Positions 1-64,000 of a stretch of DNA of 64,000 nt are shown here, piece by piece; the first letter of the stretch is position 1; every line of letters starts with the position of its first letter. This DNA comes from Nitrososphaerota archaeon. Its GTDB lineage: Archaea; Thermoproteota; EX4484-205; JAAOZP01. The stretch is from positions 160,001 to 224,000 of the forward strand of contig JAAOZP010000012.1 in the NCBI GenBank assembly GCA_011605725.1, read 5' to 3'. Under the pieces are notes generated by a model. That model had not been told where the DNA came from. It did not search any database and worked only from the letters and a program-made list of their open reading frames with translations. A program made the position numbers and the translations under genes.

Positions 1-357
1 GAAATAATGAGTGAACTTGGAGATGTTAAACCTATTGAGAAGACGAGTTTCAGCTGTTTCGGTTCTCAAGAATTCAAGAATACTTTGAGAATGTTGAGAG
101 TAAAAACTTTAATAATTGTCGGCATAGAGGCGCATGTCTGCGTAATGCAGACGGCGCTTGAAGCCCCGAGGAAAATAAGAGTCTGCGTCGTGGCTGACGC
201 AGTCTCTTCCCGTGCAATCGGAAACATCCATCTAGCTTTGCAAAGGATGAGGGATTCCGGAATCATAATTTCTTCCACAGAAATGGCGATGTATGAATTG
301 TTAAGGGATTCGAAGTCGAGAATGTTCAGAGAAGTGAGGGAGCTCTTAAAAGCATGA
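1..357 (+). CDS. Isochorismatase-family cysteine hydrolase, 5'-partial
   Basis: IEKTSFSCF and GIEAHVCVMQTA motifs; frame is open to the window edge. Confidence 0.85.
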   Translation, partial: EIMSELGDVKPIEKTSFSCFGSQEFKNTLRMLRVKTLIIVGIEAHVCVMQTALEAPRKIRVCVVADAVSSRAIGNIHLALQRMRDSGIIISSTEMAMYELLRDSKSRMFREVRELLKA

Positions 358-391
358 CACTAATCTTTAAATCAGGAAAACAGTGCTTCGA

Positions 392-1138
392 ATGGTGATG
401 CAGACGGGTAAAAGGCGGATAGTGGATGCAAACACCGTCTTCGGAGCATATCCCAAAAGAAAAACAGACGTTTCGCTTAAAAATCTTCTCAAGATAATGG
501 ATGTTAACAGGGTTGAAAAAGCTTTAACAACCTCCCTGAAAGGAGCTTTCTACAGCTATGAAGAAGGAAACGAGGAAACCCTTAAAGCATGTAGAGCCAA
601 CAATAGGCTTATTCCCCTAGCTACAGTCGACCCTAGAAGATTCGCCGGTGACCGGGGGGAAATTGAGAACCTTGTTGGAAGCGGTTTTAAAGGAATCAGG
701 CTTTTCAAGGATATTCAAGGCTATCCGCTTGACTATTCTCCATTAATCGAAATTATTGAAAGCATGAATGGGTTGGGAGTACCACTTCTTGTCCCCTGCA
801 ACGAATACGGGTGTATAACACTCCTTTCAAGACTCACTGCAGGAAAGGAGTATCCGGTTATAGTTCTCGGATGCACGTATTCTCTCCTAAGCGAGTTCAT
901 AGTTTCAGCCAGGAGGAATAGAAACCTGTATGTTGAAACTCGTCTTCTAACTTCTTCCGACGCTATTGAGGTTCTTGCTGAAAAAGTTGGAGCAGATAGG
1001 CTAATATTCGGCTCCGGAATCCTTCTTGAGTATTTTCAGGCATCCTACAGGATGGTTGAATCAGCCAGAATCCGTGATGAAGACAAGGACTTGATTCTTT
1101 CTGGAAACATCCTTAGGATTATTAAGGAGGCTTGTTGA
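392..1138 (+). CDS. Amidohydrolase_2-family TIM-barrel protein with degenerate metal site
   Basis: Family pattern (IVD-x-N, GFKGIRL, VGADRLIFGS, ILSGN) but the HxH and the Asp of GSD are missing; start 392 or 398 chosen from TATA at ~365-372. Confidence 0.75.
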   Translation: MVMQTGKRRIVDANTVFGAYPKRKTDVSLKNLLKIMDVNRVEKALTTSLKGAFYSYEEGNEETLKACRANNRLIPLATVDPRRFAGDRGEIENLVGSGFKGIRLFKDIQGYPLDYSPLIEIIESMNGLGVPLLVPCNEYGCITLLSRLTAGKEYPVIVLGCTYSLLSEFIVSARRNRNLYVETRLLTSSDAIEVLAEKVGADRLIFGSGILLEYFQASYRMVESARIRDEDKDLILSGNILRIIKEAC

Positions 1139-1139
1139 A

Positions 1140-1892
1140 ATGCGCATTATAGACATACATGCTCACTACGGTGAATGGTTCTTTCCGATCTACAGGTCGT
1201 CGAAAAAGAGCATAGTGGAGATGATGAATCATCACGATATTGAGGCGGTAATCCTATCCTCCAGCAAGGCAATAACTTACGACATGGTGGAGGGAAACAT
1301 GGATTTAGACATGATCCTTGATTCAAACAAGGGTTTATACGGCTACGTGTATGTTAACCCAAACTATCCGGAGCTCTCTAAGGCTGAAATCGAGAAGTAT
1401 CTTGCAAACCCGCTTTTCAAAGGTGTTGGCGAAATACATCCGGATTATTCCGGTCTCCCGGTGGATTCGGAGGAAAGCATTTCAATTCTAATAGAGGCAG
1501 CTGAATACCGGAAACCGTTTCTAATACATACTTACAGTTTGGAAAACGTGAGAGCACTTGTTGAACTCGTTAAAAAGTTTCCAGACAACGTGTTCATAGC
1601 GGGACATATGGGTGGAACGGTTGCGTCTGGAACAGGGTTAAGCTGGAAGAAGGCTATTGATGCCGCTAAAGAGTACTCCAACCTTTACCTAGAGATATGT
1701 ATGACGCTTTTTGAAAAGGGTAAGCTTGAGGAGGCTGTTGACAAAGCAGGTGCCGACAAGATCATGTTTGGCAGCGACCTAACATTGTTAAACCCTGCCC
1801 ACACGATCGGAATGATCCTAAGCGCAGAGATCTCGAGAAACGATAGAGAAAAAATATTCTATTTAAACGCTAAAAGGGTTTTCAGGCTTTAG
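1140..1892 (+). CDS. Amidohydrolase_2-family metal-dependent hydrolase
   Basis: IIDIHAH, EIHP, LIH, GHMGG and MFGSD motifs. Confidence 0.9.
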   Translation: MRIIDIHAHYGEWFFPIYRSSKKSIVEMMNHHDIEAVILSSSKAITYDMVEGNMDLDMILDSNKGLYGYVYVNPNYPELSKAEIEKYLANPLFKGVGEIHPDYSGLPVDSEESISILIEAAEYRKPFLIHTYSLENVRALVELVKKFPDNVFIAGHMGGTVASGTGLSWKKAIDAAKEYSNLYLEICMTLFEKGKLEEAVDKAGADKIMFGSDLTLLNPAHTIGMILSAEISRNDREKIFYLNAKRVFRL

Positions 1893-3126
1893 GGTTTACC
1901 CTATAATAGCTGGCCACCTTGCGTATAGCCCTGAATATGTCGTTAACATCCTCGTCAGTGTAAAACTCGTTCACAGGTATTGTTATCAGTTCTTTAAGAA
2001 CCTTCTCCGCATTCGGGCAATCTCCCTCCTTATACTGGATCCTCCGGTTGTAGCGCGGGCAATCGAAAGGACAATGAGAAGAACCATACGTAGCCTGATC
2101 CTTAAGAATGCTAAACATGTAAAGAGGCTTCTTAATGTATCCTGCGGAAGCAGGTATCCCCTCAGCCGAAACAGCTCTAGCAAACTCCCCAGGAGAAACC
2201 CTAATGGTTTTAGTATCGATTGTTAAAGGGTAAAGCCAGTATGAGTGTTTCGACCCAGGTATGATTTTTGGAGGGTTCACTCCTTCAACCTCGCTTAAAA
2301 GCTTCGTTAAAGCATCCCCAACCCTTCTTCTCCTAGCGACAATATCCTGCACCTTGCGCAGCTGGGCTAGTGCCACAGCACCCTGGAGTTCAGTCATCCT
2401 GTAATTCATGGCGAGGAAAAGATACCCCCTGTCTTCAGCCTGACCCCTAGGCCAGGCCTTATCCGCGAATAAACGTGCCCTCTCAGCAAGCTCATCATTA
2501 TTCGTAATAGTTATTCCACCGTCTCCACACGTCATCTGCTTCGACTGCTGGAGGCTGAAGCAGCCCAGATCACCCATTGTCCCAGCCAGCCTACCCTTGT
2601 ACTCTGCCAGGTGGGCTTGAGAAGCATCTTCAATCAAATAAAGCCCATGGTCCCTACAGATTTTAACAAGCGGGTCCATGTCGCAACACTGGCCGAACAG
2701 GTGTATAGCGATGACTGCAACAGTCCTGTCAGTTATTTTTCTCTCCACGTCCACAGGATCCAACCCGTAGGTTTTAGGGTTAATATCTGCGAAAACAGGT
2801 ATGCAGTTCTGCCAGAGAATTGGAACTATGCTCCCAATGTCGCTTATGGGGCCAGTGATTACCTCGGAGCAGGGTTCAGGGTTGATCGCCCCCAGAGCAA
2901 CATGGATCGAGGCTGTTCCAGAAGTCGAGGCAACACCATGCTTAACCCCGTATAGCTTTGCAAACTCCTTTTCAAAAGCTGAAACCTTTACCCCCCCAAC
3001 CCTGTTTAAATTACCGGACCAGATTACGTCAACAAGCTCCTTCATCTCCTCGCTTCCAATATCCCTCCTGCTCGGAAGCTCTTTCAACCTAGTTCTCGGA
3101 CCACCGTTAATAGCTAACTCTTCCAA
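1882..3126 (-). CDS. DegT/DnrJ/EryC1/StrS PLP-dependent sugar aminotransferase
   Basis: LAINGG start, SGTASIH, IEDASQAH, FSLQQSKQMTCGDGG (PLP lysine), NYRMTELQGA. Confidence 0.92.
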   Translation of the reverse strand: MEELAINGGPRTRLKELPSRRDIGSEEMKELVDVIWSGNLNRVGGVKVSAFEKEFAKLYGVKHGVASTSGTASIHVALGAINPEPCSEVITGPISDIGSIVPILWQNCIPVFADINPKTYGLDPVDVERKITDRTVAVIAIHLFGQCCDMDPLVKICRDHGLYLIEDASQAHLAEYKGRLAGTMGDLGCFSLQQSKQMTCGDGGITITNNDELAERARLFADKAWPRGQAEDRGYLFLAMNYRMTELQGAVALAQLRKVQDIVARRRRVGDALTKLLSEVEGVNPPKIIPGSKHSYWLYPLTIDTKTIRVSPGEFARAVSAEGIPASAGYIKKPLYMFSILKDQATYGSSHCPFDCPRYNRRIQYKEGDCPNAEKVLKELITIPVNEFYTDEDVNDIFRAIRKVASYYRVNPKA

Positions 3127-3150
3127 CCTAAACTACTTTCCTCTCCCTGA

Positions 3151-3187
3151 TTCTATTAAAGGTTTCTAGGCTCGAAATCTTTATTAA
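3151..3187. promoter_or_regulatory. Back-to-back archaeal BRE/TATA promoters of divergent genes
   Basis: GAAATC-TTTATTAA on + strand, 24 nt before ATG 3212; GAAACC-TTTAATAG on - strand, ~26 nt before TTG 3126. Confidence 0.6.
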
Positions 3188-3211
3188 TCCACATGCTCCG
3201 GAGCCCGAAGC

Positions 3212-5455
3212 ATGGCGACTAAGAAAGAATACTTCGACTTTATTAAAAAGTATTATGAGGAACTATTAAGGAGTTACGAACATTCTTTGAAAGAATGGTT
3301 GAAAAGAATGGAAACCGCTGATTCCTTCGACCCGCCTATGGTTCCGGTTACACGTGCCCTCATCGAAGGCTTCCTCTACCGTGTTACAGGAAACAAGGAG
3401 TATGCTGAAAAAGCTAGGGAAGCAATGCTTACTTATCAGAAGCTACCCGACATAGTTCCGGATAATTTGAGAAGAATGCCTAAATACGCTGGAGGTGTCC
3501 GCCCAATGCTGAACTGGTTTGGAGGAGTTACCCTTTTCCTACGAGCCTATGAATTCATACTGGACAGCGGGGTTATAGGAAGGGAGGATAGAGAGGTTTT
3601 TAAGGAGATAGTTGGAAACAGTCTTGAACCATTCTTCTCCTTCCCAGAGTGGGGGCCGCATAACCGTGCGATTAAAAGAGGATTAGCATTAACTTATGCT
3701 GCAAAAATATTTCCAGACCATCCTGATGCTTCGAAATGGAGCAAGCTTGGAAAACTAATGGTGGAACCGAGCCTGAAACACTGGTCGCTTGAAGACAGTG
3801 AGCTCTACGTTCCAATCTGGTTTTCAGACCTACTTCTTTATCTGGATGTTACTGGAGACCGTGAAGTATTCGACTCACCCGTCATGAAGTATTATTTCCA
3901 TTATTTTACATACTTGCTCTGCCCGCTCGGAATGATCCCGGATTTTGGGGATGCGACATGGGGTGCAAACTCAGAGCTGTATTTAGCGATCCTGGAGAAG
4001 GGAGCCAGCGTTTATAGAGACCCCTACATGAAGTATGCTGCAGACAGAATCTTCAGGTTCGCCGTAAAGGAGAAAAGGCTAGGCGTCTACGCTATATTCG
4101 CATACCTCTGGTCAGACGACAATGTTGAAGCTAGGGTTCCGGAGTCCAACAGCCAGGAAGTTCTGGACGAAGTTATCGGTAAGAAGATTGTTTTCAGAGA
4201 AGGCTGGAACGAGAATGCAACATACATGCTTCTCAACTACATGGATGAGGGAGATATCGGCTGGTATTACAAGGAGCATTTGCGTAATACCCTCGTAGTA
4301 ACCGCGGAGAAAATGCATCACGGGCATGCTGATGAAAACTCTATTGTTGCTCTTGTGAAAAACAGCGCTTTCCTGCTTCACGACGGGGGTTATCGCGAGG
4401 CTCTGCCAAACGGGGCCTACAGGGCTGACGTTTATCATAACCGTATAGTAGTTCGACAGGGAAGACCAAAGGGTCAAAGGCTTTTCGAGTTTCTCCACGA
4501 TAAAGGGGTTTACCAGCCTGTTAGGACGAGAAGAGTTCATTTCAAAACATTCCGAGAAGTCGACGTTAGCAGAACCGAAGTAACAGATGATAAGAACGGG
4601 TATCATTGGGACAGGGTTATAACATACTTGAAGAATTTGAAGGCTTTTGTAATCCATGACGGAGTAAGGCTTCTAAAAGACGGCGAGTTCACAATCAGCA
4701 ATCTATTATGGACACAAAACATTCATGCTGGTGGTGAAGAATATTTTGACACTTCGATCGACCTAATAGGACTAGTTGGAGCAATGAGCAATATGAAGAT
4801 AACTCTTGAAGAAAGAAAACGTTTCGCATGGCCCAATAAGAAGGGTGAAAGACTCTTAATTTATTTCCAGCCGGATGGAAGCAAGAAACTAGGAGTCGAT
4901 GACGAGATGCGGTGTTACCTTCCTGAAAAATGCGTATACCAGACTTATTCGAATAGTTTTAAAAAAGGAGAGTACGTTTCCTTCACAACCTTCCTATGGC
5001 CCCACAGGGAGGACGAGGCTATTGAAGCTATGCTTAGCAAGCTTAAACAGGTTAAAGTAGACAAGTATCCGAATGCTACCGCTATAAGAATAGAGCAGCC
5101 CGACGGAGCAACATACGTGTGCGTTAAACACGATCTCTCCATCGGGCTAGTCAGGCCAGAGGTTAGACCAGTCTACACGTATGAAGCCGGGGAGATTCGA
5201 TACGACGAGTTTGCAACTGACGCAGCCTACCTTTACGCGAGGCTTAACAGTAACCTGCTAAAATACGCTTTCATAGACGGGATGAAGCTTAGGTTCAGAA
5301 ACATAATGGTCTTCTCCTCCGAAGAGCCGAGCATTATCGACCTTACTCACCGGCCAGACATTGACCGTAAAGGAACTTTTAAGACTGAGAAGGAATACTG
5401 GGAGTTCGAGCTTAAAACGAAGTGGGATTCCTGGGAAGACGAGACTAGTGTTTGA
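3212..5455 (+). CDS. Heparinase II/III-like (oligosaccharide lyase-fold) protein
   Basis: Helical N-half with HN and PDFGD; HHGHADENS and YHN motifs followed by a beta-rich C-half; no signal peptide. Confidence 0.6.
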   Translation: MATKKEYFDFIKKYYEELLRSYEHSLKEWLKRMETADSFDPPMVPVTRALIEGFLYRVTGNKEYAEKAREAMLTYQKLPDIVPDNLRRMPKYAGGVRPMLNWFGGVTLFLRAYEFILDSGVIGREDREVFKEIVGNSLEPFFSFPEWGPHNRAIKRGLALTYAAKIFPDHPDASKWSKLGKLMVEPSLKHWSLEDSELYVPIWFSDLLLYLDVTGDREVFDSPVMKYYFHYFTYLLCPLGMIPDFGDATWGANSELYLAILEKGASVYRDPYMKYAADRIFRFAVKEKRLGVYAIFAYLWSDDNVEARVPESNSQEVLDEVIGKKIVFREGWNENATYMLLNYMDEGDIGWYYKEHLRNTLVVTAEKMHHGHADENSIVALVKNSAFLLHDGGYREALPNGAYRADVYHNRIVVRQGRPKGQRLFEFLHDKGVYQPVRTRRVHFKTFREVDVSRTEVTDDKNGYHWDRVITYLKNLKAFVIHDGVRLLKDGEFTISNLLWTQNIHAGGEEYFDTSIDLIGLVGAMSNMKITLEERKRFAWPNKKGERLLIYFQPDGSKKLGVDDEMRCYLPEKCVYQTYSNSFKKGEYVSFTTFLWPHREDEAIEAMLSKLKQVKVDKYPNATAIRIEQPDGATYVCVKHDLSIGLVRPEVRPVYTYEAGEIRYDEFATDAAYLYARLNSNLLKYAFIDGMKLRFRNIMVFSSEEPSIIDLTHRPDIDRKGTFKTEKEYWEFELKTKWDSWEDETSV

Positions 5456-5595
5456 AACGCGTGAAAACATTAACCATAGCTGAACCCAGCGTACTAACTC
5501 TTCAACAACAGGTAAAAAGTCATACGGCTTTTTAGAAGCCCCCTATACTTGACTCCTAAAAACATATATGCAGGTCTCTTGTGCAGTGTTTTAAA

Positions 5596-6663
5596 ATGGC
5601 TCTAACATCACGGGAAAGAGTGTTGATGGCTCTTAAGCATAAGGAAGCTGACAGGATTCCGATACATGATAGCCCCTGGGGTGCTACTGTCGACAGGTGG
5701 AGGAGTGAAGGCCTACCCTCAGGCGTTTCACCCGCCGACTATTTTGGGTATGAGCTAGCCGGGTTCTCAGCCGACACTACTCCACAGCTTCCCGTTGAGG
5801 TAATCAGGGAGGATGAAGAGTACATAGTTGAAAAAGATTCTTACGGGGGGATTAGGAGAAACCATAGAGACAGGTCAACCACGCCAGAGATAATAGATTA
5901 TCCCTGTAAGAGCAGGGCTGACTGGGAGAAGCTTAAGCCCCGGCTTCAGCCGAGCGACTGGAGGGTTGACTGGGTTTCAACTTTCAACAATTACCATTAC
6001 CAGAGGAGCCTAGGCAGGTTCATAACTTACAACGCAGCTGTAGGGTTTGACAAGATTCAGAACTATGTCGCCACGACAAGGCTTTTGAAAGCAGTCGTAA
6101 TGGAGCCAGAGTGGGTGGTTGACATGTATTGGACAGACGCTAAGCTTGCAATGGAAATGTGTGAAAGAATGATGAGGGCAGGGTTAAAGTTTGACGGAGC
6201 ATTCCTCTTCTGCGACCTGGGTTATAAGAACGGCTTATTGTTCTCCCCGAAACACTATGAGCAGCAGCTTCACCCTGTTTTTAAAGAGCTCTGCAGGTTT
6301 TTCCACAGTAGAGACATGCCGGTCCTGCTTCACAGTTGCGGAAGGGTTAAGGACCTAATACCCTTCTTTATAGAGGAAGGCATTGACTGCTTGCAGCCGC
6401 TTGAAGTAAAGGCTGGCATGGACCTCGTCGAGCTTAAGGAGCGATACGGTGATAAGCTTTGCTTCATGGGAGGAATAGACGTGAGGCTGATGGCTTTAGA
6501 CGACCCTGCTCCACTCGAGGAGGAGATAAAACGGAAAATATCTTTCGCGAAGCAGGGTGGGGGATACATTTACCACTCAGACCACTCGATACCGAAAAAC
6601 GTGAGCTTCGCAAACTACAGGAGAGTCATAGAGCTGGTTAAGAAGCACGGAGCATACACTTAG
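5596..6663 (+). CDS. UroD/MtaA-like methyltransferase-family protein
   Basis: TSRERV...ADRIP start, CDLGYKNGLLFSP, LHSCG, QPLEVKAGMD, GGID, SDHSIP. Confidence 0.88.
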   Translation: MALTSRERVLMALKHKEADRIPIHDSPWGATVDRWRSEGLPSGVSPADYFGYELAGFSADTTPQLPVEVIREDEEYIVEKDSYGGIRRNHRDRSTTPEIIDYPCKSRADWEKLKPRLQPSDWRVDWVSTFNNYHYQRSLGRFITYNAAVGFDKIQNYVATTRLLKAVVMEPEWVVDMYWTDAKLAMEMCERMMRAGLKFDGAFLFCDLGYKNGLLFSPKHYEQQLHPVFKELCRFFHSRDMPVLLHSCGRVKDLIPFFIEEGIDCLQPLEVKAGMDLVELKERYGDKLCFMGGIDVRLMALDDPAPLEEEIKRKISFAKQGGGYIYHSDHSIPKNVSFANYRRVIELVKKHGAYT

Positions 6664-6706
6664 AAAGCTTCTGAGTCAGGCCTATTTGAATCGGAAGCCT
6701 CATGTT

Positions 6707-7942
6707 TCACTGAAGCACTCTTGGCGCAGCCGGAAGGTTTCCCCTAATCCATGGGTTTCCACTCGCTTCCTCAAGCGTCTTCATGTAGAGAGCCCTAGTT
6801 CTCTCAGCAATAGACCTCCAATCATACGTCTCAGCAACCTTTTTGAAAGCATTCTGCTTTAAACGCTCCGCCGTTTCAGGATTATCCAGCAAGTAGGAGA
6901 TCGCGCGGGACAACGAGTCTGAATCGTTAGCCTCCACCTTTAGGCCGTTCACATTATTCTCAACTATCTCCGAGAGACCCCCTACATCGGAAACTATCAC
7001 TGGAACCCCGGAAGCCATCGCCTCTAAAGCCACTATGCCAAAAGGCTCGTATAGACTTGGAAACACTGCTACTGTAGCACACTTGTAGAGTCGTCTGAGA
7101 GTCTCGTCATCCACATAGCCGGTGAAATGCGCTTTGGGAAAAATGTTTAATTGTCCCGCGACTCGCATCAGCTCCTCTTTATAATACCCTTCTCCAACCA
7201 CTACCAGTTTGGCTTCAGGATGAGAGTTCAGCACACTCGGCATCGCTCTTAAGAGCACGTCAACCCCTTTCTCCGGGACAAGCCTCCCAACATAAAGAAT
7301 GATCTTCTCGTTTTCTGCAGCGTATCGCGACCTGAAGTCCTTCAGACAGGAATAGCCGTTAAACTGATTTCTATCCACACCATTCGGTATCACTATTATC
7401 TTGTCGGAAGGCGTGTTGAAGAACCTTACTACTTCCTCCTTCATGTAATTACTGCAGCAAACCACTTTCCAAGACTCGTAGGTTAACCACCATTCTATCT
7501 GGTGTATCATTCTTTGGTAATCAGTGTGTAACCCGCGCCGCCTACCCTGCTCGGTTGAATGTATAGTGGATATGAGTGGGACCCTACACAGGTGTTTTAT
7601 CGATATCGCTGGTTTAGCGACAAGCCAGTCGTGCGCGTGAACAATGTCGACACGGCCCCACTCTTTAACCGTTTTCACAGCCTCGCGCTCCATATTGATG
7701 TTCATGAGGAGAACCCAAGATGCGAAATCCGGCGTCGGCGCAGTATAGGATTCAACTCTTTTCACAGTCATGTTTCCAAGCTTCTCCGTCTCAGGAGCCC
7801 CCGGATAATTACACGTGAGCAAGATTATTTCTACACCAATGTTCCGCAGCTCCTCGGTAAGATGCTTGACGTGCGTAGCTAATCCCCCGATTACACGGGG
7901 AGGATACTCCCAGGACAACATAAGAACCCTGAGTCTATCCAT
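6707..7942 (-). CDS. GT4 glycosyltransferase (archaeal glycogen synthase-like)
   Basis: SWEYPPRVIGGL, HAHDW, VGRLVPEKG, PSLYEPFGIVALEAMA. Confidence 0.92.
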   Translation of the reverse strand: MDRLRVLMLSWEYPPRVIGGLATHVKHLTEELRNIGVEIILLTCNYPGAPETEKLGNMTVKRVESYTAPTPDFASWVLLMNINMEREAVKTVKEWGRVDIVHAHDWLVAKPAISIKHLCRVPLISTIHSTEQGRRRGLHTDYQRMIHQIEWWLTYESWKVVCCSNYMKEEVVRFFNTPSDKIIVIPNGVDRNQFNGYSCLKDFRSRYAAENEKIILYVGRLVPEKGVDVLLRAMPSVLNSHPEAKLVVVGEGYYKEELMRVAGQLNIFPKAHFTGYVDDETLRRLYKCATVAVFPSLYEPFGIVALEAMASGVPVIVSDVGGLSEIVENNVNGLKVEANDSDSLSRAISYLLDNPETAERLKQNAFKKVAETYDWRSIAERTRALYMKTLEEASGNPWIRGNLPAAPRVLQ

Positions 7943-8549
7943 GGCTCTCAGAAACCTCCTCGTAAACCCTAATTAATTCTTCAACAGCATTCATACTGTT
8001 AAACTCCACTAGGTGCAGCTTTTTAACACACCAGGGATATAATGCTCTAATCATACTGTAGGTTGCTGCCGAGTGTGCCACAATGCGGTCTGCGAGACTC
8101 GCAGAGAACGATTCAACCCACTTAATAGTCTGACCTAGGAGGGAGAGATTAGAATGGGACCTGAGCTCCTCTAGAGACAGGAAACTTTGCACGTAAGGTG
8201 TTGGAACAGCCTCTTTTAATGAAATCAACGCTAGCGCGGAACTCCATTCGAAAGCATGAATTATATCAATACTAGGCTGCTCCCACAGTAAGTCAGCCAG
8301 TATTCTAGTGTACTCGCAGCTTAGGCTTGACGCCCAGGTAAAAGGGTTAACGTGGGACGAGACCTTGTTGGAAACATAGTATACCTTTACGCCACCCTTT
8401 ACTTCAAACCCGCTTCTCCAGTCGTCGAAAGCCATAACATTAACGTCAAACCCCTCATTCGAAAGAGACCTTGCTATAAAACTGACGATGTTCGAGAGCT
8501 CCCCCACTATGCGAGGAGGAAATTCAGTGGTTAGTAGAACAATCCTCAA
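7935..8549 (-). CDS. Stand-alone GT4 N-terminal (acceptor-binding) domain protein
   Basis: TEFPPRIVGEL and HAFEW parallel the neighbouring GT4; no GRL/EPFG domain; overlaps the downstream GT4 start by 8 nt. Confidence 0.75.
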   Translation of the reverse strand: MRIVLLTTEFPPRIVGELSNIVSFIARSLSNEGFDVNVMAFDDWRSGFEVKGGVKVYYVSNKVSSHVNPFTWASSLSCEYTRILADLLWEQPSIDIIHAFEWSSALALISLKEAVPTPYVQSFLSLEELRSHSNLSLLGQTIKWVESFSASLADRIVAHSAATYSMIRALYPWCVKKLHLVEFNSMNAVEELIRVYEEVSESHG

Positions 8550-8558
8550 CGTTACGCA

Positions 8559-8819
8559 TCACGAGAATAGGGATTCTATCTTTATCAGGCCTAGACCCGT
8601 CAAATGAAACTTCTTCCTACCAACCCGGTCCTGAAGAGACGCTACGTAGCCCCTACTAGCAAGGTCGAAAAGCCTATGAATCAATTCCTCTGGATTTATC
8701 ATAAGGATTTTAGCAACATCCTCAGCTTCCACCGCTTTCCCAGGTTCTACAGCCGCCAAGTTATGAAGCTGCAGAAGTATCTTTACATCAGCATCCTCGT
8801 AAGCATTGGGTTCAGCCAT
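8559..8819 (-). CDS. Small winged-helix DNA-binding protein
   Basis: 86 aa; KILLQL..AEDVAKILMI..LFDLASRGYV..KFHLTGLG wHTH pattern. Confidence 0.65.
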   Translation of the reverse strand: MAEPNAYEDADVKILLQLHNLAAVEPGKAVEAEDVAKILMINPEELIHRLFDLASRGYVASLQDRVGRKKFHLTGLGLIKIESLFS

Positions 8820-8878
8820 CTAAAATATGTTACTTCAAGCGCCCTATTTAAGCTTAAATAAAATCCTCTCATCCCGTA

Positions 8879-10150
8879 TTGAGGATGAAAGGAGTGGTAT
8901 TGTGCTTCGAAGTTCATCAGCCTTACAGGATAAGGCAAAGGATAGTAGAGCAGATAGCTTCAAAGCAAACAGTAAGGTTCAGAGACCTCGAGAAAATATA
9001 TTTTGACGAGGAGCTTAACAAACAGATATTCAAGAGGGTTTCGGAAAGATGTTATCTGCCGGCTGGCGAAGTCTTGACCAACATTATTGAGAGGCAGAAG
9101 TCTGACGATAGGGGGCTTAGAGTTGCTTTCAGTCTGAGCGGGCTCTTCATAGAGCAGGCTAGAAAATATGATGAAAGAGTGCTTCAAGCCTTCAGGGACC
9201 TCTCGGACACAGGTAGAGTTGAATTTTTAGCACAGACCTATTACCATTCTCTCGTAAGCCTCTACTCGGAGGAGAGGCCTGAGTTTATAGAGCAGGTTAT
9301 GAAGCATGTGAATGCTGTAGGTGAGGAGTTTAATAAGAAACCCACTGTTTTCGAAAACACTGAGCTCATCTATAACAATTCCATAGCTAGAACAGTTGAA
9401 AAAATGGGTTTTAAGGCTATTTTCACCGAAGGCGTTGAAAGAATTCTTGGCTGGAGGTCTCCGAACTACGTTTATTCCCCGAAAGGATTATCCCGCTTGA
9501 AGCTGCTTCTTAGAAACTATAGGCTCACCGACGACATAGGCTTCAGGTTTTCATCAACCAGGTGGGAACAGTATCCTTTGACCGCTGAAAAATACGCGTC
9601 ATGGCTTGCCGCCACACCTGGAGACTGCATCAACATATTCATGGATTATGAGACCTTCGGGGAACACCATTGGAAGGAAACCGGCATATTCGATTTTCTA
9701 AGAGCCCTGCCTGAGAAAGTACTCGAATACGAAAACCTTTCATTCATGCTTCCAAGCGAGGTAGTGGAACGCTTCGATGCGAGGGACGAGATAGATGTTT
9801 TCGAGCTTGGCGGAACCGTGTCTTGGGCTGACGAGGAAAAGGATTTGACAGCATGGCTGCAGAACCCGATGCAAATTTTTCTTTTCGAAAGAATCAAGGC
9901 TTTGGAGCCCATAGTGAAGACTGTTGGAGACACTTATGCTCTTGAGCTGTGGAGAAGGTTTACAACTAGCGACTATTACTATTATTTAAGCACTAAAACA
10001 GGGGGAGCTGGAGAAGTCCACAGCTATTTTAACCCATATCCTAATCCGTTGAACGCGTACAACAGCATGATGGAGGCGCTGCTTGACTTTGAACTACGAG
10101 TCCGAAGAGCGTACAACAGGAAGAGGCAGGATAGGAAAACCGTGTCTTAA
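8879..10150 (+). CDS. GH57 alpha-amylase
   Basis: FEVHQP, QTYYHSL, ENTELIY and MDYETFGEH conserved regions. Confidence 0.93.
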   Translation: MRMKGVVLCFEVHQPYRIRQRIVEQIASKQTVRFRDLEKIYFDEELNKQIFKRVSERCYLPAGEVLTNIIERQKSDDRGLRVAFSLSGLFIEQARKYDERVLQAFRDLSDTGRVEFLAQTYYHSLVSLYSEERPEFIEQVMKHVNAVGEEFNKKPTVFENTELIYNNSIARTVEKMGFKAIFTEGVERILGWRSPNYVYSPKGLSRLKLLLRNYRLTDDIGFRFSSTRWEQYPLTAEKYASWLAATPGDCINIFMDYETFGEHHWKETGIFDFLRALPEKVLEYENLSFMLPSEVVERFDARDEIDVFELGGTVSWADEEKDLTAWLQNPMQIFLFERIKALEPIVKTVGDTYALELWRRFTTSDYYYYLSTKTGGAGEVHSYFNPYPNPLNAYNSMMEALLDFELRVRRAYNRKRQDRKTVS

Positions 10151-11187
10151 ACATTTTTAGACATGTGGAGAGCTTGACGCAGTTGAAAAGCAGCCTCCTC
10201 TGGAGCTGTGATGTTTATAAACGCGCCTGACCCGAGTTCGAAGCCGGCGTGTACAGCGATACGCGGATAAATCTCGATGTGCCAGTGAAAATCCCTATAA
10301 TCCACAGGCTTCGAATGAAAAACAATGTTGAATGAAAAATTGCCCAACACCGTTTTGTAGGCGGAAAAAAGCTCTTTAAAGATTAGCGCGAGATCACTGA
10401 TCTCCTCCAAGCGGGAATCGAGAAAAGAGCCGGCATGACGCTTCGGCACAATCCAGCACTCATACGGAAAGATGCTTGCAAAAGGAGTTACAACCTTGAA
10501 GTGTTCTCCAGCTAACACAAGCCGACTTTCTTCATGAACCTCTTTGATCAACGCGCAAAAATAGCATTCACCATGAACCCGTGTAACCCTTGAGAAAGAC
10601 TCTAACTCTTTTGAGATTAAAGGAGGAATAAACGAACTGCCTATAATCTGGAAATGAGGATGCTTGATGGAGGCTCCAGCCTCCCTACCGTGATTCTTGA
10701 AAATAGCAACATGCTTAACATTCTCGTCAGACTCCATATATCTTCCCCTGTCGAGTAATGCTAGTAGAGGCAGCTCAATGCTTCTAGGCTCAGACAACTC
10801 ATAGCTCCATAAGTGATTCGGGTTCTCGACAACAACCTCATGGTAACCATACGGGTTAAAGCATCCTGGTCTGGAGGGTTCCACCTTAGTGCTGAGCGCG
10901 GGAAACATGTTTGAAAAAACCCTAACAGACCAGTCGCTTCTCCTATGCCCATTCTCGTCAAACGTCTTCAGAATTCTTTGCCCACCCTCTGAAACGTATA
11001 GGAGAACTGCCCTAGGAGTCTTGTCCTCGCAACCGGGGCAGAACGGACATTCCTTATCATCTTCTTTGAATTCCTCACGGTAGAAGTGGGGCCTTTTTCG
11101 TCTTCCTCTCGCAACTATAACAATCCTTCCGGTGAAATCATCGAACCTTACCTCACTCTCCACTTCGCTTGAAGACGGGTTACTCAT
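10147..11187 (-). CDS. galT: GalT-family nucleotidyltransferase (galactose-1-phosphate uridylyltransferase / ADP-glucose phosphorylase-like)
   Basis: CPFCPG, NMFPAL, NHGREAGASIKHPHFQ, HWHIEIYP, AGFELGSG. Confidence 0.85.
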   Translation of the reverse strand: MSNPSSSEVESEVRFDDFTGRIVIVARGRRKRPHFYREEFKEDDKECPFCPGCEDKTPRAVLLYVSEGGQRILKTFDENGHRRSDWSVRVFSNMFPALSTKVEPSRPGCFNPYGYHEVVVENPNHLWSYELSEPRSIELPLLALLDRGRYMESDENVKHVAIFKNHGREAGASIKHPHFQIIGSSFIPPLISKELESFSRVTRVHGECYFCALIKEVHEESRLVLAGEHFKVVTPFASIFPYECWIVPKRHAGSFLDSRLEEISDLALIFKELFSAYKTVLGNFSFNIVFHSKPVDYRDFHWHIEIYPRIAVHAGFELGSGAFINITAPEEAAFQLRQALHMSKNV

Positions 11188-11259
11188 AATGAATCCGCTG
11201 CTGGACGACTACATAAATCTTGAGAAGTTAAAAACATATAAAGGATAATTACATGCTCA

Positions 11260-12504
11260 GTGAAGAATACCTCTATGAAGATAGCATTCATGGTGTATGA
11301 ATACCCACCCTATCTCGTGGGGGGGCTTGGAACATATGCACAGTATATTACAAAGGAGTTCATTAAGCTTGGGCACGATGTTACTGTTTTCACCATGCAC
11401 AGGGGGACAACTCAGTTGAGAGAAATAACTGGAGGTGTTGAAATCAGGAGATACCCGACAGTGGATGCGAGCGATGTTTTCGCTCCTATAGTGACTGAGG
11501 ATTTGAAGCGCTGGGGAACCTACATAAGGTTCTTCAGCGACATTTTCATCTACAACGTGATGGCTGCGTCAGACCTTGTTGCAGAGACTATGAAGACCAA
11601 AATCGACATAATCTCGTTTCACGACTGGTTGAGCTCCATAGGGGCGTTAATATCTAGAAAACACACAACCATACCGATGGTTTTCCACGTGCATTCGACA
11701 GAATGGGGTAGGACTGGAGACGGCTCCCAAGTAATAAAATACTTGGAGGAGAAGGCGGCTTTAACAGCGGAAAGGATAATTACAGTAAGCTACGCGATGA
11801 AAGAAGACCTGGTTAAACACGGTTGGCCTGAGGATAAGATAAGCGTAGTCTGGAATGGTGTGGATGCTAACGTTTACAATCCTGATAAATGCAGGCCTGA
11901 AGACGTAGAGGCAGTTAGAAGGAGGTATAACATAGGCAGGGAGGAAAACATGCTGCTTTTCATAGGCAGGTTAACATGGGTTAAGGGTGTTAGAAACCTT
12001 ATTCAAGCAATGCCCCTAATCCTCAAGGAGCATCCGAATACGAAGCTGGTTATACTTGGAAGAGGAGAAGAGCAGAAGGATATTGAAGAGTTGACGAGCC
12101 GGCTAGGGCTTTCAAACAACGTTTACTACAGGTATGAGTTCATACCGGAGAACGAACGCATCCTGCATTATGCGGCGGCAGACCTGTGTGTTTTTCCAAG
12201 CATCTACGAACCTTTTGGAATAGTTTCGCTCGAGGCGATGGCGATGAAGAAGCCGATTGTCGTTGGGGCTAGTGGAGTATGCGGATTCAGGGAGCAGGTT
12301 ATCAGCAGCGGACCTGAACAGAATGGTGTACACATAAATGGTAATGATCCGGCGGACATAGCTTGGGGGGTTAAGCTCATATTATCGGATAAAGAAAAAG
12401 CCGTAAAGATGGGTGAAAACGGTAGGAAAAGAGTTCTAAACTACTTTACTTGGGACAAGGTGGCTCAACAAACGATCAAGATATATGAATCACTCTTAAA
12501 ATGA
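11260..12504 (+). CDS. GT4 glycosyltransferase (glycogen synthase-like)
   Basis: YEYPPYLVGGLG, FHDW, HSTEWGR, IGRLTWVKG, PSIYEPFGIVSLEAMA. Confidence 0.92.
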   Translation: MKNTSMKIAFMVYEYPPYLVGGLGTYAQYITKEFIKLGHDVTVFTMHRGTTQLREITGGVEIRRYPTVDASDVFAPIVTEDLKRWGTYIRFFSDIFIYNVMAASDLVAETMKTKIDIISFHDWLSSIGALISRKHTTIPMVFHVHSTEWGRTGDGSQVIKYLEEKAALTAERIITVSYAMKEDLVKHGWPEDKISVVWNGVDANVYNPDKCRPEDVEAVRRRYNIGREENMLLFIGRLTWVKGVRNLIQAMPLILKEHPNTKLVILGRGEEQKDIEELTSRLGLSNNVYYRYEFIPENERILHYAAADLCVFPSIYEPFGIVSLEAMAMKKPIVVGASGVCGFREQVISSGPEQNGVHINGNDPADIAWGVKLILSDKEKAVKMGENGRKRVLNYFTWDKVAQQTIKIYESLLK

Positions 12505-12542
12505 ACAACTATCAAAATATGCTTAGAGATTAAAACAGATTA

Positions 12543-13826
12543 TTACTCCGCCATTCTAACAACATCCTCATAGGTCTGGAGAAACTTATTCTTATAGGTC
12601 ATTCCCGGAGGAAGAGTTAGACCCGGGTTTACCCTTGTGTTTATAAGCCTACAGCCCTCCCGGATCCGGACTGAGTTTCCAACTGTTGAGAAGGACTCTA
12701 TTAGGGTAGGCTTTTCTTTAGAGGATTCAACTATTACTTTCCTACCTATAATGCTATCAAATATGCCAGCGTAATCACCTATCTTTGCAGCATCCATAAT
12801 CGCCGACCTCTCGATGACAACGTGCTCACCTATAATGCAGAAATTGTCTATTGAAGAATCCATTATCTTGGAATAGTCGCCTATCCTAGTATGCCTACCT
12901 ATTAATACAGCCCCCTCTAAACCGAGCTTGTTTTCATTAAATTTTCTCACGATCTCCTCCCTCCTTCTTATAGACTCCTCACTATAGCCCTGGACCCAGA
13001 TATTCTTCCCAGGCACAATCCTTTCCTCAGTTATCCTGATATCCAATGCGCCCTTGAGAACGTTAAGCATCGCCTCCAGGTATTTCTCTGGAGAACCAAC
13101 GTCAAACCAAATCGGGATTTCGTAGCCGTAAACCGGGAAACCCCTATCCACGAGATACGGAATCAAGTCGTATCCGAAGTCAAGCCTCCCCTTCCCATTC
13201 CTAATCCTCATCACTTCTTCCCCATCCACTATGCTTCTCAGTTCTGGTGACAACAAGTATATTCCGGCATTCACAAGGTTGCTGGGTGCCTGATTAGGCT
13301 GAGGCTTTTCAACGAACCGCTTGATCCTCATGTCATGGTCAACATCAGCAACACCGTATTCTTCCACGTTCCCCACCCTTATCAACGCGATGCTCATCAA
13401 AGCGTTTCTCTCCTCGTGTTTCCTAACAAAATCATTCAGATCGAAGCTAAAGAGGTTGTCACCCTGAACCACGATCACAGGCTTACGAATATCGTAATAC
13501 TCCATGTTTATCCTGTATGAATCAGCGCTTCCGACATCATCAAGATTAGGCTGATGTTTAATGTGGATTCTTGGTTCAATCCTATACTTGGCCGAGAATC
13601 CTATTCCCTCCCCATACTGGTCGAAGAGATTAGAATAATTCGTATAGCCCATTTCCCCGAATATGAAATTCCTAACACCCTGCTCAGCCAAAGCAATCAT
13701 CGAAAACTCTATCAGGGGTCTGTTAAGAAATCTTACACAGGGCTTAGAAACATCGTGAGACAATGGCCTCAGCCTTTTAGCTTGACCACCCACGGGTATG
13801 AAACAAACTAAGTCCTGAACCCTCAT
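12543..13826 (-). CDS. Sugar-1-phosphate nucleotidyltransferase (NDP-glucose synthase, GlgC-like) with C-terminal left-handed beta-helix
   Basis: VGGQAKRLRPLS..SKP, FVEKP, NAGIY, DFGYDLIP, WFDVG, hexapeptide repeats. Confidence 0.88.
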   Translation of the reverse strand: MRVQDLVCFIPVGGQAKRLRPLSHDVSKPCVRFLNRPLIEFSMIALAEQGVRNFIFGEMGYTNYSNLFDQYGEGIGFSAKYRIEPRIHIKHQPNLDDVGSADSYRINMEYYDIRKPVIVVQGDNLFSFDLNDFVRKHEERNALMSIALIRVGNVEEYGVADVDHDMRIKRFVEKPQPNQAPSNLVNAGIYLLSPELRSIVDGEEVMRIRNGKGRLDFGYDLIPYLVDRGFPVYGYEIPIWFDVGSPEKYLEAMLNVLKGALDIRITEERIVPGKNIWVQGYSEESIRRREEIVRKFNENKLGLEGAVLIGRHTRIGDYSKIMDSSIDNFCIIGEHVVIERSAIMDAAKIGDYAGIFDSIIGRKVIVESSKEKPTLIESFSTVGNSVRIREGCRLINTRVNPGLTLPPGMTYKNKFLQTYEDVVRMAE

Positions 13827-13950
13827 ACATCCGTATACTGGATGAAGAAACATTTATTCTTAACGGCGATAGAAAGACTCGAAAGCCCGTTGCTAAACCG
13901 CTTTTTCAGAGCCCTGCGGATCCAGGATACTTCTATCCCGCAATATTCGC

Positions 13951-15882
13951 CTAGCTGCGGACAAGTTTCATAACGGCTTCAACAAGCGAATCCTCATCCA
14001 AGCCCGCCATTCTATAAAGGTCTTCAAACGCCCCAGAGGAACCGTATTCAGTAATTCCCAACCGTTTTATTCTAACACTGTAGCCTCGCTCAGCAACAGC
14101 CTGTGAAACGGAGGCTCCTAACCCAGTTTTAACATTATGATCCTCGTAAGTTATAATCCTGCCTGTTTTAGCAGCTTCCTCCAAAACTTTCTCGTCAACC
14201 TCCAGAGGACTGGAAACATTAACCACCATAACGTTGACACCCATATCTCTAAGCCTCTCCCAAGCTGAGACAGCTTTATGAGCTATTGAGCCCATGGTGA
14301 ATATTGCAGCATCACCGCCGGTCCTCAAGACATCCGCCGTACCATACTTGAAAACGTAGTTTCCAGCAAATACTTCCCTACCGGCCTCATCAGTAATTAT
14401 CGGTAGCCTCGACCTTCCCACGGCGAGCAGAAAGTTGCCGGGTGTTGACGCGATGAACCTCGTAGCCCTGTCAGTCTGATTAGCGTCAGCAGGCACTATA
14501 ATCCTGAAACCGTAAAGATTCCTGAAAACACCCACGTAATCAATGCAGTGATGAGTCTTCCCGTCTTCACCGACGTTTAAACCACAGTGCGTAACGACAA
14601 CCTTAAGGTTCGTATGGTTAATATCGTTAAGCCTATGCTGATTATAGGTCTCGTCAACACCGAAAACCCCGAAGTCCACGAAGAAGGATACAACCCCCTG
14701 GATTGAAGCTGCTCCTGCAATAGTCGCCGTGGTGTGCTCCTGAACACCGGCTTGGAAGAAATTGTGCGGGAATTTCTTCGCGAACTCCATTGTCCTGACG
14801 GACTCAGCCAAGTCGCAGTCAAAAACGGCGATTAAAGGTTTCTCCACCCCTTGGGCTTCAGCGATGTCGATTAAAGCATTGCCGAAAGCCTGCCTGGTTT
14901 CCACATGGCTTCCAGCCCCGTATGTCCTCGGCAACCCAGGCTTGAGCACCACTGTTTCCGAGCATGATTCGTAAGTTTTGCGGCGTGAAGAATCTTTAAG
15001 CTCTGAGGCGAATCTGTTTCTCAACTCCCTATACTTGTCTAGATCATCCTCAACGCCCAGTTCCTGAATCGCCTTCTTATACTCATCTATTTTCAACGGT
15101 CTGCCGTGATACTCCTCGTTACCCTCCATGAAGGAAACTCCCTTCCCCATTACTGTCCGAGCGATTACGACTGTTGGAGAACCGTCGGTCACAGCCTCGT
15201 TCAACGCGCTTCGCAGAGCTTTAAAATCGTGACCATCAGTCTCAACAACCCTCCAGCTGTCTGACGCATATCCCTCCTTAATGTTGACCGGCATCACCTC
15301 ATACGTCTTACCACTTATCTGCCTCTCATTATAGTCGACTATCACGGTAATGTTTGAAAAACCATACTTATGGGCGAACCTCCTAGCCTCAGCAACCTGC
15401 CCCTTAGCCTGCTCCGCGTCACTCATAGCGACGAAAACATGGTAGTCCATGCCTCTCACCCTTCCTGCGACAGCGAAGCCGCATCCAGCAGAGAGACCTT
15501 GGCCAAGGTTCCCAGTGGACCACTCCACCCCTGGGACACATCTCTCCACATGACCCTCGAAACGGCTGCCGGCAAGCCTGAAAGTGGCTATCGCCTCGTC
15601 AATGTCGAAGAAACCGAGCCTGCCTAAGGCAGCGTAAACACCTGGGGAAGTATGACCGTGGCTGATGACTATCCTATCCCTAGCCGGCCAGCATGGATCT
15701 TTAGGCCTGACTCTTGCGAAAGAGAAGAGAGCAAGATAGATGTCTATACTGGACATGGATCCCCCGGGGTGTCCCGAGGCAGCTAAAGTAGTCATCTTCA
15801 AAATATCGCCTCGCGCTATTCTACCCATTTCCCTCAGCCTTTCAAGATGCTCGTCCGCTATCCATCTCCTAGGAGGATTCAT
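13951..15882 (-). CDS. tkt: Transketolase, single-chain (N and C domains fused)
   Basis: SGHPGGSMS, ISHGH, TGNLGQG, SDAE..N ThDP motif, GVQEH, GEDGKTH, TYEDH; start set at ATG 15882 from upstream TATA. Confidence 0.92.
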   Translation of the reverse strand: MNPPRRWIADEHLERLREMGRIARGDILKMTTLAASGHPGGSMSSIDIYLALFSFARVRPKDPCWPARDRIVISHGHTSPGVYAALGRLGFFDIDEAIATFRLAGSRFEGHVERCVPGVEWSTGNLGQGLSAGCGFAVAGRVRGMDYHVFVAMSDAEQAKGQVAEARRFAHKYGFSNITVIVDYNERQISGKTYEVMPVNIKEGYASDSWRVVETDGHDFKALRSALNEAVTDGSPTVVIARTVMGKGVSFMEGNEEYHGRPLKIDEYKKAIQELGVEDDLDKYRELRNRFASELKDSSRRKTYESCSETVVLKPGLPRTYGAGSHVETRQAFGNALIDIAEAQGVEKPLIAVFDCDLAESVRTMEFAKKFPHNFFQAGVQEHTTATIAGAASIQGVVSFFVDFGVFGVDETYNQHRLNDINHTNLKVVVTHCGLNVGEDGKTHHCIDYVGVFRNLYGFRIIVPADANQTDRATRFIASTPGNFLLAVGRSRLPIITDEAGREVFAGNYVFKYGTADVLRTGGDAAIFTMGSIAHKAVSAWERLRDMGVNVMVVNVSSPLEVDEKVLEEAAKTGRIITYEDHNVKTGLGASVSQAVAERGYSVRIKRLGITEYGSSGAFEDLYRMAGLDEDSLVEAVMKLVRS

Positions 15883-15948
15883 GCAAAAGCGTCCTGACGA
15901 GGAGGAATAAAAAGTTATTCCGTGCCCGAGAGCGATTCTAGGCGCGCG

Positions 15949-16020
15949 CTGCATATTATTTCCATTGAACCCAGGTATGGGCTTCTCGAGCAAGTGTATA
16001 GGAAGATCGTTGGGTGTTGA
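15949..16020 (+). pseudogene. Probable C-terminal remnant of an ABC transporter ATP-binding gene
   Basis: Reads LHIISIEPRYGLLEQVYRKIVGC*, like the LEEVY..IV tail of ABC-2 ATPases; ends 5 nt before the permease ATG at 16026; begins at the end of a GCGCGCGC tract. Confidence 0.55.
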
Positions 16021-16820
16021 AAAAAATGAGTCGGTTGGGATCTTTGATTAGAATGGAGATCGTAAGGCTATTAAAGTTCCCAGTGTTAGAGCTGATAACT
16101 ATAGCAGCGATATTTTTTGCATTAAGCAGCGCCTTAAACTTCGATTACCCTAGTGTTACTCGCTTTTCAGACGAATTAAGTCCAAGTACATTATGGCAAG
16201 ACCAGCTTAACAGGTTCATGAAAAATCTTGTGTGGCGGCATCTGGCCCCATATTTCGGCTCCTATAACTATGTGGCTTTCATCTATGCCGCTTTAACAGC
16301 CATGATTGCTGGAGACCTTTCGTCGGGACATATGGCGCTGATATTTTCTCAACCTTTCAAGAGAAGCGAGATATTTATGGTCAGGGCCGGCCTAACCTTT
16401 CTGGTTCCCTTAGTAGTGTATCTACTGGCCAATTCAGCAATAATCTTGATTGTAGGAGGCTTAAGCTGCTTCCTTGCAAACCCGGGATACACTCAAATCT
16501 GCTACAGCCTTGCTACCACATCTTTTCTCTATGTATTCTCAGTATGCCTCTCCTTGACATTAATAGTTAAAGAGACGATCCCAAGCTTCATATCTTCCCT
16601 AATGTTTCTATACGGTATTGATTACGCTGCAAGGATATTTCAAGAAAAATGGGTTAGAATCTTAATACCTAATACTGCCCTAACTGATTTCTGGTTTGCA
16701 CTAGGCTCCCCCTTGCTTGAAGAAAGTCCGCCATGGTCCTCTCTATTAACGCCTATGGCGATCTCGATTGCCCTCATAGCAGTTTGTTACCTTTACTTCA
16801 CTAGGGAGCTTGAGGTTTGA
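16014..16820 (+). CDS. ABC-2 type transporter permease
   Basis: About 6 TM segments; IAGDLSSGHMALIFSQPFKRSEIF signature; start may be ATG 16026. Confidence 0.8.
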   Translation: MLKKMSRLGSLIRMEIVRLLKFPVLELITIAAIFFALSSALNFDYPSVTRFSDELSPSTLWQDQLNRFMKNLVWRHLAPYFGSYNYVAFIYAALTAMIAGDLSSGHMALIFSQPFKRSEIFMVRAGLTFLVPLVVYLLANSAIILIVGGLSCFLANPGYTQICYSLATTSFLYVFSVCLSLTLIVKETIPSFISSLMFLYGIDYAARIFQEKWVRILIPNTALTDFWFALGSPLLEESPPWSSLLTPMAISIALIAVCYLYFTRELEV

Positions 16821-17311
16821 ACTACTTAGCTAAAAGGCTAGGCGTTACTCTTATCATAGCCGGGTTAACCATAATAATTGCTTGTATCTCTACGAGTGGA
16901 GAACAAGTTAGGAAGGAGAACATATTGATAGGTGTAAATAAAACAGCAGCTTTATCATACTATCTGCATGATAACGATGTTGAATTTGTGATTGAAATAA
17001 TCCCATCAAGGGCTAAGGCAGATATACTGCTCCTGGATGCTGAACAACTTAAGTCAGCCATCCAAGTGGCTGATTTAAAACCACTTGTTGAGCTTAAAAA
17101 TGTAGATAATGCTGATTTCAAGCTCGAACACAAGAGGGGTCTCTATTTCCTGTTCATAGTGAATAGGTCTGAAGAAGGCATATCAGCGTATATTACACGA
17201 ATATCCAGCGGAGTTCAACAGGATATAGTCTGCATAGGTATTGGAACTATTATTTTAGGGCTTGCATGCCTGATTACAGCAAAACTAGTTAAAAATAAAA
17301 ATGCAGGATAA
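16817..17311 (+). CDS. Membrane protein with N- and C-terminal TM helices and a beta-rich loop domain
   Basis: Hydrophobic ends; TTGA overlap with the permease stop. Confidence 0.65.
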   Translation: MNYLAKRLGVTLIIAGLTIIIACISTSGEQVRKENILIGVNKTAALSYYLHDNDVEFVIEIIPSRAKADILLLDAEQLKSAIQVADLKPLVELKNVDNADFKLEHKRGLYFLFIVNRSEEGISAYITRISSGVQQDIVCIGIGTIILGLACLITAKLVKNKNAG

Positions 17312-17626
17312 CCAACTGAATAAAATTAGTGAGGAACATTAGAGGGATCTATGACTGCAACTTACTGTTTTGCTTAAGCCGCGCGTGCGTCACCGGCTTC
17401 TAGAAATAGTAAGATACTGTTGATGGAAGAGGGCTCTTGAGGGAGCAGAGTTATAAGGAGCTTGGGTTTTAACCCTGCTTGATGCAACAGCTATGAGTTG
17501 CCTTCTGAGCCTGATTTGTGACGACTAGAGAGAAAAGAGCTGTTGTTTTTAAATGACGGCGCAGAACCGCTAACCCATTTTAAGTAATTCTTGGCACGCA
17601 ACACCATGCGTGGACTTGCACGATTT

Positions 17627-19378
17627 TCAGAATGGGAGGAGGAACTCGACTACTGGACATTTCTCCATACATGTTTCACACCCTTTACACCTGGTTTCAT
17701 CCACGTGAACCTTCCCATCCCGGTTAAGGAACAATGCTTCGTGCGGGCACCAAGCCTCGCAGGAACCGCATCCTAAGCAGTATGCTGCTCTGAGAACAAT
17801 GCTAATCATTTTTCTATTCTTGTTTTCCAACTTGAACACCACCTTGTTTCCGTTTAATACATATGATGCTGCAGGATGCCCCAGGGTTTTCACGAGTTCC
17901 CTTAAACTGTCCTCATCTATTTCCCTGTCTAAAACCAGGCATGTGGCAACTCCATCGTCTTTCACCACGTATTTTTCAAGGCGGCGGCTATGGACCTCTC
18001 CAACAACCTTCTTCATCTTTACCGGGACCCGTTTCCATCTCCACAAGTGATATTTTAGTGACAGCAAGTCTTTATCCGAGATATGCTTAAGAATTTCTCG
18101 TCTGAATTCACTCCAGAGATCAGGATGGATTTTCTCTAAAAGCAGGTAGTCCCCTATGCTGCAGGAGGGACATGGGTAACACCCTATCCTGTCAAACCCG
18201 TAGAAATAAGCCTTGTTCACTAGGTTGAGAACTCCTCGATACAGCAAGTACAGCCATACGGTCAACATATCCCAATCGTTTATGGGAGAGGCAGAGATTG
18301 ATTCTGGAATCCATTGGTTCCGCCACACGCTTCCAGCTCTAGCTCTTTTTCTAGACTCCAGCGCCCTCTGCCCCACGAAGGTCAAGCTGCCTCCGGGGAA
18401 TGCTCTCCTGTAGAGCCGTGCAGTCGGAATAAGCTTTATAACTTTACAGCACCATCTGTAGTCTCTCGAAGGTAATCTGAAAACATTCAAACCCTTCCAG
18501 AAACCATCGTAAGCATCAACCGTTAAAAGCTCTAGGCCAAGGCTGTCAGCCACCTTTTTCACGTTTTCCACGGTTTCAGGAAGCTCTATTCCAGTGTTTG
18601 TAAACGAGACCTTGGGTTTTACTCCGGCTTTCAGAACCAGAAGCAGCGTTGCTAAACTGTCTTTCCCGCCGGAGTATGAGACACAAGTGGGCTTTCTAAT
18701 CCTGTTTAAAAGCCTGAGGATGAACACGATAGCTCTAGACTCCCTTCTTCTCAAATATTCCAAGTTAGATTTCAACACGTCCTCTAAACCAGATGGTTTA
18801 GTCTCCTCCTCATTCAGAATTGGCTGGAAAGTCTTTACTACTCTTGCTTCTCCATTACCCGTTAGTTGAGCAACCCCGTAAACACCTTTTTCACCAAATA
18901 CTGGCAGATACCTTGCTTCAAGTGGAAGATTTAACCCGGTGATTTTCAAACCACCTCCTTTTTTAACACCCTCTTTGAAAAACCCTATGCCAAGGTTTTT
19001 AAAAATCCTTAAACAACCGTATTCAACAGGCTTGAAAACCCAGTCGTAAATATAGACGTCGAAGAAGAAGTGGCCGATCAGCCTTCCGTCGGAGATTATC
19101 TCGTAAGCCTGATCAACGTAGAAAAGCTTGTTTGCAAGCATAAGATGACCATCATACAGTACTTTCCCTCCTGCTCCCGAACCATACTGTTTATCAAGAA
19201 CCTCCAAGATCAGTTTTCTCTCTTCCTCGAAAACAGGTCTTAAGTCAGTCCTCCCCCTTGTTTTCAAATAAAAACCCTTGTCTCCACACACGTCACACTT
19301 CTCCCCGAGGAGCGGCACGTTGCAGATGCTGCACCATCTTACTGAGGTTTTCAAATGCTTCAACCCCGGATGCACCAT
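17627..19378 (-). CDS. PAPS/APS-reductase-family protein with N-terminal Zn ribbon and C-terminal 2x[4Fe-4S] ferredoxin domain
   Basis: WCSICNVPL..CDVCG, SYSGGKDS, RWCCKVIK, RIGCYPCP, CLGCGSCEAWCP, CKGCETCMEKCP. Confidence 0.88.
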   Translation of the reverse strand: MVHPGLKHLKTSVRWCSICNVPLLGEKCDVCGDKGFYLKTRGRTDLRPVFEEERKLILEVLDKQYGSGAGGKVLYDGHLMLANKLFYVDQAYEIISDGRLIGHFFFDVYIYDWVFKPVEYGCLRIFKNLGIGFFKEGVKKGGGLKITGLNLPLEARYLPVFGEKGVYGVAQLTGNGEARVVKTFQPILNEEETKPSGLEDVLKSNLEYLRRRESRAIVFILRLLNRIRKPTCVSYSGGKDSLATLLLVLKAGVKPKVSFTNTGIELPETVENVKKVADSLGLELLTVDAYDGFWKGLNVFRLPSRDYRWCCKVIKLIPTARLYRRAFPGGSLTFVGQRALESRKRARAGSVWRNQWIPESISASPINDWDMLTVWLYLLYRGVLNLVNKAYFYGFDRIGCYPCPSCSIGDYLLLEKIHPDLWSEFRREILKHISDKDLLSLKYHLWRWKRVPVKMKKVVGEVHSRRLEKYVVKDDGVATCLVLDREIDEDSLRELVKTLGHPAASYVLNGNKVVFKLENKNRKMISIVLRAAYCLGCGSCEAWCPHEALFLNRDGKVHVDETRCKGCETCMEKCPVVEFLLPF

Positions 19379-19402
19379 ATCACGGTTCTACACTGTTAAA
19401 AC

Positions 19403-21784
19403 CTATTCCACCACCTCGATGACGCATGATTCACCTTTTAGAAGAATCTTTAAATCTATGGTTTTCAACTCACGGTTATACTCGCAGGAGGCAAGGTCGC
19501 CTCCTGTGCAGTTGACTCTCAGCGGCTTATTCTCATTGTAGAAAACTATCCTCCACGTTTTTCTCGAAGGACCCATTTTCAGCCTTAAAACATTGTTTTC
19601 TCTCGAAACCTCTATCGGAAAACTCTCGTCGAAAAAGTAGTTTAAGAACGCCTTGTCTTTCACAAATATTTCTAGAATCATTTCTTCAAACTTTTCACCA
19701 ACATGCTGCACAAGAGTCACTCTAGGTATTACTGAGTTCTCTCTTACTAGCAACGGTATTACTTGTAACGGGACTCTCTCCTTAACCCAGCAGCCTCCTT
19801 TAATCGGCTTCCTACTCCACCAGTTTAACCATTCACCTTTTGGCAGGTAGTACTCCACATACCCCTCCTCGTTCAGAACCGGTACAACAAGCAGGGATGA
19901 GCCAAACAGATACTCCAAGTCAATCTTCCTCGTATTCGGATCATCCTGATACTCTAACACGAGTGGTCTGGCTACTGGAATACCTGTTTCACACGCTTCA
20001 TACGCACATGAGTAAATGTAGGGTAATAGACTATACCTGAGACGGGTGAACTCTCTAAATATTCTCAGAGCCTCCTCCCCGTATTCCCATGGTTCTCGGG
20101 GCGTTGTCCCGTGACACCTGGAAAGCGGGCTTAAAAGACCCCATTGGGCCCATCTGACGTAGAGCGTTGGACTCGGCTTAGGCCCTTGAAAACCACCGAT
20201 GTCGTGACTCCAGAAAGGCACTCCAGACAACGAGTAGCTAAGCCCGCCGCGCAACACGCACGCCATGTCTTCGAAAGTAGCGTGGCTGTCACCACTCCAT
20301 TGAACCGGGTATCTCTGTATTCCAGCGCATCCTGAACGACCCCAGACAAGGCCGCTACCTCTCCCATAAACCTTTTCCACCGCTTCAAAAACAGTCCCTT
20401 GATAGTAGAGAGGGTAGAGATTATGCATCTCCACCCCGGTCTTACCGTTGTGGAAGACTGCTTTCTCAGGCACAGCCTCACCCATGTCGCATTTGAAGAC
20501 TGAAACACCCTTTCCGAGTAGATCCGAATGCTTATTCTTATACCATTCCCTAGCCTCCGGGTTGGTGAAATCAACTATCGCGACCTCGCAGAGCTCAAAA
20601 TCAGGAATATGGATTACTCCACCATCCCTATCTTTCAGGAAAAAGCCTTTTTCAACACCCTCCTTATACATGGCTGTACCCTTTGGGATATACGGTTGCT
20701 CCCATAAGCATATTTTGAAACCCATTTCCCTTAGTTTTTTAAACATATCGTCTGGATCTGGAAAAGCATCCTCATTCCATTCAAAGTCACAGTAATGCTT
20801 AGGCTTCATCCAAGACGGGTCTATATGTAGCACGTCGCAAGGTACCTGCTGGGCCCTTAATCTTTGAGCAACCTCCTCAAGTTCCCTCCTGTTTCGATAC
20901 GTTGCCCGAGACATCCATAGTCCGAAAGACCATAAAGGCGGAAGGCTGGGGCGTCCCGTGAGCTCCGTATACATTTTCAAAACATGCTTCAAGTCAGGAC
21001 CGTAGAAAACAATATACTCTAAACAGTCTTTCCAAGTCTCAAACGATATGGAATTGTAACAGTACTCAGAGCCGACTTCAAACACTGTTTTACACCCTGT
21101 CTTCAAAAGTAAACCATAGCCCTCGCTCGTAACGTAGAAAGGTATACTCTTATAGCTTCTATCGGAAGATGTTAAAGTGGTGTCTGAATTCCAGAGGAGG
21201 AGAGACTGGCCTCTTTTGTCTAGAGGCCCGAACCTTTCGCCGAAGCCGTAAACCGATTCATTCGGCCTCAGGCAGATACTTTCAAAGAAATGCGTCTCAC
21301 CATCTACAATTTTATAGCCGAGAGGATAAACTGGAAACCAGCTGCGTAGAACACCTGAAACATATTCTTCGAAAAACACCTTGCCTTTTTCATCCTTCAG
21401 CTTAAGGCACCATGGTTTCTTCCGTACCTGGCAAGACACCCTGCCTGATGAAAAATGTAGAGCCTCATCAGACTCGGTGATACTGGTTTCCACAGATTCT
21501 AAGAGCTTTTTCACCATAATGGGTTCAGGATCGAAAGCCGGAACCCCACCTATGCCTGCTCTTAACATCACAGCCTGTTCCCCAAGGAAGGAAACCTCCA
21601 CGTGCAGAGGGATAGCCTTAGGCTCTGTTTCAACAATTAGCTTAATCTTACCATCCTGAACAGCCCAGGAGTCTACGTGTGAAGCATAATGGTATTTCCA
21701 GCGGAGCCTGTCGAAAATAGGTTCTCTACCAGCCTTATGAAGATACTCCAAGTAATATCTTTCGCTGAAATAGTTGTTCTCCAT
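19403..21784 (-). CDS. GH31 alpha-xylosidase (YicI-like)
   Basis: YGFGERF, HIDPSW, FKCDMGE nucleophile, WSGDS acid/base, WSHDIGGF. Confidence 0.9.
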   Translation of the reverse strand: MENNYFSERYYLEYLHKAGREPIFDRLRWKYHYASHVDSWAVQDGKIKLIVETEPKAIPLHVEVSFLGEQAVMLRAGIGGVPAFDPEPIMVKKLLESVETSITESDEALHFSSGRVSCQVRKKPWCLKLKDEKGKVFFEEYVSGVLRSWFPVYPLGYKIVDGETHFFESICLRPNESVYGFGERFGPLDKRGQSLLLWNSDTTLTSSDRSYKSIPFYVTSEGYGLLLKTGCKTVFEVGSEYCYNSISFETWKDCLEYIVFYGPDLKHVLKMYTELTGRPSLPPLWSFGLWMSRATYRNRRELEEVAQRLRAQQVPCDVLHIDPSWMKPKHYCDFEWNEDAFPDPDDMFKKLREMGFKICLWEQPYIPKGTAMYKEGVEKGFFLKDRDGGVIHIPDFELCEVAIVDFTNPEAREWYKNKHSDLLGKGVSVFKCDMGEAVPEKAVFHNGKTGVEMHNLYPLYYQGTVFEAVEKVYGRGSGLVWGRSGCAGIQRYPVQWSGDSHATFEDMACVLRGGLSYSLSGVPFWSHDIGGFQGPKPSPTLYVRWAQWGLLSPLSRCHGTTPREPWEYGEEALRIFREFTRLRYSLLPYIYSCAYEACETGIPVARPLVLEYQDDPNTRKIDLEYLFGSSLLVVPVLNEEGYVEYYLPKGEWLNWWSRKPIKGGCWVKERVPLQVIPLLVRENSVIPRVTLVQHVGEKFEEMILEIFVKDKAFLNYFFDESFPIEVSRENNVLRLKMGPSRKTWRIVFYNENKPLRVNCTGGDLASCEYNRELKTIDLKILLKGESCVIEVVE

Positions 21785-21886
21785 ACCGAAGTATTCAAAA
21801 GACTTAAATTAAAGTTTTACCAGTTTTTTCGATCCTCTGAAACAGCTTTCTGGAAAGGCTTAAAATCCAGGTGCAGTTTTAAAACT

Positions 21887-22924
21887 ATGCCTAAAGAGTT
21901 ACTTGCCGTAGGTCCTAGAGAACCTGCACTCCTGGAGTATGAGGAAAGGCCGCTCAAAAAAGGCGAGATCCGTATAAGGAGCATCTTCTCAGCTGAGAAG
22001 CACGGTACGACTCTGCTTCTTTACAGAGGGGAAGCACCCTTCCTGAACAAGTATTATGATCAGGAACGCATGCTTTTCCTTAATAGGGCGGATGAAAAAT
22101 CCTATTTCCCTTTCCCTCTTGGAAACATGACTGTCGGAATTGTTGAGGAGGTTTCTCCAGAGGCTAGAAGGTTTAAAGTTGGCGACAGGGTTTACGGCTA
22201 TCTCCCAATAAGAGAAACACATACTGTCTACGAGCAAAACGTCATGCCTGCTCCAGAAGGCGTTAGTGATGAAGAGCTTGTATGCGTCGACCCCGCAGTG
22301 GTCGCGCTCATGGCGGTTAGGGAGGGACATGTAAGACTTGGAGATAAAGTTGCAATCTTCGGGATGGGAGCAATAGGGCTTTTAACGCTGCAGATGTGTA
22401 AAATATCCGGTAGCCTATGCGTCATCGCTGTGGAACCCGTTGAAAAGAAGCGGAGCCTTGCCGAGAAGTTTGGAGCAGACTACGTGATTGACCCTACTTC
22501 TGAAGACGCAGGGACGAGGATTAGGGAGTTAACAAATTGGAAAGGAGTAGATGTTTCGCTTGAGATCAGTGGAAGTTGTCAAGCGTTACACCAAGCTATT
22601 AGGGCAACAAGATACGGTGGGAAAGTGATTCCTGTTTCATGGTACCACGGTGAGGCTAAAAGCCTTTATCTTGGCGAAGAATTCCACTTTAACCGGATAA
22701 CGCTGTTATCTGGAGCTCGTGTCGAAAGCGAGCCTTACAGAGAGCATCCCCTTTGGAACAGGGAGAGGGTTTACGCGACTGTGACAGAGCTTTTCATAAG
22801 AAAGAAGATTAGTGTTGAAGGAATAATTGACCCGGTTGTGAAGTTTAGCCAAGTGGTTGAAGCTTACAGGAAGATGGATGAGCAGCCGTGGGAATGCGTG
22901 AAGCTAGGAGTAACTTATTCTTAG
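21887..22924 (+). CDS. MDR-family (alcohol/sugar) dehydrogenase
   Basis: SAEKHGT, FGMGAIG Rossmann motif, GVDVSLEISG; ORF 5' extension overlapping GH31 discarded. Confidence 0.85.
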   Translation: MPKELLAVGPREPALLEYEERPLKKGEIRIRSIFSAEKHGTTLLLYRGEAPFLNKYYDQERMLFLNRADEKSYFPFPLGNMTVGIVEEVSPEARRFKVGDRVYGYLPIRETHTVYEQNVMPAPEGVSDEELVCVDPAVVALMAVREGHVRLGDKVAIFGMGAIGLLTLQMCKISGSLCVIAVEPVEKKRSLAEKFGADYVIDPTSEDAGTRIRELTNWKGVDVSLEISGSCQALHQAIRATRYGGKVIPVSWYHGEAKSLYLGEEFHFNRITLLSGARVESEPYREHPLWNRERVYATVTELFIRKKISVEGIIDPVVKFSQVVEAYRKMDEQPWECVKLGVTYS

Positions 22925-23102
22925 AGTCGATTCGACAAGCGGCTCCAGCTTCGCAAGATGGTTGAGTAAGTGCAATATCTTCTTTCTTAAATCCGTTGAA
23001 AAGCCTTTAACCCTTTTCTCAATCCGTCAGGGACGTGCTCTAGGCGGCATACCACCGCTAAAGATTTATCTCAGGATTTTGCAGAGTAAATATTGAAGAA
23101 AA

Positions 23103-24512
23103 ATGATTAGGGAAACCGGTAAAGTTAAGCTGGGGTTTGTTCCCCTCCACAGGGAACCTTTCGACGAGGAATGGGCTAAGAAGCTACGGAGCAGAACGAT
23201 AAGTATGCTCTCCAGTCTAGACGAGATAGCACTAGTATACCCAGATGAAAAACTCACTAAAAACGGGCTGGTTAGGAACGATGAGGATGCTTCAAAAACC
23301 ATAGGGCTTTTTAAAGACCAGAGAATACAAGGGTTAATACTTGGCACGATGACTTTTGGAGACGAGGTCGCAGGCTCCTCAATAGCGCAAGCTCTACGCG
23401 TCCCCACTTTGGTTTTCGGAACAAAGGAGCCTCCGATATCGAGCGAAGGCTTTAGAAGCTCCGATTCGTTCTGCGGAACCCTTTCCCTAACCTCAGGGCT
23501 CTACAGGAGAAAAATACCCTTCGAATTCGCCGGAATAGTCCTGCCAGAGGAGAATCATTTCCTCGAGAAAGTCAGGGTCTTTGCAAGAGCATGCTCCCTC
23601 GTTAGAGCTTTCCTAGGAGCAAGGGTTGGCGTGTTTGGACCGAGACCAGAACGCTTCGAAACCTGCACTTACAACGAGGTGGCGATGATAAACAAGTTTG
23701 GACAGAGAGCCATACCCTACGATCTTACGGAAGTCATGCTCGGCTTGAACAAGATTCCTGAGGACAATCCGGATGTGACGAGGATCGTTGAACAGATAAA
23801 ATCATATGCCGAGGTTACAGGAATACCTGTTGAAAACCTTCTGAAAATGGCGAAGCTTGAAGTTCTGCTTAAAAACATGGCGGAGAAAGACGGTTTGTCG
23901 GCACTCGGCTTCAGATGCTGGACTGAGATACAGGACCTTTACGGAATATCGGTTTGCCACGTGCTAGGCAGGTTGACGCAGCAGGGTCTGGTGTCCGCAT
24001 GCGAATCCGATGTTTACGGAGCGCTAACCATGCTTATGCAGTACTGGGCGACACTAGGAAAATCAGCACCCCATTTCGTAGACTGGACCATCAAGCATCC
24101 GGAGAAAGAAGACCTCGTTCTAATGTGGCACTGTGGGAACGCACCGCCCTCCCTAGCATGCGCCGGCTGCAAAATAGCTGTAAGGTATCACAGCATACTT
24201 TACAGGGCAGTTGGCGAAGACAGGTCTCAGGGGACTGGCGAGTTCAAGCTTAAACCGGGCCCAGTTACGATCAACAGGCTTGTGGAGTATGATGGAGAAT
24301 TCAAAATGCTGAATGTTAGTGGAGAAATTGTTGAGGAAGGGCCGTACACGAGGGGCTCGTACAGCTGGGTTAGGATTAAAAACCTTGACGAAGTATATAG
24401 GACGCTTGTAAACGAGGGTTTCATACATCATGCAAGCATGATTCACGGAGATATTTCTCGAGAGATGGAGAGTGCATGTAGATTCCTAGGGATAAAAGTA
24501 ATTAGAGCATGA
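23103..24512 (+). CDS. L-fucose/L-arabinose isomerase-family protein
   Basis: TFGDE, DSFCG, RCWTEIQ, ACESDVYG, WHCGNAP, GFIHH. Confidence 0.88.
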   Translation: MIRETGKVKLGFVPLHREPFDEEWAKKLRSRTISMLSSLDEIALVYPDEKLTKNGLVRNDEDASKTIGLFKDQRIQGLILGTMTFGDEVAGSSIAQALRVPTLVFGTKEPPISSEGFRSSDSFCGTLSLTSGLYRRKIPFEFAGIVLPEENHFLEKVRVFARACSLVRAFLGARVGVFGPRPERFETCTYNEVAMINKFGQRAIPYDLTEVMLGLNKIPEDNPDVTRIVEQIKSYAEVTGIPVENLLKMAKLEVLLKNMAEKDGLSALGFRCWTEIQDLYGISVCHVLGRLTQQGLVSACESDVYGALTMLMQYWATLGKSAPHFVDWTIKHPEKEDLVLMWHCGNAPPSLACAGCKIAVRYHSILYRAVGEDRSQGTGEFKLKPGPVTINRLVEYDGEFKMLNVSGEIVEEGPYTRGSYSWVRIKNLDEVYRTLVNEGFIHHASMIHGDISREMESACRFLGIKVIRA

Positions 24513-24657
24513 GCGTAGCGCACACTCAAAAATTGATTCTTTCTGCTTAAAACCCTAACATGGCTAGTTAAACACTTGAAAGTAGCATGTTATTGCAACC
24601 CTTAAGCCCATATGGAAAAGCATAAAAACCATATCAATAACCACACATATTGTCCGC

Positions 24658-25392
24658 ATGGCTTATCAGGATAAGAAGAGCTTCGCGCTATACCAAGTAT
24701 ACGGGCAAATAATGATATTGGTACTCGCAGCTTTAAACACCTACTATCCTCAATACCTAACTTATACTTTCATAGCGTTTCTAGTAGTCTCAATGATCTT
24801 CACGTTTTCTAGAATGAGGTCTCAGCTGAAAGGCTCGTCACCCGAACAGCTTAAGGAGATAAGGGAAAGCAAAAAAATCTATGAGGAGGAAAGCAGCGAA
24901 GTTTCGAGACTTATAGCCTTAGATGCGCAACTTACTCAAGAAATGAAGCCCCTAGCAGTCTCCTCCCTACTATCTATTTTCGCAATAGCAGCTATACTGA
25001 TCTGGTATCAAGTGTATTTCAGTTTCGCAAGCAGCCTGACAGGCGACTCATCCTTAAACACTTTTAAATTCCCGATCTTTCTGGCCGGCTACGAGGTGCC
25101 CTACGCGTTAATGGCAGTAATAAGCTTCAGACAGAACAGGGCGTTGAAAAAGTTCGCCCAGATCCCTCGAAGCTATGCTCTTTTCGAACGAGGGCTGGTT
25201 GCTCAAGGAATAGTCATAAAGACCCCTATGGATAACTATGAGGTCAAGCTTGACTCGAAGAGGAAATTCGTAGAACTAGTCAGTAAAGACGAGAAGAAGC
25301 CGCAACGGGTTAGGCTTTATAGTTCACAGCCAGGCGAGCTTTTCAGGCTGATTAACACGCATTGTTTTTCCACATTGAAAAACACGGAGTAA
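24658..25392 (+). CDS. Archaeal membrane protein (DUF2208-like)
   Basis: Four TM segments and C-terminal DSKRKFVEL...RLYS. Confidence 0.65.
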   Translation: MAYQDKKSFALYQVYGQIMILVLAALNTYYPQYLTYTFIAFLVVSMIFTFSRMRSQLKGSSPEQLKEIRESKKIYEEESSEVSRLIALDAQLTQEMKPLAVSSLLSIFAIAAILIWYQVYFSFASSLTGDSSLNTFKFPIFLAGYEVPYALMAVISFRQNRALKKFAQIPRSYALFERGLVAQGIVIKTPMDNYEVKLDSKRKFVELVSKDEKKPQRVRLYSSQPGELFRLINTHCFSTLKNTE

Positions 25393-25502
25393 AAACGTTA
25401 AACAGAACTGTGCATTCAGAAGTACTCAGGCTTTCCTCGAGCGTTCCATGAAAAACACGGTTTTGAAAACTTTTTAACAGGGTAACTACTATCAGAGCGT
25501 AA

Positions 25503-26627
25503 ATGGAAGAAACAAGCGCACGTGAAAGATTTAAAGAAACATTTACCTTCGGCAAGCCTGACAGAGTCTTTTTCATGCCGCACTGGTTTTGGAGCTCCAC
25601 CATAAAACGCTGGCATTCAGAAGGTTTGCCGCAGGACGTGTATGTCGACGAGTTCTTCGGATTCGACCGTTACGAGCTTGTTCCCGTGAATCTTGGCTTC
25701 ATACCGCCATTTGAATACGAAGTTTATTACGAGAATGAGGAATACAAGGTTTACAGGAGGCAGGACGGATGTAAGGTAAAAGAGTTTAAAAGATACGCGG
25801 AGGCAAGCATGCCCCATTGGCTTGAATATCCGATTAAAACCAGGATCGACTGGGAAAGGGAAGTTATGCCGAGGCTCAACTCTAAGTCTCCAGCAAGATA
25901 CCCATTATGGTGGGACGATTACGTGCGATGGGTTAAAGAGAGAGATTACCCACTTGGAATCTCCGCGGGAAGCTACTATGGATGGATAAGGAACTGGATG
26001 GGGGTTGAAAGGCTCTCCAGGCTTATATACGAGGACCCGGAGTTTATCAAGGAGATTGCAGATTACATAGCTGGTTTCGTGATAGAAACAATTAGAAGAG
26101 CTGTTGAAGAAATAGAACTGGATTTCGCGATAATTTGGGAAGACATGGCTATGAAAACCGGTCCTCTCGTTTCTCCTAGGAAGTTTAAAGAACTCATGGT
26201 TCCTGCTTGCAAAAAAGTCTGTGACTATCTGCATTCAAACGGTGTTCAAATAATACTGCTTGACTCAGACGGGTTCATAGACCAGCTTATACCCATCTGG
26301 CTTGACGCGGGAGTAACTGGCGTCTACCCGCTGGAGGTTGCCGCAGGAGAAAACGTGGTCGCACTTAGGAAAAAGTATGGGAAAAAGCTTGCCATGTTTG
26401 GAGGAGTTGATAAGAGAGTCTTGGCCAGAGGCTGCGACGAGATAGAGAGACACCTATTCCAAGAAGTGAAACTACCATGGATGTTGACACAGGGAGGATA
26501 CACGCCGATGATAGATCATTCTGTACCACCGGACGTGAGCCTAAGAAACTTCATGCATTACTGGAGCATTGTGAAGAATGTCGCAGAAGATCCTTTTAGA
26601 TACTTGGATAAGTGTGAGGAGGCTTAG
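25503..26627 (+). CDS. UroD/MtaA-like family protein
   Basis: SARERF..KPDR, WEDMAMKTGPLVSP, LDSDG, PLEVAAG, GGVDKR, IDHSVPPDVS. Confidence 0.88.
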   Translation: MEETSARERFKETFTFGKPDRVFFMPHWFWSSTIKRWHSEGLPQDVYVDEFFGFDRYELVPVNLGFIPPFEYEVYYENEEYKVYRRQDGCKVKEFKRYAEASMPHWLEYPIKTRIDWEREVMPRLNSKSPARYPLWWDDYVRWVKERDYPLGISAGSYYGWIRNWMGVERLSRLIYEDPEFIKEIADYIAGFVIETIRRAVEEIELDFAIIWEDMAMKTGPLVSPRKFKELMVPACKKVCDYLHSNGVQIILLDSDGFIDQLIPIWLDAGVTGVYPLEVAAGENVVALRKKYGKKLAMFGGVDKRVLARGCDEIERHLFQEVKLPWMLTQGGYTPMIDHSVPPDVSLRNFMHYWSIVKNVAEDPFRYLDKCEEA

Positions 26628-26631
26628 AAGC

Positions 26632-27693
26632 ATGAATGCCAGGGAAAAATTTGTTCAAGCGTTAAGGTTCAAAGAAACATCTGAAATACCTTTTCCATGC
26701 ATGTTCTACAAGTTCCACCCTGAAACTTTGAAAAGATGGCAGAGGGAAGGATTGTCTAAAGACGTGCATCTGATTGAGCATCTCGACCTAGAGAGATGCG
26801 AGCTTATTCCGGTAGACATGGGGCCATTACCGAATTACGAGGCTGTCGGTCTTGAACAGATAGAGGAGTGGAGGCTAGGAGTAGACAGATCATTATCAGC
26901 CTCCTTAACAATCGAGGCGAAAAGAGTTGAAGAAGAGTTTCCCATAAGAAACCCGAGGGATTATGAGAGTTTTAAAAGAATCCTGAATCCAAACTCCCCT
27001 GCTAGGTATCCGAGGTTTTGGGATGATTATGTACGTAGGGTTAAAGAAAGGGATTATCCGCTGGGTGTTTGCTTGGGAAGCCCGCTCAGTTGGCTGGTCG
27101 AATGGATAGGTTTGAAGGGTATTGCCTCCAGTTTAAAAACAGACCCATCCTGGATCATAAGCATCATAGACTACTTGACAAACTTCATCATATCTACAGT
27201 CAAAAGGGCGGTGCACGACTTATCACTCGATTTCGCAATCTTCATCGAGCCTAGGATGTACAGGCTCACGTGTATAGCAGATATCGATTTCATTATTGAT
27301 ATTTGTGAAAAAGCATATGGCCCTATCGTGAGCTGGATCAAGAATACAGATATCGACCTTGTAGGAATCGATTCGCAAGGACATGTGCATGAATTAACTG
27401 ATGCTTGGACCAAGATCGGTATCAACTTCATGTCGATCGAAAGCAGCGGTGGAGGAGACCTTGAATGGATCAGGAAAACCCTGAACAACAGGGTTGCCGT
27501 CATAGGGAACATCGACCGCAGAGTGCTGGCGTGGAGCAAGAGAGATATAATGGATGAGGTCCTTAGGAAAGCATCGTTCTTCAAACAAGGCGGTTACATC
27601 CCTGCTCCAGATGGGATTATACTGCCGGATGTACCTTGGGAGAACTTTACATACTTCATCAAAATCCTTAAACAAACGAGTATTATCGCGTAA
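26632..27693 (+). CDS. UroD-like paralogue with degenerate active-site motifs
   Basis: Shares SPARYP.(F/W)WDDYVR.VKERDYPLG with the upstream gene; GAGGAGG RBS before ATG 26632. Confidence 0.8.
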   Translation: MNAREKFVQALRFKETSEIPFPCMFYKFHPETLKRWQREGLSKDVHLIEHLDLERCELIPVDMGPLPNYEAVGLEQIEEWRLGVDRSLSASLTIEAKRVEEEFPIRNPRDYESFKRILNPNSPARYPRFWDDYVRRVKERDYPLGVCLGSPLSWLVEWIGLKGIASSLKTDPSWIISIIDYLTNFIISTVKRAVHDLSLDFAIFIEPRMYRLTCIADIDFIIDICEKAYGPIVSWIKNTDIDLVGIDSQGHVHELTDAWTKIGINFMSIESSGGGDLEWIRKTLNNRVAVIGNIDRRVLAWSKRDIMDEVLRKASFFKQGGYIPAPDGIILPDVPWENFTYFIKILKQTSIIA

Positions 27694-27891
27694 AACCATT
27701 CGCCAGCGCTTCAAGAATCAGCAATCACGTAAAAACTAATCAGCGTTCTCTTTAGGGATTTAATCGCGAATAATTCTGGAAATCTAAAAACGACTTTCCA
27801 TCGATTCGTTTACAGGAGAAATACCCTTTGCATCTTGTTTGACCCAACGATTCTTTAAATCCTAAAACTTTTTCTACCGACCAGTAGGGGA

Positions 27892-30339
27892 ATGTCTGAA
27901 AAAATGGTTAAGGAAAAAACAAGAATATACGTGATTGGAAACTCGCATATAGACCCAATCTGGTTATGGAGCTGGCAGGAAGGTTATAGAGTTGTAAGAT
28001 CCACTTTCAAAAATGTTTTAGATTTAATGAACGAGTTTAAGTTCTTCGTATTCACAGCCTCCTCCGCAGCTTTCTACGAATGGATTGAGACATGTGAACC
28101 AGAAATGTTCAGCGAGATAGCGAAGAGAATTAGGGAGAAGCGTTGGGCAATCGTTGGGGGATGGATAGTTGAGCCGGATTGCAACATACCTGGTGGAGAG
28201 AGCTTTGTCCGCCATGCCCTATATGGACAGAGATATTTTAAAAAGAAGTTCGGAGTCGCTGCTGTCACAGGCTACAACGTAGATTCCTTCGGGCACAACG
28301 GCATGCTTCCCCAAATCCTGAGCAAATGCGGATTGAAGAACTATGTTTTTATGCGTCCAGGGTTGTTTGAGAACAAAAATATTCCGGAGAATGCCTTCTG
28401 GTGGGAGGGCTACGACGGGTCAAGAGTACTTTGCTACAGGCTTCCTCTACCATATTGTACGGATGGCGGAGACATAACTGACCGAATAGATGAGACGATC
28501 AGAACAGTCAAGCCTCCCTTAAGGGAGGCGATGTGCTTCTACGGCAGGGGAGACCATGGGGGCGGACCAACTAGAGAAAACATATTGAGTATTCTGGCAA
28601 GAAAGATGAGAAATGATGTAGAGATCCTATTCAGTTCTCCAGACGAGTTTTTCAGTGCATTAAGGAGGAGGAAGCTACGGTTGCCAGTTTTTCGCGGCGA
28701 AATGCAGCATCATGCAAGAGGTTGCTACTCGGTTCACTCTGAGGTTAAGAGAAACAATCGTAAGGCAGAAGAATTACTTTGTACGGCTGAGAAGATTGCT
28801 TCCATAGCGTATTTGCTCGCGGGGATAGAATACCCGCAAAAAGAGCTGACTGAAGCTTGGAAAAGCCTGTTGTTCACACAGTTCCACGACGCATTAGGCG
28901 GCACATCAATACCTGAGGCATACGAAGACGTTCGAAACATTCATGGCGAGGTGTTAAACAAAGGGAGTAGGATCCTAAACAGTGCTATTCAAGCCCTAGC
29001 CTCAAAAATAGACACGGAGGGAGAGGGTATTCCTATAATAGTTTTCAACCCGCATTCGTGGGACGTAGCTTTCCCGGTTGAGGTTGAAGATGCCGACGGA
29101 GAGGGTGGCCTGATGGATGAAAAAGGCCAAGCCATACCCTTGCAACGTGTAAAATCTTCGGCGAACGTTGGAGACTGGAGACAGAGAATAGTCTTTATCG
29201 CAGACGTCCCTGCCCTAGGTTACAGGGTATATCGTAACGTTAGCAGTAGGAGCAGCGTGACCCCTGCTTCTGGAGAACTCATAGCTTCAGATAACACTCT
29301 TGAAAACGAGTACATTCGTTTAGAAATCGACTCGACCAACGGCTATATTAAGCGGCTCTACGATAAGAAGAACGGAGTTGAAGTATTCAGCAGAGACTCC
29401 TGCATTCCGGTTGTTGTCGACGACCATAGCGATACCTGGGGCCACGGGGTTGATAGGTTTAGAAACGATATTGGAGCCTTTGGAAACGCTAAGGTAAAGC
29501 TTGTTGAAAACGGGCCGGTGCGCGCCACTATAATGGTTGAAAGCAGCTATAACAAGTCTTTTATTCGCATGTACGTCTCAATATACAGGGGCCTGCCCTA
29601 TGTAGAACTGAAGTTTTCGTTGAACTGGAATGAGCAACATAAAATGCTTAAACTAAGTTTTTCAGTAAATATTGACCAGCCAGTGTTAACCTCCTCGATT
29701 CCATATGGATGGGTTACGCGCTCCCGTAACGGTGAAGAAGAACCGATGTATAAATGGGTGGACATGACTGGGAAGGCAGTAGGCACCAGTGGCGAAAGCA
29801 GAACCTATGGGCTCAGCATATGTAACGATTGTAAATATAGCTATGATGCTAATGGTTCAGAAATACGGATAACAATCCTGCGGAGCCCACCCTACGCGCA
29901 TCATCAGCCGTATAAGCTGGATCCGAAAATAGCCTATAACTATATTGATCAAGGATGGCAAGAATTCAGCCTAATGCTTATACCGCATAACGGCTCATGG
30001 AAAGAAGCACACACCATAAGGCTTTCGGAGGAATTGAACTCTAAACCGATAGTTTTTGTCGAATACTCTCACAAGGGTACCTTGCCCAAATGCTGGTCTT
30101 TGATGAGTGTTAACCGGGATAATGTAATCGTCAGCGTGCTTAAAAAGCATGAGGATTCGGAGAACCTTGTGGCACGTTGCTGTGAAACGAATGGGGAAGA
30201 GACGGAGGCTAGAATCAGCCTGCCCGCTATCGGCAGAAGGTTAAAGATTAGGTTTAAGCCTTTCGAGATAAAGACACTCCTAATACCTAGGGCAACCGGA
30301 AGAGTGAAGGAGCTCGATATGCTTGAATTCTCCCGCTGA
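27892..30339 (+). CDS. GH38 alpha-mannosidase
   Basis: GNSHIDPIWLW, VEPDCNIPGGESFVR, NVDSFGH, GDHGGGP, QFHDALGG. Confidence 0.94.
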   Translation: MSEKMVKEKTRIYVIGNSHIDPIWLWSWQEGYRVVRSTFKNVLDLMNEFKFFVFTASSAAFYEWIETCEPEMFSEIAKRIREKRWAIVGGWIVEPDCNIPGGESFVRHALYGQRYFKKKFGVAAVTGYNVDSFGHNGMLPQILSKCGLKNYVFMRPGLFENKNIPENAFWWEGYDGSRVLCYRLPLPYCTDGGDITDRIDETIRTVKPPLREAMCFYGRGDHGGGPTRENILSILARKMRNDVEILFSSPDEFFSALRRRKLRLPVFRGEMQHHARGCYSVHSEVKRNNRKAEELLCTAEKIASIAYLLAGIEYPQKELTEAWKSLLFTQFHDALGGTSIPEAYEDVRNIHGEVLNKGSRILNSAIQALASKIDTEGEGIPIIVFNPHSWDVAFPVEVEDADGEGGLMDEKGQAIPLQRVKSSANVGDWRQRIVFIADVPALGYRVYRNVSSRSSVTPASGELIASDNTLENEYIRLEIDSTNGYIKRLYDKKNGVEVFSRDSCIPVVVDDHSDTWGHGVDRFRNDIGAFGNAKVKLVENGPVRATIMVESSYNKSFIRMYVSIYRGLPYVELKFSLNWNEQHKMLKLSFSVNIDQPVLTSSIPYGWVTRSRNGEEEPMYKWVDMTGKAVGTSGESRTYGLSICNDCKYSYDANGSEIRITILRSPPYAHHQPYKLDPKIAYNYIDQGWQEFSLMLIPHNGSWKEAHTIRLSEELNSKPIVFVEYSHKGTLPKCWSLMSVNRDNVIVSVLKKHEDSENLVARCCETNGEETEARISLPAIGRRLKIRFKPFEIKTLLIPRATGRVKELDMLEFSR

Positions 30340-30414
30340 AAGTATTCAATATGTTTCACGACTCCAAAGGGCTCAGCATACTCTTAAATAGGCTTGATAC
30401 ATCCCACGATAAAC

Positions 30415-31602
30415 ATGAGTTTAACCGAGAAACTCACCCTTGAAGAAATAAGGAGGAAAAGACCGAGCAAGTATGCTGGGCTCGAGGAAGGCGTGATAAG
30501 CCTAGGTTTAGCGGAATCTGATTTCGAAATGCCTAAGGAAGTCAAGGAGGCGATGATCAGCGCGATCCTTGAGGGAAGATACCATTACGAGATGGATGGG
30601 GTTGTGGAATTCTTAGAAGCAGCCATGGATAAGCTTTCAAGGTTTAACGGCATTTCCGCCGGCAAAGAGGAAATACTTCCAACAGTCGGAGCTATGAATG
30701 GAATATGGCTAGCCTACAGGATTCTTCTCAAGCCTGGAGACCACGTTATTGTAGTAACTCCAAGCTACCCTGCCCTGATAGGGAGGCCTAAGAGCCTTCA
30801 GGCAGAGGTAACGGAAGCCAAGGTCAGGAAGGATGGACACCTGGATCTTGCTGTCATCGAGAAAGCAGTATCCAGCAGAACCAGGATGATCACTATTTGT
30901 AACCCTAATAACCCTACGGGTACTGTTTACACTAAAGACGAGTTGGAGCAATTAGCAGAGATAGCTATAAGGCATGATCTTTACGTTTTATCCGATGAAC
31001 TCTATGAGAACCTTACTTACGATGGTAGAAAACATGTTAGTATTGCTTCGCTGCCAGGTATGCGGGAACGCGCGATCACTTTATTCGGATTCACGAAAAC
31101 ATACGGCATGTCTGGACTGCGAATAGGCTACGTTGTGGCCGAGAGGGAAATAATTAGAAAGATGAAGGACGAGAATACAGGAATAGTTATTCATCCAGGC
31201 ACAGTTGAACAGATAGGGGCTGCTGCAGCCCTCAAGAAGTGCGACTACTATATTGATTTTTTAAAGAACTACTTAGAGAAGGTTCGAAACAGATTAGTAG
31301 CTATGCTGAGCGAAACCCCGGGAGTAACTATTTCGCCGCCTGAGGGTGCTTTCTTCGCCTTTCCAAATCTGATTCCCCTATTTGAAAACGATAAGGATGC
31401 GGTGGAATATCTTTTGAAAGAGGCACGGGTACTGGTTCACGGAGGAAGCGGCTTTGGGGAGGGCGGCGCTGGACATGTGAGAATAAACTTTTGCTCACCA
31501 TTGGAAATAATTGAGGAAGCGGCCAATAGGATCCGGAGTGCTTTGATTAAAAGACATGATGCTATTGGTTTGAAAAATAAAAGTTTAGGAAATATTGTCT
31601 GA
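30415..31602 (+). CDS. Class I/II PLP-dependent aminotransferase
   Basis: CNPNNPTG, SDELY, GFTKTYGMSGLRIG. Confidence 0.92.
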   Translation: MSLTEKLTLEEIRRKRPSKYAGLEEGVISLGLAESDFEMPKEVKEAMISAILEGRYHYEMDGVVEFLEAAMDKLSRFNGISAGKEEILPTVGAMNGIWLAYRILLKPGDHVIVVTPSYPALIGRPKSLQAEVTEAKVRKDGHLDLAVIEKAVSSRTRMITICNPNNPTGTVYTKDELEQLAEIAIRHDLYVLSDELYENLTYDGRKHVSIASLPGMRERAITLFGFTKTYGMSGLRIGYVVAEREIIRKMKDENTGIVIHPGTVEQIGAAAALKKCDYYIDFLKNYLEKVRNRLVAMLSETPGVTISPPEGAFFAFPNLIPLFENDKDAVEYLLKEARVLVHGGSGFGEGGAGHVRINFCSPLEIIEEAANRIRSALIKRHDAIGLKNKSLGNIV

Positions 31603-31962
31603 GAAGTCGAACTCTATTTTTCCATACTCCATTGTCGTCGTGCTGACGACTATCTTGTGAAGCCCTGGCTGCAGGCCCCCGGGCTTTTCAACAGTGAATT
31701 TAATTCTATCTCCGACAGTAAAGAGGGTTGGAGTCTTGGCGAACTCCTCTGCCTTCACCACCACGTCGCCTTTCTCTATAGTTATTTTCTCCAGAGGAAT
31801 CTCCTCACCGTCTACTGTAAGCCTGAAACCTCCTTCAATAGTACCCGACCCAAGCCTGTTTAAAAGGGAGAAACTGAAGCCAAGCACGTTTCCTTTTTCG
31901 TCGACAACATTTTTCAAAGACCCCTTTTCGTACAGCTGTCTCAACATGAATGCGGGAATCAT
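31585..31962 (-). CDS. Small beta-sandwich hypothetical protein (possibly DUF6379-like)
   Basis: IPAFMLRQLYEKGSLKN..GFSFSLLN..LTVDGEEIP..GGLQPGLHKI; TATA on - strand near 31990. Confidence 0.65.
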   Translation of the reverse strand: MIPAFMLRQLYEKGSLKNVVDEKGNVLGFSFSLLNRLGSGTIEGGFRLTVDGEEIPLEKITIEKGDVVVKAEEFAKTPTLFTVGDRIKFTVEKPGGLQPGLHKIVVSTTTMEYGKIEFDFSDNIS

Positions 31963-32119
31963 TTCGATTAGAATAAGCCTTTACATCAATATAAAGTTTT
32001 CTTGTGGGCCGTCAATGAGCAGTGTAGATTTTTCGAATAAAAGACTTTTAAAAACATTTTGCAACCTAGCCTAGAACAGCCTTTAACGTTATATATAGGT
32101 TTAATATTGTCATATTTTC

Positions 32120-33430
32120 ATGAATAGAAAGCGTGGAAACGGATCATTAAGCGGGGCATGGTACGTAACGCTTGTTTTCTTCATCTTTGTCGTACTTCAT
32201 TATGCTGACAAATTCCTTATATCGCCACTCCTGCCCCTGGTAAGGGACGAGTTTAGACTAGGCTACACCGAGTTAGGCGCAATTGAAACAGGCACCATCC
32301 TGGTTGCTGTCGCATTCATGCCTCTATGGGGATATCTTTTTGACAAGTATGCTAGACCCCCTTTGGTTGCCCTTGCAAGCGCGGTCTGGGGAGGCACGAC
32401 TATCCTCTCCACCTTTTCGCAGAACTACCTGCAGCTTATTGTTACAAGATCCATGACAGGGATTGATAATCAAGCTACTAGTGGATTAATGTCTTTCCTG
32501 GGAGACTATTTCCCACCGGAGAAACGAGCCACAGCACTAGGTGTTCTTCAGGCCGCTGAGACTTTTGGAGCTCTAATAGGCGTCATAATAGGTCTCTTAA
32601 TCGGAGTTAGCTTCGGATGGCGCAACGCCTTTCTGATTACGGCAGCTCCAGGAGTGCTGTTAGCACTAGTCGTACTTTTTACCGTGAAGGATGTTCCGCG
32701 AGGAGGAACCGAACCGGAGCTGGTAAACGTCAGAGATAGGCTTAAGGATACTTTCTCAATAAAATCCCTGAAAAAGCTTTTCGAAAGAAGATCCGTCTTT
32801 TTCCTCTACCTTCAAGGATTTTTCGGCGTCTTCCCATGGAACATACTTTCCTACTGGCTATTCACATACATGACTGATGTTAGAGGCTTCGAACCTGGTT
32901 CCCAGCTGCTCGTAATGCTGGCCGCCCTACTTTCCATGGTTGCTGGAAACATTTTGGCAGGCATGACTGGAGACTGGGCGTTTAGAAGAAACCGGAGGGG
33001 CAGAGTCGTTTTTGCAACAATAACCGTTATCATAGGACTAATATTTTTCGACATGGCCTTCCTAACTAAAGGAGGCGTGGAGCTCTTCCTGCTGCTTGGC
33101 GCTCTAACCGCCTTATTCATGCCGATGGCTGGGCCATGCGTCTCATCATCTGTCCAAGACGTCGCCCTCCCGGAGGTGAGGGGATCAGCCATGGCTATGC
33201 TACTATTTTTCTACAACGTCGGGTCAGCCTTTGCACCACTCATCACGGGTTATGTAGCAGACAGAATCGGCCTAGAATGGGGAATAGTTACGATAGTAAA
33301 CATCACTTGGTCAATATGCATAATCCTGTTAAGCATGGCAGCTGTCTTCATCCCGAGGGACATTGAGTGGAAAAGAAGAGAACTGGCTGAGAGGGCTAAG
33401 AAGCTGGGCTCTGAGCAGAAGGTTTTATAA
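32120..33430 (+). CDS. MFS transporter
   Basis: About 12 TM segments; WGYLFDKYAR motif A; DYFPPEKRATALG. Confidence 0.92.
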   Translation: MNRKRGNGSLSGAWYVTLVFFIFVVLHYADKFLISPLLPLVRDEFRLGYTELGAIETGTILVAVAFMPLWGYLFDKYARPPLVALASAVWGGTTILSTFSQNYLQLIVTRSMTGIDNQATSGLMSFLGDYFPPEKRATALGVLQAAETFGALIGVIIGLLIGVSFGWRNAFLITAAPGVLLALVVLFTVKDVPRGGTEPELVNVRDRLKDTFSIKSLKKLFERRSVFFLYLQGFFGVFPWNILSYWLFTYMTDVRGFEPGSQLLVMLAALLSMVAGNILAGMTGDWAFRRNRRGRVVFATITVIIGLIFFDMAFLTKGGVELFLLLGALTALFMPMAGPCVSSSVQDVALPEVRGSAMAMLLFFYNVGSAFAPLITGYVADRIGLEWGIVTIVNITWSICIILLSMAAVFIPRDIEWKRRELAERAKKLGSEQKVL

Positions 33431-35998
33431 ATGGCTTTAAACGGGTTTCGTCCAGGCTTGCTTGACAAAAGGATACGTGTCTTCGAAGGCAACGCGCTTT
33501 CCGAGATCGCTTTCCCTTTAGGGGGAATAGGCACCGGAACGATTTCCCTAGGCGGTAGAGGAAACCTTAGAGACTGGGAGATTTTCAACAGGCCTGGTAA
33601 GGGTAAGGACCTGCCGTACACCTTTTTCTCCATCTGGTTCCGCGAAGAAGGTTCGAAACCGGTTTCCAAGGTTCTGGAGTCAAGAATCCCCCCGCCTTAC
33701 CGGGGCAGCTATGGAATCCCATGGTCCTACGTGCCTGGGCTACCTAGGCTTGCGAAAACAAGGTTCAGAGGAGAATACCCTTTCGCATGGATATACTTTG
33801 AAGACAGTATTCCGTTGGAAATCTCTCTAGAAGCCTTTAACCCTTTGATTCCACTTAATGTGAAGGATTCAGGCCTACCTGTAGCGATTTTCAAATGGAG
33901 AGTAAGAAACACGTCTAAGAGAAGGGTTGACCTGACCCTGGCCATGAGTCTCTTGAACGCGGTTGGATACGACGGAGTTTCAAACCTCACAAACAGGTTT
34001 AGCGACCTGTTTGGACAAAATTTGAACGAACTAGTCAGAGAAACAGGTCTCACCGGTATTAGAATGAGCAGTAAAAAGTATTCTGAGGATGATCCGAAGT
34101 ATGGATCAATGGTTCTTGCAACAAGCTGGAAAGATGTAACCTACACGCTTAGATGGGAGAGATCAATATGGTGGGACGATGTCCAGAGCTTCTGGAGAGA
34201 TTTCTCTGAAGACGGGCGGCTAGCTGAGGAACCCTCGCCAGACCTCTCAATGGATGGGGAGACGGATGTAGGCAGTCTAGGGCTTCTAGCCAAGTTGAAC
34301 CCCGGTGAAGAGGTGGTACTCCCGTTCATACTTTCATGGTATTTTCCGAACCTGGTGAACTATTGGAATAAAGAGGATGAGGTGCGGGGGAAGAGGATTG
34401 GAAACTTCTATGCTAAGCTCTTCCACGACGCTTTGGACGTGGCTAAGTATGTTGCTAAGGAATTTGAGAGGCTTGAAGAGGAGACGAGGCTTTTCCACAA
34501 GACGCTTTTCGAAAGCACTCTTCCAAGCTACGTGCTGGACGCAGTCTCCAGCCAAGTTTCAACCATAAGGACCCCCACATGCCTATGGGCGGAAGACGGC
34601 AGGTTCTACGCGTTTGAGGGATGCAACGATAACAGCGGGTGTTGCTGGATGAACTGTACACATGTCTGGAACTATGAGCAAACACTAGCACACCTTTTCC
34701 CAAGCTTGGAGAGAACTATGCGTTTAACAGATTTCTTGAATAACACTGATGACACTGGAAACATGGCCTTCAGAACATTGGTGCCGCTTGTGGGTGCTCG
34801 ATGGAGGTTTAAGCCTGCAGCCGACGGGCAGATGGGCTGCATAATGAAGCTCTACAGGGAGTGGAAGCTGAGCGGTGACGACGAGTTCCTGAAAATGCTT
34901 TGGCCAAGCGCTAAGAAATCGCTTGAATACGCATGGAAAACCTGGGATAAGGACTGCGACGGGCTGATGGAAACAGACCAGCATAACACGTATGACATAG
35001 AGTTCTACGGGCCCAACCCAATGGTTAGCTCGCTATACCTAGGAGCCTTGAGGGCAGCTGAGGAAATTGCAAAATATCTTGGAGACTTTGAATCTGCTAA
35101 AAGATACCGGGAAGTCTTTGAGAAAGGAAGAGACAATTTCATAAAGCTCTTGTGGAACGGTGAGTATTTTGCACAGAGGTCTCGAGGCGACTCAAACACA
35201 AGGTATCAATTTGGAGAAGGCTGTCTTTCAGACCAGTTAATAGGCCAATGGTTCAGCCATGTTGTAGGACTGGGATACATCCTGCCAGAGGAGCAGGTGA
35301 AAACCGCTGTGATGTCGGTTTTCCATTACAACTGGAGGGAAAGCCTTCTGGAACACAATAACTGTCAAAGAACTTATGCTTTGAATGATGAGAGCGGCCT
35401 AGTTCTCTGCTCTTGGCCAAAAGGCGGCAGGCCAAACTATCCATTTCCATACTGCGACGAGGTTTGGACAGGTGTAGAGTACCAGGTTGCAGCCCATTTG
35501 ATTTACGAGGGCTTCGTTGAAGAAGGGCTTAGAATAGTCAAGGGAGTTAGGGATAGGTATGACGGCACTAAGAGAAACCCGTGGGATGAAGTTGAATGTG
35601 GGCACCATTATGCTAGAGCCATGTCAAGCTGGTCTCTGCTTCTAGCTTTAAGCGGGTTCGAGTATAGTGCTCCCGAGAAGATCATAGGATTTGGGCCAAG
35701 AGTGTGTGAAAACAATTTTAAATGCTTCTTTTCCACAGGGGGATGCTGGGGAAGCTACAGCAGGAAAGTCGAGCAAGGTTTCCAGAGGGATTCGATAGAG
35801 GTTCGATATGGAAGGCTTGAACTTCACAAGGTTAAACTGATTGTCGACAAGCCTTCAAACGCAAAGCTGATAGTGAACCATTCGAGAAAGGGGAGACTAA
35901 AAGCCTTCTTGAATGTTGAAGAAAAGCATGGGATTGTTGTACTTGAAGAACCAGTTACCATCGATAGTGGAGAACTCCTTGAAATAGTAATAGCGTAG
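33431..35998 (+). CDS. GH116 beta-glucosidase/glucosylceramidase-family hydrolase
   Basis: FPLGGIGTG, YAFEGC, NCTHVWNY, AADGQMG, QHNTYDIE, EVWTGVEY, ECGHHYARAMSSW. Confidence 0.93.
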   Translation: MALNGFRPGLLDKRIRVFEGNALSEIAFPLGGIGTGTISLGGRGNLRDWEIFNRPGKGKDLPYTFFSIWFREEGSKPVSKVLESRIPPPYRGSYGIPWSYVPGLPRLAKTRFRGEYPFAWIYFEDSIPLEISLEAFNPLIPLNVKDSGLPVAIFKWRVRNTSKRRVDLTLAMSLLNAVGYDGVSNLTNRFSDLFGQNLNELVRETGLTGIRMSSKKYSEDDPKYGSMVLATSWKDVTYTLRWERSIWWDDVQSFWRDFSEDGRLAEEPSPDLSMDGETDVGSLGLLAKLNPGEEVVLPFILSWYFPNLVNYWNKEDEVRGKRIGNFYAKLFHDALDVAKYVAKEFERLEEETRLFHKTLFESTLPSYVLDAVSSQVSTIRTPTCLWAEDGRFYAFEGCNDNSGCCWMNCTHVWNYEQTLAHLFPSLERTMRLTDFLNNTDDTGNMAFRTLVPLVGARWRFKPAADGQMGCIMKLYREWKLSGDDEFLKMLWPSAKKSLEYAWKTWDKDCDGLMETDQHNTYDIEFYGPNPMVSSLYLGALRAAEEIAKYLGDFESAKRYREVFEKGRDNFIKLLWNGEYFAQRSRGDSNTRYQFGEGCLSDQLIGQWFSHVVGLGYILPEEQVKTAVMSVFHYNWRESLLEHNNCQRTYALNDESGLVLCSWPKGGRPNYPFPYCDEVWTGVEYQVAAHLIYEGFVEEGLRIVKGVRDRYDGTKRNPWDEVECGHHYARAMSSWSLLLALSGFEYSAPEKIIGFGPRVCENNFKCFFSTGGCWGSYSRKVEQGFQRDSIEVRYGRLELHKVKLIVDKPSNAKLIVNHSRKGRLKAFLNVEEKHGIVVLEEPVTIDSGELLEIVIA

Positions 35999-36030
35999 TT
36001 TACATATGCTAATACCCGGTCTTTAAGGAG

Positions 36031-36043
36031 GAAATTTTAAATA
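36031..36043 (+). promoter_or_regulatory. BRE/TATA box
   Basis: GAAAT-TTTAAATA, 26 nt before ATG 36070. Confidence 0.55.
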
Positions 36044-36069
36044 CTTACCTCAATATTTTGAAAACAGGT

Positions 36070-37074
36070 ATGAAGAGTCTGAATATGGCGGTTATTGGTT
36101 GCGGCAACATCGCTAACTACGCGCACCTACCAAACCTGCTGAAAACAGGACAAAAATTGGTCGCCACATGTGATATAGTGGAGGAAAAGGCGAAGCAGGC
36201 TGCTGAGAAGTTTAAAGCCGACAGGTTTTACACGGACTATAGAAAGGTCCTAGAATTAAAGGATCTTGATGCAGTCATAATAGCTACTCCACCCGATACT
36301 CATAAGGAAATAGCTGTAGACGCGGTGAGAACCAACAAGCACGTATTTCTGGAGAAGCCTTTAGCGGCAAACCTGGAGGATGCATATGAAATTTACAGCC
36401 AGTGGAAGAGAAGCAATGTAAAATTTGCAGTCGGCTTCTGCTTAAGGCACCACGGGATGTTCAAGTATGCTAAGGAACTCGTTGAAAACAATACTGTTGG
36501 AGAACCAGTTGCACTGTGGAGAATAGCAATAGGGACTGCTATCGGCGTTCTACCTCCGATGGGATGGCTTACAGACAGGGAAAGGAGTGGTGGAATGGTG
36601 GTTGAAAACTCTATTCATATGATAGATGCGTTCAGATGGTTCGCTGGCGACATCGCTTCAGCCTTAGCACAGTATAAAACGGAAAGGATTGGAATAAACA
36701 TAGAGGATAATGCTTACATAGTGTTCACTCATCGAAACAATGCTTTTTCCAGCATATTGCAGAGCTGGACTGCTACTCACACCCATGAATCGTGGGGGAT
36801 AGTTGGTAAACAGGGTACTGTAAGCGTGAAAGGATATGTATTAGGGACTATGGAGGTCAGTAGTAGGAGTAGAGGCCTGGAGGAAGTAAAAATAGAGGAA
36901 GACCCCATAGTTATGTATGAGAAGGAGATGGAGGATTTCGTGAAAAGCATACTGGAGGATAAGCCGGTTTTCGCCACGCCCCTAGAAGGATTGAAGGCAA
37001 TGGAGGCAGCAGTGGCTGCTGAGAAAAGCAGTAAGGAAGGGAAACTGATTAAGCTACCTTTGATAGATTACTGA
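36070..37074 (+). CDS. Gfo/Idh/MocA oxidoreductase
   Basis: VIGCGNIA, HVFLEKP, GGMVVENSIHMID. Confidence 0.92.
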   Translation: MKSLNMAVIGCGNIANYAHLPNLLKTGQKLVATCDIVEEKAKQAAEKFKADRFYTDYRKVLELKDLDAVIIATPPDTHKEIAVDAVRTNKHVFLEKPLAANLEDAYEIYSQWKRSNVKFAVGFCLRHHGMFKYAKELVENNTVGEPVALWRIAIGTAIGVLPPMGWLTDRERSGGMVVENSIHMIDAFRWFAGDIASALAQYKTERIGINIEDNAYIVFTHRNNAFSSILQSWTATHTHESWGIVGKQGTVSVKGYVLGTMEVSSRSRGLEEVKIEEDPIVMYEKEMEDFVKSILEDKPVFATPLEGLKAMEAAVAAEKSSKEGKLIKLPLIDY

Positions 37075-37175
37075 GAAACGCAAGCATACTCTCCAAGTAA
37101 CATGATACAAGGGTTTGCCAATCGTTTAGCTGAAATGGATAAAACATATAAAGATTGGGCAGTAGTAGTCGCTAC

Positions 37176-39251
37176 ATGAGGATCAGTATAAACCGTTACG
37201 GTTTCACGCTGAACAACAAGAAGATTGAATTTCTATCTGGAGAGTTCCATTATTGGCGGGTTAAAAGAGAGAATTGGGATAAAATAATGAATAGACTGAA
37301 AGAGGCTGGTTTAGAGATCATCTCAACCTATATTCCGTGGGATTTTCATAAAATCGGTGACGAGTATGATTTTGAAGGAAACACTGATCCTCAAAGAGCG
37401 TTAAACCACTTTATAGATCTCGTTGAGAGAAAGGACTTCCTAATGATTATTAGACCTGGGCCTTACATATACGCGGAATGGAAGTACGGCGGGGTTCCCG
37501 AGGAAGCCTTCAGGCACCATAGGTTCAGCGAAGAATTCAAGAGGCTCGCATCAAACTATATAAGGGCAGTATGTCAGGAATCCATAGTTCCAAACCAAGT
37601 CACAAAGGGGGGACCAATATTCGTTCTTCAAGTGGATAATGAGGTTGACCCTTGGGTGAGATATTATAGGGAGCAGTTGGGATTATGCAGGGGGAGGGGC
37701 CCGTTTAAGGACTTTCTTATTGAAAAGTATGGAGATATTAGTAAGCTGAATAATGCTTGGGCCTCTAACTATGATAGCTTTGAAGAAATAGAGGCTTTTG
37801 AAGAACACCCTTTAGCAAAGGGGAGCATGCAGCCTCACAGCATGATTAGGTATCTTGATTACAGGGCCTTTCTTGACTGGTGTGTTGAAAAAATAATATC
37901 TTGGGCTAGAGACGAGTATAGGAAGAATGGCGTAAACATCCCGATGTTGGTGAACACTTACGACGACCCGGTTTTTCACGACTTGATAAAGCTAGGTAGA
38001 GTCGTAGACCTACCCAGTATGGACATATACCTGAAGAAGCATTTACCTGAAAGCGAAATGTTGAAGCTTTCATATTGGGTTAAGGCTTACGCTGCCTACA
38101 CGGTTTTCCCAATAGCTACGGAATTTCAATCCGGAATCTGGACTGATGCTCTTTACACGACTGGACCGATTGACGGCACGCATGAGAAGCTTCTAGGATT
38201 TTTTGCAATGGCGTGGGGTCTGAAAGGATGGAACTGGTACATGGCTGTTGGGAGAGACAATTGGACTTGTGCACCGGTAAACGAGTGGGGATTAATAAAT
38301 CCTGATGTTTATGAAGCTATTCAGGGACTCTCGAAAACGTATAAACTTGTTAAGCCCTACGTCCTCGAAAGACTAACTTCTGTTTCACTTGTCCACTATA
38401 GGCCGGAGATGCTGTTGAGACATCCTTCTGATGTGCTCTCTGATAAATGGAACTGGGGACGGTGCTTCTCCAGCCTTCATAAGGCTGGGCTGGATTTCAC
38501 CTTCTACAATCCTGAAGCCGACCGTGAAAGGAGGCCATTTATGATTTATGCTGGAGACGGGTTGATGTGGGCAAAAGATGCGGAAAACCTCGTCAAATCA
38601 TGCTACGAAGGATGCCACGTCATGTTTTTCCGAAAAACACCACTTATGGATTTCGCCGGCGAAGAAGTTAAAGAATTCTCAAAGATACCCAGGCCGATTG
38701 GAAGCAGGTCGGAGCCAAGGGGTTCACCAATGACTCTAGAAATCTCTTTCAGAAACCTTAGGAAGGAGATAAGTACATCAGGCTTCGAGTTCTTTAACCA
38801 GCAATGGGATGAAGCCATAACAGTATCCGGTGTCCAAGTGAAATCACCCTACGTTGACATCGCGCCGACGTTAAAGGAACACGTAGTAGGATTAACGAGA
38901 AAACTTGGAGAAGGCAGGATGACGATAATCGGACTGGACCCAAGCCCTTGCTTGCTGGAATTCCTCATAGAGGCCTTCAACATCAAGCTACCGGCGAGAA
39001 CAACCTCATACATGTGTTATGCTTCGCTGCATAAGGATGTTGAAACAGAGTCAAGATACGTAGCTTTCGCAATAAATGCTGCGCCATATAGACAAATCGT
39101 TTCAATAAGCCTGAACTTGCCTGCCGGAAACTATAATTTTAGGGAGTTAAAATCAGGAAAAGAGGGGACTATAGAAGGAGGAGAAGTAGAGCTACGTCAG
39201 CCGATAGGCCCCGGGGATGCGGAGGTAATCGAATTCATTAGGAAAAAATGA
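37176..39251 (+). CDS. GH35 beta-galactosidase-like enzyme (archaeal GlmA-like architecture)
   Basis: SGEFHYWR, TYIPWDFH, IRPGPYIYAEW, QVDNE, TEFQSG, GWNWYM; TATA at 37141-37152 favours ATG 37176. Confidence 0.88.
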   Translation: MRISINRYGFTLNNKKIEFLSGEFHYWRVKRENWDKIMNRLKEAGLEIISTYIPWDFHKIGDEYDFEGNTDPQRALNHFIDLVERKDFLMIIRPGPYIYAEWKYGGVPEEAFRHHRFSEEFKRLASNYIRAVCQESIVPNQVTKGGPIFVLQVDNEVDPWVRYYREQLGLCRGRGPFKDFLIEKYGDISKLNNAWASNYDSFEEIEAFEEHPLAKGSMQPHSMIRYLDYRAFLDWCVEKIISWARDEYRKNGVNIPMLVNTYDDPVFHDLIKLGRVVDLPSMDIYLKKHLPESEMLKLSYWVKAYAAYTVFPIATEFQSGIWTDALYTTGPIDGTHEKLLGFFAMAWGLKGWNWYMAVGRDNWTCAPVNEWGLINPDVYEAIQGLSKTYKLVKPYVLERLTSVSLVHYRPEMLLRHPSDVLSDKWNWGRCFSSLHKAGLDFTFYNPEADRERRPFMIYAGDGLMWAKDAENLVKSCYEGCHVMFFRKTPLMDFAGEEVKEFSKIPRPIGSRSEPRGSPMTLEISFRNLRKEISTSGFEFFNQQWDEAITVSGVQVKSPYVDIAPTLKEHVVGLTRKLGEGRMTIIGLDPSPCLLEFLIEAFNIKLPARTTSYMCYASLHKDVETESRYVAFAINAAPYRQIVSISLNLPAGNYNFRELKSGKEGTIEGGEVELRQPIGPGDAEVIEFIRKK

Positions 39252-39388
39252 TTCTAGTTTCGCAACTATCCGAGTGTTGGAAAAGAATTCATGCTAGCCG
39301 GGATGTTTCAACATAGAAAAACATGTTGCCAAGTAGATTAGCGCCTAGTCAAGCCTGCTAGTTCCTTTCTTGAACCTGAGCCTTTGAA

Positions 39389-39922
39389 TCAAGTAACCAG
39401 CAGCAGCCCAAAGTATCTGGGCTTTTCTCTACGGGTTTTCACCACATCTATTTTGAAACCTGCTCCCCTCGCTGTCGCATAGACGTCTATTCCGCAAGCC
39501 TCCATCGATGGCCTTGCAAGCTCCGGATGAACACAATTCTTCAAGTTGCACTCCTTGCAAAGGGGGCAGGGTCCCGATGTAAGCCCGAACGCAGAGTAAT
39601 ACCCTGAGAGAAATGCCTCCCGCTCAAGACTTGCAACCACTCTATGCACTTTTTCCCATCCCGGCTCGAAGCGCAGCAATATGGCAGAGTTGTAACCGCT
39701 TAGGACACGCCTCATCTGCTCCGGAGTTGGCGAGTAAGGAGGACACGTAAGGCGTTTACCATACCCGTCACAACCATACTGGCATTTAAGCCTAACCCAG
39801 TCCCTTACCACCACGTCGCCAGCTTTAATTACCTTTGCCTCAGCCGCCCCGAGCCTTATCGCTATTTCGCAGAGCTCTTCCAGACTTTTAGATACAGCCA
39901 TAAAATTAAGTTTACCTGACAA
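39389..39922 (-). CDS. DUF2284-type Cys-rich metal-binding protein
   Basis: LKCQYGCDGYGKRLTCPPYSP, GPCPLCKEC, ARPSMEACGIDV. Confidence 0.85.
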   Translation of the reverse strand: MSGKLNFMAVSKSLEELCEIAIRLGAAEAKVIKAGDVVVRDWVRLKCQYGCDGYGKRLTCPPYSPTPEQMRRVLSGYNSAILLRFEPGWEKVHRVVASLEREAFLSGYYSAFGLTSGPCPLCKECNLKNCVHPELARPSMEACGIDVYATARGAGFKIDVVKTRREKPRYFGLLLVT

Positions 39923-39955
39923 TACCTATATGTCTTTCCATGCGGCAAGGATGTG

Positions 39956-40792
39956 CTATAGCCTACTCTTCCTCAATGCGGTAAGAACCTCATTAATAAA
40001 TGCCTCTCTATCATCGAGTATGAAGGAACTTATGAGCCTACCGTTTACAATTACACCTTCAGAGATGCCACGTTTCTCAGCCTCGGTAGGCTCCTCCGAA
40101 CTGTTTATCCACCTGATGTGCACGCCCTGTACAGCCTTCCCTACCTCTTGCTCGGACTTCTTTAAGAATAAATAGGACCATGGGCAGAAGGAAGGGCTAT
40201 AGATTATCACCACCTTGCCCTTGTCATCCTCCTGTGGCACGTAGTTTGGTCTTCTTCGCTCAACGGGCCTGTAGACGAAGCCATGCTTAAGAGGATAGTA
40301 TAACAGGCTGGGGTCCTCCTCCACTTGCTTGAAACCCATGTCTACAAAGAAGTTTCTAGCTGGATACTGGCCGGGCTTCTCCCCTGGAAAAGGCTTAGTC
40401 ACGAGTGCTGACGGAGGTTTACCGCCGAACCAGCTTTTAGGACTCCTCATATCTTCAATGAGACTGGTCAAGAGCCGTCTTCCAATACCCTTCCTCCAAT
40501 GCTCCCTGCATGGGACAAATATGCAAATGATGCGAACAACCATCTCGTCAGGAACAGGAGTATATTGGATCAGCCCTGCGGGAGATTCTCCCACATACGC
40601 GATCTTGGCAACCGAACCCCAACGCTTAAGCATGTCTCCCGCCCAAATTTTCTTCAGCTCAACCCCCCTCACGAAGACAGGGTCACTCTTCCTCTCGAGT
40701 GGCACGCATAACTTGCAAAGATCATCAAGATTATTCTCAGACGCTTCAACAACTATTATGCTCTCGCCCACAGAATATTTGCCTTCACTCAT
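39956..40792 (-). CDS. GNAT acetyltransferase with C-terminal thioredoxin-like (YoaP-like) domain
   Basis: GLIQYTP, WRKGIGRRLL acetyl-CoA motif, SPSFCPW. Confidence 0.8.
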   Translation of the reverse strand: MSEGKYSVGESIIVVEASENNLDDLCKLCVPLERKSDPVFVRGVELKKIWAGDMLKRWGSVAKIAYVGESPAGLIQYTPVPDEMVVRIICIFVPCREHWRKGIGRRLLTSLIEDMRSPKSWFGGKPPSALVTKPFPGEKPGQYPARNFFVDMGFKQVEEDPSLLYYPLKHGFVYRPVERRRPNYVPQEDDKGKVVIIYSPSFCPWSYLFLKKSEQEVGKAVQGVHIRWINSSEEPTEAEKRGISEGVIVNGRLISSFILDDREAFINEVLTALRKSRL

Positions 40793-40852
40793 TATTTAAG
40801 ATTTACTGCTAGAATTTTATTTCAATATGTTAATAGCACATTAAAAAGCACT

Positions 40853-43747
40853 TCACCAGGTGGCTTTAATGCACGCTTTTAAGCCAGCCGGTATTTCAAC
40901 CCTCCAGCGTCCCTTTTCAAACGAGGCCTCTAAGGATCCTTGGCTAGCCTTAATGCTTACTTCTGCTGTCGGAGGCACGAATGAGGGCATTACTGCTTCT
41001 CCATTGAGGCCACTGGGTAAGTCCACCCAAAGCGTGAAACTTTTTTCAGCTCGCCTCCATCTGACATTTACCGTACCCTTGGGTGTCGGAAAACATCCAT
41101 GCGCCCAAACCAGGTCAACGGGCTCAGGCGCTATAATCACGCCACTCGTAATAACGTCTTTTGGTCTAACGCCGAGCACAAAGCTGGTTAGGAAAAACGC
41201 CGGCATGGCGCTCCAAGCGTGACAGTGGCTCCTGGTTTTTGGCGATAAAATCTCCCAAGTGGTTGTTGCACCATAATCCAGCATAGCACCCCATTCCCGC
41301 CTTATTAAATCCAATGCTTTTCCAGCCTCGCCGTCCCTAACACATGCTTCAATAAGAAAGGCTAGTGCAAACGGGCTTCCAAACTTGACAAAGTCGTCTG
41401 GCCAATCGTAGATATACTTGCGCACAATGTTTTTCCTGTCATCCTCAGCCACGTCGCAAAGATAAATCATCGTGTGGGTCTGCAGGCTGAAAACCCTGCT
41501 CCTCGTACCGTCATGATGAACCGCGTCAACGTAAGCTTTCCTCTGCTCATCCCAGAGATACTTGTTGATTGCCTGTTTAACCCTTTCAGCGAGCATTTCA
41601 AACTCTTTAGCGTCATCCTCCTTGCCTATTTTTCTCGCGATAGTTGCTGAACGCCTATATGCTTCTACAAGCATCGCGTTTTGATGTGTCACTACACCTC
41701 TACTGGGAGTATCCATCGGAGCCCAGTCAAGCATGTTCCAAGCCTCGATCTCCATCAGACCATCGTAACGGATAAACTTCTCAGCAATATTGCGCATCTG
41801 TTTTAAAACAAAAGGATAAACTTCTTTCAAAAAAGCCTCATCCCCAGTGTATCGATAGTATTCTTCACATGTCCAAACCCAGAGCAAAGCCCATGCAGTC
41901 AAAACATTCTGCCATCCACTGGGTACCTGGCTCTCAACCAACGGGGAACGGAAAAGAGATTCCCCGGCTAGAAGCCAGCATCTTCTCGCCAGGGCATAAC
42001 AACCATAAGTAGCGTAAGTAATTAGAGCCTCGTGTCGAGCATCACCCACCCAGAAGGTTTGTTCGTAGGCTGGGCAGTCTACATACGTGTCCTCGCTGCA
42101 GAGACGCAAAGTATACTTGCACATTCTCCAAATATTGTTAAGCCTCCAATCGTTGCAAAGGAATTCTCCAACCTCTTCGAAAGGATAAGTGTTTAAAAGA
42201 CATCTTACAAACTTGATGCACACAGGCATCTTCCCACCCTCAGGGAACCTGATTGTTAGAATCAAGTATCGGAACCCTCGGCGAACAACGCTCGTGTAGC
42301 TTTGCCACCCTTCTTTAGTAGTGTAACGCAGCACATTGTTAAGGCCGAAAGTATGCTGTATGTCGAAACAATAATCCTCTCTAGGATGTATCGCTTCAAA
42401 CCCGTAGAAATCAAGCTTAACGCCCCTTGGAGCCTCGATTTCAAAATCTATGAAGCCGGCTAGCTCACGGCCGAAATCTATTAAAAGCTCAGCATCGCCA
42501 TTCTCAGGAGGCCATATGATTGCAGCCTCATCGTTCGCGGAACAAAGATTTCCAATGCCTTCAGAGAAAAGATTCTCCTTAACTTCCTTTGCGAAAACGA
42601 TTCTTGCAAAAACATGGTCTGATGCGAAATACTCTGGCGCGACGGGTTGAACTAAAGCTGTTTTAAGAACGTCTTCAACCGTTCTCGCATCCCAAATAAT
42701 CCTGAAACAGTCCTCATCACGCGACTGAAACGGTCCTGCTATTGCCCACGAGGTACCAGCATTACCCAACGGGTTTTCAAACTCCAGGTTTTCACCTTCC
42801 CATACTGTTGTAAACCACCAGTCGTGATAACGCCCAGTAACATCGAACACAACCAGGTTCTCACCTTTCCTAAGCTTGAGCAGCACCGTGTTACCGTCTA
42901 CCGACATGTCCATACCGTTAACCCTGACACGCCGCGCACCCAGACCAATCCCATTCACACCAGTAACCTTTACTTCTTTAGCTTCAGAAGTTTTCACAAC
43001 TACGATGGCTAATCCAATTATTTCCTGAGGATTTGACAACCGGTCTCCAGGAACGAGGCTTGGACGCAAGTCAAAACTATACACTATGCTGGGAGGAGAA
43101 ACCACGCGTGTGCGCAATACCCGCACGGGATATACTGGTTCATTAGTGAGAAAAGGTATTGGTCTTTTAAACAGGTTAACCCACGGCTTCACCGAAACCT
43201 CGGTAAGCTCGACTGCATTCTGCCAATTGCTGTCGTCGAAGTCAGGATGCTTCCACTCCGGATCTGCTGACGAGTCATAATGTTCAACGAAACCCTGTTG
43301 GCACGATATGCGTGGGGTATGCTGGTCGTATGCTGCGCTAATGCAAACTTTCCAGTTTCGATCTGTCGCGAGAATAATCTCCCTTCCACTCTTAGTCTTC
43401 ATGCTTAACTGTGCAAGTAAGCCGCCGCGTCCCAGTGGATACTGGAAATTGGTTTCACCAGGTTGCCATACGATTATGGAAACAGTATTTACTAGACCAG
43501 CATTTAAATACGGCTTAACATCATACACGTCGTAAAACCATGAATGCTGCCATCCTCTTATAGGACCATTACCAATTCTTTTGCCGTTTATGAAAAGAAC
43601 GTAGCGTGCGTCAGCAGTTATTTTGAGTTCCGCCGCCTCAACATCTAACGGCACTTCAAAGCTCTTACGCGCATAGACGTAAAGGTTTCGCGATGCATCC
43701 TTATTGTTATTCACCCAGATCCATTTTGCTTTCCATTCTTCCGTCAT
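40853..43747 (-). CDS. GH78 alpha-L-rhamnosidase
   Basis: WKAKWIW, ITADARY, IDFGRE, RRGFRY, VDCPAYEQTFWVGD, GATTTWE, SHCHAWS. Confidence 0.92.
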   Translation of the reverse strand: MTEEWKAKWIWVNNNKDASRNLYVYARKSFEVPLDVEAAELKITADARYVLFINGKRIGNGPIRGWQHSWFYDVYDVKPYLNAGLVNTVSIIVWQPGETNFQYPLGRGGLLAQLSMKTKSGREIILATDRNWKVCISAAYDQHTPRISCQQGFVEHYDSSADPEWKHPDFDDSNWQNAVELTEVSVKPWVNLFKRPIPFLTNEPVYPVRVLRTRVVSPPSIVYSFDLRPSLVPGDRLSNPQEIIGLAIVVVKTSEAKEVKVTGVNGIGLGARRVRVNGMDMSVDGNTVLLKLRKGENLVVFDVTGRYHDWWFTTVWEGENLEFENPLGNAGTSWAIAGPFQSRDEDCFRIIWDARTVEDVLKTALVQPVAPEYFASDHVFARIVFAKEVKENLFSEGIGNLCSANDEAAIIWPPENGDAELLIDFGRELAGFIDFEIEAPRGVKLDFYGFEAIHPREDYCFDIQHTFGLNNVLRYTTKEGWQSYTSVVRRGFRYLILTIRFPEGGKMPVCIKFVRCLLNTYPFEEVGEFLCNDWRLNNIWRMCKYTLRLCSEDTYVDCPAYEQTFWVGDARHEALITYATYGCYALARRCWLLAGESLFRSPLVESQVPSGWQNVLTAWALLWVWTCEEYYRYTGDEAFLKEVYPFVLKQMRNIAEKFIRYDGLMEIEAWNMLDWAPMDTPSRGVVTHQNAMLVEAYRRSATIARKIGKEDDAKEFEMLAERVKQAINKYLWDEQRKAYVDAVHHDGTRSRVFSLQTHTMIYLCDVAEDDRKNIVRKYIYDWPDDFVKFGSPFALAFLIEACVRDGEAGKALDLIRREWGAMLDYGATTTWEILSPKTRSHCHAWSAMPAFFLTSFVLGVRPKDVITSGVIIAPEPVDLVWAHGCFPTPKGTVNVRWRRAEKSFTLWVDLPSGLNGEAVMPSFVPPTAEVSIKASQGSLEASFEKGRWRVEIPAGLKACIKATW

Positions 43748-43807
43748 ATTGTGTAAGATTAGGCCGTAATATAAAAATTTAACTATATTAAATAGCGGAC
43801 AGTTCAG

Positions 43808-44983
43808 CTAAGAATCGTAAATCACGCTGGTCTTATAGACATCTGGACCGAAGATCTTGTAGACCACGAGGTCCTCTTTCCCAGTGTTAACTATTTTATG
43901 GGGCTGCGTTGCAGCATCAGCAGATACGAAGACCTCGTCCAAGCCTGGGTTTTGACCTTGAACCGAGATGTTTCCAATCCTGCCCTCCCCCCTCCAAACA
44001 AAGGCGAGGTAAGCATTTTTTTCAACACTTTCAACAGTTTCTCCAGGGAAGATTTTGGTCTCCTTTCCGCAGAATTTTCTCGTTCTGTCAGGAGGAAACA
44101 CCCAGCGTTCAACACCCTTGCCCTCAAACTCGGAAGCCTCAACCTTCGTCGGAACAACATGATACTTCCTGTAGAAAAACGGGTCTCGCGACCTCTTCCA
44201 GTCGATCAGCTTAGCAACAGCCTCTTCATCAGGAAGGCCTCGCAACATGTCTTCCCTTGGAATCCTCCTTCCCCCACATACTGCTTGAAGAATATTGTAA
44301 ACATCAGACTCCTCTTGAATCTCTAGTGTTAAAGCTGTCCCGGGAGCATGAGGAACCCCGGCGAAAACGTAGAAACCCTCCCCAGTATTCAACCTGTAGG
44401 CTGGGGAAAGATCCAGAACCCTATCGTCGTCCCACTTTTTCAACAGCGGGATCAAGTCTTCCTCTCCAACGTGTGGGTGAACAGCTATGTGAGAATAGGG
44501 GAATGGCCCCTTTTCCACTGTTTCTAGGAAGTAATAAGCCTCGTCTTTCCCATTCATGTTCCAGTATTTTTTCGCATCCTCCTCTCTTGCATGCACATGC
44601 CACGGTATGGGGGATCCGATGTCAAGAACCTTAGTTAAAACCCCGAACCGGTTGCCGTGTTCCACCGCATACTTGTCGCCGAGAAGCTCGCCGGGGAGAA
44701 TTTTAAACGCATCCCTAAGAGAAAGCTTTGCATGCTTCTGAGTGAAGGATATGAAGCTTAAACCTTCGTTTTCAACCTTAACTGGGTTAACGGCTTCAAC
44801 CGATGACGCTAGCCATCTTTCACAAATCCAGCCTCTTGAGGCGCCAGCATAATAGTCTCTCAGCCCGAGTCTTCCCATTCCCGGATACAGGGTTCTAGCC
44901 ACGAAGGAGGGAGCTAGTCTCAAAACCCCGCCTGTTGCACTAAGCTCCTCTCTGAGAAGTTTTTCCTCGTCTTTAAAGCACAT
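43808..44983 (-). CDS. Cupin-fold sugar-phosphate isomerase (type I phosphomannose isomerase-like)
   Basis: ERWLAS, TKVLD..IPWHVH, GKDEAYYF, GVPHAPG..LEIQEESD. Confidence 0.75.
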   Translation of the reverse strand: MCFKDEEKLLREELSATGGVLRLAPSFVARTLYPGMGRLGLRDYYAGASRGWICERWLASSVEAVNPVKVENEGLSFISFTQKHAKLSLRDAFKILPGELLGDKYAVEHGNRFGVLTKVLDIGSPIPWHVHAREEDAKKYWNMNGKDEAYYFLETVEKGPFPYSHIAVHPHVGEEDLIPLLKKWDDDRVLDLSPAYRLNTGEGFYVFAGVPHAPGTALTLEIQEESDVYNILQAVCGGRRIPREDMLRGLPDEEAVAKLIDWKRSRDPFFYRKYHVVPTKVEASEFEGKGVERWVFPPDRTRKFCGKETKIFPGETVESVEKNAYLAFVWRGEGRIGNISVQGQNPGLDEVFVSADAATQPHKIVNTGKEDLVVYKIFGPDVYKTSVIYDS

Positions 44984-45022
44984 TTTTCACCTCAAACTGT
45001 TAAGGTGGCGCTTTAAAAGTTT

Positions 45023-45853
45023 TCACGTGTTGAGGCCGAGAAGCCTCATTAATTCCTCGGCTCTTGTGAAATCAGGTATTATCGCGTCGGCCCCAGCATC
45101 CATAAGCCGTTTCCTCTTTCTCGGGTTTAACCCTATTCTTCTAACTTCATCCGAGGCGACACCAATGGCTATTGAGCCCCTGGCTTTAGCGCTTCTAATT
45201 TCAACAGGACCGTCTCCAACCACCAGCAGCTCCCTACCATGCAGATTGTTTTCGCTTAAAATCCTCTCAATAATCCTCTCCTTAGAGTTTGCCTCAGTGT
45301 AGTCAAGCGCACCGTATATCCCGCCCCTAAAGTATTCCGTGATTTTGAGAGCAGTGGCCTCTCTTAAAACATACTCATGATCAGTACCGCTTGCCAAATA
45401 CATTACCACGCCCTTTTCATAGAGCTCCTGCAAGAAGCTCCTGGATCCACATATCATCAGGTCGTCTGGGTTTAATTCCCCATTAAACAGTTTTCTAAGC
45501 CTCTCCTCCACGAGCAGCAACATCCGCTGATTATATATTCTCTTATACTCGTAAGCATCCTTAGGGTTTTTCGAGATCCCGTACCTACGAACAGCCTCAG
45601 CAAGCCACTCCATCTGCCTTATGGTTAACATCCCGGTTGAATAGTCGACGTATTCTCTAACCTCTCTCTCTATCTCCGGGGTTGGAGGATTACCGTTGCA
45701 AATCATTTCTATCATGAGTGGAATCATCACATCCTCCCACCCCTGCCTTATCACCGATATTGTTCCGTCGAAATCTATTAACGCATACTTTATGCGTCCC
45801 ACCATAGAATTGAAATCCTGATTGAGAATCTCAAACCATTGGCTCACGGCCAT
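45023..45853 (-). CDS. HAD-superfamily phosphatase
   Basis: DFDGT, LASGT, K, VGDGPVE motifs. Confidence 0.88.
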   Translation of the reverse strand: MAVSQWFEILNQDFNSMVGRIKYALIDFDGTISVIRQGWEDVMIPLMIEMICNGNPPTPEIEREVREYVDYSTGMLTIRQMEWLAEAVRRYGISKNPKDAYEYKRIYNQRMLLLVEERLRKLFNGELNPDDLMICGSRSFLQELYEKGVVMYLASGTDHEYVLREATALKITEYFRGGIYGALDYTEANSKERIIERILSENNLHGRELLVVGDGPVEIRSAKARGSIAIGVASDEVRRIGLNPRKRKRLMDAGADAIIPDFTRAEELMRLLGLNT

Positions 45854-46890
45854 TCCCCTCCTTTTGAAACCTCATCGAATTTAGCCAATATTTCTCCAGG
45901 GGAAGCTGTTCCAGTAGTGTTTAGCTTTTTAAGAATAACTCCGGCAGCTAGGCTTGCAACTATGCCTGCTTCAACAGGGTCAGCTCCCCCCGCTAAGCCT
46001 GCACCCACTGCAGAGATGAAAGTGTCGCCAGCTCCCACAGGGTCTATTGGCGGCTCTGTTGGCGCAGCTGGAACATGATGGGAGCCGGAGCCTGTAACAA
46101 TTAAGCACCCCTTCTCACTTAACGTTATGTATACTGGTCGCTTCGCCTTCTCCTGCAGCTCTCTTCCTATATGTAGAAGCTCATCCATATCTACTTCAAG
46201 AGGGTTTCTAGATGGTCGTATTGCCCTCACAGCCTCCATCCGATTTGGCTTTAAAACCATGTTTCTGAAAAAACCTATACGCTCCCTCGAGTCAGCTATG
46301 AAAACCCTGTCAGGATTTTTCTCAGCAAGCTGAATCAGGCCGCTCCTAACATTTTCCGTAACCACACCGTTCAGAGACATCTGATCCTCTATTATCACTA
46401 AATCCACTTTTTCAACCGCCTCCTTAACATTTTCAATAATTTTTTCCTCCAAGCTACTGCTTAACGGACTGTAGTTTATAAAGTCAAGCCGGGAATCCTC
46501 CTGTTGAGAATCCCATCCGCACAGTATCGGCTTAACATAGGTCGGCGTAACTCTTTCGGGAGACATTATTAAGAAGTCCAGCCTAACCCCGTTTTCCCTC
46601 AACTTCTCGTTCAAGAGTCTTCCACGCCAGTCGTCTCCAATAACGGTCACCGCAAAAACATCTTCTAAACCTAAAGCCTTAACGTTGCAACATATGTTTC
46701 CTGAGGCACCTGGGGAATACGTTTCCCTGACGACTGGACGTGTATAACGTGGTGTTTCCCTAGAGAGTTCTGAACGCGTCATGTCAGCATACCAATAAAC
46801 GTCTAGAGCATAGTCTCCAATCACCATGCCCTTCAATTTTTTAAAGGAATCCAGTATTTCAACCAGCCTAGAGCGTTTCAGCCCTTCCAT
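45844..46890 (-). CDS. PfkB kinase of the RfaE/HldA (heptose-7-phosphate kinase)-like subgroup
   Basis: IGDYALDVYW..SRETP..PVVRE..PGASGN, LKPNRME, ITLSEKG, DPVGAGDT. Confidence 0.85.
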   Translation of the reverse strand: MEGLKRSRLVEILDSFKKLKGMVIGDYALDVYWYADMTRSELSRETPRYTRPVVRETYSPGASGNICCNVKALGLEDVFAVTVIGDDWRGRLLNEKLRENGVRLDFLIMSPERVTPTYVKPILCGWDSQQEDSRLDFINYSPLSSSLEEKIIENVKEAVEKVDLVIIEDQMSLNGVVTENVRSGLIQLAEKNPDRVFIADSRERIGFFRNMVLKPNRMEAVRAIRPSRNPLEVDMDELLHIGRELQEKAKRPVYITLSEKGCLIVTGSGSHHVPAAPTEPPIDPVGAGDTFISAVGAGLAGGADPVEAGIVASLAAGVILKKLNTTGTASPGEILAKFDEVSKGGEWP

Positions 46891-48547
46891 TCAACTCCAG
46901 CCTCCGAACTAGAGAAGCCTCTAGCATTCTGCATAAAACATGGTATATTACGGAGTGCGTCTCCTGCACTCGACTCGTATCGGATGCAGGCGCCCTGATA
47001 GCGATGTCAGAGATTTTCGCCAGCATTCCTCCGTCCCTCCCTGTTAAAGCAATCACAACTAAGCCTAATGCTTTAGCAGTTATCGCAGCATAGATAACAT
47101 TCTGAGAATTACCGCTCGTGCTTATGCCCATCAGAACATCCCCTTTTCTCGCCAAGGAGTATAGTTCCTGTGCGAATGCCATGTTTCTAGTTGGATTATC
47201 GTTTTCAACAGCACTCGAGAGAGAATGGTTTGAACCTAGAACTAGCACGCGTAGGCCCTCCTCCAGGCTTTCCACCAAGAGACTACTGTAAGGAAGCCCT
47301 TCAAACAGCCTCCTACGATGAACCGGCATGGGTCTCTTAAGCTCAAAGGATTTCGAAAGCTCTGCTGAAATATGGAACGCATCCGCGAAACTGCCACCAT
47401 TACCGCATAGGAACAGGGTTCCTCCGACTTTGAGACGCATGTCAATAACTCTAAAAGACCTAACCAAGTCTTCTACGATGACATTCAAATCCGGATGAGA
47501 CCTGGCGAATTCTTCGACAATTTTCCCCACTGACGGCTCAAGACCCTCGGCTTGGCTTCTCAGCGTGGATCCTATCCCACTAGGCTGAAAAACAACATTT
47601 TCCTCCGTTATCATCCTAACCAAGAGATGACGAAGATTAGGTATTGTAACAACATGGTCGCCCGTTATGTGAAAGCCTTTACCCCCCAGCGAGGTTGGTC
47701 TTATAACAATGTTTTTCAGAGGCCTGTAATAATACTCCTCCTCATCCTTCTTTCTGGGACGGGTATACTCCCTTATGGGTTTCAGATCAAAATTTGCGGC
47801 TGTAAACCTCTCCACTTTAAAACCAAGGTTTCTTGCAATGGATAATGCTTTAAGAAAAACTTCAGGACCGATGACGGCTGACCCGAAGTTCAAAAAAACT
47901 CCTTCATCCAGACGGCTGACAGTGTAAACGTATTTCTTGAAATCAATACCACTTGCCTCACCTATGGCGGAGAAATCGCAAGCAGGATGCTGATGGATTA
48001 TGTCCGTTCCAAGAGCCACGTGCACGGTAAATGGTATTCCCAGTCTGTAAGCATGATAGAGAACGCTGTACTTCTTAAACTTGAAACGCTCGTCTTCAGC
48101 AATCATCCTCCCTAGTGATTCACCGTAGCCTAAGCCGTCGCGAACACCACGTTGAATCGCCAAGTTCATTAACAGCCCTGTCTCCTCAGCCATTCCGAAT
48201 GTCCCATCTTCTATGCTTGTAGCAACATCCTCGCTGGTCTCGCCGATTAAAGCAATTTCAAAATCGTGTATCGATGCTGCACCGTTAGACGCTACATGGC
48301 TCACCACACCCCGCTCCATAAGATCTATGAGCACCGGCCCTAATCCACATTTTATAACGTGCGCCCCCATCATCCAGAGAACCGGCCGCCCTTTTCTCCT
48401 CGCATCAACGATCATTCTTGCAACCTCAACCAGCTCCGGGCTTTCAAAAGGCGGCGGAGGCGACTCCGGGTCGACCAAATCCTTCAGCTTCACAAGGTTC
48501 TTTCTCTCAGATATCGGGTAGGTCTTAATTCTGCTGAAATCCAGCAT
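46868..48547 (-). CDS. Fusion of an uncharacterised DHS-like-fold N-domain and a GmhA-type SIS phosphoheptose isomerase
   Basis: C-terminal CGNGGSFADAFHISAEL, GISTSGNS, LTGRDGG, RVQETH..YH; N-terminal MMGAHVIKCG..SNGAASIHDFE..NFGSAVIGPEVFLKA. Confidence 0.8.
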   Translation of the reverse strand: MLDFSRIKTYPISERKNLVKLKDLVDPESPPPPFESPELVEVARMIVDARRKGRPVLWMMGAHVIKCGLGPVLIDLMERGVVSHVASNGAASIHDFEIALIGETSEDVATSIEDGTFGMAEETGLLMNLAIQRGVRDGLGYGESLGRMIAEDERFKFKKYSVLYHAYRLGIPFTVHVALGTDIIHQHPACDFSAIGEASGIDFKKYVYTVSRLDEGVFLNFGSAVIGPEVFLKALSIARNLGFKVERFTAANFDLKPIREYTRPRKKDEEEYYYRPLKNIVIRPTSLGGKGFHITGDHVVTIPNLRHLLVRMITEENVVFQPSGIGSTLRSQAEGLEPSVGKIVEEFARSHPDLNVIVEDLVRSFRVIDMRLKVGGTLFLCGNGGSFADAFHISAELSKSFELKRPMPVHRRRLFEGLPYSSLLVESLEEGLRVLVLGSNHSLSSAVENDNPTRNMAFAQELYSLARKGDVLMGISTSGNSQNVIYAAITAKALGLVVIALTGRDGGMLAKISDIAIRAPASDTSRVQETHSVIYHVLCRMLEASLVRRLELNGRAETL

Positions 48548-48672
48548 CTGCGTTTAAAGCCTTCCTTAAAGCCATATATTAACTTAATTCTTTAGTGCGA
48601 AGTAGAAATGGGTTTAAGCTTATACTGTTGGGCGCTGAGGAGCTTTTTAAACCGGGTCTACGCTTATTCTCC

Positions 48673-48686
48673 AAACCCTTTAAATA
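48673..48686 (+). promoter_or_regulatory. BRE/TATA box
   Basis: AAACCC-TTTAAATA, 23 nt before ATG 48710 (leaderless-type spacing). Confidence 0.6.
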
Positions 48687-48709
48687 GGCAGGAAAACCGT
48701 TAGATAACT

Positions 48710-49675
48710 ATGAGGACCGTTAAAATAGGAGTAATCGGAGCAGGTTCCCACGCGAATAACGTGCATTATCCTTCACTCTCCATGATAAAGGAGGCTGAGG
48801 TTAAGGCAGTATGCGACCTTAACCCGAATAGGCTTAGGATGACAGCTGAAAAATACTCGATACCGAGCCAGTATACAGATTATAAAAGTATGTTGGAGAA
48901 AGAGGAGTTGGACGCCGTGTACCTGATAATGCCTCCTCACCAACTATACGATATAGCGGTCGACTGCCTTAAGCAGGGTCTTAACCTTTTCATCGAGAAG
49001 CCGCCTGGCATAACTCGCAGTCAAACTGAAAGCCTTGCTTGGTATGCTGAGAAACACGGGTGTAGAACCATGGTTGGCTTTAACAGAAGGTTCATACCAC
49101 TCATGAGAAGAGCCAGGGAGATTGTTGAGGAGAGAGGATTCATAAACCAGTGCGTATCCACTTTCTACAAGAATATTCTTTCCCAAGAACCTCCCTACTA
49201 TTCTGGAGCGGTGGATGTTTTAACCTCCGACGTAATTCATGCTGTAGACACTTTGAGATGGATGGGGGGCGAAGTTAGTAATGTATTCAGCTCCGTCCGA
49301 AGGCTTTTCGTACCTTACGATAACAGTTTCAACGCAATGATTACGTTCCAAAACGGTGCAGTCGGCTTCTTGATGAGTAATTGGGCAGCCGGTTCAAGAG
49401 TACACGTCTTCGAAATGCATAGCAAAGGCATATCTGCCTTTGTGAACCCGAATGACAGAGCCCTGATATACAGAGACGGTTCATCCGAGCCTGAAGTAAT
49501 ATCCACGTTCGAAGCGGCTGAAAGCACTGAGTTTCACGTATACTACGGGTTTCTAAGTGAAAACATGCACTTCATCAGATGCGTGATAGAGGACAGAGAG
49601 CCTGAAACATGCTTCAGGGACGCCGTTAAAACAATGGAGCTTGTGGAGAAGATCTATGCGAACGCGCCTCGTTAA
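48710..49675 (+). CDS. Gfo/Idh/MocA oxidoreductase
   Basis: VIGAGSHA, LFIEKPPG, VGFNRRF, DVIHAVD. Confidence 0.92.
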   Translation: MRTVKIGVIGAGSHANNVHYPSLSMIKEAEVKAVCDLNPNRLRMTAEKYSIPSQYTDYKSMLEKEELDAVYLIMPPHQLYDIAVDCLKQGLNLFIEKPPGITRSQTESLAWYAEKHGCRTMVGFNRRFIPLMRRAREIVEERGFINQCVSTFYKNILSQEPPYYSGAVDVLTSDVIHAVDTLRWMGGEVSNVFSSVRRLFVPYDNSFNAMITFQNGAVGFLMSNWAAGSRVHVFEMHSKGISAFVNPNDRALIYRDGSSEPEVISTFEAAESTEFHVYYGFLSENMHFIRCVIEDREPETCFRDAVKTMELVEKIYANAPR

Positions 49676-49686
49676 ACAGCGATAAC

Positions 49687-51804
49687 CTAATCAAAAGGTT
49701 TTTGGCAAGATTCTAGGACAATGACCTCATACTCTTGGAGAACTGGCAACTTTAACACCACGTTCTGATCAACCTCTTCCCAATCCAGCTCCATGTTTAA
49801 CCTCAACGCCTTAGCGTAACGTGGCTTATCAAACCCGTGAAGAACTATTTTTAAATTCCTGATTAGTAGGGTTGATTCTATAGGCCTAGTCATCTCGCCA
49901 GTGAAGTTCACCAGATGTATTAGTATTCTACGTTTATCTGGCTGGTGTCTAAGAGTAACTTCAACAGTCTGAGGACAATCATCAAGCGTTACCAGTTTTC
50001 TAGACATGAGGCGGACAGCGTTAGCAATTATCCTCCTGTAGTCAGGGTTATGATAAGAATAATAGTGCTCAAAGAAGTTTCCAGCGAGGTAGAGGCAGCT
50101 TCCTCTTCCATACTTGTTAATCAGGATCGCGGGATTCTTAGATAAGGGAGGAAGCCTCACGTATCTAGCGGGCATTTTCTCATTATACATGGCTATCGCC
50201 CTTGACGTTACGGGGATCACCTCAACCCCGAAAGCCGGGCATGGAAGAAGCTTTGTGCTCACCCCCTCTACAAAAGGATGGTCGCCGACGATTGACATGT
50301 AGTCCATCATCATTGGGCCGAAGACACCTCTTCCAGCCTTAACGCCGAATACCTCGGCCAACCTGAACTCTTTAAGCATCACTCCGTATTCATCATATCT
50401 TGAACATTCAAAGCTTGCAATAAGGTTACCTCCATCCCTTACGTACTCCCTGATAGTGTCGGCACAATCATTAGAAATGCATGCAGAGTTTGGAGCAATT
50501 ATTAAGTCATACTTGCGAAGATTCTCCAGCTTTACCGACTCCTCATCAATAACGTCGAAGAGAACGTGGGACCTCACCAGTAGCTCGTAACATCCTTGAA
50601 AGCCAGCGAAGTAGTCTGCAGCCTTCCTCTCCTCGATTTTCACCTCCTTCGGATGGAAGTCCGCGAAAGGAATGCTCGCCCTGTAGAAATCAGCCGTCCT
50701 CTTGGACCAGAAGAGCCCAACCCTAGCGATCGACGTAGTGTGCTCCAGATACTCGGCGTTTCCAATTATAAAGCGGTTCATCTCCCCGGCAGCCAACGCT
50801 CCCGGCCCTTCAGCTGATCTCAACGATACACCATACCACGGATTAGCACCGTTAGCAATCGTCTCTGCATAAAGAAGCTTCGTCTCAGCTGGAGTTAAGA
50901 GATACTCATCCCACCCCTTATTAGCACCGGCTATGAAGACAACCGTCGGCTTACCGCCGGATTGTGTTTCCAGGAGCTTAGCCGTCATGCCTGCTTTCCA
51001 AAGCGGTTCAGCCCTCAGGTCATAGTATAGGAAGCCACCCTCAGCCCCCAGCATATCCTGGTAAGATATAAGCCTCCGGTTATCCCTTGCCTCAATCCAA
51101 GTCGGCCACAGGCCTGCAGAATTCATGTAGATTATCGCGTTCTGCTTAACCTTTTTCAGCGTCTTTTCAGCATCTCTAAGGTACTCAGCTATACTGTCAT
51201 ACCTAAACTCTACGAACTTCCTCCAGGAAGGGTCTTTCCAATCCTCCTCGCGGGGAATATCAAATCCATACTTCCGCTTGAACTTCTCTTGGCAGTTCTT
51301 GCAATAGCAAGTTCCCGGATAGTAGGCCGGGCCATCTAAAAATATTCCATCGATATCGTAGGAAGCCAGATCCTCGATACCTTGAAGGGACCACTCTCTC
51401 CAGGAAGGGGAGTTTACGCATGGAGAGTTTCCGGAGCCGTAAAGAAAATCTATTATCTTGCCTTCTTTATTCACCTGAAGCCAGTCCGGATGCTGCTTGC
51501 CAAACTCAACGTTTATCCAGTGCACATTGTAATAGACCAGGACCCTGATTCCTCTTTCACGAGCTTCCGGCAAGTATTCCCCCAAAAAATCCCTCGGCAT
51601 GCTTCTTGCTATCCTAGTCTTAAAGTAGAAGACACCCTTCTCCCCTCCCCAAAAATCGCTGCAACCAAGATGCTCAGCGTTAAAGCCAAGCCTACTCTTG
51701 GCTTCAGCAAGCTCAGCCGGATTTATTTTCAGAATCTCCTCGGCATCAGGTAAAGCGAAGTCCGCGATAGTAAGAGACTTGCGCCACCATTGTTCATCAG
51801 ACAT
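49687..51804 (-). CDS. Putative glycoside hydrolase (GH42-like TIM barrel plus trimerisation domain)
   Basis: RDFLGEY..GIRVLVY, HPDW, PCVNS, YDIDGIFLD, CYCKNCQEKF, KYDLIIAPN..YVRDGGNLIAS. Confidence 0.75.
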   Translation of the reverse strand: MSDEQWWRKSLTIADFALPDAEEILKINPAELAEAKSRLGFNAEHLGCSDFWGGEKGVFYFKTRIARSMPRDFLGEYLPEARERGIRVLVYYNVHWINVEFGKQHPDWLQVNKEGKIIDFLYGSGNSPCVNSPSWREWSLQGIEDLASYDIDGIFLDGPAYYPGTCYCKNCQEKFKRKYGFDIPREEDWKDPSWRKFVEFRYDSIAEYLRDAEKTLKKVKQNAIIYMNSAGLWPTWIEARDNRRLISYQDMLGAEGGFLYYDLRAEPLWKAGMTAKLLETQSGGKPTVVFIAGANKGWDEYLLTPAETKLLYAETIANGANPWYGVSLRSAEGPGALAAGEMNRFIIGNAEYLEHTTSIARVGLFWSKRTADFYRASIPFADFHPKEVKIEERKAADYFAGFQGCYELLVRSHVLFDVIDEESVKLENLRKYDLIIAPNSACISNDCADTIREYVRDGGNLIASFECSRYDEYGVMLKEFRLAEVFGVKAGRGVFGPMMMDYMSIVGDHPFVEGVSTKLLPCPAFGVEVIPVTSRAIAMYNEKMPARYVRLPPLSKNPAILINKYGRGSCLYLAGNFFEHYYSYHNPDYRRIIANAVRLMSRKLVTLDDCPQTVEVTLRHQPDKRRILIHLVNFTGEMTRPIESTLLIRNLKIVLHGFDKPRYAKALRLNMELDWEEVDQNVVLKLPVLQEYEVIVLESCQKPFD

Positions 51805-51895
51805 ACTCTCGTGCTAAGCTTTTGAAATATTAAACCTTTTCCAGAACAATCGGCTGCAAAAACTTATATTTCAACAGCTGGCGTTATGGGGAGAG

Positions 51896-53017
51896 ATGCT
51901 GCCTGCTGAAAGGCTTGACGCCGCGTTTGAAGGCAAGTATTCAGATGCAATACCGTGGTTTGCTGACCTTACTTACTGGTATCACTCGCACGAGGAAATG
52001 GGAACCTTGCCTACTAGGTATAGGGGCGAGGGAAGAATAAACCTTTACATGGACATGGGTTGTGGTGCGCATGAAGAGCTCTACCGACCAGTTTTCAGGA
52101 TAAAGCGTAGACAGGTGGAAATCAATGTTTACGAGACCAAGGATCATGACGGAAGCATTGTCAGGCACGAAGTTTTTCAAACACCGGTAGGAGAGTTGAG
52201 ACGAGTAAGTAAACACTCATTCAAATCCCACAGTACTGCGACTATAGAGCACCCCGTTAAAACAGAGAGAGACTTAAAGGTCCTGAGATTCATATTGAGA
52301 GACCAGATTGTAGAGAAGGATCCTGAGATTTACGAATGGCAGTCGCGAGCGATGCAGAAATGGAATGGATGGGGAATTGTAAGCTCTCTACCACCGAGAA
52401 CACCGTTGATGAGGATGATAGTGGAATGGGCCGGCTTCTCAAACACTGTAAAACTCCAGTGGAGGTCTAGAGAAGAGTTTGACGAGACAATTCAAGTCAT
52501 GTGCGAGGCGGATGACCCAGTTTATGAAGCAGTCTCAGAAGCACCCGCCAAGTATGTTTATTTCGGGGAAAACCTTTCTAGCGACATGGTTAGTCCACGT
52601 CTTTTCAAAACCTACTTGGAACCCTACTACAGGAAGCGTTCTCTTGAGCTTCACTCTAAAGGGAAGAAGATTTACCTACATATAGATGGTAGCCTTAGAG
52701 GGTTGTTGCCGTTGCTTGCTCAAACCGGCATAGACTGTGCACAATCGCTTACACCAGCGCCGGCAGGCGACGTCGACGTTAAGGATTTTAGGAGGCTCGC
52801 TGGCAATAGCATAGTACTATGGGGAGGATTACCAGGTGTTCTATTCAGTGAAAAATATCCCGTTGAAATGTTGAGACGGATTCTTGAAGACATAATAGAA
52901 ACATATATAAATGATTATAAGTTTATAATAGGAGTTGCTGACCAGGTGCCACCGGATGGAGAGATAGACAGGGTGAAAATGGTTAGCGAGATAGTGAATT
53001 CCAAGGGCAGAAGATAA
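51896..53017 (+). CDS. UroD/MtaA-like family protein
   Basis: TPVGEL, EHPVKT, GENLSSDMVSP, LHIDG, LTPAPAGD, WGGLP, VADQVPP. Confidence 0.82.
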   Translation: MLPAERLDAAFEGKYSDAIPWFADLTYWYHSHEEMGTLPTRYRGEGRINLYMDMGCGAHEELYRPVFRIKRRQVEINVYETKDHDGSIVRHEVFQTPVGELRRVSKHSFKSHSTATIEHPVKTERDLKVLRFILRDQIVEKDPEIYEWQSRAMQKWNGWGIVSSLPPRTPLMRMIVEWAGFSNTVKLQWRSREEFDETIQVMCEADDPVYEAVSEAPAKYVYFGENLSSDMVSPRLFKTYLEPYYRKRSLELHSKGKKIYLHIDGSLRGLLPLLAQTGIDCAQSLTPAPAGDVDVKDFRRLAGNSIVLWGGLPGVLFSEKYPVEMLRRILEDIIETYINDYKFIIGVADQVPPDGEIDRVKMVSEIVNSKGRR

Positions 53018-53102
53018 GAAGGTTCAGAATAAGTGTTCACTCTAACGAGCCACCCACTATTACAAAAAATTTAAGTTCAGGATGATATGATTCTACAGAA
53101 AG

Positions 53103-54134
53103 TTGCCATCTAGGAGGCTTACAGTAGGGCTGGTCCTAATCACAGCTGGAATCACTCTTATATTAAGCTCCCTACTCGTGAAACCAGAGCATCCCGAGGA
53201 AGATCAATATGCCGCGTTAAGAAAGGTTAGGGTAGATTATGCGGAAAGGCAGAGCTGTACCTACTTCCTAGACCAGAGCATCCTCCTTAGAAACCCGTCT
53301 AGCGAGACCGTGGTTGATCTGGTCTATGTGTGGATTCCGGTTAACGAGAGCCACCAGTTCACGCGGTTCCTAAGTTCAACTCTAAAACCATTATTCATGA
53401 AAAGCGATGAGGAGGTTGCCATATTAGTTTATAATGTTAGCTTGACGGAAGGGGAAACGATGTGGCTTAATGTTACGCTCCTAGTAACCGTTGAAGGATA
53501 TAGACTTCTTATGGAGAACATCCCCTGGCTGAACCGTTCTCAGGTTGAGGAGAGCACCGGAGGAAAAGGGTATTGGGCCGTTGAAAACCGGACATACATT
53601 TTAGTAGCGAAAAACATAGGCTTAGATGCTAGGGATCCTGTTGAAGCATGCCGTATTGTTGGAGAATGGATACGCAGGAGGCTTCAATACGACGAGGGGC
53701 CGAGAAAGGGTGCTAACCATGCGTTAATTGAGATGGGTGGCGAGCTGTTTGTCAGGGGCGACTGTGAAGAGATTGCCGATGTATTCGTAACGCTCACGAG
53801 AATACTTGGAATACGTTCAAGAGTAGTACATGGCCTCCGTCTTCTCGGATACAGGGAAGGCTCTGTGACAATGTGGATTAAGAGGACAGAAAGAGGTTAC
53901 GAGTACTCTGAAAATTGGGGTGGACATGCCTGGTCGCAAATGTATCTTCCGCAAGCAGGATGGGTTGATTTTGAACTGGGTGCATATGACGTTAGAATAG
54001 GAGACCTCACTCCATATTACGTTAGGTACAGCTTTGAGGAAAAAGGCAACCTGGGTTCAAACGTGCCTTACTGTTTGACGAGAAATCTGGAGGCAGACCT
54101 CCTGTACTTCGTTTTTAGGTGGGTTCAGCCTTGA
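53103..54134 (+). CDS. Membrane-anchored transglutaminase-like (papain-fold) protein
   Basis: N-terminal TM; GDCEEIA, GIRSRVVHG, GHAWSQ..GWVDFE. Confidence 0.85.
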   Translation: MPSRRLTVGLVLITAGITLILSSLLVKPEHPEEDQYAALRKVRVDYAERQSCTYFLDQSILLRNPSSETVVDLVYVWIPVNESHQFTRFLSSTLKPLFMKSDEEVAILVYNVSLTEGETMWLNVTLLVTVEGYRLLMENIPWLNRSQVEESTGGKGYWAVENRTYILVAKNIGLDARDPVEACRIVGEWIRRRLQYDEGPRKGANHALIEMGGELFVRGDCEEIADVFVTLTRILGIRSRVVHGLRLLGYREGSVTMWIKRTERGYEYSENWGGHAWSQMYLPQAGWVDFELGAYDVRIGDLTPYYVRYSFEEKGNLGSNVPYCLTRNLEADLLYFVFRWVQP

Positions 54135-54964
54135 GGATTTTGAGGAAAACTCTCTTAATCATAATCTTAGCCTTGACAGCAGTACCAGCAGCATTCCTCA
54201 TCAAGCTTCAGCCGGATTACCATGTTGAGATCAACATGAAGACAGGGTTTGAAAGGATGGTGATGCTAAAATTTGACATATTCTTAAAAACTATAAGTAG
54301 CTCAGTTCCGCTTGATGAGAATGCCTACTGGCCAGTTGTTGCGGACTATTACAAACTACGGTACCCATCAGGCTGGATAGAAGCGATGAAACTCTTGTCC
54401 AGAGAGGACATTAGGCTGCTGAACTGCCCGGTTAATCCCCCTTGCGTCAAGCCTCCCTACGCCGTGAACGAGGCAGATGCTTCAGACAGCAGTGCTTTCA
54501 CACTCAGAACCCTAGGAGTTGCCCTTCCCAAAGCCTCTTCTAGGCTTAGGGCGAAGATTTATGAATCGAAGTTTCTCAATTCAACATCAACCCTCCTAGT
54601 TACTGTTATGAACACAGGGGACGATGAAGGAGTGTTCATAGTTATTCTTTTTGAGAAAAGCTTTGAACAGGCTAGGAAGGTAGACCTCAAGCCCAGCGAA
54701 AACGCTTCAGTAAGGTTTCCAGTGCACGTCCCCGAGGGAGAAGAGGTAGTGGTAAGGATCTTTGGAGGTGGAGAGCAGCTGGACGGGTGTAAGCTGACCA
54801 TCGGGATGAAGAAGCCCCCGAGCATCTTGCCACTAGTCTTGGGCGCGGTGGGAACAATTCCTATGCTTGTTGGAACCCTCGTAATACTCTCCCACTTTAT
54901 GGGTAAGTTTAGGAAACACGCTTCATTGCAAGAGGATGGCCCTGCTCCATATCCTCCAAGCTAA
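54131..54964 (+). CDS. Surface membrane protein with Ig/CARDB-like beta domain
   Basis: N- and C-terminal TM helices; VTVMNTGD..VDLKPSENASVRF; TTGA overlap with the upstream stop. Confidence 0.6.
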   Translation: MRILRKTLLIIILALTAVPAAFLIKLQPDYHVEINMKTGFERMVMLKFDIFLKTISSSVPLDENAYWPVVADYYKLRYPSGWIEAMKLLSREDIRLLNCPVNPPCVKPPYAVNEADASDSSAFTLRTLGVALPKASSRLRAKIYESKFLNSTSTLLVTVMNTGDDEGVFIVILFEKSFEQARKVDLKPSENASVRFPVHVPEGEEVVVRIFGGGEQLDGCKLTIGMKKPPSILPLVLGAVGTIPMLVGTLVILSHFMGKFRKHASLQEDGPAPYPPS

Positions 54965-55054
54965 ACGGATTGCAGCATGCGCTAATTATGAACAGCCTTA
55001 CCTAAAACCATAATTCTTATAAGGTAGTACAGCATTCCATTCGAATGATGCATA

Positions 55055-56107
55055 TTGGTCGATATAGTTGACGCTCCTCAAATCACTGACAATTTCATAA
55101 GGAAACTGTATGAGAGAACTAGGCCCTCTCTATCCTTCAAAGCCTCCACTAGAGAAGAGTTTTTAGAATGGAGGGAGAAACTAAAGAGTAAGATTAGAGA
55201 GCTTTTAGGGGAATTCCCTGAGCCCGCTGACTTAAATCCCCGTCTGCTTTCTAGAGAGGAGGCTGAGAAGTATGTTAGGGAGAAATGGATCATTCAATCT
55301 GAAGAGGACTGCTGGGTACCATTATACCTTTTAATCCCGAAGGGCTTCAAAGGAAAGCTTCCAGCAATTTTATGTGCACACGGCCATGGCGCATACGGTA
55401 AGGATTCAGTAGCAGGTGTTCATTTTAACGATCCGAATAGGAAGGCTGAGATTGAAAGGTTAAACTATAATTATGCGGAGCAGATGGCTAATGCTGGTTT
55501 CGTTACAATAGCTCCTGATTGGAGAAGTTTTGGTGAAAGAATAGCCTATTATAATCCATATCCCGGGAGGGATATATGCAACATTCATTTCCTCCAGCAC
55601 TTGATACTTGGGAGAACGCTTTTAGGAAGCAACATATTCGACGGCATGCGGGTAATAGACTTCCTAACCACATTAGAATATGTTGATCCCAACCGGATAG
55701 GATGCATGGGTCTATCCTTTGGAGGGACAATGACAACCTACCTGACGCTGCTCGACGAAAGGATAAAAGCAGCAGATATAATATGCTACGCAACCACTAC
55801 TGAGCACTACGCGATATCTAGGCCAAACTTCTGCGGGTCTCAGCTGGTTCCCAACCTTTACAAGTATGCTGACGTGCCCGATGTCATAGCCGCAATAGCT
55901 CCTAAGCCTCTCCTAATAGAGAGCGGAGCCTCCGATACTTGTTTCTGGATTCATTCCACCCTTAAAGCACACAACGTGATAAAAAGGGCCTACGAGGTCG
56001 CCGGGGAGCCGGAGAACCTCTGGATAGAAATCTTCCCGGGGGAACACAGCTTCTCTGGGAGAATGGCCTTCAGCTTCTTCAAAAAATACCTTAAATCTGG
56101 AAACTGA
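55055..56107 (+). CDS. Alpha/beta hydrolase (dienelactone hydrolase / carbohydrate esterase-like)
   Basis: PAILCAHGHG, PDWRSFGER, GCMGLSFGG nucleophile elbow, GEHSF. Confidence 0.88.
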   Translation: MVDIVDAPQITDNFIRKLYERTRPSLSFKASTREEFLEWREKLKSKIRELLGEFPEPADLNPRLLSREEAEKYVREKWIIQSEEDCWVPLYLLIPKGFKGKLPAILCAHGHGAYGKDSVAGVHFNDPNRKAEIERLNYNYAEQMANAGFVTIAPDWRSFGERIAYYNPYPGRDICNIHFLQHLILGRTLLGSNIFDGMRVIDFLTTLEYVDPNRIGCMGLSFGGTMTTYLTLLDERIKAADIICYATTTEHYAISRPNFCGSQLVPNLYKYADVPDVIAAIAPKPLLIESGASDTCFWIHSTLKAHNVIKRAYEVAGEPENLWIEIFPGEHSFSGRMAFSFFKKYLKSGN

Positions 56108-56201
56108 GGCGAATGGCTGTTAAAACTGAAAGCAAATGCCGCTTGGGATACGCAGAGTAAAAATTCTAACATTTAGTGAAGCTAACCATCCACGCGCGCG
56201 C

Positions 56202-56354
56202 CTTCCGAAGGAAGCGAGAGTAGTCTCCATGATAGCTGTAGGCTATTCTGGTGAGAAAAAGGAGCCCGTGTCAAACTGGAAATCCCTACAGGAGATCGTT
56301 GGATACAACCACTGGCAGCACAGGCTTTTTAAAATCTTAAGGAACCAGGCTTAA
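56202..56354 (+). pseudogene. C-terminal remnant of a nitroreductase gene
   Basis: LPKEARVVSMIAVGYSGEK..KSLQEIVGYNHW aligns by eye with IPEGLRVLCTVSVGYPDEK..RPLEEVTHWEKY of the intact gene at 63190-63708; starts directly after CGCGCGCGC. Confidence 0.7.
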
Positions 56355-57347
56355 TACTTCTGTGGATCTTAAAACCTCTTCTCCATGAAGATTAATGATT
56401 GAGTCAAAGTTCTCCCGGGTAACGTTCGTAGTTGTCCCGACTCCGGTTACGCACGCTGCGCCAGCAGCCTGCCCCGCCATTAAGATCCTCTTTAAATCCT
56501 CAAGAGGGATTTCCGACAGGCCTCCAAACATCCTATTCTTAAGCAGTGTGAATATTATTCCTGCGCTGAACGCGTCCCCGGCGCCAGTCGGGTCAACCAC
56601 TTCAACTTTAAAACCTTTCTGCCTTACGTATTTCCCATTCTTCAAAACAGCCAGCGCACCCTTTTCGCCGAGGGTTATGAAAGTAATGCCGTTAACCCTT
56701 TTACTCGCCTCCCTCATCCCATAGGCCAAACTATCTGTCTTGAATATGTTTTTCAGCTCTATGTCGTTACAGTGGAAAAAATCTGCGTAATCCAAATGCT
56801 CAACAATATAATCCCATTGCCTCCCATATGGCTCCACCATGTCGACGAACGTTAAGCTACCGGTCTTCTTCGCGGTTTTAAGAACCTCTCCAAGCCTTTC
56901 GTCGAATTCACCGCATAATCCGGACGCGGCGTAGAAAATCCGTGGTTTAACCTCAAGCACCTTCTTGGAGACGAAATCCGGGTCGAGATGCAGGCTTGCA
57001 CCCAGGTCCAGGTGGAACCTCCTGTCCTCACCTTTAACCACAAGCGCAATGTTTTTAGTCGTCCCCGTTTCAGCCAGCTCCATCAAGTGTGTGATAACCC
57101 CCTTCTCCTCTAAAACGCTTTTTATGAACCATCCGAAAACATCCCTGCCGATTGCCCCCACTATGCCGACAGAACCCTTTTCAAGGCCCAGCTGGATCAA
57201 ATCTATGGAAACGTTGCAGGGGTGGCCTCCAACAGTCAGCTTAACGCTTTTCTTAGCAAAAACTATGTGACCAGGATCCGCGATTTTAGGCAGTTCAGCC
57301 AGAATCATGTCGGCAACGATGAACCCTGAGGCGAGGACTTTCATCAA
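56337..57347 (-). CDS. PfkB-family carbohydrate kinase
   Basis: GGHPCNVS, GAIGRDVFG, ITLGEKG, VDPTGAGDAFSAG. Confidence 0.9.
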   Translation of the reverse strand: MMKVLASGFIVADMILAELPKIADPGHIVFAKKSVKLTVGGHPCNVSIDLIQLGLEKGSVGIVGAIGRDVFGWFIKSVLEEKGVITHLMELAETGTTKNIALVVKGEDRRFHLDLGASLHLDPDFVSKKVLEVKPRIFYAASGLCGEFDERLGEVLKTAKKTGSLTFVDMVEPYGRQWDYIVEHLDYADFFHCNDIELKNIFKTDSLAYGMREASKRVNGITFITLGEKGALAVLKNGKYVRQKGFKVEVVDPTGAGDAFSAGIIFTLLKNRMFGGLSEIPLEDLKRILMAGQAAGAACVTGVGTTTNVTRENFDSIINLHGEEVLRSTEVLSLVP

Positions 57348-57388
57348 GACAGATCATGGTTAAGAGTTTTTAATCTTTTCTAAACTTC

Positions 57389-58417
57389 CTAAACCCATTT
57401 CCTGAGGGTAGTATCCTCTGCAACAGACCTGTAGAAGCGCCTCATCCTTTCAATCAGCCTAGTAACCCTATCCCTGGAAAAACCTTTCTCAGAGTGAAGG
57501 AACTCCATCAACCATGCTTCGTCAAGCCCCGAGTACTTGACGGAATACTCTTTTTTAACATCAGGCTGCATGAATACTTTTCTGACCTCAGCGTAATTCT
57601 CCGGAGCCTTTGGAAGAATGCTTCTAGGGATTTCATCTATCCGCCCATACTTCTTAATAAGCTGCAGAGCCTTTTTAGGACCAATCCCCTTAACACCCTC
57701 GTTGAAATCAGTACCCACGAGAATAGCCACATCCACCAGCTGCTCCCTAGTGATGCCCAGCCTACCTAAGGCCTCTCCAGCCTCTATAAGCTCAGGCTTC
57801 AAGACTTTTAAATAGCCCTTGCTCGGGTAGAACTCGGTGCTACGTATAGCCAGGTTTCTAACAAGCCTGGGAGAACCGTAGAGCAAGGTATCATAGTCCC
57901 TACCTGCCACAGCATACGCCTCCCCCCTTTGAACGATAAAGGCCGCCTGAGCCTCAGCATCAGAAGGAGCCTCGACAAACGGAAGGCCCATTGCAGAAAG
58001 CAGGATCTTAGCGTCCTCGACCATCGCCGTCGTCAGCCTAGTGGAAGAAACAGCCTTGGAAAAGGCTTCTGCAAGCCTACCTTCTTTCAACGCTAGCCTC
58101 CACTCCGCCAAAGCCTTCTCCCTCCTGAGCTTCCTCTCCTCCAGCTCCCTCAGCTTAAGCTGAGCAGGCCTTCCGTCGAAGACGAATATGAACCTCATGC
58201 TGTAGTCACACAGTAGCCTTGTAACCCTGAAGGCGAAGCCTATCAGGTGAGAAGTAACGTTGCCCTCAGCATCCGTGAAGAACGTTCCGTCAGGCTTACG
58301 TATCAAAGCGAGAAACTGGTAGAGCATCTGGCTAGCGTCAACAGCGAAGCTTTTCCCTCTAAGGCTTTCAAGACTCGTCGGTTTCCTGCTGATTATGGGT
58401 GTTAAATTAACCCCCAT
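57389..58417 (-). CDS. fen: Flap endonuclease 1
   Basis: MGV start, LYQFL..IR..DG, TSHL, VFDG, APSDAEAQAA, DYD, GTDFN.GVKGIGPKKA. Confidence 0.93.
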   Translation of the reverse strand: MGVNLTPIISRKPTSLESLRGKSFAVDASQMLYQFLALIRKPDGTFFTDAEGNVTSHLIGFAFRVTRLLCDYSMRFIFVFDGRPAQLKLRELEERKLRREKALAEWRLALKEGRLAEAFSKAVSSTRLTTAMVEDAKILLSAMGLPFVEAPSDAEAQAAFIVQRGEAYAVAGRDYDTLLYGSPRLVRNLAIRSTEFYPSKGYLKVLKPELIEAGEALGRLGITREQLVDVAILVGTDFNEGVKGIGPKKALQLIKKYGRIDEIPRSILPKAPENYAEVRKVFMQPDVKKEYSVKYSGLDEAWLMEFLHSEKGFSRDRVTRLIERMRRFYRSVAEDTTLRKWV

Positions 58418-58509
58418 CCGAACCTACACCAAGTATTGCTAAAGTCCGAGTAACGTTTATGGTTTTCTGAACATATTCCTAATCTGAATAAAGGCTGTTC
58501 CGCGCGCGC

Positions 58510-58797
58510 TCGGTGAACGTGTCTGGGTTGCTCAGCTTACTGGATGCGAAGTACGTGTTTAAACAGTGGGTCGGTTTCTTCAATTCTACGGAAAGCTCGG
58601 CGCGCGCGAGCCGAGGCTGGAGACGAGCCATGTACTCTGAGGACTACATGAGCATGATGATCACGGTGGCTGTTATGTCCCTAGTGATAATCGCAGCCAT
58701 CGTCGTATTCTTATGTAGAAGAAGGAAAAAGATTCCTTCCCTGCCACCTTCGCCGCCTCCGCCAACTCCTCCGTCGCATTCCACATCTTTTACATAA
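58510..58797 (+). pseudogene. Probable C-terminal remnant of an archaeal cell-surface protein (TM anchor, basic stretch, Pro-rich tail)
   Basis: GLLSLLDAKYVFKQWVG..EDY-TM-RRRKK-PPSPPPP; no plausible N-terminus; (CG)n tracts at its start and internally. Confidence 0.5.
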
Positions 58798-58839
58798 ATA
58801 TGTATTCCCCTCTTTTTCCCATGTTTTAAGAACATAAGA

Positions 58840-58875
58840 TTTATTAATTCGAAGAATGGTATTTATCCGGTAAAT
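58840..58875 (+). promoter_or_regulatory. vapBC promoter: TATA box plus near-palindromic putative operator
   Basis: TTTATTAA at 58840-58847; ATTTA(T)CCGGTAAAT at 58861-58875, a perfect palindrome apart from one extra T. Confidence 0.5.
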
Positions 58876-58882
58876 CTGAAAG

Positions 58883-59116
58883 ATGGCAGAAAGTCGAGTA
58901 GGTTCGAAAGGAGAGCTATTTCTACCTAAGAAGATTAGGGAAGAGCTAGGCCTTCACCCTCATACAAAAGTAATCTATAGGGTTGAGGGAAACAGGCTTG
59001 TGGTTGAACCAATTCCAAGCCTTGAGGAAGTGCTGAAGAAACAGCCATCTGTTGAGATCACCCTTGAAGAATTCCATGAATTCAGAAGGGAGCTGTCTAG
59101 GAGGGCAGAGTCTTGA
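58883..59116 (+). CDS. vapB: AbrB/MazE-type antitoxin (VapB)
   Basis: RVGSKGELFLPKKIREELGL..LVVEP. Confidence 0.9.
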   Translation: MAESRVGSKGELFLPKKIREELGLHPHTKVIYRVEGNRLVVEPIPSLEEVLKKQPSVEITLEEFHEFRRELSRRAES

Positions 59117-59574
59117 AGATACTGTTAGATACGACGTATCTTCTACCAGCGATAGGCATCTCTCTTAAGGATTTTCCAAGAGACGTTTTAATTATGTTAA
59201 GGCGTAAAGGAAATCAGGTCTTTATAAGTGACATAAGTATCTTTGAGCTTTCAGCCAAAGGTGCTAAATACGTTAGTGCAAAGAAACTCTCTGCTGAAAG
59301 GGTGATTGAGGGCATAAGAGCCATAGTCTTCGATGAAAACATAGTTAAGATACCCATTCATGAAAGCAGGATTCTGCTCACGGCCTTAAGGATTAGGGAT
59401 TGGCTCAGTGACTTTATAGACTGTCTTATAATCTCATCAGCCCTAAATCAATGCGATGCCTTGATAAGTGAGGATACCGATATTCAAAGCCTAGAAGGAA
59501 ACAGAGCGTTTCACGAATTGTTAGAAATGATAAATCCTAAATTTGAGATCCGTACACTAGCTGAAATCACTTAA
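59113..59574 (+). CDS. vapC: PIN-domain toxin (VapC)
   Basis: LLDTTYL, SIFEL, DFIDCLI, LISED acidic tetrad; TTGA overlap with the antitoxin. Confidence 0.9.
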   Translation: MKILLDTTYLLPAIGISLKDFPRDVLIMLRRKGNQVFISDISIFELSAKGAKYVSAKKLSAERVIEGIRAIVFDENIVKIPIHESRILLTALRIRDWLSDFIDCLIISSALNQCDALISEDTDIQSLEGNRAFHELLEMINPKFEIRTLAEIT

Positions 59575-59799
59575 ATCATGTTGAAGCTCTTTTATTGTTA
59601 TTGTATTTAGTGCACCGAGCGATCCTGCAACCTTCGTCTCTCTCCAGCTTCTAAATTCCACCAGCTCTCTCACGAAAAAGCCCTAGTATAAGTCAGCTCG
59701 GCCGATATTTGCCGCGCCCCTGGAAGCTGGACTTCGTTGTGCAGAAGAAGAAAATAACCTAATTTTCCATATTTTTCTCAGCTACCGGTAGGTTTCGCC

Positions 59800-60330
59800 T
59801 TATCCAGTGTATAAATCCGGGTGGAGCTTTCTTGCCATAGCGTATAGAAGAGTGTGTTCCCATGATTCTTGCCTATTTGTAAGCTCATTCGTCAATACTC
59901 CTACGGCCCCCATCTTTCTTTTGGTTCCACTTATGCCAGTAATTTCATCAATCACATCCCCCAGCTCCTTTCCACTCAGAACCTTTTTCACGACGACGTC
60001 TGGCAGCTCAATACCACCGCCACACCCAAGTGCCACTTCGCCTTCCACACCGGCAACAGCACACCAGCCGGTTAGAAAATATCTGCCAGCCCTTCTGGCA
60101 ACTCCGCCCTCGAGACCAACGCCAAGATCGGCTTCAGCTTTTACGATGGCCTCCTTGGCTCGGTATATCGCTCCCTCGGCACACTCCTCGTCCGTTAAAG
60201 GCGTGTGCGAAACCTTTGACGCGACATCCACTGGAATGATCTCGACGTCGCCGTATATTCTTCTCATAATGTTTTCTGTTGCTTTTATTTTAACAGGATT
60301 TGTTGAGCCTACTGCAACTTTTATTACCAT
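59800..60330 (-). CDS. yjjX: Inosine/xanthosine triphosphatase (YjjX family)
   Basis: VGSTNPVKIKA, GVGLEGGV, GKELGDVID, GAVGVLT..NR. Confidence 0.9.
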   Translation of the reverse strand: MVIKVAVGSTNPVKIKATENIMRRIYGDVEIIPVDVASKVSHTPLTDEECAEGAIYRAKEAIVKAEADLGVGLEGGVARRAGRYFLTGWCAVAGVEGEVALGCGGGIELPDVVVKKVLSGKELGDVIDEITGISGTKRKMGAVGVLTNELTNRQESWEHTLLYAMARKLHPDLYTG

Positions 60331-60510
60331 CGGGCATGATTCCTGAAACAGTTTTAAAAGGCTTACGATTTAAGGAAAACTACATCGCATCATTAGTTAT
60401 TTCTAAGTTTCTCCGCCATCTCTTTCTCTTTTGACTTGAAAACTGCCTTGGCTCTGGAAGGCTTTACGGAAGCGCGCTATGGATGGAACCAGATAGGTTA
60501 ATGTATCACG

Positions 60511-60670
60511 CTAGCCTTCAGGAAAAACATCCTTTGGAGGATTTACAACCGGTTGTATGACCATCTTCTTACCTTTTAACATCTCAATCTTTATCACCCG
60601 GCTTAAGACCATTCTTCTATATGCCTTTAGGGAAAACCATCTGTCCTTTCGTAGATACTTTTACTTCAGC
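60511..60670 (-). pseudogene. Decayed AbrB/MazE antitoxin gene
   Basis: My translation: AEVKVSTKGQMVFPKGI*KNGLKPGDK/frameshift/IEMLKGKKMVIQPVVNPPKDVF; in-frame TAG at 60617-60619; absent from the ORF track. Confidence 0.7.
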
Positions 60671-60713
60671 AGTGCACTAAAGGTTAAATTTTAGGGTAGT
60701 TTACATACTACCG

Positions 60714-61310
60714 TTGGCTAGAGGACAAAGGCTCAGGACTCCTCTCGAAAAAGAGGAGGTTGCTCGGCTTAAGGCTGGGGACATCATATACGTAAGCGGA
60801 GAAGTGTTTACTAGCAGGGATAGGACTCAGAAGTTGATACTGGAGAACCGGGATAAGTTGCCTTTTTCCCCTAAAGGCCTGTTAGAGTTCCACGCTGGCC
60901 CGATAGTTAGGAGAGAAGGTTCAGAATGGAAGGTTGTTTCAATCGGTCCCACTACAAGCTTCAGGATGGAGAACAGTGAATATGGTTTCATTAAAGAGAC
61001 GGGGATTGCAGGCGTCATTGGAAAAGGCGGCATGGGAAGTAAAACCAGAGAAGCATGCAGGGAGTTTAAAGCCTTTTACGGAGTTCTTCCAGGTGGAGCT
61101 GCAGCTCTGATAGCCAAAAGCGTTAAACGCATAATTGGAGTTTACTGGCTTGAAGAGCTTAGTGTTCCCGAGGCCATGTGGCATCTCGAAGTCGAGAACC
61201 TTGGGCCGATAACAGTTGTTATTGATTCTTTCGGAAATGACTTATACGAAGACCTAAGAAAAAGGATTGACGAAAACCTTTCAAGAACTTTGAAAAGCTT
61301 GGGGGAATAG
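60714..61310 (+). CDS. Class I fumarate hydratase / tartrate dehydratase beta subunit
   Basis: LKAGDIIYVSG..TSRD, HAGPIV, GPTTSFRME, IGKGG, IDSFGNDLY. Confidence 0.92.
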   Translation: MARGQRLRTPLEKEEVARLKAGDIIYVSGEVFTSRDRTQKLILENRDKLPFSPKGLLEFHAGPIVRREGSEWKVVSIGPTTSFRMENSEYGFIKETGIAGVIGKGGMGSKTREACREFKAFYGVLPGGAAALIAKSVKRIIGVYWLEELSVPEAMWHLEVENLGPITVVIDSFGNDLYEDLRKRIDENLSRTLKSLGE

Positions 61311-61314
61311 AGCT

Positions 61315-62187
61315 ATGGAAGGCGGAGACCTTAAAGACCATATTGTTGAAGCAATAAGACTCTGCGAAACATCTCTTCCAATCGACGTGAAGAACCGTTT
61401 GAAAAAAACATACGAGAATGAGGATAGAGAGGTTCCGAAGAAAATACTGGGTGCTCTGTTGAAAAATGTTGAAATTGCTGAAAAGGAGGGTAGACCGATA
61501 TGTCAAGATACGGGCATATTAACCTTCTACGTTAAGAGAGGCGAATGGAAGGAGAATGAGCTACATAGAATCATCGTTGAAGCAGTTAAAGAAGCCAGTA
61601 GTAAAATACCGTTAAGGCCGAACGCCATAGACTTCCCGTCTAAGAAGAACTCTGGAAACAATACCGGAAGATTCATTCCATGGATTGTCTGGGAGCCAGG
61701 TGGAGAACATTTGGAAATAACCATAATAGCTAAGGGCGGTGGCTCTGAGGCTGTTTCAAGCCTAAGAGTTTTACCGGCTACTGTTGAGGAAAAAGAGATT
61801 TTCCGAGCGGTGCTTGAAAGCGTTGCTCAAGCCGGGGCAAGACCATGTCCTCCGATTATTCTCGGAGTCGGAATCGGGCCTTCTTCGGAAATAGCTCTTG
61901 AACTGGCTAAGAAAGCTGTTTATCTGCGGCCTCTGGGAGAAAGGCATGAGGACAGTGTTATCGCAAGAATAGAGGAAGAACTCTTAAGAATGGTTAACCG
62001 TCTTGATATAGGTGTCCACGGCTTCGGAGGCTTAACGGCGATGGATGTTCATTTGGAGTATGCGTCCATTCATCCTTCATCCATGGTTGTTGGAGTCGTT
62101 GCAAGCTGCTGGGCATTGAGGAAAGCCACGCTGAAGGAATGCGGCGGTATTGTGAAGATTACAAGCCACAAGATGTATCTAACATGA
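61315..62187 (+). CDS. Class I fumarate hydratase / tartrate dehydratase alpha subunit
   Basis: [29 protein letters not shown]. Confidence 0.92.
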
Positions 62188-62253
62188 TTATTATCTGAAG
62201 CGAACATTACTAGCGAAACGCTTTTATGCAAGATGTGGAAATCAGTTTGGAAT

Positions 62254-63156
62254 TCAGGTTTCAGATATTATCTTCCTGACGAATTCCACGTCTTTTTTCA
62301 AAACCGCTTTTCTTTCTTCCCCAACATATTTCCCCAGAGACTCGTCTTCAATCGTTAAATCACCAGCATACCCTGCTTTTCTTAAAACCTGAACTACTCT
62401 TTTCAAGTCGACATCTCCCTCGTAAAGAGGTACTCCGACCTGAGGATAATCTTCCCCGGGACGCCTCTGCTTCTCCCTTTTAGCTTCAGGATACTTCAGA
62501 TTTTTAAGGTGAGTATGTTTAACTAGCTTCGCATATTTTTCTATGAGCTCATGAACCTTGCTCAACGGATAACCATACCAATAGAAGTTTCCAGTATCCA
62601 GCGTTATGCCTACTCTTTCATCATCTATCTCTTTAAACGCGTAGTCTAAAAACCGCTCATCGTTGCTAACATAGCCATGGTTTTCAACAGCATAAGCTAC
62701 CCTACTACCCTCTGTTTCCTTTAAGAGGCGTTTCATTATTTCAACAAAATGCTTAGCATACTCTTCAACAGGTTTCTCTTCTCTTATTTGCATATGCGAG
62801 TTTATTCTTATGATTTCAACCCCGATTTCATCCGCAAGCTGCGTCGCCTTTCTAATGTAATCCAACTCCTCTTCAAGATTTTCGTTTGAAAAATCGTTCT
62901 CCAGCAATATTGTGCATGGTTTTAAACCTGTTTTTTTAGAAAAATCTAGAAATTGTCTTCTCTCATCAGCGTCTCTCAGGTTAAAACCTAGCTTAATTAC
63001 ATGATCCATATCTTCATACGTATTTTGAGTCAATGTTTTGTTGACATACATTTCATATCTGTCTAAACCTAAATCCTTCAGACCCTTAACCAGATCCTCA
63101 TAACCGACCCATATTACCGTGAAATCCCTAACCGCGACGTACATTTTTGGCTTCAC
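62254..63156 (-). CDS. Sugar phosphate isomerase/epimerase (xylose isomerase-like TIM barrel)
   Basis: VENHG, TLDTGN, HTHLKN, EGDVD, TIEDE. Confidence 0.87.
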   Translation of the reverse strand: MKPKMYVAVRDFTVIWVGYEDLVKGLKDLGLDRYEMYVNKTLTQNTYEDMDHVIKLGFNLRDADERRQFLDFSKKTGLKPCTILLENDFSNENLEEELDYIRKATQLADEIGVEIIRINSHMQIREEKPVEEYAKHFVEIMKRLLKETEGSRVAYAVENHGYVSNDERFLDYAFKEIDDERVGITLDTGNFYWYGYPLSKVHELIEKYAKLVKHTHLKNLKYPEAKREKQRRPGEDYPQVGVPLYEGDVDLKRVVQVLRKAGYAGDLTIEDESLGKYVGEERKAVLKKDVEFVRKIISET

Positions 63157-63189
63157 TGGTAGAAAGCATTTTACAAGGATTATCGCGCA

Positions 63190-63708
63190 CTAGTTTTTTG
63201 ATTTAAACCCATATTTTTCCCAATGCGTCACTTCTTCAAGCGGTCTTCTGTTTCTACTGGGCTTCTCATCAGGATAGCCGACTGAAACAGTGCATAGGAC
63301 TCTAAGCCCCTCAGGTATTCCAAGTAGCTTCTTTATAGGTTCTTCAAAGGGAGTATTCAGCACACCCATCCAGCATGTCCCAAGCCCCATAGAATGGGCT
63401 GCAAGAAGGAAGTTTTGCACGGAAACCGCAACATCCCCATGGTACCAGTTGCTGCTCCTCCCGGGGTCAGCTATGAAAACCACTACGACAGGACTGTCAG
63501 CCATGAATCTCCCGTACCTATGTATTTCTGCAAGCTTCCTCCTGGTTTCTGGATTCTTCACCACTAGGAACTCCCATGGCTGGGAGTTGTTAGCCGATGG
63601 AGCCCATCTGGCTGCTTCAAGACACTCGATTATCTTCTCATCCTCCACCGGCGTCGACTTATACTTTCTAATGCTCCGCCTTGTTTTAATCGCTTCCATC
63701 ACGTCCAT
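63190..63708 (-). CDS. Nitroreductase-family protein
   Basis: RRSIRKY, APSANNSQPW, GLGTCWMG, VGYPDE. Confidence 0.93.
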   Translation of the reverse strand: MDVMEAIKTRRSIRKYKSTPVEDEKIIECLEAARWAPSANNSQPWEFLVVKNPETRRKLAEIHRYGRFMADSPVVVVFIADPGRSSNWYHGDVAVSVQNFLLAAHSMGLGTCWMGVLNTPFEEPIKKLLGIPEGLRVLCTVSVGYPDEKPSRNRRPLEEVTHWEKYGFKSKN

Positions 63709-63838
63709 CTTTAAACACCTAGGAAGATTTCACGAAACATCTTAATATGTTTTACTGTAATCGATAGGAATCATTATAACGTCAGAATCACAGTAATGAG
63801 GGGAAAACAGTAAACTAGATTTGTAAACCAGAAAGTTT

Positions 63839-64000
63839 TTAAGACCCACCCGCTTCGGCCTCGAAGACCCAGCCATCAAGGTTTCTACAAATCAGCGTAA
63901 GTATTCGCATAGACTCCTCCGGTTTCATGGCGAGAAAAAGCGCGGCAACGTGCTTGCAAAACTGTTTTTGACCAATTCTTTTAACCCAGTCCTCACAGTA
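63839..64000 (-). CDS. 3' end of a SWIM-like zinc-finger protein (continues beyond the window)
   Basis: My translation: YCEDWVKRIGQKQFCKHVAALFLAM...WVFEAEAGGS*; C..CKH pattern; absent from the ORF track. Confidence 0.65.
   Translation of the reverse strand, partial: YCEDWVKRIGQKQFCKHVAALFLAMKPEESMRILTLICRNLDGWVFEAEAGGS

Follow-up and report, generated by a model that had tools for sequence, protein, structure and literature searches.

The stretch of DNA analysed here (the window) covers 64,000 nucleotides of the genome of an uncultured archaeon (G000; 93% complete). It was compared with relatives from the same genus (G002, G006, G008, G010, G023 and G024), the sister species G002 being compared over a portion of 399 kb (18% of G002), and base-level resolution was reached for about 14 joints. 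In accordance with the initial annotation, alternating CG runs of at least eight bases were found at 15942-15949, 56193-56201, 58501-58509 and 58600-58608 and nowhere else in the window, and all four avoided intact genes. The word CGCGCGCG had three matches in the window against 0.23 expected, a number reached in none of 100 shuffles. The features are as follows; the tracts are called scars in keeping with the reading argued below.

15942..15949, no strand: scar GCGCGCGC, left border of a swapped segment
15950..16887, + strand: 938-bp segment, found in G000 only among the genus genomes searched
17380..17390, no strand: chance tract look-alike outside the system, collinear with G002, point changes only
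56192..56201, no strand: scar aCGCGCGCGC, flanks identical to G002, G008 and G023
56202..56354, + strand: orphan C-terminal 50 codons of a nitroreductase, in frame with the full G002 gene
58499..58509, no strand: scar tcCGCGCGCGC, replacing 5.65 kb (5,651-5,655 bp in G002:C4)
58510..58599, + strand: native PKD-gene fragment of about 90 bp kept between two scars, 92% identity to G002:C4:92735-92826
58600..58608, no strand: scar (g)CGCGCGCG, replacing 24 bp
58609..58797, + strand: C-terminal membrane-anchor remnant of a PKD surface protein (BLASTP against the 590-aa G002 protein, E 5e-20)
60472..60477, no strand: short scar A-GCGCGC-TA, left border of a replacement (239 bp in G000, 942 bp in G002)

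Each of the four long runs coincided with a homology breakpoint against G002. Five of the nine real breakpoints in the window carried a tract (the four long runs and the short one at 60472), two had no scar at all, and some replacement borders were scarred on one side only, as at 16887|16888 where none was present. At 15942, homology ended inside the tract (at 15945 with G002, G008 and G010, at 15943 with G023); because the relatives read ...ctaggcgc|tggag at this place, about 4 nt (GCGC) of the scar are new. The 938-bp segment behind it starts with a 24-codon gene tail, an open frame for which the C-terminus of a putative ABC ATPase is a plausible reading, and continues with a 268-aa multi-pass membrane ORF (16014-16820) that gave no match in a Pfam search; its place in G002 is taken by unrelated 556 bp. 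The scar at 56193 replaced about 504-506 bp, the spread reflecting the placement of 1-2 nt of shared border bases, and removed the promoter and the first ~150 codons of a nitroreductase which is intact in four relatives, G002, G008 and G023 among them; G006 was collinear at this break. The sequence after it (56202-56354), proposed earlier to be an orphan 3′ end, is indeed the remnant of this gene. Opposite the 58501 scar, the 5.65-kb stretch of G002:C4 encodes a 1,352-aa CARDB/Big_7/Peptidase_C25 protein and also the first ~505 aa of the 590-aa PKD protein, whose C-terminus was matched by the surface-protein tail at 58513-58797 that had likewise been called an orphan. Opposite the 58600 scar, the sequence is ...gctcgg-24 bp-agccgag... 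in G002 as well as in G024, the lost 24-bp segment being common to the two, and in the remnant 58609..58797 an additional 2-nt deletion restores the frame (net -18 nt in the alignment to G024). One nitroreductase and two large surface proteins were thus lost from the window via scars. As for two weaker tracts listed in the initial annotation, that at 60472-60477 turned out to be a short scar exactly at a homology break (homology to G002:C4 stops at 60473), whereas that at 17380-17390 was rejected as ordinary sequence, collinear with G002 and differing by point changes only.

Junction anatomy and polarity

Between identical flanks, 8-12 nt of (TA)GCGCGCGC(TA) stood against 19, 24, 36, 504, 506, 606, 949, 1167, 5655 or 8213 bp in the genome compared. 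Inside the window the same comparison gave 8-11 nt of CG against 24 bp to 5.65 kb in the relatives, which supports at base resolution the earlier suggestion of a deletion or repair junction signature. The pattern was reciprocal, since other G000 tracts and G002's own tracts showed the same anatomy. The ancestral borders shared 0-2 nt in nine joints and a filler of 8-12 nt was present at every joint, which differs from microhomology-mediated end joining with its shared border bases and lack of filler. No pure insertion was seen among the resolved joints, as DNA had been lost or swapped in all of them, and the lost segments were unrelated, single-copy DNA.

The direction of change could be read from the alignments. 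In the tract-less genome, long ORFs continued across the segment borders, and in the intact alleles (in G002, G008, G023, G024 and G000) neither end of the lost segment had a tract; whether the tract was pre-existing or inserted, which had been left to alignment with sister genomes, is thereby answered in favour of a derived tract-bearing allele. The remnants downstream of the tracts do have full-length homologues. Of 45 placeable tracts, only 2 were collinear in the comparison of G000 with G002, the share being 74% for random positions and 35% for random non-ORF positions, and across 286 kb of alignment these two species had no canonical scar in common, with two or three possible decayed ones. 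As sister species shared no canonical scar, a high recent rate or a fast decay is required. As far as genome alignment can establish it, these comparisons showed that the tract is new and lies exactly at the joint, that the allele bearing it is derived, and that the process is recent and lineage-specific.

Genome-wide distribution of the tracts

The genome-wide count that the initial annotation had called for gave 201 alternating CG runs of at least eight bases, far above chance. The word GCGCGCGC occurred 229 times, with about 19 expected from base composition, and AGCGCGCGCT, the commonest 10-mer palindrome of the genome, 88 times, the reversed word being present only twice. The 8-mers started with G in 119 cases and with C in 12, A..T flanks being present in 88 of the G-start ones. 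This gives a palindromic consensus, tA-GCGCGCGC-Ta, i.e. [T]A-(GC)4-T[A], with secondary peaks of core length at 6 and 10. Conservation around the tracts was limited to +/-2 positions, and they are therefore not part of a longer element. Although long ORFs make up 87% of the genome, 75% of the tracts lay outside them; far from being equally common in intact coding sequences, they were rare in long ORFs and concentrated in bins of low ORF coverage, with clusters also in variable regions and towards the ends of contigs. No tie of tract position to ORF starts or stops was found.

The ratio of the 10-mer to its reversed control was 118:1 in G023, 70:1 in G002, 33:1 in G008 and 32:1 in G007. It was 3:1 in G010, which is thus almost scar-free, and the 10-mer was absent from seven other species of the genus. 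A scar excess was also detected in further lineages, including the one-contig genome G105 (22:0).

Origin of the tracts and rival explanations

We consider the tracts to be, in all probability, de novo self-complementary filler added when two DNA ends were joined after a break. The polymerase-added CG repeats and the joining through self-complementary CG, both suggested in the initial annotation, are retained as the best fit. After a break, between 19 bp and over 8 kb would be lost or an unrelated fragment captured, and the joint would be sealed with a stereotyped self-complementary patch of consensus [T]A-(GC)4-T[A]. We infer that a short (T)A-GCGC tail would extend each 3′ end; as (GC)n pairs with itself, identical tails would let any two ends pair or abut, and fill-in and ligation of the paired tails would yield the palindrome, with variation in tail length or nibbling giving cores of 6, 8 or 10. 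The scars point to a mode of joining broken DNA, by a fixed, self-pairing patch, that has not been described. Neither of the two hallmarks of classical NHEJ looked for in G000 was found: there was no match to Ku (PF02735) in this 93% complete genome, and no PolX/TdT-type polymerase (PF14792) above the cut-off, with one sub-threshold match of 17.5 bits. A literature search on GCGCGCGC palindromes or on filler at archaeal deletion joints returned nothing relevant.

Filler DNA at end joining is known as N-nucleotides (TdT, Pol mu), additions by the LigD polymerase and templated insertions by Pol theta; to our knowledge, such fillers are either random or copied from nearby DNA. The scars resemble them in having bases from neither partner at the joint, in flanking loss and in occasional fragment capture, but differ from them in that one palindromic sequence recurs at about 200 sites in a genome where Ku and PolX were not found.

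A cut-and-paste element that inserts at TA and ends in GCGC, or a very small palindrome that moves by itself, could also have left such tracts as excision leftovers. The tracts do resemble a Tc1/mariner-type footprint in having TA...TA flanks and a core that is even and symmetric (4+4, 5+5), and their clustering in variable DNA and close to the ends of contigs would suit a mobile element. However, every resolved joint had lost or exchanged DNA, the lost segments were unrelated single-copy genes, a flanking A or T was frequently native already, and excision in silico, with or without TA, restored no frames. The joints did not have the make-up of excision footprints of the Tc1/mariner or IS630 type, and we regard this origin, named also in the initial annotation, as very unlikely. 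Tracts as simple insertions were rejected as well, since removing them in silico, alone or together with 2, 1+1 or 2+2 flanking bases, had no effect on ORFs.

An artefact of assembly, scaffolding or library construction, in which the tract would be a linker or gap filler of in vitro or in silico origin, was weighed too. A-GCGCGCGC-T is the product to be expected if a T-overhang linker annealed to itself between A-tailed fragments, and the tract-rich G002 and G008 came from a single shared co-assembly pipeline, G010 with its 3:1 from a different one. On the other hand, there were 68 one-transition variants of the scar and only 6 of the control word, whereas transversion variants did not exceed the control (23 against 33), and decayed scars were found on further deletion joints. 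This transition-only halo indicates that the scars age in vivo and argues against an origin in assembly, which the initial annotation had named as fatal to its proposal. Furthermore, core length varied and borders were nibbled, the joints were local and co-oriented with losses down to 19-24 bp, the distribution was phylogenetically coherent with scar-free genomes included, and the excess recurred in other lineages such as G105. An artefact is accordingly held to be highly improbable.

An equally improbable alternative is a palindrome selected for its function (HIP1-like, a modification site or a dimeric regulator site), which mutation or conversion would spread and which would have no more than a preference for intergenic DNA. 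HIP1 (GCGATCGC) of cyanobacteria and the REP/BIME palindromes are short GC-rich palindromes that are hugely over-represented, and the tracts, palindromic, mainly intergenic and present in about 200 copies, are likewise short, GC-rich and in great genomic excess. Unlike HIP1, which is conserved and found in coding DNA, they are depleted in ORFs, sit on deletion joints and show no conservation between sister species; moreover, they originated by replacement of tens to thousands of bases and not by point change, had no set position relative to ORF starts or stops, and decayed by transitions with no evident purifying selection. Lastly, the proposal that deletions begin at (CG)n tracts already in place, through their fragility (Z-DNA, hairpins) or their use as recombination sites, merits hardly any belief: (CG)n can adopt Z-DNA and the native sequence at 15942 already reads GGCGC, but the intact alleles of G002, G008, G023, G024 and G000 are tract-free at both segment borders, which refutes it for the resolved joints, and seven species of the genus have no tracts.

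These genomes bear on the rejoining of chromosomes without Ku in most archaea: as a natural archive, each would preserve about 200 recent repair events that can be read to the base and are all closed with one self-pairing patch. The pathway is directly testable, because the scar is a signature that can be searched for, a handful of candidate genes co-vary with it, and sister species allow the pace of the resulting gene loss to be measured. If the filler is written by an enzyme, this would be a new kind of sequence-defined tailing activity on DNA ends, of interest for repair biology and as a tool.

A second RadA, a primase-like gene and a hairpin RNA

The best enzyme candidate is an accessory module of a second RadA and a 260-aa archaeo-eukaryotic primase-like polymerase; that it is responsible for the scars is a real possibility, although we put it somewhat below probable. 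The primase-like gene, whole or in fragments, was present in 7 of 8 scar-rich genomes of the genus and in none of 9 scar-poor ones, a link which is confounded by phylogeny and amounts to about two independent contrasts. The scar-poor set includes G010, which falls within the scar-rich subclade. An extra full-length RadA always preceded the primase-like gene and was absent from the scar-poor G010 and G003. The motifs D92-V-D94 (DxD) and FSGxRGFHxHV were invariant in six primase-like sequences, so that the candidate has both AEP catalytic motif I (DxD) and motif II (SGxGxH). It scored 31.5 bits against PF01896 (cut-off 26.8), and its nearest solved structures were Pyrococcus PriS (1G71, 1V33; ~30 bits). 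It was rejected as the replicative PriS, as a separate canonical PriS is encoded at G000:C11 and the candidate is a protein of 260 aa found in only part of one genus. A search of 373 other genomes from the phylum sample (E 1e-20) detected no member of the family, and no PF09250 Prim-Pol was found in G000.

In G009, with 16 scars, the primase-like gene was not found. The searches in five unrelated scar-rich lineages (G142, G389, G105, G395 and G363) found neither this family nor the RNA described below, the matches being to the ordinary PriS, to one decayed fragment and, for the RNA, at the level of chance. A second AEP of G389 was dismissed as a contig-end copy of a Zn-knuckle PriS, lying beside a glycosyltransferase and with no adjoining RadA. 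G019 is uninformative, because it has a distant homologue only (143 bits) and no scar excess (3:9).

Saccharolobus PriSL(X) mediates microhomology end joining; it has terminal-transferase activity, needs as little as two G:C pairs to promote the annealing of ends, which are then extended, and acts without Ku, its joints having mostly 1-2 bp indels with no fixed filler reported (PMC12019639). The likeness lies in an archaeal primase-family polymerase acting at double-strand breaks without Ku, the enzyme here being a candidate. In contrast, the joints described here carry a sequence-defined palindrome of 8-12 nt on ancestral borders that share 0-2 nt, and the candidate is an accessory 260-aa paralogue accompanied by a second RadA, not the replicative primase.

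A 3′ RNA hairpin element was identified in 13 copies in seven genomes of the genus. Six copies lay immediately 3′ of the primase-like gene's stop codon, or of that of a decayed gene copy, and a seventh (G010) followed an apparent remnant of the 3′ end of this gene. Its 9-bp stem was 95.5% paired, with three pairs changed on both sides, against 27-50% in slid controls. The element thus looks like a dedicated structured RNA that goes with the polymerase gene, as in telomerase. Its leader GCGCUA is complementary to TAGCGC over a match of only 5-6 nt, and two TAGCGC tails would yield the 12-mer consensus. The leader varied among copies (GAGCGCUA, GCGCGCUA, CACGCU). At G000:C7 the primase-like protein begins at the radA stop, which leaves no room for an RNA between the two genes.

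That the hairpin RNA acts as a template is conceivable but doubtful. Equally tentative is a three-part machine of the second RadA, the primase-family polymerase and the hairpin RNA with its GCGCUA template, which would tail any broken 3′ end with (T)A(GC)n; the tail being self-complementary, any two ends would pair and be sealed. Telomerase, including its de novo addition of repeats at breaks, and bacterial DRT10 (10.1101/2025.10.16.682844) are the systems for comparison. If the RNA lead holds, the likeness is that of a polymerase with its own small RNA adding a short defined repeat to 3′ ends, and the hairpin beside a single-stranded motif would resemble a template boundary. Unlike in these systems, the candidate is of the primase family and not a reverse transcriptase, and the product would join two ends and not cap one, with a putative template match of 5-6 nt. 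Were the three-part reading true, it would mean a telomerase-like, sequence-independent end joining built on a primase instead of a reverse transcriptase, and the machine would cause these archaea to lose genes and capture fragments rapidly. In half of the hairpin copies (group 1), the leader motif doubles as the last codon and stop of the protein.

CG tracts in the window and in the genome

Exactly four alternating C/G runs of at least 8 bases were present in the window (15942-15949, 56193-56201, 58501-58509 and 58600-58608), and all four lay outside intact genes, as the initial annotation had stated. The word CGCGCGCG gave 3 matches in the window against 0.23 expected, a count that none of 100 dinucleotide-preserving shuffles reached. 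The window corresponds to C1:160001-224000 of the genome G000 (2.23 Mb, 46% GC, 20 contigs), which was the frame of comparison. A gene for an XPG/FEN-1 flap endonuclease marks G000 as archaeal. Its relatives belong to uncultured Thermoproteota, and all genomes used were MAGs. Over the whole of G000, 201 runs of this length were counted; three quarters fell outside long ORFs (crude calls, the longest ORFs of at least 100 aa), in a fraction that makes up 13% of G000, so the tracts were not equally common in intact coding sequence. They were concentrated towards contig ends and in bins where ORF coverage is low, an open frame of 300 nt on both sides was found for 6 of 190 runs versus 44% of random positions, and no reading frames of G000 were restored by in-silico deletion of the tracts.

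The composition of the tracts was equally uneven. GCGCGCGC occurred in 229 copies in G000 versus about 19 expected from base composition, despite an under-representation of GCGC itself. The flank consensus formed a palindrome, tA-(GC)4-Ta, with A at -1 in 78% and T at +1 in 76% of runs, and no conserved bases were found beyond +/-2 in the flanks of the G000 runs. The run-length spectrum was non-geometric: runs of 8 started with G in 119 cases versus 12 with C (88 of the 119 carrying A..T flanks), and lesser peaks were seen at length 10 (31 runs) and length 6 (162 vs 61). The commonest 10-mer palindrome of G000 was AGCGCGCGCT, with 88 copies versus 2 for the reversed word. The same pattern was present in relatives of the genus, where the ratio of AGCGCGCGCT to the reversed word was 118:1 in G023, 70:1 in the sister species G002 and about 30:1 in G008 and G007; seven further species of the genus had no copy of AGCGCGCGCT.

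Tract-bearing joints at base resolution

The window was compared with same-genus relatives and with 399 kb (18%) of G002, 90-95% identical. In these alignments, homology with every relative stopped exactly at the scar tracts, which were arranged as follows:

15942: scar; ...ctaggcgc/tggag in G002, G008 and G010, with four additional bases (GCGC) in G000
56193: scar; ...aaccatcc-ACGCGCGC-gccttcc... in G000, the same flanks enclosing about 504-506 bp in G002, G008 and G023
58501: scar; tcCGCGCGCGC in G000 versus 5,651-5,655 bp in G002
58513-58797: ORF, membrane-anchor tail of a 590-aa PKD protein
58600: scar; CGCGCGCG in place of a 24-bp segment common to G002 and G024
60472: short scar; A-GCGCGC-TA, on a homology break

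In these assemblies, a new, sequence-defined and self-complementary filler was shown to sit exactly at joints with lost or swapped DNA. With identical flanks and homology breaking at the tracts, the central proposal of the initial annotation, that they mark deletion or repair junctions, was supported. We regard the five window tracts as belonging to a class of putative recent repair scars, about 200 of which are spread over the G000 assembly.

The orphan 3′ ends were traced to full-length homologues at two of the joints. The DNA lost at 56193 comprised the promoter and first ~150 codons of a nitroreductase that is intact in G002, G008 and G023 and runs in frame into the 50-codon remnant of the window, and that lost at 58501 encodes a 1,352-aa CARDB/Big_7/Peptidase_C25 protein and the first ~505 aa of the 590-aa PKD protein. 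About 20 nt downstream of the scar at 58600, an extra 2-nt deletion (within 58609-58640) gave a net change of -18 nt, which kept the membrane-anchor remnant in frame with the retained fragment of ~90 bp; coincidence, a single complex event or selection acting on the remnant could each account for it. After the scar at 15942 there were 938 bp absent from the other genus genomes searched, and G002 carried an unrelated 556 bp there. Of two weaker tracts noted initially, that at 60472 stood, and that at 17380 was rejected as a scar, being ordinary sequence with only point changes relative to G002. A VapBC-like pair (58883-59574), in which a MazE/AbrB-type antitoxin ORF (77 aa) overlaps a PIN-domain ORF (153 aa), adjoined the scarred surface-protein remnant.

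Nine real breakpoints relative to G002 were counted in the window: five with a G000 scar, one with two G002 scars, one with a decayed candidate and two with none. Two G000 segments, 25373-27901 (two URO-D-like genes) and 53014-55046 (a transglutaminase-like gene and a 281-aa ORF), were replaced by ~130 bp in G002, and their borders were scar-free in both genomes; therefore, the scar route was not used by every structural difference.

The same anatomy was found at other joints of G000 and, reciprocally, of G002, where 19, 36, 504, 606, 949, 1167 and 8213 bp between identical flanks gave way to 8-16 nt of (TA)GCGCGCGC(TA). One or both flanks could be placed for 45 tracts, and only 2 of these tracts were collinear between the two genomes, the partner being tract-free in both cases; collinearity was 74% for positions drawn at random and 35% for those drawn outside ORFs. 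A perfect tract lay on 12 of 50 collinear breakpoints, and several of the remaining ones held decayed tracts, such as TAGCGTGTGCT where 3,769 bp were missing. In the tract-less genome long ORFs crossed the borders of the extra segment, and at the window sites several outgroups shared the tract-less state; the tract-bearing allele is therefore derived. No canonical scar was common to G000 and G002 across 286 kb of alignment, so that nearly all perfect scars are younger than their split, and scar formation is recent and frequent, or else scar decay is fast. In contig C14 of G023 (locus L040:580-1270), two GCGCGCGC tracts flanked 675 bp inside the counterpart of the window PAPS reductase gene (17627-19378); BLAST did not match this stretch to the 1.4 kb at that place in the window, and it could be either captured DNA or a remnant that has diverged.

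Alternative origins of the tracts

That the tracts are an artefact, for example linkers, was taken seriously, given a canonical unit of 10 nt and the origin of G002 and G008 in one co-assembly pipeline. However, one-transition variants of AGCGCGCGCT numbered 68 versus 6 for the control word, 58 of the 68 lying outside long ORFs, and transversion variants showed no excess (23 vs 33 for the control); a transition-only halo of this kind is a mark of C-to-T decay in living DNA and is not what linkers would leave. In addition, core lengths were variable and borders nibbled, the smallest losses were only 19-24 bp, and the trait was phylogenetically coherent within the genus. An excess over the reversed word was further seen, by word counts only, in other lineages of the phylum, namely G105 (a single-contig genome; 22:0), G142 (30:0), G389 (35:1), G395 (14:1) and G363 (10:1). 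Among the most over-represented 8-mers of G000 relative to a Markov model were TAGCGTGC/GCACGCTA and CGTGCGCT/AGCGCACG, one-transition derivatives of the scar, suggesting that these CpG runs decay rapidly by C-to-T change, perhaps with a contribution from cytosine methylation.

Fragility of a pre-existing CG tract, through Z-DNA or hairpins, was rejected for the resolved joints because intact alleles were tract-free at both borders, the tract being new in alignments to the relatives. A footprint left by excision of a single element was likewise rejected, as was classical microhomology joining, since the lost segments were single-copy and mutually dissimilar, with 0-2 nt of border microhomology.

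Candidate joining scheme and genes

The class of finding is filler at end-joining joints, with a fixed palindrome as the new feature. When eukaryotes and bacteria join ends, the filler bases are either random or copied from a local template, and no description of GC-palindrome filler in archaea was found in the literature searched. In Saccharolobus, the closest published counterpart, end joining is mediated by PriSL: the replicative primase performs terminal transfer, anneals ends through as few as two G:C pairs and extends them, and the outcome is small indels (PMC12019639) with no fixed filler, unlike the G000 joints. Telomerase and DRT10 add defined repeats from RNA by a reverse transcriptase (DRT10: 10.1101/2025.10.16.682844); these cap or defend, whereas the proposed G000 tails would join ends and the candidate enzyme is primase-like.

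Neither Ku nor PolX was found in G000. We infer a two-tail scheme in which a short (T)A-GCGC... tail would be added to each 3′ end. Two ends that carry the same tail would then pair or abut, given the self-complementarity of (GC)n, and fill-in and ligation would give [T]A-(GC)n-T[A]. Four features of the scars would be explained: their symmetry, the A/T shoulders, core lengths of 6, 8 and 10 (tails of 5+5, 6+6 and 7+7 nt, TA counted) and pieces held between two scars (the ~90-bp native 58510-58599 and the 675 bp of G023). The shoulders were often already native sequence, suggesting a 1-2 nt overlap of tail with flank.

In addition to the canonical PriS on contig C11, G000 encodes a second primase-like protein with invariant DxD and SGxRGFHxH motifs, whose nearest solved relatives are Pyrococcus PriS (~30 bits):

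G000:C7:379014-379793: 260-aa primase-like gene, directly 3′ of an extra full-length RadA
G000:C7:376638-380751 (locus L077:2638-6751): gene row of dinB-like (IMS family), second full-length RadA, 260-aa primase-like, HEPN and MNT nucleotidyltransferase genes

At least two RadA genes each were present in G000, G002, G007 and G023. Since the scar-poor G010 and G003, which have the canonical RadA alone, keep only dinB at this locus, the RadA-primase pair resembles an inserted module. The primase-like gene, whole or fragmentary, was found in 7 of 8 scar-rich versus 0 of 9 scar-poor genomes of the genus, the latter including G010, which is placed inside the scar-rich subclade. In one paralogue lineage the stop codon is followed by a putative hairpin RNA (13 copies, in G000, G002, G023, G006, G007, G009 and G010), whose 9-bp stem was 95.5% paired, with three pairs changed on both sides, versus 27-50% in slid controls. 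Its single-stranded leader, GCGCUAAAAAC, is complementary to TAGCGC, and two TAGCGC tails would yield exactly TAGCGCGCGCTA.

Responsibility of this module for the scars is a tentative proposal, somewhat less probable than its converse, and templating by the hairpin RNA is rather unlikely, because the gene/scar contrasts are few and phylogenetically linked, the primase-like gene was not found in G009 despite its scars and hairpin RNA, the only hairpin RNA copy of G000 lies beside a truncated paralogue on contig C12 and not beside the intact gene, the candidate template is only 5-6 nt and doubles as last codon and stop in half of the copies, and searches of the five unrelated scar-rich lineages (G142, G389, G105, G395 and G363) returned neither the family nor the RNA. 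A primase-based, RNA-guided end-tailing system of a categorically new kind is rather unlikely. On C12, scars appear to have cut up and rejoined genes of the candidate system itself. The order at G000:C12:18265-18941 was a scar, a 139-bp radA fragment (91% identical to the C7 copy), the truncated primase-like paralogue, which is more divergent (74% nt), and the hairpin RNA.

Follow-up and report, generated by a model that had tools for sequence, protein, structure and literature searches.

The 64,000-nt stretch of DNA analyzed here (the window) is an island in which domain searches revealed GH38, GH116, GH35, and GH78 genes, a GHL6-like gene, and an MFS transporter. An ORF check of the window recovered the four co-oriented, overlapping or closely spaced ORFs and the GH78 ORF described in a first-pass annotation, all on the minus strand and at the same coordinates, and the earlier domain calls held. 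The features discussed below are as follows.

46868..48547, minus strand: GSU2086::GmhA fusion gene, 559 aa, first gene of the operon
47630..48544, minus strand: N-terminal GSU2086-family domain, residues 2-306 of the 559-aa fusion
46892..47491, minus strand: C-terminal GmhA-like SIS domain, about residues 353-552, sedoheptulose-7-P/heptose-7-P isomerase type
45844..46890, minus strand: HldA-like PfkB sugar(-phosphate) kinase, 348 aa
45023..45853, minus strand: C1-capped HAD phosphatase or phosphomutase, 276 aa, DxD motif D27/D29
43808..44983, minus strand: PMI-like cupin, 391 aa
40853..43747, minus strand: GH78 alpha-L-rhamnosidase-like hydrolase, 964 aa
13951..15993, minus strand: transketolase, 680 aa (PF00456, 156 bits)

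A TATA-like box lies ~20 to 30 nt upstream of the ATG of the fusion gene, which overlaps the kinase gene by 23 nt, and the kinase and HAD genes overlap by 10 nt. A gap of 39 nt separates the HAD gene from the cupin gene, whose ATG is preceded by a Shine-Dalgarno-like GAGGTGA. The 60-nt gap between the cupin and GH78 genes contains AT-rich TATA-like boxes, and the GH78 gene probably forms a transcription unit with its own promoter. The host lives in sediments or hot springs.

Because synteny at the locus extends to 7 further genomes of the genus, and a fusion-PfkB-HAD core recurs in other archaea and Chloroflexota at 55 to 68% identity, the arrangement is not due to chance. Within the genus, distribution of the module is patchy and island-borne (8 of 17 genomes), and the fusion architecture has more than 7,800 relatives in Bathyarchaeia and Chloroflexota. 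The cupin is an operon addition specific to the genus: the 8 genus genomes with the fusion all have it, and the other genus genomes do not. Elsewhere it occurs without the module, and GH78 synteny is likewise restricted to the genus. What is conserved of the four-gene operon and trailing GH78 gene first described is only the fusion, the HldA-like PfkB kinase, and the capped HAD, in Bathyarchaeia/Brockarchaeota relatives and Chloroflexota. Kinase::HAD fusions occur in loci L182 and L187. Counting against the reading proposed below, some fusion genes occur without the kinase and HAD (L009/L010, L164-L167, L173, L176, L183, and L186).

Across independent lineages, the commonest neighbors in related loci were GH38 hydrolases, the most frequent of all, and sugar transporters. 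GH38 adjoins the module in the same orientation in loci L145, L148, L150, L167, L174, and L013, and sugar ABC permeases or an MFS_2 transporter adjoin loci L176, L179, L183, L186, L197, and L165. The earlier description of the neighbors as catabolic is supported.

Enzymes encoded by the conserved module

In bacterial ADP-heptose (LPS) synthesis, GmhA, HldA, and GmhB convert sedoheptulose-7-P into heptose-1-P. The SIS domain of the fusion has phosphoheptose isomerases as its best PDB matches (1tk9, 5i01, and 2i22; E value, 1e-27), and alignment to these structures shows that it retains every catalytic motif of a sedoheptulose-7-P isomerase (CGNGGSxADAxHxxAEL, GISTSGNS, and QExHxxxxH). Its score against TIGR00441, 126.6 bits, is under the equivalog cutoff of 209.

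The kinase (PF00294, 121 bits) has rfaE_dom_I as its best NCBIfam match, at 160.8 bits and under the cutoff of 345, and HldA as its best PDB match (4e84; 9e-15). It aligns end to end with the kinase domain of Escherichia coli HldE at 29% identity, sharing the GDxxLDxYWY and GAGD motifs, and it is related to the heptose kinase HldA/HldE over its full length. Both SIS domain and kinase score under equivalog cutoffs, so the substrate may instead be a C6 or some different sugar phosphate.

The third protein matches PF00702 and PF13419 but no specific NCBIfam model, and the roughly 1,200 proteins of its family come from Bathyarchaeia and Anaerolineae. Its AF2 model (pLDDT, 91) is HAD-I-like with a helical C1 cap, and the nearest folds are HAD-I phosphatases and Lactococcus lactis beta-phosphoglucomutase (TMt up to 0.75), with the plain phosphatases AlnB, BT2127, and CbbY equally near. 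Catalytic residues are intact. An assignment as GmhB, a capless HAD-IIIA 1,7-bisphosphate phosphatase, was rejected on the modeled cap and the failure to reach any GmhB/HAD-IIIA model; the enzyme, at first described as not obviously GmhB type, is not of that type.

Outside the conserved unit, the cupin gave weak matches to Cupin_2, TIGR00218 manA (38 bits against a cutoff of 116), and PDB entries 1qwr and 1zx5, and it carries WHVH...E...H at places that we take to be reminiscent of PMI metal ligands. The GH78 protein matched Bac_rhamnosid6H at 174 bits, as well as the models for the N and C domains.

A DHS-like domain associated with bacterial heptose genes

Of special interest is the domain fused to GmhA, at first recorded as unknown. 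The fusion is real, but the domain has a name: it belongs to the uncharacterized GSU2086 family, matching NF052581 (GSU2086_dom, NCBIfam) at 419.5 bits against a cutoff of 250 over positions 2 to 299 of the 301-position model. Its AF2 model (pLDDT, 96) returned 3c2q, 7cmc, 6lrg, and 1dhs as the best Foldseek matches (TM, 0.5 to 0.6; 13 to 17% identity; probability, 1.0), and the modeled fold is that of deoxyhypusine synthase (DHS)/ornithine cyclodeaminase (DHS/LOR-SDH-like). This fold is the one seen in DHS and in the ornithine cyclodeaminases AgrE/ArgZ and LOR/SDH, and the cofactor-loop motifs of DHS can be aligned with the domain. About 35 near-invariant polar residues run through the family, and the near-invariant positions include H63, K66, H94, D95, E97, T104, S105, E106, E122, H176, N220, E229, K233, R275, and R283.

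Two identities suggested by the fold were rejected. The DHS equivalog model is absent among the NCBIfam matches of the fusion; the host's own DHS, encoded elsewhere in the genome (444 bits), aligned with the domain by hhalign at 31% probability and over the N-terminal half only. The nickel-pincer ornithine cyclodeaminase family TIGR00300 scored 15.9 bits against a cutoff of 410.

In Geobacter sulfurreducens, GSU2086 sits between hldE and gmhA, and a Tn-seq paper lists it merely as a hypothetical protein of a sugar biosynthesis operon (PMC5585712). No paper describing the family or the module was found in a literature search. In diderm bacteria the stand-alone gene adjoins gmhA, hldE, and GT9 genes, and neighbors in 66 bacterial loci included GmhA (24), PfkB (17), HldC (14), and GT9 (12). 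Fusion partners vary by lineage and comprise SIS (in both orders), PfkB, HAD, true HldC (203 bits against a cutoff of 181.5), and an ARMT1 phosphatase together with HldC; none of the GSU2086 fusions seen was to HldD. GSU2086 thus belongs to heptose metabolism and is present, though overlooked, in ordinary bacterial ADP-heptose operons.

This bacterial link bears on whether the archaeal module handles a non-heptose sugar phosphate, such as mannose/fructose-6-P or a phosphorylated mannoside freed by GH38, with the GmhA-like domain acting as a phosphomannose-type isomerase. The low equivalog scores of the SIS domain and kinase, the frequency of GH38 (an alpha-mannosidase family) as a neighbor, and the recruitment of a PMI-like cupin into the operon in this genus would fit such a substrate. 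However, the archaeal GSU2086 domain is 40 to 52% identical to stand-alone proteins of genuine ADP-heptose/GT9 clusters and has the invariant residues in common with them, pointing to a shared class of substrate. The SIS domain has lost none of the GmhA-specific motifs, and no solved structure or NCBIfam model comes nearer to the kinase than HldA/HldE, so we consider a non-heptose substrate unlikely.

Distributions of GSU2086 and HldD are nearly exclusive. HldD was present in 3 of 50 GSU2086 genomes. In one class, the 131 genomes positive for HldC comprised 61 with GSU2086 only, 44 with HldD only, 7 with both, and 19 with neither (odds ratio, 0.05), and in 121 genomes of a second phylum the corresponding numbers were 90, 20, 1, and 10 (odds ratio, 0.006), counts drawn from genomes related to one another rather than independent. 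Genomes with both genes (7 and 1) or neither (19 and 10) count against an epimerase. Such complementarity is also not proof of one, because D,D-heptose can serve bacteria that lack HldD (PMC13252051). With the modeled fold taken into account, the GSU2086 domain is probably a redox epimerase, proposed to be of the NAD type, that acts on a heptose phosphate and stands in for HldD.

Alternatively, the role of GSU2086 could be to regulate or scaffold GmhA as its partner, or to carry out nickel-pincer hydride chemistry as a dehydrogenase or as a 2-, 3-, or 4-epimerase giving another heptose. Tandem GSU2086 copies occur, and in the family nearest in structure (TIGR00300/3c2q ornithine cyclodeaminase) the cofactor is a nickel-pincer adenine dinucleotide according to Desguin 2025, as cited in PMC13524815. 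Searches for LarC came up empty in all 17 genus genomes, and LarE stayed under the cutoff in the host genome, so the host could not make this cofactor. The near-invariant polar residues point to catalysis rather than scaffolding, and the exclusive pattern with HldD points to the epimerization step, making these alternatives improbable.

Missing nucleotide steps and a candidate catabolic route

The lack of an HldC-type nucleotidyltransferase, epimerase, or glycosyltransferase reported for this locus extends to the genome, which is 93% complete. The best TIGR02199 (HldC/HldE domain II) match reached 84 bits against a cutoff of 181.5; it came from a 147-aa gene that 16 of the 17 genus genomes carry, with or without the module, and this gene, NMNAT, and PPAT are the only three cytidylyltransferase-fold genes in the genome. 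For HldD (TIGR02197) the best match was 148 bits against 274.6, and PF01075 (GT9 heptosyltransferase) had no match. HddC (NF049965) gave 49 bits against 300 in the NTP_transferase gene of the window, one of four such genes in the genome. Searches of 73 related loci, with E. coli GmhB as the GmhB query, recovered HldC, HldD, and GmhB in 0 of 73, and no nucleotidyltransferase, GT9, or other transferase accompanied the module there. The earlier description of an undescribed, heptose-like pathway stands.

Because the host cannot make ADP-heptose, the GSU2086 substrate must be a sugar phosphate or a free sugar. We propose, with a probability of about 0.4, that the conserved module is a nucleotide-free, catabolic heptose-phosphate module in which GSU2086 serves as a redox epimerase; both the C7 substrate and the direction of the pathway are what we infer. 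Breakdown or recycling of seven-carbon sugars is more likely than cell wall sugar synthesis because the module is set among sugar-degrading genes. The first-pass annotation had left two options, catabolism of a heptose into sedoheptulose-7-P or synthesis of one by new chemistry. The catabolic option is strengthened by the recurrence of GH38 and sugar transporters in independent lineages and by a transketolase in the same window (present in 11 of 17 genus genomes and not module specific). The key question turns on the GSU2086 domain rather than on new heptose-forming chemistry as such.

In the proposed route, the neighboring glycosidases would free manno-heptose from bacterial glycans, and the kinase, like HldA, would phosphorylate its anomeric position. 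The beta-phosphoglucomutase-like HAD would shift the phosphate to C7, and the fusion protein would epimerize the heptose phosphate and then isomerize it to sedoheptulose-7-P for uptake by transketolase. Epimerization would most likely occur at C6, from D,D to L,D, as the sugar-phosphate-level counterpart of the HldD reaction on ADP-heptose; enzymes of this fold class keep a nicotinamide cofactor bound and give the hydride back in a single cycle. Counting against this route, we know of no heptosidase, and the GH38 neighbors may be plain mannosidases. The literature search found no papers on heptosidases or heptose catabolism.

A possible but doubtful alternative is nucleotide-free biosynthesis, in which sedoheptulose-7-P would be isomerized by GmhA, modified by GSU2086, phosphorylated at C1 by the PfkB kinase, and dephosphorylated at C7 by the HAD, yielding heptose-1-phosphate or free heptose for an unrecognized transferase or phosphorylase or as a solute. 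A kinase and a phosphatase in one operon is biosynthetic logic (7-P to 1,7-bisP to 1-P) that counts against catabolism, the gene set parallels the GmhA, HldA, and GmhB steps, and kinase::HAD and GSU2086::HAD fusions suit a kinase followed by a phosphatase. Bacterial GSU2086, found with HldC and GT9, is clearly biosynthetic. Against synthesis are the missing transferases in the 73 loci and this genome, neighbors that are hydrolases and importers rather than glycan assembly genes, a HAD that is capped, unlike GmhB, and a patchy distribution that suits an accessory substrate use trait.

For two decades, the ADP-heptose pathway, whose intermediates serve as innate-immune agonists and as targets for antibiotics, has been regarded as complete. 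Because the archaeal version has no nucleotide step, GSU2086 must act on a sugar phosphate; if so, a widespread extra enzyme family, nearly exclusive with HldD in whole phyla, would revise this pathway across much of bacterial diversity. Heptose recycling from dead Gram-negative cell envelopes, a very large pool, is a gap that would be filled by a module dedicated to it in heterotrophs abundant in sediments (Bathyarchaeia, Brockarchaeota, and Anaerolineae). Quite tentatively, the two proposals can be joined: the module would be the first catabolic route for LPS-type manno-heptose (from heptoside through heptose, heptose-1-P, and heptose-7-P to sedoheptulose-7-P), and GSU2086 would be a new, non-SDR heptose-phosphate 6-epimerase replacing HldD in most Nitrospirota, Geobacter relatives, and many other diderm bacteria, so that the textbook epimerization step would move from nucleotide sugar to sugar phosphate.

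Comparison with known systems

The module resembles the early half of the canonical ADP-heptose pathway in its GmhA-type isomerase with motifs kept, its full-length HldA-like PfkB kinase, and a phosphatase-fold enzyme following the kinase in translationally coupled genes. It differs in having no adenylyltransferase, SDR epimerase, or GT9 heptosyltransferase, in a capped HAD-I enzyme in place of the capless HAD-IIIA GmhB, in the extra DHS-fold domain, and in a catabolic context within an archaeon that has no LPS. The GDP-D-glycero-alpha-D-manno-heptose pathway (GmhA, HddA, GmhB, and HddC) is set apart by the NTP_transferase gene of the window, far under the HddC cutoff. Within the GSU2086 family (NF052581), the archaeal domain is a clear member with all invariant residues, but unlike the stand-alone bacterial proteins it is fused to GmhA, without HldC or GT9.

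Likeness to HldD (RfaD/GmhD; ADP-L-glycero-D-manno-heptose 6-epimerase) lies in the proposed chemistry, in which a bound nicotinamide cofactor would briefly oxidize the substrate and then reduce it again, and in the nearly exclusive phyletic distribution among heptose-making bacteria, whereas the fold is DHS-like rather than SDR and the GSU2086 function is a proposed one. DHS and the LOR/SDH-type ornithine cyclodeaminases (AgrE/ArgZ C domain; TIGR00300, NPAD dependent) share overall fold and aligned cofactor-loop motifs with GSU2086, yet identity is low, scores are far under family cutoffs, the context is sugar phosphates rather than amines, and the host has no nickel-pincer synthesis genes. 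HldA-type kinases yield beta-anomeric phosphates. The proposed order also recalls Leloir-type logic with beta-phosphoglucomutase, in which an anomeric kinase or phosphorylase is followed by a HAD mutase; the candidate mutase, equally near plain phosphatases, has a model near L. lactis beta-phosphoglucomutase and would complete a coherent catabolic order.

The gene cluster and its products

The window carries a real, conserved, and uncharacterized variant of the heptose-phosphate pathway, built around a module of three genes that encode a GSU2086::GmhA fusion, an HldA-like PfkB kinase, and a capped HAD protein. The module and the two genes that follow it were defined as follows.

Genes of the cluster (window coordinates)
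46868-48547, minus strand, GSU2086::GmhA fusion, 559 amino acids (aa); open reading frame (ORF), Pfam and NCBIfam
45844-46890, minus strand, HldA-like PfkB kinase, 348 aa; ORF, Pfam and NCBIfam
45023-45853, minus strand, HAD protein, 276 aa; ORF, Pfam and NCBIfam
43808-44983, minus strand, cupin similar to phosphomannose isomerase (PMI), 391 aa; ORF, weak PMI matches
40853-43747, minus strand, GH78, 964 aa; ORF

These minus-strand ORFs bear out the four co-oriented genes followed by GH78 that were described in the first-pass annotation, and Pfam and NCBIfam bear out the domains assigned there. Its four-gene observation is confirmed, its interpretation is partly supported, and the domain it called unknown in the fusion belongs to a family now named NF052581, "GSU2086 family protein." Overlaps of 23 nt (fusion/kinase) and 10 nt (kinase/HAD) are followed by gaps of 39 nt before the cupin and 60 nt before GH78. 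Because a TATA-like box lies upstream of the fusion gene, a Shine-Dalgarno-like GAGGTGA upstream of the cupin, and AT-rich boxes upstream of GH78, we infer an operon of fusion, kinase, and HAD genes, with or without the cupin, and GH78 is probably its own transcript. The source genome (2.23 Mb, 20 contigs, 93% complete) matches the archaeal SSU model at 1450 bits, and the closest homologs of the fusion beyond the genus are from Bathyarchaeia, then Chloroflexota.

The SIS domain aligns with the solved phosphoheptose isomerases 1tk9, 5i01, and E. coli 2i22 (E ~1e-27) and retains CGNGGS..H..AE, the phosphate loop GISTSGNS, and QExHxxxxH, segments within which the catalytic Glu and His fall; its score of 126.6 bits is under the equivalog cutoff of 209. 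The kinase is a PfkB protein with rfaE_dom_I as its top family (160.8 bits, cutoff of 345) and Burkholderia HldA, 4e84, as its nearest solved structure (9e-15). Against the kinase half of E. coli HldE, the alignment runs the whole length of the protein at 29% identity and takes in the GDxxLDxYWY block near the N terminus as well as the GAGD motif. A second PfkB kinase 8 kb from the operon (window 56337-57347, 336 aa) is of the ribokinase/ribose-1-phosphate-kinase type and is unrelated to the HldA-like kinase.

The HAD protein has the DxD nucleophile motif and matched no specific family in NCBIfam. A helical C1 cap is present in its structural model (pLDDT 91), whose nearest folds are capped HAD-I enzymes; TM-scores are highest for beta-phosphoglucomutase of Lactococcus (TMt up to 0.75), and AlnB, BT2127, and CbbY are also close. 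The protein is therefore not GmhB-like, as had been suspected, and the model makes it a candidate for either a phosphatase or a mutase. The cupin resembles type I phosphomannose isomerases only weakly.

Nucleotide activation and conservation of the module

The source genome encodes three proteins with a cytidylyltransferase fold: NMNAT, PPAT, and a protein of 147 aa that scores best with rfaE_dom_II (84 bits, cutoff of 181.5). The gene for this last protein occurs in 16 of 17 genus genomes with or without the module and is one of just three such genes, and it was rejected as the missing HldC; it is probably a housekeeping gene encoding an archaeal-type FAD synthetase. Scoring 49 bits versus 300, the NTP_transferase of the window was rejected as HddC. 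With no HldC found, the earlier statement that the cluster lacks a nucleotidyltransferase holds genome-wide within 93% completeness, and searches of the same genome returned no GT9 heptosyltransferase and no HldD epimerase above the cutoff.

Within the genus, the fusion is present in 8 of 17 genomes and the cupin in the identical 8, and synteny extends over the entire stretch GNAT-GH78-cupin-HAD-PfkB-fusion/GFO-GHL6-UroD. Beyond the genus, the fusion-PfkB-HAD set alone is kept, at 55 to 68% identity, in loci from another archaeal family (L030), Bathyarchaeia (L013), and a bacterium (L011). A scan over species genomes yielded 73 loci with a GSU2086 gene, in which the GSU2086::GmhA fusion was found 55 times, the PfkB kinase 53 times, and the same HAD type 41 times. 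The order fusion, kinase, HAD is nearly invariable where these genes are present, and in 2 of the 73 loci the kinase is fused to the HAD. HldC, HldD, and GmhB were sought in all 73 and found in none; GT9 was found in 4. Tandem duplicates or two-copy GSU2086 proteins (P0121, P0124, and P0137) occur in several lineages, with tandem sites at L040 4547-6442 and, in L193 and L197, around 9001. The L040 pair lies ahead of PfkB and HAD genes and 3' of two sulfatases and a GH3, with no SIS gene.

The cupin, first described as part of the operon, keeps that place in the 8 genus genomes. It was rejected as a core member beyond the genus, being absent from loci of other lineages among the 73 and belonging to a family that occurs elsewhere without the module. 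This family is small and uncharacterized, with most of its ~630 proteins from Bathyarchaeia/Thermoproteota. The trio of cupin, GHL6-like hydrolase, and URO-D-like gene in window 43808-53017 also occurs together in a bacterial contig that is unrelated.

Genomic context and direction of the pathway

The module is sited in a large glycan-utilization island that spans window 27892-39251 and 48710-53017 and also takes in GH78, and the glycosidases and transporter around it bear out the earlier description of its neighbors as catabolic.

Other genes of the island, and transketolase (window coordinates)
27892-30339, GH38
32120-33430, MFS transporter
33431-35998, GH116
36058-37074 and 48710-49675, two GFO oxidoreductases
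37155-39251, GH35/42
49687-51804, GHL6/GH42M-like gene
51896-53017, URO-D-like gene
13951-15993, minus strand, transketolase, 680 aa

Between the GH35 and GNAT genes, a 177-aa protein (window 39389-39922) has as its only matches the selenoproteins MbdU and ArsM-DUF2284, in their DUF2284-like C-terminal part, at 126 to 130 bits, far under the cutoff. Transketolase was rejected as specific to the module, being present in 11 of 17 genus genomes. Its matches in four or five of these genomes contain one or two in-frame stops, mostly TGA, and start only at query residues 13 to 26; the TTG start may have been called too far upstream, or these copies may be damaged.

Across independent lineages, the commonest other neighbor of the module is a GH38 hydrolase, adjoining and co-oriented in three Bathyarchaeia loci, two Chloroflexota loci, and L013. 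Sugar ABC permeases come next, together with an MFS_2 transporter, with the fusion gene as their immediate neighbor, and a metagenomic relative sits after two sulfatases and a GH3. No glycan-assembly genes accompany the module, and its spread is patchy, with only the larger genus genomes carrying it. Because of the island, the GH38 and transporter neighbors, the lack of glycan-assembly genes, the patchy spread, and the transketolase in the window, gene content makes a catabolic, Leloir-like role more likely than biosynthesis. In such a pathway, the kinase would phosphorylate released manno-heptose, the beta-phosphoglucomutase-like HAD would transfer that phosphate to C7, and epimerization and isomerization by the fusion protein would then give sedoheptulose-7-phosphate.

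This catabolic order places both the epimerase::isomerase and the kinase::HAD fusions on consecutive steps. The main rival, a biosynthetic order of isomerase, epimerase, kinase, and phosphatase, does so equally well; it would end in heptose-1-phosphate, which would have no known acceptor. The first-pass proposal of an undescribed rare-sugar pathway, catabolic or biosynthetic, stands as to its uncharacterized nature and catabolic context, and of its two directions the catabolic one is more likely. No paper using the term "heptosidase" was found, and heptose catabolism is not described in the literature found.

GSU2086 as a putative heptose-phosphate epimerase

Residues 2-306 of the fusion match NF052581 at 419.5 bits (cutoff of 250), and a search of 1.84 billion representatives returned 514 clusters of homologs at E < 1e-30, most of them stand-alone proteins of ~300 to 330 aa. 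An alignment of 67 members has ~35 nearly invariant, mainly polar residues. No published function was found for the family, and the sole literature mention of GSU2086 is as a hypothetical protein. In Geobacter, GSU2086 lies between hldE and gmhA, and all three are among the genes listed as affecting electrode growth when disrupted (PMC5585712).

Proteins fused to GSU2086 cover every canonical step except HldD: SIS (in either order), HldA-like PfkB kinase, HAD, true HldC (203 bits versus 181.5), and ARMT1 phosphatase plus HldC, in addition to GSU2086 itself in tandem copies. Adjoining genes in 66 loci of bacteria, drawn from many diderm phyla, include GmhA (24), PfkB/HldE (17), HldC (14), and GT9 (12). 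GSU2086 was rejected as a substitute for GmhA or GmhB, as it is fused to or adjoins both kinds of enzyme. An archaeal-looking contig (L042; JGI 3300025311 Ga0209343_10001525, 327-11381) has a co-oriented block of an HldE-like gene, an ARMT1::HldC::GSU2086 triple fusion, a split transketolase, a transketolase-transaldolase fusion, and GT9, with two STT3 oligosaccharyltransferase genes next on the opposite strand. No GmhA gene was seen in this stretch, which looks like a self-supplying cluster for heptose N-glycosylation.

Among 131 HldC-positive genomes (of 151 in the class around Geomesophilobacter), 61 had GSU2086 only, 44 HldD only, 7 both, and 19 neither. The exclusion was seen again in a second phylum, where 121 genomes around a Nitrospiraceae genome divided into 90, 20, 1, and 10, respectively. 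The odds ratios were 0.05 and 0.006, with p-values that overstate the case since the genomes are kin. In 50 GSU2086-bearing genomes from many phyla, HldD was above the cutoff in just 3, and its scores were cleanly bimodal (at least 394 or at most 152 bits). One gene adjoining GSU2086 (locus L053) was rejected as HldD, being a generic SDR at 108 bits. This near-exclusive distribution, new in this analysis, is as expected if GSU2086 and HldD were alternative solutions to one step. Exclusivity alone is no proof of an epimerase, because D,D-heptose can simply serve instead in bacteria that lose HldD (PMC13252051).

Given that no ADP-heptose can be made in the host and that the GSU2086 domain of the fusion is 40 to 52% identical to bacterial GSU2086 proteins, the predicted substrate must be a sugar phosphate or free sugar. 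Fusions and adjacency alike make GmhA the favored partner of GSU2086, suggesting heptose-7-phosphate as the putative substrate. GSU2086 proteins probably make up a new family of heptose-phosphate epimerases, and both GSU2086 standing in for HldD and a nucleotide-free module agree with the data here.

The nearest family to the GSU2086 domain, TIGR00300, uses nickel-pincer adenine dinucleotide according to the citation of Desguin 2025 in PMC13524815. This cofactor was rejected for the GSU2086 domain in this host only, where it would be unavailable because LarC is absent from all 17 genus genomes and no LarE scored above the cutoff in the source genome. A LarA-like gene (Lar_N, 179 bits) lies beyond the window at G000:C16:56052-56660 (L125); it is found in 7 of 17 genus genomes, every one module bearing, as an orphan nickel-pincer-type enzyme without the cofactor pathway.

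By its AF2 model (pLDDT 96), the GSU2086 domain resembles the LOR/SDH protein 3c2q, the deoxyhypusine synthases (DHS), and the AgrE/ArgZ ornithine-cyclodeaminase domain, with TM 0.5 to 0.6. The source genome encodes its own true DHS (444 bits), and in a profile alignment with this protein, GAHVIKxG of the GSU2086 domain corresponds to the loop GAMVPAG and NGAxxIHD to TGANLYHD. The fold is held in common with DHS, LOR/SDH, and ornithine cyclodeaminases, at an identity of 13 to 17%. Those enzymes hold a nicotinamide cofactor and give the hydride back inside the catalytic cycle, the same hydride-return chemistry that sugar epimerases use.
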